DNA from: Kineosporiaceae bacterium
GTDB lineage: Bacteria; Actinomycetota; Actinomycetes; Actinomycetales; Angustibacteraceae
DNA length: 28,138 nt
Direction of reading: 5' to 3'
Assembly: GCA_027345905.1 (NCBI GenBank)
Contig: DAIETC010000040.1
Location: 1-28,138, forward strand
Notes under the pieces: model-generated
Told to the model about the DNA's origin: nothing
What the model saw: the letters and a program-made list of their open reading frames with translations, nothing else
Databases searched by the model: none
Made by a program: the position numbers and the translations under genes
Shown: positions 1 to 28,138 of the stretch, piece after piece
Position numbering within the stretch: the stretch's first letter is position 1
Layout of the letters: each line of letters opens with the position of its first letter

Positions 1-2
1 TG

Positions 3-1259
3 TTGGCGCCGACCGGAACCATCGGGTTCATGATGGACTGCGACACCACCGGGATCGAGCCGGACTTCTCCTTGGTCAAGTTCAAGAAGCTCGTTGGTGG
101 CGGGTCGATGCAGATCGTCAACCTGACGATCCCGCGGGCCCTCACCAAGCTCGGCTACACCCAGGAGACCATCGAGGCGATCGTCGAGCACATCGCTGCG
201 CACGGTCACGTCATCGACGCCCCCGGGCTCAAGACCGAGCACTACGAGGTCTTCGACTGCGCCATGGGTGCGCGCTCCATCGCCGCAATGGGCCACGTGC
301 GGATGATGGCGGCCTGCCAGCCATTCTTGAGCGGAGCGATCTCCAAGACCGTCAACCTGCCGCAGGAAGCCACCGTCGAAGAGATCGAGGACGTCTACCT
401 GCAGGGCTGGAAGTACGGCCTGAAGGCGCTTGCCGTCTACCGCGACAACTGCAAGGTCGGCCAGCCGCTGTCCGACGCCAAGTCCAAGACCTCCGACAAG
501 GCGTTCGACGCGGACGAGGCGGCCGCGGCCGCTGAGGCGAAGGTGCGGGTCGAGTACCGTCCAGTACGCAAGCGGCTGCCCAAGCGCCGTCCGTCGCAGA
601 CCATCTCCTTCGCCGTGGGCGGCGCGGAGGGCTACCTCACCGCCGGTTCCTACCCGGACGACGGTCTGGGTGAGCTGTTCTTGAAGTTCGGCAAGCAGGG
701 TTCGACGCTCGGTGGCGTCATGGACGCGTTCTCGATCGCAGTGTCGATCGGCCTGCAGTACGGGGTGCCGTTAGAGACGTTCGTCGAGAAGTTCACCAAC
801 CTGCGGTTCGAGCCGGCCGGCCTGACCGACGACCCCGACATCCGGATGGCGCAGTCGATCATGGACTACGTGTTCCGCCGGCTGGCGCTGGACTACCTGG
901 ACTTCGACACCCGCTCGTCCATGGGCATCTACACCGCTGGCGAGCGGGCGCGCCAGCTCGAGACGGGTTCGTACCTGCCGAGCGAGACCGAGCAGGAAGC
1001 AGACGCGGTCGAGATCGAGGGCTACTCCCAGTCGGCGCCAGTCAAACCAACGCCAGGGCCCATCGAGGTGAAGTCCGGCGCCGGGGCGGCATCGGCCAAG
1101 CCGGTGACCTCCGACGTGCACTCCTCCGCTGAGCTGCTGGAAGCCATGCAGGGACGTTCCGCCGACGCGCCGATGTGCCTGACCTGTGGGGTGAAGATGC
1201 GCCCGGCGGGCAGCTGCTATGTCTGCGAAGGCTGCGGCAGCACCAGCGGCTGCAGCTGA
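3..1259 (+). CDS. nrdJ: Class II adenosylcobalamin-dependent ribonucleotide reductase, C-terminal part (5'-truncated by window edge)
   Basis: APTGTIGFMMDCDTTGIEPD and SGAISKTVNLP motifs, TSCPD-type domain (GLGELFLKFGKQGSTLGGVMDAFSIAVSIGLQYGVP), terminal Cys ribbon CLTCG...CYVCEGCGSTSGCS. The frame is open to the window start, so the TTG at 3 is not the true start. Confidence 0.95.
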   Translation: MAPTGTIGFMMDCDTTGIEPDFSLVKFKKLVGGGSMQIVNLTIPRALTKLGYTQETIEAIVEHIAAHGHVIDAPGLKTEHYEVFDCAMGARSIAAMGHVRMMAACQPFLSGAISKTVNLPQEATVEEIEDVYLQGWKYGLKALAVYRDNCKVGQPLSDAKSKTSDKAFDADEAAAAAEAKVRVEYRPVRKRLPKRRPSQTISFAVGGAEGYLTAGSYPDDGLGELFLKFGKQGSTLGGVMDAFSIAVSIGLQYGVPLETFVEKFTNLRFEPAGLTDDPDIRMAQSIMDYVFRRLALDYLDFDTRSSMGIYTAGERARQLETGSYLPSETEQEADAVEIEGYSQSAPVKPTPGPIEVKSGAGAASAKPVTSDVHSSAELLEAMQGRSADAPMCLTCGVKMRPAGSCYVCEGCGSTSGCS

Positions 1260-1264
1260 CCAAT

Positions 1265-1304
1265 CTGGGTGCTGCACTCTCCCGCGGGAGAGTGCAGCAG
1301 CCAG
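1265..1304. repeat. 30-bp perfect palindrome (1270-1299) plus 4 more flanking pairs; probable nrdJ terminator and REP-like element
   Basis: TGCTGCACTCTCCCGCGGGAGAGTGCAGCA is its own reverse complement and starts 11 nt after the nrdJ stop. No U-tract. Its 18-bp core (1276-1293) recurs at 7274-7291 and 7307-7324. Confidence 0.85.
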
Positions 1305-1502
1305 CTGCGTCGAACGTGCCAGGGGGCCGTGTGGGAACGGCGACGGGTGGGCAATGACGACGTGTGGGTCGGTGACGCGGTGACCGGGTAGGTCACGTGA
1401 GGCCGAGGCCTGCCTCGGCGCCGGGGTCCGGCCCGATCATCCCCGTGCTACCCCTCGGTGTCTCACGTCGCTCTGACGCTCGGGGGGCGTGCCACTCGGG
1501 CA

Positions 1503-1525
1503 TTGTCGGTGGGGTGGTGCAGGGT
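1503..1525 (+). promoter_or_regulatory. PafBC-type (RecA-NDp-like) DNA-damage promoter, leaderless, upstream of TM0106 nuclease-helicase
   Basis: TTGTCGGTG (1503-1511)-N8-CAGGGT (1520-1525)-N6-GTG (1532). The -10 has C in place of the first T. Confidence 0.6.
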
Positions 1526-1531
1526 GCAGTT

Positions 1532-4500
1532 GTGCAGCGCATCGAGAACGAGCTGGTCCTCAGCCCCACTGACCTGACCAAGCACCTGGGGTGCCCGCAC
1601 GTCACGACGCTGGACCTGCTGGCGATCGAGGGAAGGGCGCAGCCCGGCGCGGCTGACGACGCCCTCGAGCTGATCTTCCGACTCGGGTTGGCCCACGAGG
1701 ACGCCTACCTGAGATCGCTACGAGCCCGCGGTCTGAGCGTCACGACGATCGAGCCGGCAACACCAGAGGTGAGCCGCGCGCAGCGCGAGCGCGAGACCCT
1801 AGCCGCGATGCAGTCCGGGGTCGATGTCGTCTACCAGGGCACGTTCTACGACGGCGCCTGGGGCGGTCAGGCCGACTTCCTGCTCCGGGTCGAGCGAGCG
1901 TCCGACCTCGGATCGTGGTCGTACGACATCGCCGACACCAAGCTGGCGCGCAAGCTCAAGGTGCCGGCGCTGCTGCAGATGGCGACCTACGCCGAGCGGC
2001 TCGCCGTACTGCAGGGTGTTGAGCCGGACAAGCTGTACGTGGTCACGGGCGACGGGCAGGAGCGGCCGTGGCGGCTCGTCGACGTCGCGGCCTTCGCCCG
2101 TCGGGCACGTTCGCGGTTGCGCGCCGCTGTTGAACAACGACCCGAGACCTCACCTGCCCCGGTCGCGCACTGCGCCCAGTGCCGGTGGATCGAACGTTGC
2201 GTGCGGCACTGGCATGACGAGGACGACCTGTCGCTGGTCGCCTTCATGCGCGCAGATCACCGCGAACTGCTGCGCGAGAACGGCATCACGACGTTGGCGC
2301 AGCTCGGCGTGCTGACCGCCGCGGACCTGCCCAGGCAGATCAGCTTGGTCTCGCGCGAGCGGCTGGTGCATCAAGCGTCCCTGCAACTGTGGGAGCGCCA
2401 GAACCAAGCGGCTAGGTACGACCTGCTCGACCCAGACCACCGCAAGGGATTGCTCAGGCTTCCGCCGCCGGACGCCGGTGACCTCTATCTCGACTTCGAG
2501 GGCGACCCCTACGCCGAAGGGGGCGAAGGCCGTGAGTACCTCGCCGGGCTCGGTGACGTCGACCGCGGCTTCACCCCCATCTGGGCGCACAGCCGTGAAG
2601 AGGAGCGCGAGCTGACAATCCAGCTGGTGGACCGCCTACTTTCGCGCTGGCAAGCCCACCCGGACATGCACGTCTACCACTACGCGCCGTACGAGACGAC
2701 GGCACTGAAACGGCTGGTGGGCAGGCACGGCGTCCGCGAGGCACAGCTGGACCAGCTGCTGCGCGGCGAGCGGTTCGTCGACCTGTACGCCGTGGTGCGG
2801 CAGGGAATGCGCATCAGCAAGGGGTCCTACTCGATCAAGAAGATGGAGGCCTTCTGCTGGGGGCACATACGCAACCAGAACCCGGACGTCGCCGACGCGA
2901 TGGCGAGCGTCGTCGCCTACGAGAAGTGGTCGGTCGAACCCGACGACGTCACCTTGCCCAAGATCGAGGCCTACAACCGCGACGACGTCCTATCAACCCT
3001 CGACCTGCACCGGTGGCTGGAGCAACGGCGCTGCGAGCTCGAAGACCTGCACGGACCGCAGCCGCGACCCGCAGACCAGCCGGCCGACCCGGCCCGGCCG
3101 CCAGGTGAGATCGAGCTCGCGGAGATCGCGTTGTCTGAGAAGTTGCAGGCTGCGGGGGAGGCGTTGTTGGCCGGCCTGGTGCAGTTCCACCGACGCGAGG
3201 CCAGGCCCGCCTACTGGGAGATGTTCCGGCTCGAAGACCTGGACGACGACGAGCTGGTCGACGACAGCGCCGCGCTCGGCGGCCTCACACCGCCCACACT
3301 TGTCGGGACGGCGGCCCGGAGCAAGCTCTACCGGTACGAGTTCCCACCCCAGGACACCAAGCTGCAGATTGGTGACACCGCGTACGACGTGGACGACCAC
3401 AGCTCGGCTGGCACCGTCCACGAGCTGGACGCTGAGCAGGGTTTCATCGTCCTGAAGCGCCAAGCCGCCGCCGTTGAGTCCAGGGGTTTCACCGAGAAGC
3501 AGGTGCTGTCCGACCAGGTGATCCGCCACGCCATCTGCGCCGTCGCCGAAGATCGGCTCGCCGGACGGGGCTGTTTGGGCAGTGCGCTGCTCGACCGCGT
3601 GGCCCCCGCTCGGCTCGACGACGTCGTACCGGCGGGAATGTCGTTGGACGCAGAGGTGCTTGCGGTTCAAGGCCCACCTGGCAGCGGGAAGACCACGGTC
3701 GGCGCCGAGCTCGTCCGGGCGTTGCTCGACGCGGGCAAGAAGGTGGGCATCACCGCGAACTCCCACGCGGTGATCGGCACCTTCATGGAGAAGGTCGACC
3801 GGCCGGGTCTGCAGCGCTGCAACGAGGCCGACCAGTTCTGCGGGGCGCCCGGTATTACTCAAGCACGGAGCTCGGCGGACGTCGCAGCAGCGCTTGGGTC
3901 CGGGCCCCAGCTGGTCGGCGGAACCGCGTGGCTGTGGTGCGACCCGGTGGTTGCTGGCCTACTCGACGTCATCGTCGTCGACGAGGCAGGCCAGTTCTCT
4001 CTCGCCAACGCGGTCGGTGTGTCGCGGGCTGCGACGTCCATGGTGCTGCTCGGCGATCCGCAACAACTCGCGCAACCCACCCGCGCCGTCCACCCCATCG
4101 GCGCGGGGGACTCAGCGCTGGCCCATGTGCTCGAAGGGCACGACACCATCGCGCCCGACCGCGGCATCTTCTTGGACACCACGTGGCGAATGCACCCGGA
4201 CATCACCTCGTACGTCTCGGACCTGTCGTACGACGGCCGGCTGCGGGCCGGCCCCGGCCAGGGGCGGCAAGCCATCGATGCCGGGCCGGGGCTCGTGGGT
4301 AGCGGCATCCGGGTGATCGAGGTCGAGCACCTCGCCAACGCAGCAGCGTCCCGGCAGGAGGTCAGTGCAGTTGTGCGCCTGTGGTTTCGGCTGACGTCCG
4401 GCACCTTCACCGACCGAGAGGGCGTAACAAGGGCCTTGACGCACGCCGACATCCTGATCGTCGCGCCGTACAACAACCAGGTGGGTCTGCTGCGACAGGC

Positions 4501-4783
4501 GCTTCCTACGGCCCGCGTCGGAACCGTCGACAAGTTCCAAGGCAAGGAGGCGCCCGTTGTCATCTACTCGATGACCAGCTCGAGCGCGGACGACGCGCCA
4601 CGAGGCGTCGGCTTCCTCTACGACACGCACCGGCTGAACGTCGCGGTATCCCGTGCGCAAGCCATGGCCATCGTCGTGATGAGCCCGCGCCTACTCGACG
4701 CAGCCGTCGCAACCCCAGATCAGCTGCGCCAGGTCAACGCCCTGTGCCGCCTGGTCGAAGACGCAAGCACCGCCGCCCCGTAG
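1532..4783 (+). CDS. TM0106-family RecB-like nuclease fused to DEDD/RNase H-like exonuclease and SF1 (Dna2/Upf1-like) helicase, about 1083 aa
   Basis: Nuclease GQADFLLRV...DIADTKLARK...LLQMATY; Cys pattern LGCPH...CAQCRWIERC; exonuclease LYLDFEGDP, YHYAPYE, YNRDDV; helicase QGPPGSGKT, VVDEAGQ, LLGDPQQL, TWRMHP, PYNNQV, GTVDKFQGKE, RLNVAVSRA. Start moved from 1397 to GTG 1532 (MQRIENELVLSPTDL), which fits the family N-terminus and the promoter. Confidence 0.9.
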   Translation: MQRIENELVLSPTDLTKHLGCPHVTTLDLLAIEGRAQPGAADDALELIFRLGLAHEDAYLRSLRARGLSVTTIEPATPEVSRAQRERETLAAMQSGVDVVYQGTFYDGAWGGQADFLLRVERASDLGSWSYDIADTKLARKLKVPALLQMATYAERLAVLQGVEPDKLYVVTGDGQERPWRLVDVAAFARRARSRLRAAVEQRPETSPAPVAHCAQCRWIERCVRHWHDEDDLSLVAFMRADHRELLRENGITTLAQLGVLTAADLPRQISLVSRERLVHQASLQLWERQNQAARYDLLDPDHRKGLLRLPPPDAGDLYLDFEGDPYAEGGEGREYLAGLGDVDRGFTPIWAHSREEERELTIQLVDRLLSRWQAHPDMHVYHYAPYETTALKRLVGRHGVREAQLDQLLRGERFVDLYAVVRQGMRISKGSYSIKKMEAFCWGHIRNQNPDVADAMASVVAYEKWSVEPDDVTLPKIEAYNRDDVLSTLDLHRWLEQRRCELEDLHGPQPRPADQPADPARPPGEIELAEIALSEKLQAAGEALLAGLVQFHRREARPAYWEMFRLEDLDDDELVDDSAALGGLTPPTLVGTAARSKLYRYEFPPQDTKLQIGDTAYDVDDHSSAGTVHELDAEQGFIVLKRQAAAVESRGFTEKQVLSDQVIRHAICAVAEDRLAGRGCLGSALLDRVAPARLDDVVPAGMSLDAEVLAVQGPPGSGKTTVGAELVRALLDAGKKVGITANSHAVIGTFMEKVDRPGLQRCNEADQFCGAPGITQARSSADVAAALGSGPQLVGGTAWLWCDPVVAGLLDVIVVDEAGQFSLANAVGVSRAATSMVLLGDPQQLAQPTRAVHPIGAGDSALAHVLEGHDTIAPDRGIFLDTTWRMHPDITSYVSDLSYDGRLRAGPGQGRQAIDAGPGLVGSGIRVIEVEHLANAAASRQEVSAVVRLWFRLTSGTFTDREGVTRALTHADILIVAPYNNQVGLLRQALPTARVGTVDKFQGKEAPVVIYSMTSSSADDAPRGVGFLYDTHRLNVAVSRAQAMAIVVMSPRLLDAAVATPDQLRQVNALCRLVEDASTAAP

Positions 4784-4865
4784 CTCGCGCAGCGTTTGGG
4801 TGCAGTCGACCTGAGCGAACGTCCGGAGGATGGCGGGTGCCCTGCAAGTGAGACCTCACCGGGGC

Positions 4866-5756
4866 TCAGGAGGCAGCGAGGAATGACGTGAAGCGGATCG
4901 CCAGGCGGTCGCGGTCGGGTCGCTCGGCCTTTCTGTCAGGCACGGTCAGGCTCTTGTCGTGCATGCCCTTGAGGCCATGCTCAAGCATCGGACCGTCGAT
5001 CTCATCGAGCAGCCGCTGGTTGATGTGCACCGTGTAACCGGGCGAGATTCCCAGCAGGTTCCGGTCGTAGGCGGCGTGGTGGATCTTGCACAAGCTCAAC
5101 CCGTTGGTCACGAGCGGGTCGCCGGCGCCCAAGGTGTCGCCAATGATGTGCGCGGCGTCCAGCAGGTCGCCATGGCGCAGGGTGCAGACGGCGCATCGCG
5201 TCTGGTAGGCGTGGATGACCCGAGCGCGAAACTCCGGCTGGTGCAGCCGCTGCTGGACGAGCCGCTCGGCGTAACGTCGTTCAAGCGGTGACAGATCGAC
5301 GGAGTTAGCGAGAAACCTCAGGTTCTCGTCGAGGGCGATAAGAAATCGGCGCCGCGGCGCGTCGTCGAACACTGCATAGACCGGCATAACCGGCAGGTAC
5401 CTGCCCGGGCCTAGTTTGCGAAGCAAGATGAGGGGCAGCTGCTGATAGATGGCGGCCCGCAGCTTGGCGTTGTCCCCGTCGAGCGACCCGGCTCGGTAGG
5501 CATAGTGGAACAGTCCGTCGACGACCTCGCTGTCGTCGTATGGGCCTGTCGGTGAGCTCACGATGGACAACGTGGCAGCCAGGTCTTGTGGGTTCCAGAT
5601 GCCGCGAGAGGTGTCGCGAACCCGGCGCACCTGGCCGCCGCCGATGTCCAGCGCATCGAGTTGGCGGTGGGACACCTCGCCTCCGCTGCGAAGCGCGGCC
5701 TCAGCAAGAGCATCCATGATGCGCAGCCGCAGTCGGCGCTCGTCAGCCAGGTTCAC
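4866..5756 (-). CDS. HNH endonuclease with N-terminal SRA-like domain (candidate modification-dependent, type IV restriction enzyme), 296 aa
   Basis: C-terminal RQPEFR-like segment (HQPEFRARVIHAY), CAVC, DAAHII, NGLSLCKIHHAAYD. N-terminal RGI...LSIV..GPYDD...HYAY...DNAKL...LPLILLR resembles the SRA pattern. No methyltransferase nearby. Confidence 0.8.
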   Translation of the reverse strand: MNLADERRLRLRIMDALAEAALRSGGEVSHRQLDALDIGGGQVRRVRDTSRGIWNPQDLAATLSIVSSPTGPYDDSEVVDGLFHYAYRAGSLDGDNAKLRAAIYQQLPLILLRKLGPGRYLPVMPVYAVFDDAPRRRFLIALDENLRFLANSVDLSPLERRYAERLVQQRLHQPEFRARVIHAYQTRCAVCTLRHGDLLDAAHIIGDTLGAGDPLVTNGLSLCKIHHAAYDRNLLGISPGYTVHINQRLLDEIDGPMLEHGLKGMHDKSLTVPDRKAERPDRDRLAIRFTSFLAAS

Positions 5757-5807
5757 GAGAGCTTCCTACCAGATCCCTCAAGCGTCGACCGTGCTGGCGC
5801 GGCAAGG

Positions 5808-5829
5808 TGTCAGTGGCTGAGGTTACGGT
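5808..5829 (+). promoter_or_regulatory. PafBC-type (RecA-NDp-like) promoter upstream of 57-aa ORF and dksA-like gene
   Basis: TGTCAGTG (5808-5815)-N8-TACGGT (5824-5829), intergenic, sense to the downstream genes. Confidence 0.7.
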
Positions 5830-5918
5830 GACGGAACCAAAGTTGGGAGCTGATGTGACCGGTGTGGTGGTCGCAGGCGGCGGGTAACATCGCGCAGGGA
5901 GCACGAGGGAGGGCACTG

Positions 5919-6092
5919 ATGGTCAAGCGCGAGAAGGTGGTGGACGACAGGGGACGGCGGGGGGGCAGCGGCAAGCTGGACGCCGAGGAGCACTTCGAGC
6001 AGGCCGGTCTGTACGGGTCCGCGCAGCCGCGCCGCGACGTGGAGATTCGAATGGCGGCGCTGCACATACCGCGCCGGCGCCAGGCCAGCTGA
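5919..6092 (+). CDS. Small hypothetical protein, 57 aa (MVKREKVVDDRGRRGGSGKLDAEEHFEQAGLYGSAQPRRDVEIRMAALHIPRRRQAS)
   Basis: GGGAGG RBS upstream of ATG 5919; only 5 of 57 codons end in A/T, typical of real genes here; stop lies 13 nt before the next ATG. Confidence 0.65.
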   Translation: MVKREKVVDDRGRRGGSGKLDAEEHFEQAGLYGSAQPRRDVEIRMAALHIPRRRQAS

Positions 6093-6105
6093 AGGCGGCG
6101 CGCGG

Positions 6106-6453
6106 ATGGCGAGGGCGACCCGGCAGCGCCTGGCCGCACGCCTGATTGCGAACGCCGAGCAGATTCGTGGGCTTGAACGCGAGCACAGTGAGATCGTGGC
6201 CGCAGCCCAGGGGGCAAACGGCGACGACGAGCACGATCCCGAGGGAGCCACGATCGGGTTCGAACGCGAACAGGTAGCCGCGCTCCTCGCCCAGGCAGTG
6301 CACACTCGCAGCGAGATCATGCAGGGCCTGGGCCGACTCGATGACGGGTGCTACGGCATCTGCGAGCTGTGTCAGGGCGACATCGGCATCGAACGGCTCG
6401 AGGTTCGTCCCGCGGCGCGCACCTGCATCAGCTGCGCGTCGCGCAGGCGCTGA
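6106..6453 (+). CDS. DksA/TraR family C4-type zinc-finger protein, 115 aa
   Basis: Coiled coil with acidic tip DDEHDPEG, then GCYGICELC...ERLEVRPAARTCISC. Confidence 0.9.
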   Translation: MARATRQRLAARLIANAEQIRGLEREHSEIVAAAQGANGDDEHDPEGATIGFEREQVAALLAQAVHTRSEIMQGLGRLDDGCYGICELCQGDIGIERLEVRPAARTCISCASRRR

Positions 6454-6509
6454 GCCGACATCGGACGCCTTCAGCTCGTCGTGGCGGGGGCGTTGACGGT
6501 TGGGCGCGG

Positions 6510-6532
6510 TTGTCGGTGGTGCGCTCTAGCGT
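6510..6532 (+). promoter_or_regulatory. PafBC-type (RecA-NDp-like) promoter upstream of DUF222-HNH gene
   Basis: TTGTCGGTG (6510-6518)-N8-TAGCGT (6527-6532), a perfect match to tTGTCRgtg-N8-TAnnnT; GGAGG RBS before GTG 6574. Confidence 0.8.
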
Positions 6533-6573
6533 GGCAGGAACGGCGTGGGGCCTGGTGATTTCGGAGGTTTCCT

Positions 6574-8259
6574 GTGCCTGTTGCCATACCTGCTCGAACG
6601 AATGCCCCGGTTCTGACTGATCCGGTTGTTGGTGGGGCCTTGGCCGATCCTGTTGAGCCTGAGCCTGAGCTTGAGCCTGCGTCGGAGCCGGAGCCGGACG
6701 CTGGGGACAGTGACAAGGCCCGGCTCGACGCGATGCCGCTCGGTGAGCTTGAGGCTGAGATCGCCACCCTGGCTGCTCACCTTGCGGCGGCTACCTGCCA
6801 GTTCCTCACGTTGCTCGCCGAATTCGACCTGCGGGAAGGGTGGGGCGGGGCGGGGATGCGCTCGTGTGCCCACTGGCTGTCCTGGCGTTGCGGGATGAGC
6901 CTGTCCACCGCCCGTGAGCACCTGCGGGTGGCACATGCGTTGCGGGTGTTGCCAGTCGCGACCGCCGCGTTCGCAGCTGGACGGCTCAGTTATGCCAAAG
7001 CCCGGGCCATCACACGGGTCGCGGCGCCAGACACGGAGTCGGATCTGGTGGGTATCGCCCTGAACTCGCCGGCCGCACAGCTGGATCGGTTGGTGGCTGG
7101 GCTGCGTCGCGCTGAGAGCTCGGCCGAAGAGACGCAGGCGGCGGATCGAGCCCAGCACCAACATCATTGGGACGACGATGGCACCCTCGTGGTCCGGGTG
7201 CGGTTGAGCGCCGAGGACGGCGCCACCTACCTGGCTGCATTGCACGCCACCCGTGAAGCACTGGACGAGCGCAACTCTCCCGCGGGAGAGTCCCTGGACG
7301 AGCGCAACTCTCCCGCGGGAGAGTTGCCGGGCCCAGGGGCGGGGCCGGCGGACGGCGTGGGTCCGGTGGACGGCGTGGCGCCGGTGACGATGGTCGAGGC
7401 GTTCGTCGCTATGGCCGAAACTGCACTTGAGCACCGCCCTGGGCTTGGCCCGTCCGGACGACGCGCGGAGGTCGTCGTCCATGTGGACGTCGATGTGCTG
7501 ACCACACCGGAGACGCAAGATCTGACCACACCGGAGACGCAAGACGCGGGTGCGGAGCAGGCCACGGCTGCCGGTCTGCGCACCTGCCGTGTACAGGACG
7601 GGCCCGGCATCACTGCCCGGGTGGCACGCGAGCTGGCCTGCGACGGTGGTCTGGTTCTCGCCGTCCGCGGCGGCCAGCATCGTGAGGAGAAATGCGGCGG
7701 CCGCCCGGTGTTCGGCCGCCAGGTGTTCGGTGGCCAAGTACTCGGGGGCCAGGTACTCGACATCGGCCGTCGAACGAGGCGTCCGAACGCGGCAATCATG
7801 CGGGCCCTGTGGATCCGCGATCAGGGGTGCGTCCACCCCGGATGCGGGCGCCGGCGGCGGCTGCATGCCCATCACGTCCGGCATTGGGCGCACGGGGGAT
7901 TGACTGCTTTGCACAATCTCGTTCTGCTCTGCGGTTTCCACCATCGAGCAGTGCATCGCGGCGAGATCGCGATCGAGCTGCGGGCCGGACAGGCGCCCAT
8001 GGTCACGTCTGGCGGCGCCCAGCTCGCGCTCGCACCCCCGGCGCAGGGCCGCGCTGAGGCGATCCGCAGCGCCCACGACGCGGTTATCAACGCGGAGACC
8101 ACCACGCCGACGGACTGGCTCGGTGACCCCCTTCGCTTGGGTTACGCGGTCACGGCCATGCTCGATGCCTGGTCGACGCAGAGTCGCCAGCCGGCGCAGT
8201 GGGGGGACAGTCGGCGGGGCTGGTCCCACGTCCAACGTAGGGTCCGCCACCGGGACTGA
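6574..8259 (+). CDS. DUF222 (13E12-repeat-like) protein with C-terminal HNH endonuclease, 561 aa
   Basis: N-terminal EFDLREGW...SCAHWLSWRCGMSLSTAREHLRVAHAL...GRLSYAKARAITRVA; C-terminal DIGRRTR...RDQGCVHPGC...HAHHVRHWAHGGLTALHNLVLLCGFHHRAVH. Confidence 0.92.
   Translation: MPVAIPARTNAPVLTDPVVGGALADPVEPEPELEPASEPEPDAGDSDKARLDAMPLGELEAEIATLAAHLAAATCQFLTLLAEFDLREGWGGAGMRSCAHWLSWRCGMSLSTAREHLRVAHALRVLPVATAAFAAGRLSYAKARAITRVAAPDTESDLVGIALNSPAAQLDRLVAGLRRAESSAEETQAADRAQHQHHWDDDGTLVVRVRLSAEDGATYLAALHATREALDERNSPAGESLDERNSPAGELPGPGAGPADGVGPVDGVAPVTMVEAFVAMAETALEHRPGLGPSGRRAEVVVHVDVDVLTTPETQDLTTPETQDAGAEQATAAGLRTCRVQDGPGITARVARELACDGGLVLAVRGGQHREEKCGGRPVFGRQVFGGQVLGGQVLDIGRRTRRPNAAIMRALWIRDQGCVHPGCGRRRRLHAHHVRHWAHGGLTALHNLVLLCGFHHRAVHRGEIAIELRAGQAPMVTSGGAQLALAPPAQGRAEAIRSAHDAVINAETTTPTDWLGDPLRLGYAVTAMLDAWSTQSRQPAQWGDSRRGWSHVQRRVRHRD
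7261..7326 (+). repeat. 33-bp in-frame tandem duplication (LDERNSPAGES/LDERNSPAGEL), each unit holding a perfect palindrome
   Basis: Units 7261-7293 and 7294-7326; palindromes 7274-7291 (18 bp) and 7304-7327 (24 bp). Confidence 0.95.
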
Positions 8260-8328
8260 ACCACCAGGCCCCGAAGTGAGCGTTGGCAACTGAACCGACC
8301 GGTCAGATCCGTCGGCCAACAGCTCCGG

Positions 8329-9618
8329 TCAGAATGCCCCGGCGTACGCGAGGTATCCGAAGTATTTGCCAGGCGAGGAGGGGCTGGCGGCGAACCCGTA
8401 GGCAGGCGGCTGGGCGGCCGCGTCAGCGAGCAACTTGGCCTTGACCTGCGCGGGAGAGGACCCGCACTGACCGGCGTCGATGCACAGGACGGCGGTACCG
8501 CTCACGTGCGGCGTGGCCATGCTGGTGCCGGAGATGGTCTTGAAGCCACCGCCCTTCCAGGTGGAGTTGATGCACACCCCCGGGGCGGCGATCGTGTGCG
8601 CCTGGTCGGCGGCCTCGACGGCCCAGTTGGAGAAGCTCGCCGGCACGTCGTAACCCTCGCTGGTGCGGCAGGCTGGCGCACCGCCAAGCGCGCCCGGCTT
8701 CCCGTCGCTGTCGGACATGGCCGTGACGGTGAGTACCTCGTCGTACGCGGCCGGGACGAACCCGGCGAGATCCTTGGCGTCGTTGCCTGCGGCCACGACG
8801 TAGGTGGTGCCAGCGGCCACCGATGTGCAGATGGCGGTGTGCAGCGCGTCGTTCGCGGGGTTGTTGCAGTTCGCGTCGCTAGGGCTGTCGGATCCCGCGC
8901 CGCCCAGGCTCATGCTCGCGACCGCGATCCCGGTGGTGGCGGCGTTGCCCCTGACCCAGTCGATGCCGCAGATCACGGACGACCACGAACCAGAGCCACG
9001 GTTGTCCAGCACCCGCACCGAGTAGATCGGCACGCCCGGGGCCACGCCGACGACACCGAGAGCGTCGTTCTTGGCCCCGATGGTGCCGGCGACGTGGGTG
9101 CCGTGGCCGTTACCGTCGTTGTAGCTGGTGCCGGTGGAACAGTTCTTGCCGCCGACGACGTTCAGGTCGGTGTGCGGCCCGGAGCCGGTGTCGATGACGG
9201 CGACCGCAGGCCCGGTGAGCCCGGCAGCGAACGGCTGCGCCTGGTCGGCGTCGATGCGGTCGACGCCTGTGGGCATTGCCTGCGGTGCGCTGGAGCCGCC
9301 GCCCGGCTTGCCGACAGCCTGGACCGGGCGGTCCTGCGAGACGAACGCCACCCGCGGGTCGCCTCGGACCTGATCGAGTCGGCCAGCTGGAACGGTCGCC
9401 GCGTAGCCCCTCAGCACGTGCCGGTAGACGAAGCCCACCGTTGCGCCGTACGAGCGGGAGTGCTCCCGGGCAACCGCGCCGGGGTCGGCAACGGAATCCT
9501 TCAGGACGACGATGTAGTGCCCAGGCGCCTGATCGCTGGCCTGAGCGGGGGCGAGGGTGACAAGGCTGAGCGCAACCGCCGCGAGGAGGGCCAGCATGGC
9601 AACGAGCCGATGAACCAT
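8329..9618 (-). CDS. Secreted S8 subtilisin-family serine peptidase with I9 prodomain, about 429 aa
   Basis: Signal peptide MVHRLVAMLALLAAVALSLVTLAPAQA; prodomain YIVVLKD; triad VAVIDTG / GHGTHVAGTIGA / SGTSMATPHV; GGAGG RBS before ATG 9618. Confidence 0.93.
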   Translation of the reverse strand: MVHRLVAMLALLAAVALSLVTLAPAQASDQAPGHYIVVLKDSVADPGAVAREHSRSYGATVGFVYRHVLRGYAATVPAGRLDQVRGDPRVAFVSQDRPVQAVGKPGGGSSAPQAMPTGVDRIDADQAQPFAAGLTGPAVAVIDTGSGPHTDLNVVGGKNCSTGTSYNDGNGHGTHVAGTIGAKNDALGVVGVAPGVPIYSVRVLDNRGSGSWSSVICGIDWVRGNAATTGIAVASMSLGGAGSDSPSDANCNNPANDALHTAICTSVAAGTTYVVAAGNDAKDLAGFVPAAYDEVLTVTAMSDSDGKPGALGGAPACRTSEGYDVPASFSNWAVEAADQAHTIAAPGVCINSTWKGGGFKTISGTSMATPHVSGTAVLCIDAGQCGSSPAQVKAKLLADAAAQPPAYGFAASPSSPGKYFGYLAYAGAF

Positions 9619-9651
9619 GGGGACCTCCTGAGGGGGACGACGTCCCTCGTC

Positions 9652-9681
9652 AAGGTAAAGGCTGACCCAACAACGGGTCAA
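9652..9681 (-). promoter_or_regulatory. Housekeeping-sigma-type promoter of the subtilase with overlapping inverted repeat
   Basis: Minus strand TTGACC (9681-9676)-N18-TACCTT (9657-9652); TGACCC-N6-GGGTCA at 9663-9680. Confidence 0.5.
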
Positions 9682-9728
9682 TGGGCCGAACGGTCAATCC
9701 GACGGCGGTCCAGACGCGTCGGTGCGAC

Positions 9729-10604
9729 TCAGGGCGCGGTGAGGGCGAGCAGCCGGTCCTCGAGGTGTTCGAAGATGCCGAGGTGGCCCTCGCCGGTGGC
9801 CTCGATGAGGTGGGCGTGGGGGAGGTGGTCGCGCAACCACCGTCCATGGGCGAGCGGGACGAAGCGGTCCTCGGCGCCGTACCACAGCAAGACGGGGCAC
9901 GCGAGGGTCGTGACGTCCACGTCCCACGGGCCCACCCACGAGACGTTGTCCCATCCGGCGCCCATCGCACCCTGGCGCAGCGACTCGCGCATGGACGCGC
10001 TGAAGGCTGCGGCGAGCCGCTCGTCGGCGAGCAGCCGCTGGTCGGTTCGGGACATGTGGTCGGCGAATGCCGCCACGATCTGCGCCGGGGCTAGTTCGAA
10101 GGTCGGGATCAGCGGCTCGAACCCGCTCGCGAAGGCGCGAGCGACGGCGTCCAGGGCGTCGTGGGGGAGCATGGCGTAGGCGGTGCGGTCGTTCTCGTCC
10201 AGCTGGTCGAGCGACCCTGGAACCAGGCCGAACGGGCCTGGAGCGCTTGCGACGCCGACCCGCGGCACGCGATCACCGAGGACCGCTGCGCTGGCCAGGG
10301 CGAACGGGCCCCCACCCGACTGGCCCAGCGTCGCGAACCGGTCACACCCCAGCTGGTCGGCGACGGCCTGCGCGTCGAGCGCGACCGAGTGCAGACTGAA
10401 GGGGGCCGGCGTCGAGCCTCCGTAGCCGGGGCGGTCGAAGCAGACCAACCGGACGCCGTGCTCGCGCGCCCACTGCTCGCCGAAGGTCAGGTCGAGCCGC
10501 GAGCTGGGTGTGCCGTGGAAGTACATGACGACTCGGCCGTCGGGGGCGCCACCGTCGCGGACCCGAAGCACCCGCCCGGCGCGCCGTAGGTCGATCTCGC
10601 CCAT
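9729..10604 (-). CDS. Alpha/beta-fold hydrolase, 291 aa
   Basis: YFHGTPSSR, FDRPGYGGS, nucleophile elbow GQSGGG, WYGAEDRFVP, GEGHL. Start ATG 10604 lies 7 nt after a TACCCT -10 (leaderless); the longer ORF-track start overlaps the upstream SDR. Confidence 0.9.
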   Translation of the reverse strand: MGEIDLRRAGRVLRVRDGGAPDGRVVMYFHGTPSSRLDLTFGEQWAREHGVRLVCFDRPGYGGSTPAPFSLHSVALDAQAVADQLGCDRFATLGQSGGGPFALASAAVLGDRVPRVGVASAPGPFGLVPGSLDQLDENDRTAYAMLPHDALDAVARAFASGFEPLIPTFELAPAQIVAAFADHMSRTDQRLLADERLAAAFSASMRESLRQGAMGAGWDNVSWVGPWDVDVTTLACPVLLWYGAEDRFVPLAHGRWLRDHLPHAHLIEATGEGHLGIFEHLEDRLLALTAP

Positions 10605-10645
10605 GGCCGGGAGGGTACTCGGGCCGAGCCCGCGGCGGCGGAGTG

Positions 10646-11407
10646 CTACAGCTGGACCCCGCGGGTGAGCGCGCCGTCGACGACCAGGTTCGTGCCGGTG
10701 GTGAAGCTGGACGCGGGGCTGGCGAGAAAGACGATCGCTCGTGCCATCTCCTGCGGTGTCCCCATGCGCCCGGTGGGGTTCAACGCCAGCGCGGTCTCGT
10801 ACAGCTCGGGGTTGCCCGTCTTGATCGAGTCCCACACACCGCCCGCGAAGAACGTGTTGCCCGGGGAGACGCTGTTGGCCCGCACGCCCTGGCCTGCCAG
10901 CTGAAACGCCAGCCCCTGCGTGTAGTGCACGAGCGCGGCCTTGAAGGTGCCGTAGGGCCCTGCGGCGAAGTCGATCTCGCGAGCGGAGACGCTGGACACC
11001 GTCACGATCGAGCCGACACCGCTGGCCCGCAGGTGCTCCAGCGCCGCGTCCACCAGCTGCACGGTCCCCATCAGGTCCACGGCGTACGACGTCGCCCAGT
11101 TCTCGGGTGTGTCCTCGATCGCCAGCGCGCTGACGTTGGAGACCACGATGTCGATGCCGCCCAGCCGTTGGGCGCTCGCGTTCACCCACGCACGGATCCC
11201 CGCAGCGTCGGCGACGTCCAGGACGGTGCCGACCGCGGTGGCGCCGTCCGTGCTCAGCTCGGACGTCGTGGCCTCGACCTCGGCGCCGTCGCGGGCGCAG
11301 AAGGCCACGGCGGCACCCTCGGCCAGGAACGTCTCGACGACGGCGCGGCCGATGCCGCGGGTGCCGCCGGTCACCAGGATCCGTCGTCCGGCCAGCTGCA
11401 GGTCCAT
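10646..11407 (-). CDS. SDR-family NAD(P)-dependent oxidoreductase, 253 aa
   Basis: VTGGTRGIG, YGTFK catalytic motif, VRANSVSPG, NLVVDG; GAAAGG RBS. Confidence 0.92.
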   Translation of the reverse strand: MDLQLAGRRILVTGGTRGIGRAVVETFLAEGAAVAFCARDGAEVEATTSELSTDGATAVGTVLDVADAAGIRAWVNASAQRLGGIDIVVSNVSALAIEDTPENWATSYAVDLMGTVQLVDAALEHLRASGVGSIVTVSSVSAREIDFAAGPYGTFKAALVHYTQGLAFQLAGQGVRANSVSPGNTFFAGGVWDSIKTGNPELYETALALNPTGRMGTPQEMARAIVFLASPASSFTTGTNLVVDGALTRGVQL

Positions 11408-11425
11408 CTGATGTGCCTTTCGTGA

Positions 11426-11507
11426 CTCAGTGCGGGGAATGGCTCAGTGCGGGGACTGGCTCAGTGCGGGGACTAGCTCAGTGCGGGGACTAGCTCAGTG
11501 CAGGGAC
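11426..11507. repeat. 17-bp tandem repeat, about 4.8 copies (CTCAGTGCGGGGACTAG consensus)
   Basis: Units start at 11426, 11443, 11460, 11477 and 11494. The last contains the acetamidase stop codon, and the array fills the intergenic gap up to the SDR RBS. Confidence 0.95.
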
Positions 11508-12496
11508 GCCGCGCGGGCGCGCAGGTCGCGGTGCAGACCGTCGAACGCCTCGGCGGGGGGCAGTAGGGACTTGGGGGCCTTGACCACCACGCTGTAGTTG
11601 GCGTCCACGACGTTGGCGATCGGCGCCTTGGTGATCTGGGAGAGCAGCTGGTAGGCGTCCATCGTGTGCAGCCCGTACAGCTGCTCGAACCAGCGCACGA
11701 GCTCGACCTGGCCGATCCGCCAGGCGTCCTCCAGCGGGCGGCTGGACCCGACGGCCATCCAGTGCTCGTCGTCCTCCAGGCGTGGCCACAGGGGGGCGCC
11801 ACCCTTGATCAGCTCCACGATGAGGGTGGTGTTCATGGCCCCTTCGACCGCGGTGCCGCATGCCTCACCCTCGCCCTGGCGGTAGTGACCGTCGCCGATC
11901 GAGAACAGCGCGCCCTCGACGTTGACTCCCAGGTAGCACGTGCTGCCGGCCCGCATCTGCGGGCTGTCCATGTTGCCCCCGAAACGCTCGGGGACCAGGG
12001 CGCTACGCACCTCGTTCCCGGCCGGGGCCACCCCGACGGTGCCGAGCATGGGTTCCAGCGGCAGCTCGATGACGTGCTCGCTGTGCCGCGCGGCGAACGC
12101 GACGGTCCGTCTGGCGCTGTCGACGTCGTAGATCCAGGTCAGGTCGGGCAGCGCCGGCTGCAAGGTGGCGGTGCGGTCGGTGCTGGTCAGGCCGCCGAAG
12201 AACGGGATCGTCGCGGAGGCCCCGAAGTCCCTCGCGGGTTCGACGCTGACGAAGTGCAACGCCAGGGTGTCGCCCGGTTCGGCGCCCACGACGTAGAAGG
12301 GCCCGGTCTGCGGGTTGATGTAGCGCAGGTCGACCTTCTCGCTGGACAGGTCGGCGATGCTGCGCAGCGCGCCGCAGAAGGCGTCCTCGGACCACAGTCG
12401 CAGGGCGGTGCCCGGTTCGACCCGCAGGACCGGGGCGGCGCCTCCGAACGTGTAGGCGAACTGCTCGAAGGTGGGGCTGAACTCCACGACGTCCAT
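11495..12496 (-). CDS. Acetamidase/formamidase family protein, 333 aa
   Basis: NPQTGPFYVVGAEPGDTL, PMLGTVGVAP, GGNMD, GALFSIGDGHYRQGEGEACGTAVE; leaderless (TAGCAT-N7-ATG). Confidence 0.92.
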   Translation of the reverse strand: MDVVEFSPTFEQFAYTFGGAAPVLRVEPGTALRLWSEDAFCGALRSIADLSSEKVDLRYINPQTGPFYVVGAEPGDTLALHFVSVEPARDFGASATIPFFGGLTSTDRTATLQPALPDLTWIYDVDSARRTVAFAARHSEHVIELPLEPMLGTVGVAPAGNEVRSALVPERFGGNMDSPQMRAGSTCYLGVNVEGALFSIGDGHYRQGEGEACGTAVEGAMNTTLIVELIKGGAPLWPRLEDDEHWMAVGSSRPLEDAWRIGQVELVRWFEQLYGLHTMDAYQLLSQITKAPIANVVDANYSVVVKAPKSLLPPAEAFDGLHRDLRARAASLH

Positions 12497-12544
12497 GGCG
12501 GGGATGCTAGGGCCTGCGCGGTCGGCTCGGGAAGGACGGGCCGA

Positions 12545-13108
12545 TCACAGCCCGGGTGCCCCGTACACGGCGAACCACCGGCCCAGATCGGGTTCGACGC
12601 GAAGGTCGCTGCCCAGCGCCGCCTGGGCCTGCAGCTCCAGGGCGTTGTCACGCCGCTGCGCAGCGGTAGGGGCGAACGGGTACCAGGTGCCACGCTTGTA
12701 CAGATAGATTAGGCCGAGGGGTCGGGCGCCGTCGGTGAAGGCCACCGACGTGCACAGCAGGGACGCCCCGAAACCGCCGTCCTGCAGGCTGGAGTTGACC
12801 GCGTGCAGGTCGGTGACCAGGCCTTCGAGGTCGTCTGGCGTGCTCTGGCGAACCAGCCAGGTGAACCCGAAGCTGTCGACCTGCCGGGTGTATTTGCCGG
12901 TGTCCAAGGCGAGCAGCTGGTCGATCTGCTCGCTGAGGTCGGTGAAGGCGCTGCCCTCGGCGGCCTTGAAGCAGACCGCCCCGGTGCCGGTCGGCGCGAA
13001 CGAGGTCGCCGCCTGCAAGGTGACGGCGGCAGCGGGCAGGGCGAAGAGCTGGTCCAGGCTGGGCGGCACCGGTTTCGAGCGGCCCAGCAGCGCGTCCAGG
13101 AACCCCAC
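12545..13108 (-). CDS. PspA-associated protein PspAB, 187 aa
   Basis: MGFLDALLGRSKPVPPSLDQLFALPAAAVTL, DSFGFTW, LIYLYKRGTWYPFAP...RDNALEL; last gene of the pspA-pspAA-htpX cluster. Confidence 0.8.
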   Translation of the reverse strand: MGFLDALLGRSKPVPPSLDQLFALPAAAVTLQAATSFAPTGTGAVCFKAAEGSAFTDLSEQIDQLLALDTGKYTRQVDSFGFTWLVRQSTPDDLEGLVTDLHAVNSSLQDGGFGASLLCTSVAFTDGARPLGLIYLYKRGTWYPFAPTAAQRRDNALELQAQAALGSDLRVEPDLGRWFAVYGAPGL

Positions 13109-13112
13109 CGGC

Positions 13113-14036
13113 TTACGCCGCCTGGCCCAGCTGGCGCGAGATCTGGGCCATCTGGGCCAGGCGCCGCTCCAGGGTGGGATGGGTCGAGAAGATGCTGGAC
13201 AGGCTGAAACCGTTGGCCAGGGCGGGAGTGAAGAAGAACGCGTTGAACGGCTCGGCGTGGCGCAGGTCCTGGGTGGGGATCCGCGACATCTCCCCGTTGA
13301 GCTTGGTCAGGGCCGCCGCGAGCATCGACGGACGTCCGGTCAGGAGGGCGCCAGCCCGGTCGGCCGCCAGCTCGCGGTACCGCGACAGGCCGCGGACCAG
13401 CAGGAACGACAAGGCGTACACGACCGCGGACACTGCCACGACGAGCAGGACGACGTACGCCGTGTTGTCCTGACCACGACCGCGGCGCCCGCCGCCGAAC
13501 CCGCCACCGGACATCCCGGCGTACAGGCCGAAGCGGGTGATCAGGCCGGCCAGCACCCCGAGGAACGAGGCGATCGTCATGACCGCGACGTCCCGGTGGG
13601 CCACGTGGGACAGCTCGTGGGCCAGGACCGCCTCCAGCTCCTCGGCGTCCAGGCGGCGCAGCAGCCCCGTGGTGACGCACACCACCGCCCGGCTGGGGTT
13701 GCGCCCGGTCGCGAAGGCGTTCGGGACGTCGGTGTCGGCCAGCGCCACCGCCGGCTTCGGGACGTCGGCCAGCGCGCAGAGCCGGTCGATCGCCCCGTGC
13801 AGCGCCGGTTGCTCGGCCGCGGTGACGACCCGGCCGCCCATCGCGTACAACGCGATCCGGTCACTGAACCAGTACTGGGCGAACAGGACCGCTGCGGCAA
13901 CGCCGACCGCCAGGAAGGCGCTCTTGATCAGTGCGATGAGCACCGCGACGAAGACGACGTAGAGCAGACCGAGCAGGAAGACGGTCGCCGCCATGCGCAC
14001 CGTCAGGCCGCGGTCGGGGGCGAACCGGCTCCTCAC
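13113..14036 (-). CDS. htpX: HtpX zinc metalloprotease (M48), 307 aa
   Basis: Two N-terminal TM helices, PNAFATGR, AVLAHELSHV (HExxH), SRYRELAADR, FSTHP. Confidence 0.93.
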   Translation of the reverse strand: MRSRFAPDRGLTVRMAATVFLLGLLYVVFVAVLIALIKSAFLAVGVAAAVLFAQYWFSDRIALYAMGGRVVTAAEQPALHGAIDRLCALADVPKPAVALADTDVPNAFATGRNPSRAVVCVTTGLLRRLDAEELEAVLAHELSHVAHRDVAVMTIASFLGVLAGLITRFGLYAGMSGGGFGGGRRGRGQDNTAYVVLLVVAVSAVVYALSFLLVRGLSRYRELAADRAGALLTGRPSMLAAALTKLNGEMSRIPTQDLRHAEPFNAFFFTPALANGFSLSSIFSTHPTLERRLAQMAQISRQLGQAA

Positions 14037-14040
14037 CGGG

Positions 14041-14319
14041 TCATCCTGGGATCAGCCCCTGGTCGCCGAGCAGCTCGTGGATCTGCGCCAGGTCGATGTC
14101 CGCGGCGGGCAGCACGGCCTCGGATGGCACGAGCACGTCGTCCGCCAGCCGCACGCCGAGCTCGCGGGCCCGGTCGAGCAGGCTGGCGAGCGCGGCACGG
14201 AAGGCGGGTTCGTCGTCCGCGGCGATGGCTGCCTCGAGCAGGGTGTCGAGCTGGTTCAGCTCGTCGACCCCGGCGTCGGGGACCTCGAACTGGCCCTCGC
14301 CCATGATCCGGATGATCAC
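14041..14319 (-). CDS. PspA-associated protein PspAA, 92 aa
   Basis: MIIRIMGEGQF, SEAVLP..D, terminal GLIPG; GTG overlaps the pspA stop (GTGA). Confidence 0.82.
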   Translation of the reverse strand: MIIRIMGEGQFEVPDAGVDELNQLDTLLEAAIAADDEPAFRAALASLLDRARELGVRLADDVLVPSEAVLPAADIDLAQIHELLGDQGLIPG

Positions 14320-15065
14320 TGCTGCGGCCCCTTCTCGGTGTGCTCGATGGCTGCCGGTGCGGCGCCAGGCGGCAACGCGGACTTGAGCTTGGCCAGCTCC
14401 AGCTCGACGGTGGAGCTGGAGGAGATGCGGTCCAGCTCGCCCTGGATGTCGTCCCTGCCCGTGCCGCTGGCGTCCTCGAGCGCACCCGAGGCCAGCAGCT
14501 CGTCGATGGCCCCGGCGCGGGCCTGCATCTGCGCGGTCTTGTCCTCGGCGCGCTGCATTGCCAGGCCGACGTCGCCCATCTCTTCGCTGAGACCGGAGAA
14601 CGCCTCACCGATCTTGGTCTGGGCCTCGGCGGCGCTGTAGGTGGCCTTCATCGTTTCCTTGCGCGTGCGGAACGCGTCGACCTTGGCCTGCAGCCGCCCC
14701 GAGGCCAGGGTGAGCTTCTCTTCCTGGGCCCGCAGGGCCGCGTGCTGCGAAGCCAGCTCGGTCAGCTGTTGCTGGGCTGCCGCGCGGCGGGTCAGCGCCT
14801 CGCGGGCAAGGTCCTCGCGGTTCGCGCTCATCGCCTGCGCCGCCTGCTGCTGCAGCTTGTCGGCCGCGGCGTTGAGCTGTTGGGCCTGCAGCTCCAGCCG
14901 CTTGCGGCTGGTCGCCACATCCGCCACGCCGCGACGCACCTGCTGCAGCATCTGCAGCTGCTTGTCGTAGGAGTAGTCCAGGACCTCGCGCGGGTCTTCG
15001 GCCTTGTCCATGGCGCGGGAGGCCTTGGCCTTGAAGATCATCGCCAACCGGCTGCTCAGGCTCAT
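14316..15065 (-). CDS. pspA: PspA/IM30 (ESCRT-III-like) phage shock protein, about 249 aa
   Basis: MSLSSRLAMIFKAKASRAMDKAEDP, long coiled coil, ARAGAIDEL; AAGGA RBS before ATG 15065. Confidence 0.92.
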   Translation of the reverse strand: MSLSSRLAMIFKAKASRAMDKAEDPREVLDYSYDKQLQMLQQVRRGVADVATSRKRLELQAQQLNAAADKLQQQAAQAMSANREDLAREALTRRAAAQQQLTELASQHAALRAQEEKLTLASGRLQAKVDAFRTRKETMKATYSAAEAQTKIGEAFSGLSEEMGDVGLAMQRAEDKTAQMQARAGAIDELLASGALEDASGTGRDDIQGELDRISSSSTVELELAKLKSALPPGAAPAAIEHTEKGPQQ

Positions 15066-15106
15066 CGCTGTTCCTTGCGCTCGCATACGCCTATGGGACC
15101 GATCAC
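15062..15106 (-). CDS. Possible 14-aa leader/coupling peptide (MIGPIGVCERKEQR) between DUF72 and pspA
   Basis: GTG overlaps the DUF72 stop (GTGA), its TGA overlaps the pspA ATG (ATGA), and a TAGGCT -10 lies 6 nt upstream. Confidence 0.3.
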   Translation of the reverse strand: MIGPIGVCERKEQR

Positions 15107-16002
15107 GGCGCCAGCCTAACCCGATCGACCAGGCGGGCGAGCGCCATCGCGTCGGCTGGGGCGCGGACCTTCAGGTCGTTGTCGAAGTACACGAACACCT
15201 CGCGGGCTCGCACAGGTGCGTCCGGCGCCACGGTCCTTCCCTCGTGAGGGGTCAGACCATTGCGCCACAACGAAATGCGCTGAGCCCAGGCATTCAGTGC
15301 CGATTCGTCGTAACCACTGGCGTAGAGCTCCTCGGCGCCGTGCAGCCGCAGGTAGACGATGTCGGCAGTGACGTCGTCCAGCTCGGGCCAGCGCTGCCCG
15401 GCGTCCGCGCGCACCAGGGCGACGTCGTACGCGCGGAGCAGCTCGACCAGCTCAGTTCCGGCGAAGCTGGGGTGGCGCACCTCGAGCGCATGGCGCAGCG
15501 GCTGGTCGCTCACCGCGACCGTCAGAGCCCGGTCCTCGAGCCGCGCATCATGCTCGCGGGCCAGCTCGGCGGCGGCGGCGCTCGTGCGCGGGAGCTGGGC
15601 AAGAAACGCTTCGACCCGCTCGTCGAACGCGAGCGTCGGTGGCAGCTGCCACAGGATCGGTCCCAGCTTGGCGCCCAGCGCCAACGGACCGGAGGCAAAG
15701 AAGTTCGCGAGGGCGGTGCGCGCGTCCAGCAGCCGCTTCATATGGGTGATGAAGCGCGGTCCCTTGAGGGCGAACACGAACCCGGGTGGCGTCTCGTCGT
15801 GCCAGCGCTGGTAGGACGAAGGGCGCTGCAGGGAGTAGAACGACCCGTTGACCTCGATGCTCGTCAGCTGCGTGGCCGCGTAGCCGAGCTCGTCCCGGTG
15901 GCGCAGGCCAGGGGGGTAGAACACGCCGCGCCACGGCGCGTACGTCCAGCCGGAGATGCCGATCCGCACCGCCCCTGGGTCCACGAACTCCTCCGTCACC
16001 AC
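15103..16002 (-). CDS. DUF72 (YecE-like TIM-barrel) protein, about 299 aa
   Basis: RIGISGWTYAPWRGVFYP, SIEVNGSFY, FALKGPRFITH, LWQLPP, EVRHPSF, YLRLHG, VYFDND. Exact start uncertain (16002 or 15999). Confidence 0.92.
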   Translation of the reverse strand: MVTEEFVDPGAVRIGISGWTYAPWRGVFYPPGLRHRDELGYAATQLTSIEVNGSFYSLQRPSSYQRWHDETPPGFVFALKGPRFITHMKRLLDARTALANFFASGPLALGAKLGPILWQLPPTLAFDERVEAFLAQLPRTSAAAAELAREHDARLEDRALTVAVSDQPLRHALEVRHPSFAGTELVELLRAYDVALVRADAGQRWPELDDVTADIVYLRLHGAEELYASGYDESALNAWAQRISLWRNGLTPHEGRTVAPDAPVRAREVFVYFDNDLKVRAPADAMALARLVDRVRLAP

Positions 16003-16014
16003 CCCTGTCGCGCC

Positions 16015-16036
16015 TGTCGGTGCCGCATGGCAGGGT
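16015..16036 (+). promoter_or_regulatory. PafBC-type (RecA-NDp-like) promoter, leaderless, upstream of DUF5709 gene
   Basis: TGTCGGTG (16015-16022)-N8-CAGGGT (16031-16036)-N6-ATG (16043); same -10 variant and spacing as at 1503-1532. Confidence 0.55.
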
Positions 16037-16042
16037 CAGACT

Positions 16043-16549
16043 ATGAGCAAAGACGACTCTGGCGAGAGCTATGACATCGAGGGCGCCGGCACCTACAGCG
16101 TGGACGACGAAGACCAGCTGCAACGCGACGACACCCTGGTCGACCGCGGTGTCGACGACGTGCTGGACGAGGGCTACTCCCCGCCGGATCGTCCGCCGGC
16201 CGCAGCCGCGTTCGGCACCACGGCCGCCGAGCAGGCTCAAGGTGAGACGCTCGCGATGCGGATGGCCCAAGAAGAACCCGACCCGAACCTGGCCTTCGAC
16301 GACCCGCTGGCTGAGCCAATTGGCGGGGCGGACCAGGACGAGACGGACCAGGGGGACGACGCAGACGCCGACGAGTTCCTGGACGGGCGCGAGGTGGGCG
16401 ACGAGCGGGCCGGGCGGCTGGTCGCGCCGGATGAAGGGGCGCACGAAGACACCGAGAAGGACCTCGTGGCCGGTGATGTCGGGATCGACTCAGGTGCGGC
16501 CAGCGCCGAAGAGGCGGCCATGCACGTGATCGACGAGGAGGACGTCTAG
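16043..16549 (+). CDS. DUF5709 domain acidic protein, 168 aa
   Basis: DQLQRDDTL.DRGVDDVLDEGYSPP and RAGRLVAPDEG...DVGIDSGAASAEEAAMHVID; very Asp/Glu-rich; start at ATG 16043. Confidence 0.85.
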   Translation: MSKDDSGESYDIEGAGTYSVDDEDQLQRDDTLVDRGVDDVLDEGYSPPDRPPAAAAFGTTAAEQAQGETLAMRMAQEEPDPNLAFDDPLAEPIGGADQDETDQGDDADADEFLDGREVGDERAGRLVAPDEGAHEDTEKDLVAGDVGIDSGAASAEEAAMHVIDEEDV

Positions 16550-16637
16550 CGCAGGCCAGCTGCGGCTGCCGGCGTCACTGGAATCTCGTGGGGGCAATGG
16601 TTGTTGGCCTCGCCGGCAGGAGCATGCCGCGCCAGCC

Positions 16638-16710
16638 GACGTACAGACGGCCAGCCGGCATATTGACCGCGGTGACGTATAGACGGCGCTGACGTATAGA
16701 CGGCGGTGAC
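16638..16710. promoter_or_regulatory. Three copies of the imperfect palindrome GACGTAYAGACGGC; the last two lie in a 17-bp tandem repeat. Candidate operator array.
   Basis: Copies at 16638-16651, 16674-16687 and 16691-16704; tandem units 16669-16685, 16686-16702 and partial 16703-16710; directly upstream of the MFS gene. Confidence 0.55.
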
Positions 16711-16726
16711 CAAGTCGAGAGGCGAG

Positions 16727-18259
16727 ATGACGAGCATCAAAGCGCAAACGTCGAGCAGCACGGCGGACACTGGTCTGGGCTTTCGCTCCGAGCGGGGGCC
16801 GGTACTCATCGCCCTGATGCTGTCCATGGCGCTGGTCGCCCTCGACAGCACGATCATGGCGACGGCGGTGCCCTCCGTGGTCAAGGACCTCGGAGGCTTC
16901 TCCAGCTTCCCGTGGCTGTTCTCGGTGTACCTGCTGGCGCAGGCCGTATCGGTGCCGATCTACGGAAAGCTCGCGGACATGGTGGGGCGCAAGCCGGTCA
17001 TCCTGGTCGGCGTCGGGCTCTTCCTGCTCGGTTCGGTGCTGTGCGGTCTGGCCTGGAGCCTGCCCGCGCTGATCCTCTTCCGGGCGGTGCAGGGTCTGGG
17101 TGCCGGCGCCGTCCTACCGATCGCGATGACCATCGTGGGCGACCTGTACTCGGTGCAGGAGCGCGCGCGGGTCCAGGGCTATCTCGCCAGCGTGTGGGCG
17201 GCATCCTCTGTGGTCGGTCCCGCACTGGGCGGGGTGTTCTCCCAGTACGCCAGCTGGCGCTGGATCTTCTTCGTCAACGTGCCGGTTGGGGCCTTGGCGG
17301 TATGGATGCTCGTGCGCCGATTCAACGAGACGGTGACGCGACGCCGGCACGAGATCGACTACACCGGTGCGGGGCTGCTGGCCGCCGGCTGCACCCTGGT
17401 GATCCTTGCCCTGCTCGAGGGCGGTCAGGCGTGGGCCTGGAGGTCGGTGCCCGGGCTCGCTGTGCCGCTGGCCGGACTGGCGCTGCTGGTCCTGTTCGGG
17501 TTCGTCGAGCGCCGGGCGGCAGAGCCCGTCCTACCCACCTGGTTGCTGCAACGACGTGTGCTGGCCGGTAGCAGCGCCGTCGGGCTCGGTGTCGGCGCCA
17601 TCCTCATCGGCCTGAGCTCCTACGTGCCGACCTACGTCCAGGGAGTACTCGGCACCGGACCGCTGGTCGCCGGGTTCGCGGTCGCCGCTCTGACCATCGG
17701 CTGGCCCCTTGCTGCCTCGCTGGCCGGACGGGTCTACCTACGGATCGGTTTTCGCGACACCGCGGTGATCGGCGTGTCGGTGGTCATCCTCGGGGCCGGG
17801 GGGATGCTCTGGCTGGGCGAACGTTCGCCCGTCTGGCAGGTGGCAGCCGCTTGCTTCGTCATCGGGGTGGGGATGGGGCTGAGCGCGGTCCCGACGCTGG
17901 TGGCGGCGCAGTCCGCCGTCGGGTGGCAGGAGCGCGGGGTGGTCACCGCCACCAACATGTTCAGCCGCTCGATCGGCAGCGCGCTGGGCGTGGCCATTTT
18001 CGGCGCGATCGCCAACGCCACCCTGAGCGCCCAGCTGGCCAAGGCTCCGGCGAGCGCGCGTGCCGGCTTGCCACAGGGTGCCGACGCGGCGGCGTCCGTC
18101 CTCGGCCATGGCCAGGGGCACAGCCCGGCGGTGATCTCACTGGTGCGTGCGGCACTCTCGCAGGCCAGCCATCTGGTGTTCGTCGCCCTGCTGGTCACGG
18201 CCGTCCTGACCGCCGCCGCCCTGATGCTCATGCCGCGGCGCACCGAAACGGTTCAGTGA
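16727..18259 (+). CDS. MFS drug:H+ antiporter (DHA2-like, about 14 TM), about 510 aa
   Basis: ALDSTIMATAVP, GKLADMVGRK (motif A), FRAVQGLGAG, GPALGG, WRWIFFVNVPVG; start ATG 16727. Confidence 0.93.
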   Translation: MTSIKAQTSSSTADTGLGFRSERGPVLIALMLSMALVALDSTIMATAVPSVVKDLGGFSSFPWLFSVYLLAQAVSVPIYGKLADMVGRKPVILVGVGLFLLGSVLCGLAWSLPALILFRAVQGLGAGAVLPIAMTIVGDLYSVQERARVQGYLASVWAASSVVGPALGGVFSQYASWRWIFFVNVPVGALAVWMLVRRFNETVTRRRHEIDYTGAGLLAAGCTLVILALLEGGQAWAWRSVPGLAVPLAGLALLVLFGFVERRAAEPVLPTWLLQRRVLAGSSAVGLGVGAILIGLSSYVPTYVQGVLGTGPLVAGFAVAALTIGWPLAASLAGRVYLRIGFRDTAVIGVSVVILGAGGMLWLGERSPVWQVAAACFVIGVGMGLSAVPTLVAAQSAVGWQERGVVTATNMFSRSIGSALGVAIFGAIANATLSAQLAKAPASARAGLPQGADAAASVLGHGQGHSPAVISLVRAALSQASHLVFVALLVTAVLTAAALMLMPRRTETVQ

Positions 18260-18295
18260 GCCTGCGAGGGCTCAAGGTGACAGTTCGATCCGTCG

Positions 18296-20638
18296 ATGCT
18301 CGCGGAGGGGCCGGATTGGTCCGGTCCGGCGACACGAACGGAGACGTGGTACGTGCGTCGGCGAGGGATCGTGGCCATGGTGATCGGGGCCATGCTGCTG
18401 AGCGGTTGCCTGGTGGGCTCGTTGTTGACCGTGCGCCAGCAGCAGCGTGCCCAGGCGATGCTGGACGAGCAGCTCGTGCACGTGGCAGCAGAGCGCGCAG
18501 CCGCCGTCGAGGCCTACTTCGAGCGGGCTCGGGCCGTCACTTTGGTGACCAGTCACAACCCGGCGTTCGCGCAGTTCTACCTCGACCGCCGTCCGGCGCT
18601 GGTTAAGCGGCTCGCTCGCACTGCCGCGGTCCAACAGGTCCAGTCGGCCCTGGACTATCTCGAGGTGCTGTATCCGGCCAGCATCGGTGAGGCGTGCTTC
18701 ATCGACCTGTCCGGCACCGAGAACGCTCGCGTGGTCCACGGTCGCGCCGCGCCAGCGGCTGAGCTGTCGACCGACGAACGGAGCAACCCGTTCTTTTGGC
18801 CGACCCTCGCCCAGCCGGTGGGGACCGTCTACCAGGCTCGGCCTTATCGTTCGCCGGACACGGGGGACATGGTCGTGTCCAACTCCACGCTCGTCGCCGG
18901 TGCGAACGGGCGTCCGCTGGCGATCGTGCACTTCGAGGTCACCATGGACAGCTTCCGTCAGTTGCTGATGGCGAGCTCGAGTGCCCGCACCGGCGTCGAC
19001 CTCGTCGAGTCCACAACCGGTGCCGTGGTCAGCGAGGGTGCGAACCAGCCGCATCCCCGCGATGCCAGCGGCGCGAGGGACGTGGTCGTCGACATCGGCG
19101 GCAACGCCCGGGCGACCGGCCTGGCTTGGTCCGGGGGCCAACGCATCGCCTTCCACCGGGTGCACAGCCGTCCCGGAAACGCGAACCGTTGGTACGTGGT
19201 CGCCCACGGCGAGTCGGTGCCTGTTGCGCCCCTTCCCTTGCTCGTCTTGCTGGGCCTGTTCGGCCCGCTCGCCATCTGGCTGATCCTGCTGGCGGTGCAC
19301 TACATGCGCGCCGAACGCCGCAATCTGCAGCAGGCGGCTGTGACTGACGACTTGACCCAGCTGCCGAATCGAACTCACCTGAACCAACGAGTCAGCGCGG
19401 CGCTGCAGGCGATGGGCAACGATCACAAGAGCCGGGTGCTGATGCTCATCGACCTGGACGACTTCAAGGAGGTCAACGACACGCTCGGTCACTCCCGCGG
19501 GGACGAGCTGCTGCGCGAGGTGGCCGAGCGACTACGTGAGACGCTGCGAGCGACGGATACCCTGGTGCGCCTGGGTGGGGACGAGTTCGCGGTCCTGCTG
19601 GACGGACCGGCGGGCGCCGAGGAGGCCGCCCAGGCCGCGGCACGGATCGGCGCCGGACTGCAACGTCCGTTCACTGGCGGCCCCATGCAGCTGCAGGTCA
19701 GAGCCAGTATCGGCACGGCGATCGCCCCGCAGCACGGGACCGACCTGCTCACCTTGCTGCAGCGGGCTGACGTGGCGATGTACCAAGCCAAGCGGGCCGG
19801 CACCGGCCACTGCGTGTACGCCGCCGAGCGGGACACGCACTCGACGCGCAAGCTGGCGCTGGCGGGCTCGCTGCGCGGCGCCATCGAGCGGCGCGAGATC
19901 GTCCCGTTCTTCCAGCCGCTCGTGGATGCCCAGACCGGGGAAGTCGTCGCGGCTGAAGCCCTGGCCCGGTGGGAGCACCCCGAGCTCGGCCTGCTGGGCC
20001 CGACGGAGTTCATCCCACTTGCCGAAGAGACCGGGCTGATCCACGAGCTCACCATGTCGATGTTGGACCAGTCGCTGCGCCAGTGCCGACTCTGGCAGGA
20101 CCGCGGGGAGAACCTGTGCGTGTCGGTCAACTTCTCCGCCACGGACCTGGTCGACCTGGGTGTCTTTGGGCGCGTCACCAAGGCGCTGGCGCAGCATGGG
20201 GTTGCGGCAGCCAAGCTCACCGTCGAGATCACCGAGACGGGGCTGTTCAGCGACCGTAACCGGGCCATGCGGATCATCGGTCAGCTGGCCGCTGCAGGCG
20301 TGCAGGTCGCGCTCGACGATTTCGGCACGGGGTACGCCACGCTGTCGGTACTACGCGAGTACCCGATCGACGTCGTCAAGATCGACCGCTCGTTCGTCCA
20401 TCGGATGCTGAGCGACCCGGCCGACGCCGTGATCGTGCGTGCCACGCTGGACCTCGCCAGCAGTCTGGGCCTGCGCAGCGTCGCCGAGGGCGTGGAAGAC
20501 CAAGAGGTCCTGCTGGGTCTGCGCGCTGCGGGGTGCAGCCTGATCCAGGGGTACTACTACACACCTCCGCTGCCTGCGCAGGAGTTCGACCACTGGCTCG
20601 TCGGCTACCGCGCGCAGCTCACTTCTGCTGCAACCTAA
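18296..20638 (+). CDS. Membrane-bound Cache-like sensor / GGDEF / EAL c-di-GMP enzyme, up to 780 aa
   Basis: Two TM segments flank an extracytoplasmic domain; DLDDFKEVNDTLGH, RATD I-site, RLGGDEF; EAL domain AEALARW, VNFS, EITE, LDDFGTGY, KIDRSF, AEGVE, QGYY. Alternative start GTG 18353. Confidence 0.93.
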   Translation: MLAEGPDWSGPATRTETWYVRRRGIVAMVIGAMLLSGCLVGSLLTVRQQQRAQAMLDEQLVHVAAERAAAVEAYFERARAVTLVTSHNPAFAQFYLDRRPALVKRLARTAAVQQVQSALDYLEVLYPASIGEACFIDLSGTENARVVHGRAAPAAELSTDERSNPFFWPTLAQPVGTVYQARPYRSPDTGDMVVSNSTLVAGANGRPLAIVHFEVTMDSFRQLLMASSSARTGVDLVESTTGAVVSEGANQPHPRDASGARDVVVDIGGNARATGLAWSGGQRIAFHRVHSRPGNANRWYVVAHGESVPVAPLPLLVLLGLFGPLAIWLILLAVHYMRAERRNLQQAAVTDDLTQLPNRTHLNQRVSAALQAMGNDHKSRVLMLIDLDDFKEVNDTLGHSRGDELLREVAERLRETLRATDTLVRLGGDEFAVLLDGPAGAEEAAQAAARIGAGLQRPFTGGPMQLQVRASIGTAIAPQHGTDLLTLLQRADVAMYQAKRAGTGHCVYAAERDTHSTRKLALAGSLRGAIERREIVPFFQPLVDAQTGEVVAAEALARWEHPELGLLGPTEFIPLAEETGLIHELTMSMLDQSLRQCRLWQDRGENLCVSVNFSATDLVDLGVFGRVTKALAQHGVAAAKLTVEITETGLFSDRNRAMRIIGQLAAAGVQVALDDFGTGYATLSVLREYPIDVVKIDRSFVHRMLSDPADAVIVRATLDLASSLGLRSVAEGVEDQEVLLGLRAAGCSLIQGYYYTPPLPAQEFDHWLVGYRAQLTSAAT

Positions 20639-20648
20639 GGTGGGCGCC

Positions 20649-21395
20649 ATGTCTCGTCCGATCGCCGTGGTCACCGGCGCCAGCAGTGGGATCGGGGCCG
20701 CCACCGCGCTGCGCCTGGCGGCTGAGGGTTTTGACGTCGTTGCCGCCGCGCGCCGCGGGGAGCGCCTGCAGGAGCTGGCCGAGCAGAGCGCGCACGTGCG
20801 GCCGGTCGTCACCGACGTCACCGATGAGGCGTCGGTCCGCTCGATGGCCGCCGGCCTGGACGACGTCGCCGTGCTGGTCGCCAACGCGGGCGGCGCCTAC
20901 GGTGTCGACCCCGTCGAGGCGGCCGACGTCCAGGACTGGCAGCGCATGTACGACGTCAACGTGCTGGGCGTGCTGCGCTGCGTCCAGGCGTTGCTGCCCG
21001 CGCTGGAGGCCGGCGACGGAGGTCAGATCATCATCACCGGGTCGATCGCGGGGCACCTGGTGTACGAGGGCGGCGGGGGCTACACCGCCGCCAAGCACGC
21101 CGCGTCCGCGCTTGCCCAGACGCTACGGCTGGAGCTGAACGGACGCCCCGTGCGGGTCAGCGAGATCGCTCCCGGCATGGTGCGCACACCGGAGTTCTCG
21201 CTGGTCCGCCTGGGCGGTGACCAGGCCGGCGCGGATGCCGTATATGCCGGGGTGGACGCGCCCTTGACCGCACAGGACGTCGCGGACTGCATCGCCTGGA
21301 CCGCCACGCGTCCCGCCCACGTGAACATCGACCTGCTGGTCGTCAAACCGATCGCCCAGGCCGCTCCCCATAAGGTGCACCGCCGCGCGACCTGA
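20649..21395 (+). CDS. SDR oxidoreductase (YdfG-like), 248 aa
   Basis: VTGASSGIG, AARRGERL, ANAGG, YTAAK, EIAPGMVRT, TRPAHVNI; leaderless (TAAGGT-N7-ATG). Confidence 0.92.
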   Translation: MSRPIAVVTGASSGIGAATALRLAAEGFDVVAAARRGERLQELAEQSAHVRPVVTDVTDEASVRSMAAGLDDVAVLVANAGGAYGVDPVEAADVQDWQRMYDVNVLGVLRCVQALLPALEAGDGGQIIITGSIAGHLVYEGGGGYTAAKHAASALAQTLRLELNGRPVRVSEIAPGMVRTPEFSLVRLGGDQAGADAVYAGVDAPLTAQDVADCIAWTATRPAHVNIDLLVVKPIAQAAPHKVHRRAT

Positions 21396-22032
21396 CCGGG
21401 CGGTGCAGATCGAAGACTTCGCCCAGGGCGCCCCACTGCGCCCGGCCGAGCCGGGCGGCCGGGTCGAGTAGCCGGACGTCGGGTAGCCCGTCCTCGGCGA
21501 GGAAGCGCCGGTCGACCGACAGGTGCACCACCCGGCCGAACACGACCGTGCTGCGCCCGAAGGTGTGCTCGCCTTCGGCGACGCATTCGATCGCCACGGC
21601 GCACTGTGCGACCCGCGGGACCGCGACGACCGCGCTGTCGTGCGGTGTCAGGCCGGCCATCGCCAGCTCGTCCACCTCGGGTGGAACGCTGGCGCTCGTG
21701 GCGTTGATCTGCTCGGCCAGGCGGCGGTGGGCGAAGTTCACGACGAACTGCCCGGTCGCGCGTACGTTGCGCAGGCTGTCCTTGGTGCCGATCGAGGTGA
21801 ACGAGACGACCGGTGGTTCGGCCGAGGCGACGGTGAAGAACGAGTGGGGGGCGAGGTTCACCACGCCGTCGGCCGACACCGTGCTCACCCAGGCGATCGG
21901 TCGGGGTACGACGATCGCCGTCAACCAGGGGTACGTCGACCCGGCGGCCAGGTCAGCGACGTGCAGGTGCAGACGCTCGTCATCCGCAAGCTCGCCGGCA
22001 GCAGGCGTTGGAGGGTCGAGGACACCAGGCAC
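21343..22032 (-). CDS. Flavin reductase-like (DIM6/NTAB) FMN-binding protein, about 229 aa
   Basis: IVVPRPIAWVST, NLAPHSFF, KDSLRNVRATGQFVVN, PRVAQCAVAIEC, ARLGRAQW. Start set at GTG 22032 (TAGGGT-N7-GTG); ATG 22068 is an alternative. Confidence 0.88.
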   Translation of the reverse strand: MPGVLDPPTPAAGELADDERLHLHVADLAAGSTYPWLTAIVVPRPIAWVSTVSADGVVNLAPHSFFTVASAEPPVVSFTSIGTKDSLRNVRATGQFVVNFAHRRLAEQINATSASVPPEVDELAMAGLTPHDSAVVAVPRVAQCAVAIECVAEGEHTFGRSTVVFGRVVHLSVDRRFLAEDGLPDVRLLDPAARLGRAQWGALGEVFDLHRPVRSRGGAPYGERPGRSV

Positions 22033-22079
22033 CCGCGCCACCCTAGGTGGATCCGGTGCCGGGCTCATAGGGTGGGGCG

Positions 22080-23180
22080 GTGCCACCTTCGCCGCCGGAC
22101 GTCGTGCTGCACCGGGCCGCGCGCTTGGAGGACGCCCTCAACCGAACGGCCGCCCGGGTGCTGCACCGGCGCGGGTGGCGCCCGCGGGTCATCGCCTACA
22201 CCGGGTATGGCACGCCGCAGTGGGTGCGCGTGCTGGCTCGGGTGCTGCTGGCACCGCCCGGCGTCGCCGACCGCAGCACGGTGGCCATGCGGGGGTGGCG
22301 GCACTTCGTCAGCGCCAAGGTCGGCGGCGTCCCGTTACGGGTGCAGGTGGGCGAGCAGGCGCAGATGGTGGAGAGCGGCCGCGGTGGTTACGTCGACGTC
22401 GTGTTGCCCGCGCAGCTCGCGCCGGGATGGTCGCAGGTCACCGTGACGATCACCGGGGACGGCGACTCCGATGCCGTTCAGGCGCCCGTGCGGATCGTCG
22501 GCCCCGACGAGCGCCTCGGGATCATCAGCGACATCGACGACACCGTGCTGATGACGGCGTTGCCACGTCCGCTGCTCGCGTTCTGGAACACGTTCGTGCG
22601 CCACGAGGAGTCCCGCAAACCGGTGCCTGGCATGGCCGAGCTGTTCCGCACCCTGCGGGCCGCAGACCCGGACGCCTTCGTCGTCTACGTCTCGACCGGC
22701 GCCTGGAACGTCGCGCCGGCCCTGCGCCGCTTCATGCGCCGGCTCGGGTTCCCCGAGGGGCCGCTGCTGCTGACCGACTGGGGGCCGACCCCCGAGGGGT
22801 GGTTCCGCTCCGGTCAGGACCACAAGCGCGCCACCTTGCGTCGGCTCGTCGACGAGTTCCCACAGCTGCGGTGGGTGCTGGTCGGGGACGACGGCCAGCA
22901 CGACCCCGCGCTGTACGACGAGATCGTGTGGGCGCGACCCGGCGACGTGCGGATGGTCGCGGTGCGCCAGCTGGCCGCAGCCGAGCAGGTGCTGACGCAC
23001 GGACTGCCCGTGCCGTTGCCCAGCGCCCGTGAACCCGACGTGCACCAAGGCGACGCGCACCAGGTCGATGTGCAGCGGGCGGGTGACTCGGTGCCGCGGG
23101 TGCGCGGAGCGAACGGCCATGCTTTGCTGGCGGAGCTTCGTCGGATCGGGCTGCTGGACGACGACACGCTGCGCCCCTGA
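22080..23180 (+). CDS. App1-family phosphatidate phosphatase (DUF2183), 366 aa
   Basis: HAD-like IISDIDDTV, YVSTGAWN, LLLTDWG, LVGDDGQHD; leaderless (TAGGGT-N6-GTG). Confidence 0.9.
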   Translation: MPPSPPDVVLHRAARLEDALNRTAARVLHRRGWRPRVIAYTGYGTPQWVRVLARVLLAPPGVADRSTVAMRGWRHFVSAKVGGVPLRVQVGEQAQMVESGRGGYVDVVLPAQLAPGWSQVTVTITGDGDSDAVQAPVRIVGPDERLGIISDIDDTVLMTALPRPLLAFWNTFVRHEESRKPVPGMAELFRTLRAADPDAFVVYVSTGAWNVAPALRRFMRRLGFPEGPLLLTDWGPTPEGWFRSGQDHKRATLRRLVDEFPQLRWVLVGDDGQHDPALYDEIVWARPGDVRMVAVRQLAAAEQVLTHGLPVPLPSAREPDVHQGDAHQVDVQRAGDSVPRVRGANGHALLAELRRIGLLDDDTLRP

Positions 23181-23194
23181 GCGCCACCACACGC

Positions 23195-23227
23195 ACGAAG
23201 GGCCCGTCCGTGGACGGGGCCCTTCGT
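23195..23227. terminator. Bidirectional hairpin terminator between convergent App1 and cspA
   Basis: ACGAAGGGCCCGTCC-GT-GGACGGGGCCCTTCGT: 15-bp stem with one bulged G. Confidence 0.8.
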
Positions 23228-23249
23228 CACCGGCGTGCCGGTGGGTAGA

Positions 23250-23453
23250 TCAGATGGGGCGGACGTTCTCGGCCTGGGGGCCCTTGGGGCCCTGCGTCAC
23301 GTCGAACTCGACGCGCTGGTTCTCGTCGAGCGAACGGTAGCCGTCCGTCGCGATGGCCGAGTAGTGCACGAAGACGTCAGCGCCGCCGCCGTCCTGAGCA
23401 ATGAAGCCGAAGCCCTTCTCGGCGTTGAACCACTTGACTGCGCCCTGGGACAT
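23250..23453 (-). CDS. cspA: Cold-shock protein, 67 aa
   Basis: [12 protein letters not shown] (RNP1), DVFVHYSAI (RNP2), [11 protein letters not shown]; AGGAGG RBS. Confidence 0.97.
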
Positions 23454-23629
23454 GGATCCTCCTGATGTGGTGCGGGACGGACCGGCCGTGTGCCGGTCCG
23501 GGCTGCCGCGGTGTTCGACGTCCCACCGAGGAGGGCCAAAGGCCCCACAACGAGAAGACGTCCACGGACGTTGGTCCGCGGACGTCGTGACAACGATCGA
23601 GGAACTGCAACTGCAACCGGCGAGAACGC
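23454..23629 (-). promoter_or_regulatory. cspA -10 element and long structured 5' UTR (about 165 nt)
   Basis: TAGCGT -10 (23629-23624); hairpins 23557-23586 (12-bp stem, 1 mismatch) and 23478-23500 (9-bp stem). Confidence 0.6.
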
Positions 23630-23631
23630 TA

Positions 23632-24432
23632 TCACGCCTGCGCCCGGGTGGCGGCCAACAGGGCGGCCCCGGTTACGGCCAGCGCGAATCCGGCCACGGC
23701 GAGCGGCACGGTCCCTGCCGCCGGCCGGTCGCCGAGGGCGATAACGCCGACGAGGCTGGGCAGCACGGTCTCGATCACGACCAGCGGGGCCATCACCTGC
23801 GCCACCGGCGCGTGTTCCAGGGCGCGCAGCAGGCACAGGAACGCCGCGCCACCGCCCACCAGGCCCGCCCAGGCGGTCGGCGAGCCCACCAGGGTGCCCT
23901 GGTGCAGGTCGGGAATGGTCCGTGCCGACAGGGCGAACACCGAGAAGCCGATGCCGCCCCACACGGCGAGCCAGCGTCCCGAGGTGTCCGGACGGGCCAG
24001 GTCGCCCACCAGCGCGAGGGCCGTGAGGGCCGCCCCGACTACCAGGGTCAGCACGAGGCCGCCCGACGCCCGTACGCCGGTCTCGGGCGTGGCCGCTGCG
24101 CCCACCAGCGCCAGGCCGGCCGTGGCAGCAAGCACGGCGCCCTGCTGGGCGCGGCGCAGCCGTTGGCCGAGCAGCAGGCGTGCCGCGAGCGCCGCGACGG
24201 CCAGGTTCGCCGACACCACGGCCTGGACGACGAACAGGGGCAGGGCGCGAAGGGCCAGCAGCGAGAGCAGCAGGCCCACGCCGTCCAGCGCAGTGCCGAC
24301 AAGCGTCCACGGTTGGCGCAGGACGGACCTGGACTGGACGCGGGCCCGCTGGGCCCCCAGTGCCTGCAACGCCGTGCCCACCCCGTAGGCGAGGGCGGCA
24401 CCGAGCGCGGCGAACAGCCCCGCGCTCACCAA
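23632..24432 (-). CDS. DMT/EamA-like integral membrane protein, about 266 aa
   Basis: About 9 hydrophobic segments; [41 protein letters not shown]. Confidence 0.75.
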
Positions 24433-24436
24433 GGCC

Positions 24437-25183
24437 TCAGAGCTTGGCCCCGCCGTCGACGTACAGCGTCTGGCCGGTGACGAACGAGGCGCCGTCGCTG
24501 GCGAAGAAGGCGATGGCGTTCGCGATGTCCTCGGGTGTGCCGACCCGGCGCACCGGCGCGGCCTGGGCGGACGCCTCCTGCAGCTGGGCGGGGGTGAGCC
24601 CGAGCCGTCTGGCGGTGGCGTCGGTCATCTCGGTGACCACGAACCCTGGGGCCACCGCGTTGACGGTGATGCCGAACGGGCCCAGCTCGATCGCCAGGGT
24701 GCGGGTGAAGCCCTGCAGGCCCATCTTGGCGGCGGCGTAGTTGGCCTGGCCCCGGTTGCCCAGGGCGGACACGCTCGACAGGTTGATGATCCGCCCGTAC
24801 CGCTTGGCCACCAGGTGCGCCTGGGCGGCCTTGGTCACGTTGAACGCGCCCTTCAGGTGCACGCCGATGACCGTGTCCCAGTCGGACTCGGTCATCTTGA
24901 ACAACAGGTTGTCGCGGGTGACGCCGGCGTTGTTCACGACGATGTCCAGGCCGCCCAGCTCGTCGACCACCCGGTTCAGCGCCGCGTCGACCGCGGCCGG
25001 GTCGGTGACGTCGCAGGCGAGCCCGATCCCGCCGAGCTCGCCGGCCACGCTCGCCGCGGCCTCGCCGTCCAGGTCCAGCAGCGCCACCCGGGCGCCGTCT
25101 CGCGTCAACCGTCGGGCGGTGGCGGCCCCGATTCCGCGCGCCCCCCCGGTGACCACAGCGATGCGCGTGTCCAGTCCCGACAT
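24437..25183 (-). CDS. FabG-like 3-oxoacyl-ACP reductase (SDR), 248 aa
   Basis: VTGGARGIG, VNNAGVTRDNLLFKM, NLSS, GQANYAAAK, NAVAPG, GQTLYVDGG; GAAGGAG RBS before ATG 25183. Confidence 0.92.
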   Translation of the reverse strand: MSGLDTRIAVVTGGARGIGAATARRLTRDGARVALLDLDGEAAASVAGELGGIGLACDVTDPAAVDAALNRVVDELGGLDIVVNNAGVTRDNLLFKMTESDWDTVIGVHLKGAFNVTKAAQAHLVAKRYGRIINLSSVSALGNRGQANYAAAKMGLQGFTRTLAIELGPFGITVNAVAPGFVVTEMTDATARRLGLTPAQLQEASAQAAPVRRVGTPEDIANAIAFFASDGASFVTGQTLYVDGGAKL

Positions 25184-25278
25184 GGTGTGACTCCTTCGCC
25201 GTTGTCCTCGCGAGCAGGATCCTCTCACCCCGGCGCTCCCCGTTGGCGCGGGCCACCAGGCTCGGTGAGACTGGCGCG

Positions 25279-26922
25279 ATGACTCGCACCAGCTCCGACG
25301 CGGTGGTGGTCGGCGGCGGCCACCACGGACTGGTCGCTGCGTGCGTGCTGGCGGACGCCGGCTGGGACGTCGTCGTCCTGGAGGGTGCGGCCGACGTCGG
25401 GGGGGCCGTGCGCTCGGCACCCGGGCGGGCCGGGTTCGTCGTCGACCGGTTCAGCGCGTTCTACCCGCTGGCGGCCGCCTCGCCGGTGCTGCGCGACCTC
25501 GACCTGGGCGCGCACGGCCTGCAGTGGGCGCACGCACCCACCGTCGTGGCCCACCCGCACGGGGTGGACGACGAGCTGGGAGCGGTTCTGTACCGCGATC
25601 CCGAGCGGACGGCGCAGGCACTGGCCGCGCAGTCGCCGGCCGACGCGCAGACCTGGCTCACCCTCGTCGAGCAGTGGCAGCGGATTCGCGACCCGCTGCT
25701 GGACGCCCTTCTGACAGCCTGGCCGCCGGTGGCGCCGGCAGCGCGGCTGCTGGCCCGGCTGGGCAGCGCAGATGCGCTGCGGCTGGCGCGCTTCCTCACC
25801 CTGTCGGCCAGCCGGATGGGCGAGGAGCTGTTCGAGGGTGAGCTGGGCCGGCGCCTGATCGCGGGCAACGCGATGCACGCCGACGCCCCCATCGACGGGG
25901 TGGTCAGCGGCACCTTCGGCTGGCTGCTGGCGATGCTGGGACAGGACGTCGGATTCCCCGTGCCGCGAGGAGGCGCCGGCGAGCTCGCCCAGGCGTTGCG
26001 CCGCCGGGCCGAGGCCGCCGGGGCGCAGGTGCTCACCCGGGACCCGGTGTCGGCCATCGTCGTGAGCGGACGCCGGGCGGTGGGCGTGCGCACGGCGGCC
26101 GGGCACGAGGTGGCAGCCCGGCGCGCCGTCCTGGCCGACGTGTCCGCGCCCGCGTTGTACGAGCAGCTGCTGCCTTCCGGGCTGGTGCCGAGGCGGTTGT
26201 ACGAGGATCTGCGGCGCTTCGACTGGGACCTGGGGACGGTGAAGGTCGACTACGCGCTCGCCGGGCCGGTGCCGTGGCGCGCGGCCGGGGCGCACGGCGC
26301 GGGCACGGTGCACGTCGGTGCCGACCTGGACGAGCGCGGGCGCCCGATCGACGCTCTGCAGGGGTTGGTGCGCTGGAACGCCGACCTGCGCAGCCGCCGC
26401 GTCCCGCGCGTGCCGTTCGGGCTGGTCGGTCAGATGACGACGGCGGACCCGTCGCGGTCACCGGCCGGGACCGAGAGCCTGTGGGCCTACACCCACGTTC
26501 CCAAGGGCATGGGCGAGGACGCGGTGGCCGACCAGCTGGCCGCCAACCTTGAGCAGGTGCTCGAGCGGCACGCTCCCGGCTTCACCGATCTGGTCCTGGA
26601 GCGCGTCGTCCAGCGACCCAGCGGGCTGCAGAGCGAGGACGCCAACCTGATCGGGGGAGCGGTCAACGGCGGCACCTCCCAGCTGCACCAGCAGCTGGTG
26701 TTCCGCCCGACGCCGGGGCTCGGGGGGTCCAGGACCGTGGTGGAACGGCTCTACCTGGCCAGTGCCGCCATCCACCCCGGCGGGGGCGTGCATGGGGCGT
26801 GCGGGTTCCTTGCGGCCCGCTCGGCGTTGCGCGACGCCATGCCGGTGCTCGGCGGCCTGCGCCGGCGGGCCGGTTCGGCGTTGCTGGACCGGGTCTACCG
26901 GGCGCCGCGCTCGGCGAGGTAG
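25279..26922 (+). CDS. FAD-dependent oxidoreductase of the phytoene desaturase family, about 547 aa
   Basis: VVVGGGHHGLVAA Rossmann motif, LEGAADVGG, FPVPRGGAGEL, NLIGGAVNGG, LYLASAAIHPGGGVHGACG; start ATG 25279. Confidence 0.9.
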   Translation: MTRTSSDAVVVGGGHHGLVAACVLADAGWDVVVLEGAADVGGAVRSAPGRAGFVVDRFSAFYPLAAASPVLRDLDLGAHGLQWAHAPTVVAHPHGVDDELGAVLYRDPERTAQALAAQSPADAQTWLTLVEQWQRIRDPLLDALLTAWPPVAPAARLLARLGSADALRLARFLTLSASRMGEELFEGELGRRLIAGNAMHADAPIDGVVSGTFGWLLAMLGQDVGFPVPRGGAGELAQALRRRAEAAGAQVLTRDPVSAIVVSGRRAVGVRTAAGHEVAARRAVLADVSAPALYEQLLPSGLVPRRLYEDLRRFDWDLGTVKVDYALAGPVPWRAAGAHGAGTVHVGADLDERGRPIDALQGLVRWNADLRSRRVPRVPFGLVGQMTTADPSRSPAGTESLWAYTHVPKGMGEDAVADQLAANLEQVLERHAPGFTDLVLERVVQRPSGLQSEDANLIGGAVNGGTSQLHQQLVFRPTPGLGGSRTVVERLYLASAAIHPGGGVHGACGFLAARSALRDAMPVLGGLRRRAGSALLDRVYRAPRSAR

Positions 26923-27380
26923 GCGAGGCGTCGCAGGCTCTCGCGGTTGCGTGGCGCGATCACCAGCTGGCGCAGGGGCTTGGGAACCAAGCGGCTGGGG
27001 CCGTGCGTGGCGTCCTCGATCATCGTCACGGTGCAGCCTTCGGGCGCGGGGTCGATCTGCAGCACGACCCGGGCCTCACCGACGGGGCGCCCGCGCGCCT
27101 GCAGCACCAACCGGCGTCCGGGCTCTGACTCGAGCACCTCGGTCTCGTCGTCCAGGAGCAGCGGCCAGTTGCCGACCGAGTGGTGGATGCGGCTGCCGAC
27201 CGCCGGCCAGGCGCCTTCGACGACCCGGATCCTGGAGGTCCCCACGACCCAGGAGGCGTACAGCCAGCCATCGGCCAGGACGGACCAGACCTGATCGGGG
27301 GTGGCCGTCGTCGTGCGGCTGGTCTGCGCGCTGCCCGCAGGTGCTCGCGCACCGAACTCATCGGTTGCTTCGGTGCTCAT
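26895..27380 (-). CDS. SRPBCC (START-like / polyketide cyclase) protein, 161 aa
   Basis: ATPDQVWSVLADGWLYASWVVG, WPAVGSRIHHSVG, EARV...GCTVTMIEDA, RNRESLRRL; convergent 28-nt overlap with the oxidoreductase. Confidence 0.88.
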   Translation of the reverse strand: MSTEATDEFGARAPAGSAQTSRTTTATPDQVWSVLADGWLYASWVVGTSRIRVVEGAWPAVGSRIHHSVGNWPLLLDDETEVLESEPGRRLVLQARGRPVGEARVVLQIDPAPEGCTVTMIEDATHGPSRLVPKPLRQLVIAPRNRESLRRLAYLAERGAR

Positions 27381-28137
27381 CGACGCAGGATACGGACGTC
27401 AGGGCCAGCGCGCCCGCCGACGAGACCGGCTGCGCCCACGGGTGGGCGGACAGCAGCTGGGGTGCCCGGTTGGTCGCGAGCGGGGACGCCTGAGCGACAG
27501 CTGCCATGTCGAGTGCCATGTCGACTGCCAGGTCGAGCGCGCCCAGACCGGGCGGGGGCGGCACCTGCGCGTACACCGCCGTGATCGCGGTAGCCAACCG
27601 GGCGCGCTCTGCGTCGGGCAGGCTCCCTTGGCGCCAACGCTCGTAGTCGCCGTGCGTCTGGACCGTTGCCTCCCAGCTGGCCGGGGTGTGCACCTGCACC
27701 TCGACCAGCCGTCCCGTGCGCCCGTCGGCGAACGTCAGGTTCAGTCCCCGGTAGCGCGGCCCGCCCCAGAAGTCCTTGGCCTGCACCAGGGTCAGCTGCT
27801 GTCTGTGGAGCGCGGGGATGACATCAAGGACGGCGCCGGCGTAGCGCTGCGGGTCGGCGAGCAGCGTGTAACGCACCGTGTCGTTGACCTGCGGCACGAC
27901 GGTCTCGATCATGGCGCCGGGCTGGCCCAGCCGCTCGCTGACCTTGCGGTACAGCGACTCGCGGCTCTTCACGACGTGCTCGAGCCCCTGCAGACGGACG
28001 TCGAGGGAGCCGGTCGCTTGCTGCACCCGTGGCGTGAGGTCGCGCTGGGCCCATCGTGCGTCGCGCGCCAGCGCCGCGGTCAGCAGGTGTTGGGTGGCGC
28101 TGAGCCGGACGTCGGCCCCGCGGCGGCCGTACGGGCG
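27358..28137 (-). CDS. RelA/SpoT-like nucleotide 3'-pyrophosphokinase domain protein (Tas1/Apk2-like, candidate (p)ppApp synthetase); 5'-truncated
   Basis: Frame is open to the window edge. ...AQRDLTPRV...LQGLEHVVKSRESLYRKV...VNDTVRYT...KDFW...YRGLNLTF...VEVQVHTPASW...HGDYERWR matches the GLExRxKS/ESLxRK, NDxxRYT, KNxW, YxGxN, ExQxHT, HxxYE motif series of that family. Confidence 0.75.
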   Translation of the reverse strand, partial: RPYGRRGADVRLSATQHLLTAALARDARWAQRDLTPRVQQATGSLDVRLQGLEHVVKSRESLYRKVSERLGQPGAMIETVVPQVNDTVRYTLLADPQRYAGAVLDVIPALHRQQLTLVQAKDFWGGPRYRGLNLTFADGRTGRLVEVQVHTPASWEATVQTHGDYERWRQGSLPDAERARLATAITAVYAQVPPPPGLGALDLAVDMALDMAAVAQASPLATNRAPQLLSAHPWAQPVSSAGALALTSVSCVDEHRSNR

Positions 28138-28138
28138 C

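Follow-up and report, generated by a model that had tools for sequence, protein, structure and literature searches.

Within a stretch of DNA of 28,138 nucleotides (referred to here as the window) from an uncultured member of the Actinomycetales, four copies of the pattern TGTCRGTG-N8-YAnnnT lie just upstream of genes, raising the question of whether these are promoters activated by PafBC, and which of the genes behind them can be tied to the DNA-damage response. The published PafBC consensus is tTGTCRgtg-8nt-TAnnnT, also written as tGTCgg(N10)tA(N3)T, and ChIP-seq and cryo-EM studies in mycobacteria locate PafBC at precisely this motif, where residues R46 and R50 of PafB read the GTC triplet. 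A 2011 study is reported to have assigned recognition of the RecA-NDp element to ClgR. Dual control by PafBC and LexA has been reported for mycobacterial recA and imuA'. PafBC promoters are thus established in mycobacteria and expected in other Actinobacteria, so that the kind of element seen here is not itself new.

Four PafBC-type sites in the window

The full pattern has exactly four matches in the window (1504-1525, 5808-5829, 6511-6532 and 16015-16036), all on the + strand, compared with a mean of 0.02 in dinucleotide shuffles, none of 100 of which reached four. The sites and the genes behind them are as follows:

1503..1525, + strand: PafBC-type promoter of the TM0106 gene; tTGTCGGTG (1503-1511), 8-nt spacer, CAGGGT (1520-1525)
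1532..4783, + strand: TM0106-family RecB-like nuclease with RNase_H_2 and SF1 helicase, 1083 aa (TIGR03491, Pfam)
5808..5829, + strand: PafBC-type promoter of the 57-aa ORF/dksA-like pair; TGTCAGTG, 8-nt spacer, TACGGT (5824-5829)
5919..6092, + strand: conserved small basic/acidic protein of 57 aa without a family match, preceded by a GGGAGGG ribosome-binding site
6106..6453, + strand: DksA/TraR-type C4 zinc-finger protein, 115 aa (PF01258, 30.3 bits), 13 nt past the small ORF
6510..6532, + strand: PafBC-type promoter of the HNH gene; tTGTCGGTG, 8-nt spacer, TAGCGT (6527-6532)
6574..8259, + strand: HNH endonuclease with a DUF222-like N-terminal region, 561 aa (PF01844 HNH; BLASTP)
16015..16036, + strand: PafBC-type promoter of the DUF5709 gene; TGTCGGTG, 8-nt spacer ending TGG, CAGGGT (16031-16036)
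16043..16549, + strand: acidic protein of 168 aa with a C-terminal DUF5709 domain (PF18970, 85.1 bits)

All four sites are intergenic and sense-oriented, just 5′ of a gene, as the initial annotation had described: between the 3′ end of nrdJ (1259) and the GTG at 1532; between an HNH_2 gene on the - strand (4866-5756) and the ATG at 5919; between the dksA-like stop (6453) and the GTG at 6574; and between the start of a - strand DUF72 gene (16002) and the ATG at 16043. The bare octamer TGTCRGTG occurs six times in the window, and the copies at 5547 and 17775, noted earlier as lacking a -10 box, do indeed fail the full pattern. The 5′ T of the published consensus is present at 1503 and 6510 and absent from the 5808 and 16015 sites. 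At the 1504 and 16015 sites the -10 box reads CAGGGT, where the published form is TAnnnT; C-first variants are also found in the Mycobacterium tuberculosis PafBC candidate Rv1482c and at many sites in relatives. Start codons lie 6 nt past the -10 box at sites 1504 and 16015, a geometry that fits a predicted transcription start site (TSS) about 6-8 nt past the -10.

A consensus scan of 1200-8500, the segment holding the first three sites, gave no sigma-70-type -35/-10 promoters. The absence of a LexA box was borne out, in that the window has no match to TCGAAC-N4-GTTCGA with fewer than two mismatches; the three matches with exactly two (1890, 11685 and 20382) are all far from the four promoters. 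A search for weaker sites with the relaxed pattern GTCRG-N10-YAnnnT gave four extra matches in the window against 2.3 expected by chance, and all were rejected; the one inspected, at 10059, runs antisense within an unannotated frame of the - strand. DNA reads cover 1135-11340 at an even depth of about 10x, and contigs span the 1504, 5808 and 6511 promoters, which supports the assembly and has no bearing on transcription. Metatranscriptomes from the same mine-drainage study matched the stretch with a share of 0.00, giving only spurious matches of 18-48 nt.

Regulator genes and a probable genome-wide regulon

The host genome is a 62%-complete mine-drainage MAG with 71.6% GC. The initial annotation had proposed a check for pafB and pafC, and both are present as two tandem HTH-WYL genes on one contig (C29), together with two FKBP genes and pafA (TIGR03686, 760 bits). 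The products score 194 bits to Mycobacterium smegmatis PafB (7p5x) and 212 bits to M. smegmatis PafC, and alignment to chain AY of 7p5x shows that the equivalents of R46 and R50 are both kept, in the segment RMFERDK. Two more WYL-domain ORFs are present elsewhere in the genome (contigs C119 and C100).

A genome-wide scan, also proposed at the outset, returned 16 matches to the motif compared with none for a reversed-pattern control. About 12 of the 16 are sense-oriented at the 5′ ends of genes, and targets include uvrA, rmuC, thyX, an SNF2 helicase, a DEDDh/GIY-YIG nuclease, a DEAD/ResIII helicase and another DUF222-HNH gene; at one promoter (C60) the motif adjoins a perfect LexA box, an arrangement that resembles the dual control of mycobacterial recA and imuA'. 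A few matches fall inside genes and look like conserved coding regions (C144, C213). At seven of the roughly 12 good sites the start codon is 6-7 nt past the -10, implying leaderless mRNAs, and M. tuberculosis PafBC candidates show a similar geometry. The 62%-complete assembly lacks recA, which is the reference PafBC target. The motif is strongly enriched in 40 of 40 relatives (for example, 62 matches versus none reversed), in which the reversed control, counted at any position, gives about 0.5 per Mb; across 41 genomes it is near zero.

The four sites are therefore 4 of about 12 good sites in an ordinary genome-wide PafBC regulon, and the earlier description of a hidden regulon was overstated, HNH/13E12 targets having already been published for M. 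tuberculosis. The proposal that the four units are PafBC-dependent, LexA-independent and co-regulated agrees at the sequence level with pafBC lying beside pafA, the retained arginines, the repair-gene targets, the pattern in relatives and the lack of an SOS box; conservation does not support it at two of the units.

TM0106 and HNH genes are probable conserved targets

The 1532..4783 product scores 249.9 bits against TIGR03491 (cut-off 97.45) and has the Pfam domains RNase_H_2, AAA_11, AAA_12 and AAA_30. Its promoter has a predicted TSS at ~1532, on the first base of the GTG codon, which would make the mRNA leaderless. The motif lies 5′ of 23 of 37 actinobacterial TM0106 orthologues versus none of 33 from outside the Actinobacteria, against a background of 4/370 intragenic and 2/37 antisense windows; in a smaller orthologue set it is present at five of six. 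The gene was not found in any of 14 genomes of the same family and is patchy elsewhere. In L091, the nearest relative, the same site stands 6 nt 5′ of the TM0106 start. Homology to this relative is limited to 1495-4764, so that TM0106 may move together with its promoter as a cassette. Rv1251c, which we take to be a possible TM0106 homologue, was not induced in M. tuberculosis data. An anti-phage reading of the nuclease cluster was considered: the PADLOC matches are confined to a generic HNH and to the SF1 helicase C-terminal domain, likewise generic (Mokosh MkoA/MkoC, DpdJ), and the other four proteins have none, so that without evidence of membership this reading stays speculation.

The third target had been called DUF222-HNH. 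The HNH assignment stands (PF01844), whereas Pfam reports no DUF222 for 6574-8259; residues 78-478 do align by BLASTP to the genome's own DUF222-HNH protein (E 6e-20), and the label 'DUF222-like' is thus fair. The TSS is predicted at ~6539, and a GGAGG ribosome-binding site precedes the GTG at 6574. The motif is found 5′ of homologous HNH genes in relatives at 16 of 30 loci, six of the 30 being cut at the 5′ end, and it also precedes 13E12/HNH genes in M. tuberculosis.

DUF5709 and DksA-like genes are candidate recent recruits

The DUF5709 promoter has a predicted TSS at ~16043, the A of the ATG, and its mRNA would also be leaderless. Matches to the family are present in 175 of the 301 genomes sampled from the class, and a good motif precedes none of 29 order-level loci; 29 class-level loci have only weak, non-TGTC matches. 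Orthologues keep the TGGCAGGsT -10 and the leaderless ATG, but not the -26 element.

The 5808 promoter has a predicted TSS at ~5836 and a predicted leader of ~83 nt; Rfam finds no RNA family in the window, and hence no known leader or riboswitch behind this promoter. The 57-aa protein has no match in Pfam, NCBIfam or PADLOC, and homologues of 53-55 aa, each with its own ribosome-binding site, are present in three relatives (G001, G002 and G010); the motif is absent 5′ of them. NCBIfam DksA_like and yteA matches to the 6106..6453 product fall below their cut-offs. The motif precedes the DksA-like orthologue in one of 29 relatives (G020), which is also the sole carrier among 16 loci from the taxonomic family of G020, and neither DksA nor TraR is listed in the searchable part of the mycobacterial regulon supplements. 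The expectation that the motif would recur upstream of orthologues therefore held for TM0106 and HNH, and not for DUF5709 or DksA-like genes.

Interpretation and alternatives

We consider it highly probable that each of the four sites is a PafBC-dependent promoter of the 'sigma-adaptation' type and belongs to the ordinary regulon, TM0106 and HNH being conserved targets and the DUF5709 and small-ORF/DksA-like units recent lineage-specific recruits. By analogy with mycobacteria, DNA damage would generate single-stranded DNA that activates a PafB/PafC heterodimer, the HTH of PafB reading the GTC triplet and PafC contacting region 4 of SigA. The promoters would be used by the housekeeping RNA polymerase, with the -26 element (tGTCgg) replacing a -35 box and acting alongside the -10, and transcription would start about 7 nt past the -10. 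On the same analogy, PafBC would bind at each of the four sites and damage would induce the gene behind it, with leaderless mRNAs predicted for TM0106 and DUF5709; those of the HNH nuclease and of the 57-aa ORF/DksA-like pair would carry leaders. The two recruited units may have arisen by gain of a -26 element 5′ of a -10 box.

The alternative that deserves most attention, which we regard as unlikely, is that only the TM0106 and HNH sites work, and that the other two arose recently and by chance and affect regulation little, if at all. It would account for the missing motif at DUF5709, small-ORF and nearly all DksA-like orthologues and for the lack of the consensus 5′ T at both sites; moreover, the -10 and leaderless start of DUF5709 in relatives without any -26 element indicate that PafBC is not needed for its expression. 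Against this, an exact octamer at exact 8-nt spacing, in sense orientation near a start codon, is very unlikely to arise by chance given the rarity of reversed-pattern matches here (none) and in relatives (about 0.5 per Mb) and the small promoter-proximal share of the genome, and for this to happen twice within a single 28-kb contig is even less probable.

That the element is a genuine damage-response site read by ClgR or by one of the WYL proteins of C119 and C100 seems to us very improbable: the additional WYL-domain ORFs and the 2011 attribution to ClgR speak for it, but the mycobacterial binding and structural data put PafBC on this motif, which is matched here base for base, and both PafB arginines are conserved. 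A compositional or repeat artefact without promoter function might be suspected from the high GC content and the few intragenic matches, but the shuffle and reversed-pattern controls, together with sense placement at gene starts, leaderless geometry and repair-gene targets, effectively refute it.

Returning to the preferred reading of PafBC-dependent promoters, a more ambitious version of it falls slightly on the doubtful side of even: that TM0106 (Dna2-like) is a widespread, unlisted PafBC member in the Actinomycetales moving as a cassette, and that the regulon grows by gain of a TGTCGGTG -26 element 8 nt 5′ of an existing leaderless -10, with two fresh recruits here, one of them a DksA/TraR-type RNA-polymerase secondary-channel factor brought under damage control. 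On the preferred reading itself, DUF5709 is a clean natural example of activator-regulon expansion, combining an old -10 and leaderless start with a new -26 element.

The useful product is a functional annotation of TM0106. Its conserved, actinobacteria-specific PafBC site offers a lead that this uncharacterised enzyme may take part in DNA repair or serve as a nuclease triggered by damage, and the motif would tie the nuclease-helicase family to repair across many Actinobacteria. The proposed damage-response link of uncharacterised genes thus gains from motif conservation at TM0106 and fails for the DUF5709 and DksA-like families, where the missing motif at orthologues makes it at most a trait of this genome. 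These negatives matter, as one genome gives no ground for annotating either family as damage-response genes.

Comparison with known systems

The window sites share with mycobacterial PafBC promoters (RecA-NDp/P1) the -26 element, the 8-nt spacing to the -10 and the lack of a -35 box, as well as pafBC adjoining pafA, the retained DNA-reading arginines, start codons often 6-8 nt past the -10, and uvrA and other repair targets. They differ in their host (an uncultured Actinomycetales MAG) and in two C-first -10 boxes (CAGGGT); in addition, TM0106, the DksA-like gene with its small ORF and DUF5709 are not among the targets in the searchable parts of the mycobacterial tables. Compared with the M. 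tuberculosis 13E12-repeat (DUF222-HNH) genes listed as PafBC candidates or as having an SOS box, the HNH unit likewise has a nuclease with a DUF222-type N-terminus directly behind TGTCRGTG-N8-TAnnnT. Relatives carry several copies of such genes, often leaderless, whereas the window copy has an N-terminus that is not DUF222 by Pfam, and a 35-nt leader with a ribosome-binding site. Actinobacterial LexA/SOS-box promoters also serve the DNA-damage response, and the C60 promoter combines both elements; the window differs in having no SOS box at 0-1 mismatch, and in proposed activation rather than de-repression. Caulobacter DriD is a homodimer with another target site and promoter architecture and is not a PafBC orthologue, but follows the same logic of a WYL activator switched by single-stranded DNA that controls damage genes independently of LexA.

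Four PafBC-type promoters in the window

Scanning the whole 28,138-bp window for TGTCRGTG-N8-YAnnnT (the -26 element, 8-nt spacer and -10 box of a PafBC-type promoter) returns exactly four matches, at 1504, 5808, 6511 and 16015 and all on the + strand, against a mean of 0.02 in dinucleotide shuffles, with 0/100 shuffles reaching four. The published consensus is tTGTCRgtg-8nt-TAnnnT, or alternatively tGTCgg(N10)tA(N3)T, where the 5′ element occupies -23 to -28 and a -35 box is lacking; the -10 box is CAGGGT, not TAnnnT, at two of the four sites. No sigma-70 -35/-10 promoter was found by a consensus scan of 1200-8500. As placed by reading the sequence, by a GC3-based gene call and by Pfam/NCBIfam, all four sites lie in short intergenic gaps and in the sense orientation:

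1504, + strand: GTG start (1532) of a TM0106-family RecB-like nuclease/SF1 helicase (TIGR03491, 249.9 bits) 6 nt downstream
5808, + strand: ATG start (5919) of a 57-aa ORF 89 nt downstream, with a DksA/TraR zinc-finger gene 13 nt past the ORF
6511, + strand: GTG start (6574) of an HNH nuclease 41 nt downstream
16015, + strand: ATG start (16043) of a DUF5709 protein 6 nt downstream

The four sites have the correct bipartite PafBC promoter architecture, and those at 1504 and 16015 have leaderless geometry. The number of copies and their intergenic, sense and gene-proximal placement, as given in the initial annotation, are thus borne out, with the start of the small ORF corrected to 5919. Its further statements that two octamers lack a -10 and that LexA boxes are absent also hold: the bare octamer TGTCRGTG is present in six copies, those at 5547 and 17775 being without a correctly spaced -10, and a LexA-box search of the whole window gives nothing at 0 or 1 mismatch. 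The gene at 6574-8259 had been described as DUF222-HNH; the HNH domain is recognized by Pfam and DUF222 is not, and the N-terminal part aligns by BLASTP to the genome's own DUF222-HNH.

There are several other features of the window, including a long perfect GC-rich palindrome (1268-1300) that directly follows the nrdJ stop codon and is terminator-like. On the - strand, 4866-5756 encodes a stand-alone HNH_2 endonuclease resembling phosphorothioated-DNA-binding restriction endonucleases (NF045808, 59.9 bits, below the cut-off of 180), which lies between two PafBC promoters but is not itself preceded by a PafBC motif, and 12545-15086 contains an envelope-stress cluster of PspA/IM30, an M48 peptidase and PspAB (PF22742). 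A coding-looking frame at 9729-10605 (- strand) was missed by the GC3 caller, and a relaxed motif match at 10059, antisense within it, is regarded as chance. PADLOC reports only generic helicase and HNH matches, and a defence-island reading is therefore unsupported.

Regulator genes and genome-wide use of the motif

The window is the entire contig C14 of a mine-drainage metagenome assembly (1.79 Mb, 271 contigs, 71.6% GC, 62% completeness) whose closest named relatives are Actinomycetales MAGs. The initial annotation proposed a check for pafB and pafC orthologues, and both are present on contig C29 together with pafA (TIGR03686, 760 bits) and FKBP isomerase genes. They form two tandem, overlapping HTH-WYL genes, the first a full-length match to Mycobacterium smegmatis PafB (7p5x chain AY, 194 bits), and the second matching PafC (7p5x chain AX, 212 bits) as well as the fused PafBC of Arthrobacter, in its C-terminal half. 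Residues R46 and R50 of PafB, reported to read the GTC triplet (PMC8635444), are kept in the alignment.

The genome-wide scan, also proposed there, yields 16 matches and none for a reversed-pattern control, with about 12 in the sense orientation at 5′ gene ends; seven of these have a start codon 6-7 nt past the -10, a leaderless geometry. Outside the window the genes behind the motif are uvrA, a SNF2 helicase, thyX, a DEDDh exonuclease/GIY-YIG protein, DUF222-HNH, rmuC and a DEAD/ResIII helicase. The matches on contigs C144 and C213 are intragenic, that on C213 recurring in relatives as conserved coding sequence, one on C13 sits within the 3′ end of a gene, and a further one is on C221; recA was not found in the 62%-complete assembly. 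All 40 relatives (14 of the same family and the others of the same order) are strongly enriched relative to the reversed control (e.g. 62/0, 59/1 and 54/0), and many of their matches have a C-first -10 box after TGG or GTG. The regulator genes are present with their DNA-reading residues intact, and the four window sites belong to a genome-wide set dominated by repair genes.

On contig C60 (244-291, - strand), TGTCGGTG-N8-TACATT is directly followed by the LexA box TCGAACGTGTGTTCGA, the only perfect one in the assembly, and then by a leader of ~250 nt and an ORF cut off at the contig end. On contig C181 (~2501-2528), a near-LexA box, TCGAATGTATGTTCTA, falls within the spacer and -10 of the promoter of the genome's bona fide DUF222-HNH gene, and nearly the same 22-mer, with TCGAAC, precedes HNH genes of two genomes from other families (G040 and G015).

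Conservation of the motif upstream of orthologues

Presence of the motif upstream of orthologues, which had been named as a check, differs among the four units, being found for the TM0106 and HNH genes and not for DUF5709 and, with one exception, the DksA-like gene. TGTC-N12-YAnnnT lies within 250 nt upstream of 23/37 actinobacterial TM0106 orthologues in named genomes, many of them congeneric and not independent but still representing at least eight genera or families; they include Microbacterium, Cryobacterium, Homoserinimonas, Nocardioides (N. jensenii among them) and several MAGs. Two more have one-base variants, the background at TM0106 loci is 2/37 antisense and 4/370 intragenic windows, and the same motif precedes 0/33 orthologues from Bacteroidota, Myxococcota, Proteobacteria and other phyla. 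The search found no TM0106 gene in the 14 genomes of the same family but did find it in eight further families of that order, where the motif precedes 5/6 orthologues. In the nearest relative (L091), 88% nucleotide identity to the window is limited to 1495-4764, the promoter plus the gene, and both flanks are unrelated; the promoter and gene look like a mobile or recombining cassette.

Relatives carry several homologues of the HNH gene, up to 17 in one genome, and the motif is present at 16/30 loci, mostly 6 nt before the start, with 6/30 loci cut at the 5′ end. The 13E12-family HNH genes of M. tuberculosis have been published as PafBC candidates or as SOS-box genes.

The motif precedes the DksA-like gene in 1/29 relatives, a genome (G020) in which it has leaderless geometry and which is the sole positive among 16 DksA-like loci of its own family. 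The small ORF encodes a real, conserved 53-57-aa protein, and its homologues (in G001, G002 and G010) have their own TATCAT-type -10, with neither a PafBC motif nor a dksA neighbour.

DUF5709 was tallied in 175/301 genomes of the class, a count that includes five flagged as unpublished (G208, G231, G233, G237 and G244), on which none of the sequence-based statements draws. The motif is found before 0/29 DUF5709 loci in relatives, and 29 class-level loci, none from those five genomes, have no good match. What is kept across the order (window 16028-16045, and loci L019-L037) is an extended -10-like box, TGGCAGGsT, followed 6-9 nt later by a leaderless ATG, a promoter conserved independently of PafBC, and only the -26 octamer is therefore new in the source genome. 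In the closest genus (G003:C40, G008:C219 and G011:C42), the DksA-like gene precedes DUF5709 by ~1 kb and is on the same strand, whereas at 6106-16549 of the window they are 10 kb apart. An insertion or rearrangement has thus placed between them the HNH gene together with a block of - strand genes (subtilase, the unannotated 9729-10605 frame, SDR, FmdA/AmdA, PspAB, M48 peptidase, PspA and DUF72).

Discussion

From mycobacterial work, ssDNA would activate PafBC, with PafB binding the -26 element, PafC bridging to SigA region 4, and RNAP-SigA starting ~7 nt past the -10. The DUF5709 promoter suggests that the regulon may grow where an existing -10 and leaderless start gain an octamer 8 nt upstream. 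The recruitments of DUF5709 and of the small-ORF/DksA-like pair are apparently recent and should not be generalized to their gene families. The window stretch was not found in RNA runs, all from the same mine-drainage study.

The observation in the initial annotation is correct and its interpretation appears largely so, the element probably being of a known kind; its 'hidden' regulon is instead an ordinary actinobacterial PafBC regulon. The three proposed new targets (TM0106, DksA-like and DUF5709) show no sign of membership in the parts of the mycobacterial PafBC lists searched, and the literature searched gave no information on what TM0106 or DUF5709 does. The lasting value lies in the comparative-genomic tie of the TM0106 nuclease-helicase family to the actinobacterial damage response. 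The leaderless geometry is shared with many of the M. tuberculosis PafBC candidates (Table S7 of PMC8151990), and the C60 site looks like a dual PafBC/LexA promoter, matching the dual control reported for recA and imuA' in mycobacteria.

Follow-up and report, generated by a model that had tools for sequence, protein, structure and literature searches.

What does a synthetase of alarmones do at the very end of an actinomycete contig, and, if it is exported, how does the cell that makes it come to no harm? The question is raised by an open reading frame that runs off the edge of the window (by which we mean the whole stretch of DNA analysed, 28,138 nucleotides). The initial annotation, made from the sequence alone, had read this frame as a small RelA/SpoT-like pyrophosphokinase – kin to Tas1, to Apk2 and to the Streptomyces ATP nucleotide 3'-pyrophosphokinases – and had described it as an orphan, conceivably the tip of a polymorphic or secreted toxin, with an SRPBCC gene downstream and no dedicated immunity gene beside it. 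Our analysis indicates that the window's end probably falls within an intact, 576-residue gene for a T7SS-type exported alarmone synthetase (EAS), a class that was described, T7SS-linked members included, by Ahmad et al., mBio 2025 (PMC12691689). The features on which the argument rests are collected in Table 1.

Table 1. Features of the window at and around the EAS gene. Residue i of the window's frame is residue i + 317 of the full-length protein.
Feature	Coordinates	Strand	Basis or remark
EAS, C-terminal part, 259 codons and stop	27358..28137	-	ORF open 5' at the window edge
SYNTH (RelA/SpoT-like pyrophosphokinase) core, window residues 14-215	27493..28098	-	AF2 pLDDT >90, Foldseek, profile
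VNDTVRYT motif: D86, R89 (full-length D403, R406)	27865..27888	-	translation
VEVQVHT motif: E146, Q148, H150 (full-length E463, Q465, H467)	27685..27705	-	translation
Clade-specific C-terminal tail, window residues 216-259, predicted disordered	27361..27492	-	pLDDT 47-73
End overlap of contigs C14 and C16, 29 nt (C16 bases 1-29, one mismatch)	28110..28138		in-frame join
SRPBCC (Polyketide_cyc2) gene, 161 aa	26895..27380	-	Pfam E 8e-13; ATG within the EAS 3' end (23-nt overlap)
FAD-dependent amine-oxidase/phytoene-desaturase-like gene	25279..26922	+	Pfam Amino_oxidase E 7e-17; 547 aa in L034

The synthetase domain and its active site

The frame has a GC3 of 0.89, like real genes on this 70% GC contig. 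Because the match of the Pfam RelA_SpoT model to the window ORF alone is insignificant (E 0.17), the domain was assigned through PDB, NCBIfam and profile searches. The phmmer search of the PDB finds 8VX3 (SaEAS) with E 4e-22 and ~33% identity over roughly 190 residues; the C-terminal region of NCBIfam XopAD matches the SYNTH domain with E 6e-23; and homologues at E<=1e-10 number 784 among 1.8 billion representatives. When a profile of 70 homologues is compared with the PDB, SaEAS is matched at E 2e-70 and Tas1 at E 4e-4, and these two proteins are the only ones that sequence and profile searches of the PDB detect. SaEAS is Salbus254_1145 of Streptomyces albidoflavus, the protein behind the extracellular activity classically known as 'ATP nucleotide 3'-pyrophosphokinase' (PMC12691689): the kinship first read from the motifs holds, the nearest relative being that Streptomyces enzyme and Tas1 standing far more distant.

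An AF2 model from the single sequence was poor (pLDDT 54) and was replaced by a model built with the 70-sequence alignment (pLDDT 87, pTM 0.82). The best Foldseek match of the latter is again 8VX3 (E 4e-15, TM 0.78), followed by RelP/RelQ, Tas1 (rank 9, 18% identity), CapRel and SpoT/Rel, with no unrelated nucleotidyltransferase fold. The predicted fold is that of a RelA/SpoT SYNTH domain, and the assignment first made from VNDTVRYT and VEVQVHT is borne out.

The ATP-site residues of SaEAS are D121, R124, K154, N169, E182 and Q184 (PMC12691689), and five of the six are kept, invariant or nearly so, as D86, R89, N133, E146 and Q148. D86 aligns with D121 – the residue changed to Ala to inactivate SaEAS (PMC12691689) – and R89 with R124; both are invariant among the 70 homologues and in 19/19 related loci compared, which were sought with an alignment of the 12 closest sequences. 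E146 and Q148, which align with E182 and Q184, are invariant in the same homologues and related loci, as is H150. At the sixth site K154 aligns with Q119, and a basic residue two positions further along the same strand (K/R121, Lys in the window's EAS) is conserved in the clade. In full-length numbering the predicted active site comprises D403, R406, N450, E463 and Q465, and is complete. The extra C-terminal tail of ~45 aa, a further difference from SaEAS, extends past the end of that protein in the alignment and is loosely conserved (ATNRPPQLLS..HP) among the 12 closest homologues.

Judging from the biochemistry of SaEAS, AaEAS and Tas1, the SYNTH domain would take its beta,gamma-pyrophosphate from ATP and use GTP/GDP and/or ATP/ADP as acceptors, at the 3'-OH; it would yield (p)ppGpp and/or (p)ppApp at a rate sufficient to deplete the pools of purine nucleotides. 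A (p)ppApp product is not a given, because the sole characterised member of the T7SS type, AaEAS (WP_005154424.1, from Amycolatopsis azurea), which is toxic in E. coli, makes (p)ppGpp only (PMC12691689). A different target would apply if the domain, like FaRel2, PhRel and CapRel, were a pyrophosphokinase of the tRNA 3'-CCA end and not of nucleotides. The SYNTH fold is common to both kinds of enzyme, and CapRel is among the fold matches (rank 25, E 9e-5), but its TM is 0.32 against the 0.78 of SaEAS, both proteins that the PDB sequence and profile searches detect are nucleotide-specific, and the characterised EAS enzymes use nucleotides (PMC12691689); activity on tRNA is, in our judgement, very improbable.

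The full-length gene, its upstream partner and proposed export

The N-terminus of the EAS lies outside the window, as had been noted at the outset, because the window is an entire contig (C14). The end of that contig overlaps a second one, C16, and the join adds an N-terminal 326 codons in frame; the overlap is unique within the assembly, where such overlaps occur in just ~6 contig pairs. The C16 ORF (2..979, minus strand) is identical at 325/326 positions to residues 1-326 of P0271, a protein of 576 aa that is encoded without a break on an independent 27-kb contig of a separate assembly (L034), and the window's 259 residues are 100% identical to residues 318-576 of the same protein. The EAS orthologues, 570-630 aa in length, have the same architecture. 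A pseudogene reading was dropped, since the gene is unbroken both in L034 and in the orthologues. From N- to C-terminus the protein consists of a WXG100-like T7SS_signal domain (residues 1 to ~115), a helical linker of ~200 residues, the SYNTH domain (~330-530) and the disordered tail (the last ~45 residues); no signal peptide or transmembrane segment was found in the full-length EAS.

The model PF21725 (T7SS_signal) scores 43 bits on the C16-encoded N-terminus, where the cut-off is 27; it also matches P0271, and is present in 18/19 other full-length matches. A WxG motif occupies residues 53-55, and the atlas neighbours are T7SS_signal, WXG100_2 and LXG toxins. Elsewhere the same N-terminal module carries toxin tips of other kinds (TNT, RNase, deamidase, protease). 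A search of the PDB gave no sequence match to the N-terminal 330 residues. Upstream, at a distance of 6 nt, lies a gene for a 102-aa WXG100/EspC-like protein; its EspC match is weak (E 0.013), and its orthologues give weak matches to DUF6317 or EspC. By tblastn such a WXG-like gene precedes the EAS gene in 15 of the 17 syntenic loci, the gap or overlap being 1-8 nt. The WXG-like gene and the EAS gene are a conserved, translationally coupled two-gene unit. The gene is therefore not the orphan that it had been taken for, and retrieval of the upstream sequence – a check that the initial annotation had proposed, as it had the structural comparison – supports the suggestion of a secreted toxin tip by way of both the T7SS_signal N-terminus and the WXG100-like neighbour. 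A search around the operon for a PafBC-type damage promoter (with the mycobacterial motif for a pattern), for a sigma-70-like promoter and for an intrinsic terminator gave nothing noteworthy.

We propose that the N-terminal domain and its WXG-like partner would deliver the protein to an EccC-type ATPase, to be exported, and that the enzyme would then act outside the producer's cytoplasm, either as a toxin in a neighbouring cell or extracellularly, like SaEAS. The window's own genome encodes an EccC-like ATPase (FHA + 3xFtsK) adjoining an S8 subtilase, and an EccC-like gene is present in 13/14 other genomes of the family; EccC-like and true WXG100 genes are both found in 5/5 relatives, and are adjacent in one. 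The EccC-like scores of 281-367 bits fall under the TIGR03924 equivalog cut-off of 509, and the export machine may therefore be atypical or only T7SS-like. Searches of the window's own genome found neither EccB (PF05108) nor WXG100 (PF06013), a result that a completeness of 62% makes uninformative; five larger relatives likewise gave no EccB. The EccC-like genes are unlinked to the EAS locus.

The EAS gene occurs in 11/14 sister genomes of the family, always adjoining PAC2 and placed between PAC2 and the SDR/APP1 genes; it is single-copy, family-restricted and vertically conserved at this one locus. In 17/17 syntenic orthologues, drawn from five genera, the SYNTH tip and the catalytic residues are the same, and there is no tip polymorphism. 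Family-wide vertical conservation at one locus is unusual for polymorphic toxins. DNA of the locus was found mainly in a mine-drainage metagenome, probably the source sample; among the data sets listed for the locus, none is of RNA.

A single-copy, vertically inherited gene at a housekeeping locus beside PAC2, with no immunity gene, no linkage to secretion genes and no EccB found, would also suit a cytoplasmic, tightly regulated alarmone synthetase – one serving stress signalling or anti-phage abortive infection – that is never exported and whose helical N-terminus, in the manner of CapRel, would inhibit the enzyme or act as a sensor. Such an enzyme would not, however, be expected to carry a WxG motif in an N-terminus that clears the cut-off for T7SS_signal, to be preceded at nearly every locus by a coupled WXG100/EspC-like gene, or to share its N-terminal module with a series of toxins. 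Moreover, its SYNTH domain is nearest to that of the secreted SaEAS, CapRel being a distant fold match only, and the WXG-like/EAS operon diverges faster than its flanks (median identity 42-48% vs 66-79%). We consider a purely cytoplasmic enzyme quite unlikely, and keep to the reading of an exported one.

The downstream gene and protection of the producer

The general view is that T7SS substrates are folded when exported, and an active enzyme without an immunity gene should therefore endanger its producer. The downstream neighbour is an SRPBCC gene, as annotated, and wherever it is present, down to an EAS identity of 39%, the EAS stop and its own start overlap by 11-68 nt. A start-stop overlap is the usual geometry of toxin and immunity genes. 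In the sub-lineages that possess it, SRPBCC could thus be the cognate immunity protein or antidote, binding the SYNTH domain or sequestering the nucleotide product in its ligand pocket, while other lineages would rely on something else. The age of the adjacency, which spans genera g1, g4, g5 and g7, fits such a role, as does the ligand-binding nature of SRPBCC proteins, which are small; a weak match to the Rv0910 toxin-antitoxin model was also seen in one family member. The score of that match is 26 bits where the cut-off is 100, and for this reason a reading of SRPBCC as an Rv0910-type TA toxin was rejected.

Several observations speak against such a role. The SRPBCC family is very large, with members 60-70% identical in distant actinomycete genera, whereas EAS identity drops to 36-55% within one family. 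In Gephyromycinifex and Nocardioides (two genomes checked) the SRPBCC orthologue adjoins the amine oxidase and the locus lacks an EAS; in genus g2 (6/6 genomes) SRPBCC and oxidase are both absent and the EAS gene runs directly into the SDR gene. Within SRPBCC of one locus (L006) there is a 378-nt in-frame deletion with the EAS intact, and the complete genome G015 gives no SRPBCC match at E<=1e-20 and has an intact EAS active site. The gene downstream of EAS varies – SRPBCC, SDR, luciferase-like, or nothing – and SRPBCC tracks not the EAS but the amine oxidase, with which it is gained and lost and with which, in the window, it is convergent, the two overlapping by 28 nt. A complex prediction for the SYNTH domain and SRPBCC gave an ipSAE of 0.00, which, as it was run without controls, is evidence neither way. 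In our reading SRPBCC is probably no immunity gene but a bystander that goes with the amine oxidase; we hold a protective role for it to be unlikely.

As a bystander, SRPBCC would be co-transcribed with the EAS gene by position, and would have the convergent amine oxidase as its functional partner. The EAS locus yielded neither an antitoxin nor a small alarmone hydrolase, and no conserved small partner downstream; the earlier statement that a dedicated immunity gene is lacking next to the EAS stands. The window's own genome and 4/5 relatives were each found to have a single HD_4 (long Rel) gene, and the fifth relative has two pieces. Self-protection of the producer would, on the arrangement proposed here, not be encoded at the EAS locus.

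Known relatives and the standing of the clade

The window's protein is a further T7SS-type EAS, and so belongs to a class already known. The export modules of the class comprise Sec signal peptide, WXG/LXG, XopAD, MuF, DUF4157 and Rhs/PAAR, and 85 of its sequences are WXG/LXG-linked (PMC12691689). With SaEAS the protein shares the SYNTH fold and the active-site D, R, N, E and Q, and neither has a dedicated immunity gene; SaEAS, however, has ~250 aa and a Sec signal peptide, in place of 576 aa, a T7SS_signal domain and an upstream WXG-like gene. AaEAS and the 85 WXG/LXG-linked sequences are, by description, alike in having an N-terminal T7SS domain, a C-terminal SYNTH domain and a small upstream gene for a targeting factor, and come from the same phylum. 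Downstream of AaEAS and of the Streptomyces 'cluster B' homologues a small putative immunity ORF is reported, and cluster B lies beside T7SS structural genes (PMC12691689), whereas the window's clade has neither the ORF nor adjoining T7SS genes, and occupies the fixed PAC2 locus as a family-wide single copy.

Other relatives differ more in their setting. Tas1/Apk1 of Pseudomonas aeruginosa (PDB 6OX6; immunity protein Tis1) has the SYNTH fold and the ATP-site residues, and the two are likely to share a logic in which unchecked synthesis of alarmones inhibits growth, but Tas1 is T6SS-delivered and has an adjacent immunity gene, neither of which applies here, and the homology is remote. Apk1 is linked to the Rhs/PAAR group (PMC12691689), and the N-terminus of the window's EAS is T7SS_signal, not Rhs/PAAR. 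Apk2 and other prophage MuF-fused adenosine 3'-pyrophosphokinases resemble it as SYNTH toxin tips on a delivery module; the window's EAS has no MuF domain (one family match, P0289, carries one) and no prophage context, and an immunity gene belongs to Apk2. The toxSAS enzymes FaRel, FaRel2, PhRel and CapRel are likewise small SYNTH enzymes, toxic when unrestrained, but they are cytoplasmic, have an adjacent or fused antitoxin and in several cases modify tRNA, whereas no antitoxin was found for the window's EAS.

The EAS class was defined only in late 2025, with just one T7SS-linked member (AaEAS) tested to date. The locus adds a well-delimited EAS clade of one actinomycete family, in which every member has an intact active site. 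It also counsels caution in annotation: a downstream gene with a start-stop overlap, here SRPBCC, is not necessarily an immunity gene. A tentative reading, which we hold to be possible though doubtful, is that this clade – a vertically inherited, single-copy core gene beside the PAC2/Pup-proteasome region with no immunity gene – encodes not an arms-race toxin but an enzyme secreted to communal or physiological ends (making alarmones outside the cell, as SaEAS does, would be an example), kept harmless in the producer by autoinhibition through its own linker or the WXG-like partner. The locus sharpens the question, left by PMC12691689, of how a producer tolerates a presumably folded T7SS substrate when the enzyme can turn over about 100,000 nucleotides per minute, and raises a second one: whether T7SS-linked EAS are always weapons.

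Identity and full length of the synthetase

The window (the whole of contig C14) comes from a metagenome-assembled actinomycete genome, 62% complete and approximately 70% GC. The motif-bearing ORF recognized in the initial annotation is present: it encodes both VNDTVRYT and VEVQVHT, and has the same GC3 (0.89) as real genes on the contig. The Pfam RelA_SpoT model gave no significant match to this ORF alone (E 0.17). An exhaustive phmmer search of 1.8 billion representatives returned 2,564 relatives (784 at E<=1e-10), the C-terminal ~190 positions of the NCBIfam XopAD/skwp effector model matched at E 6e-23, and phmmer against PDB sequences gave a single strong match, 8VX3 ('SaSAS'; E 4e-22). 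[quoted passage not shown] While a single-sequence AlphaFold2 model was poor, a model based on an alignment of 70 homologues (pLDDT 87.3, pTM 0.82) placed all four 8VX3 chains at the top of a Foldseek search (E 4e-15, TM 0.78), followed by RelP/RelQ small alarmone synthetases, then Tas1 (6OX6), CapRel, SpoT and Rel; the alignment profile matched SaEAS at E 2e-70 vs just 4e-4 for Tas1. Both the sequence match and the fold thus support the earlier interpretation of the ORF as a RelA/SpoT-like pyrophosphokinase.

The active site is intact. In SaEAS, changing D121 to Ala inactivates the enzyme, and R124, K154, N169, E182 and Q184 are ATP-site residues (PMC12691689). By phmmer alignment these six positions map to D86, R89, Q119, N133, E146 and Q148 of the window ORF, with five of the six identical; in place of K154 there is a basic residue (K/R121) two positions on in the same strand, conserved in the clade. 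K57, D86, R89, Y129, E146, Q148, H150 and P195 are invariant across the 70 aligned sequences, and K57, D86, R89, N133, E146, Q148 and H150 are kept in every orthologue.

The upstream sequence missing from the window was recovered from a second contig of the assembly, C16, whose first 29 bases repeat the final 29 of the window but for one mismatch. Contig-end overlaps are rare in this assembly (~6 contig pairs), the 20-mer shared by C14 and C16 is unique, and the overlap keeps the reading frame: the ORF on C16 (2..979, minus strand) ends RPSGRRGAD and the window ORF starts RPYGRRGAD. The join is independently proven, because a 576-aa database protein (P0271; 100% identity to the window ORF, 325/326 residues to the C16 piece) spans both pieces and is encoded without a break on a 27-kb contig from a different assembly (L034); the predicted joined length (326 + 259 - 9 = 576) matches it exactly. 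The 326-aa C16 piece carries PF21725, a 'putative T7SS secretion signal domain' (43 bits; cut-off 27), and directly upstream lies a 102-aa ORF (the WXG-like gene) that weakly resembles EspC/WXG100 (E 0.013). A WxG motif occupies residues 53-55 of the full-length protein, and neither a signal peptide nor a membrane segment was found in its 576 residues. The first 330 residues are similar to trafficking modules of polymorphic toxins, both the T7SS_signal/WXG100_2 type of actinomycetes and the LXG type of firmicutes, where such modules are joined to TNT, RNase, protease and deamidase tips. The gene is thus intact – not the broken pseudogene that the initial annotation had allowed for – and what lies in the window is the C-terminal, toxin-type tip. 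The closest relative (82% identical; Logan contig L007:1-802) has its N-terminal part split over two frames near base 397, through a frameshift or else an assembly error, which accounts for the call of just 375 aa.

The EAS group, as defined in PMC12691689, takes in 85 sequences that carry WXG/LXG T7SS domains and also covers XopAD (T3SS), MuF, DUF4157 and Rhs/PAAR fusions, which accounts for the XopAD and MuF matches of the domain. AaEAS of Amycolatopsis azurea, the one characterized T7SS member, is lethal when expressed in the E. coli cytoplasm, and its gene has a targeting-factor gene upstream and a small putative immunity ORF downstream (PMC12691689). The window's protein has the same architecture as AaEAS and is a T7SS-type EAS, a further member of the described group. 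Elsewhere the synthetase domain is fused to ADP-ribosyltransferase (PF03496/PF01129) and MuF (PF04233) domains, and occurs in ~1,350-aa Micromonospora toxins with WXG100_2 and glutamine-deamidase domains (database proteins P0290, P0289, P0291-P0294): these are multi-warhead polymorphic toxins.

Features of the EAS locus and of related loci (L-handles denote related loci or contigs; G000:C209, a contig of the window's genome)
Feature	Coordinates	Strand	Remarks
EAS C-terminal ORF	27358-28137	minus	259 codons, runs off contig end
VNDTVRYT motif	27865-27888	minus	translation
VEVQVHT motif	27685-27705	minus	translation
SRPBCC/Polyketide_cyc2 gene	26895-27380	minus	161 aa; next downstream of EAS
SRPBCC/FAD amine-oxidase pair	window 25279-27380; L031:5001-7201; L032:5001-7055		distant actinomycete genera
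Small ANPRRLRxGRDGxPLP ORF	L006:2777-2917; L016:3290-3430; L018:1334-1480; L019:692-865	minus in all	
Rce1-like/CPBP membrane protein	L036:2969-3931		320 aa; candidate immunity gene, P0086 clade
EccC-like ATPase	G000:C209:9936-16880 (L035:4037-10981)		1,505 aa; beside 808-aa S8 subtilase with PA domain

Conservation and distribution of the locus

Synteny was compared over 17 related loci, drawn from both metagenomes and reference genomes, and all 17 have the same layout: PAC2 (minus strand), the WXG-like gene and EAS (both plus), then a variable gene. Distribution was assessed in 61 related genomes: 14 others from the same family and 47 from 23 other families of the order. EAS is found in 11 of the 14, mostly as a single copy (by genus: g2 6/6, g4 3/3, g5 1/1, g7 1/1, g3 0/1, g6 0/2), and in just one of the 47. 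Constant layout and family-confined distribution show that EAS is a vertically inherited gene of fixed position and not a strain-variable island. The WXG-like gene and EAS nevertheless evolve faster than flanking genes: median identities to the window's proteins are 47% (WXG-like), 42% (EAS N-terminal part) and 48% (EAS C-terminal part), vs 69% for PAC2, 66% for SRPBCC, 74% for SDR and 79% for the amine oxidase.

A search upstream of the WXG-like/EAS operon for a PafBC-type promoter (using the mycobacterial motif) found none. Between PAC2 and the WXG-like gene, and on the strand of PAC2, tblastn detects a 46-57-aa ORF bearing the conserved motif ANPRRLRxGRDGxPLP at nearly all related loci, but not on C16 of the window's genome. 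One MAG (7% contamination) has two EAS-SRPBCC loci on separate contigs (L008, L009), both sharing 54-56% identity with the window's EAS; strain heterogeneity is a more probable cause than true duplication.

The downstream SRPBCC gene

Position makes the SRPBCC gene a candidate for the immunity gene of EAS: its ATG overlaps the final 23 nt of the EAS ORF in the window, its start overlaps the EAS stop by 11-68 nt in every locus that has it, and the adjacency is old, extending over genera g1, g4, g5 and g7 and to 39% EAS identity. However, the SRPBCC family is very large (2,870 matches at E<=1e-5), the protein shares 60-70% identity with homologues from Nocardioides, Rhodococcus, Kineosporia, Mobilicoccus and Gephyromycinifex, and its conservation is far above that of EAS, its supposed co-evolving partner. 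A second association points elsewhere. In the window SRPBCC is convergent, and overlapping, with a FAD amine-oxidase/phytoene-desaturase-like gene; in Gephyromycinifex it is arranged likewise with the same gene, with no EAS present, and in Nocardioides the two are co-directional, 13 nt apart. Since SDR and APP1 lie just past the oxidase on L034, and directly after EAS in all six g2 genomes, SRPBCC and oxidase are gained or missing together as a two-gene unit.

Loss of SRPBCC tells the same way. Related metagenomic locus L006 has a clean in-frame deletion of 378 nt (126 codons) that removes the SRPBCC core (L006:5079-5155 vs L010:2519-2896) and leaves EAS intact, the flanking EAS and oxidase being 87-92% identical to those of L010. 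SRPBCC paralogues elsewhere in g2 genomes are just 46-54% identical, and the complete genome G015 has no SRPBCC match at E<=1e-20. A complex prediction for the EAS domain and SRPBCC returned no verdict and carries no weight either way. We consider it likely that SRPBCC is a bystander by position and has its true partner in the oxidase; its original description as an ordinary SRPBCC gene holds, and no dedicated immunity gene was found at the EAS locus. Conservation of the SRPBCC/oxidase pair across genera suggests a shared, uncharacterized function.

A WXG100-type EAS from beyond the window's clade (P0086, 36% identical) has, 32 nt downstream, a gene for a Rce1-like/CPBP membrane protein. Because Rce1/CPBP-type proteins are often annotated as self-immunity, other EAS clades may follow the classical toxin-immunity layout.

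Proposed export, self-protection and activity

The window's genome encodes a protein with FHA and three FtsK/SpoIIIE ATPase domains and an EccC-model score of 351 bits, vs 106 for the FtsK of the same genome; together with the adjoining subtilase it may form a minimal T7SS-like export module, no EccB being detected. WhiB and PdtaS-type histidine kinase genes lie nearby. EccC-like genes are present in 13 of the 14 other family genomes, and a true WXG100 gene in five of five relatives, adjoining the ATPase in one. EccC scores lie below the equivalog cut-off, six genomes (the window's own, incomplete one plus five relatives) yielded no EccB match, and the ATPase is not linked to the EAS locus. 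A T7SS-like export machine is thus plausible but atypical.

Searches for a small alarmone hydrolase found none, only long Rel in each genome examined. In AaEAS, ~120 upstream residues fold together with the synthetase domain (PMC12691689). Producer protection could come from autoinhibition via the ~200-residue linker, from masking of EAS by its WXG-like partner, or from low expression.

Judging from characterized relatives, EAS would be exported via a T7SS-like route, act outside the producer's cytoplasm, and transfer pyrophosphate from ATP to the 3'-OH of guanine and/or adenine nucleotides. Known products differ – SaEAS makes both alarmones, AaEAS (p)ppGpp only (PMC12691689) and Tas1 (p)ppApp only – and that of the window's EAS is not predictable from sequence. 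T7SS-type EAS proteins have already been described; the modest twist is that here one is a core gene across the family and lacks an immunity gene.
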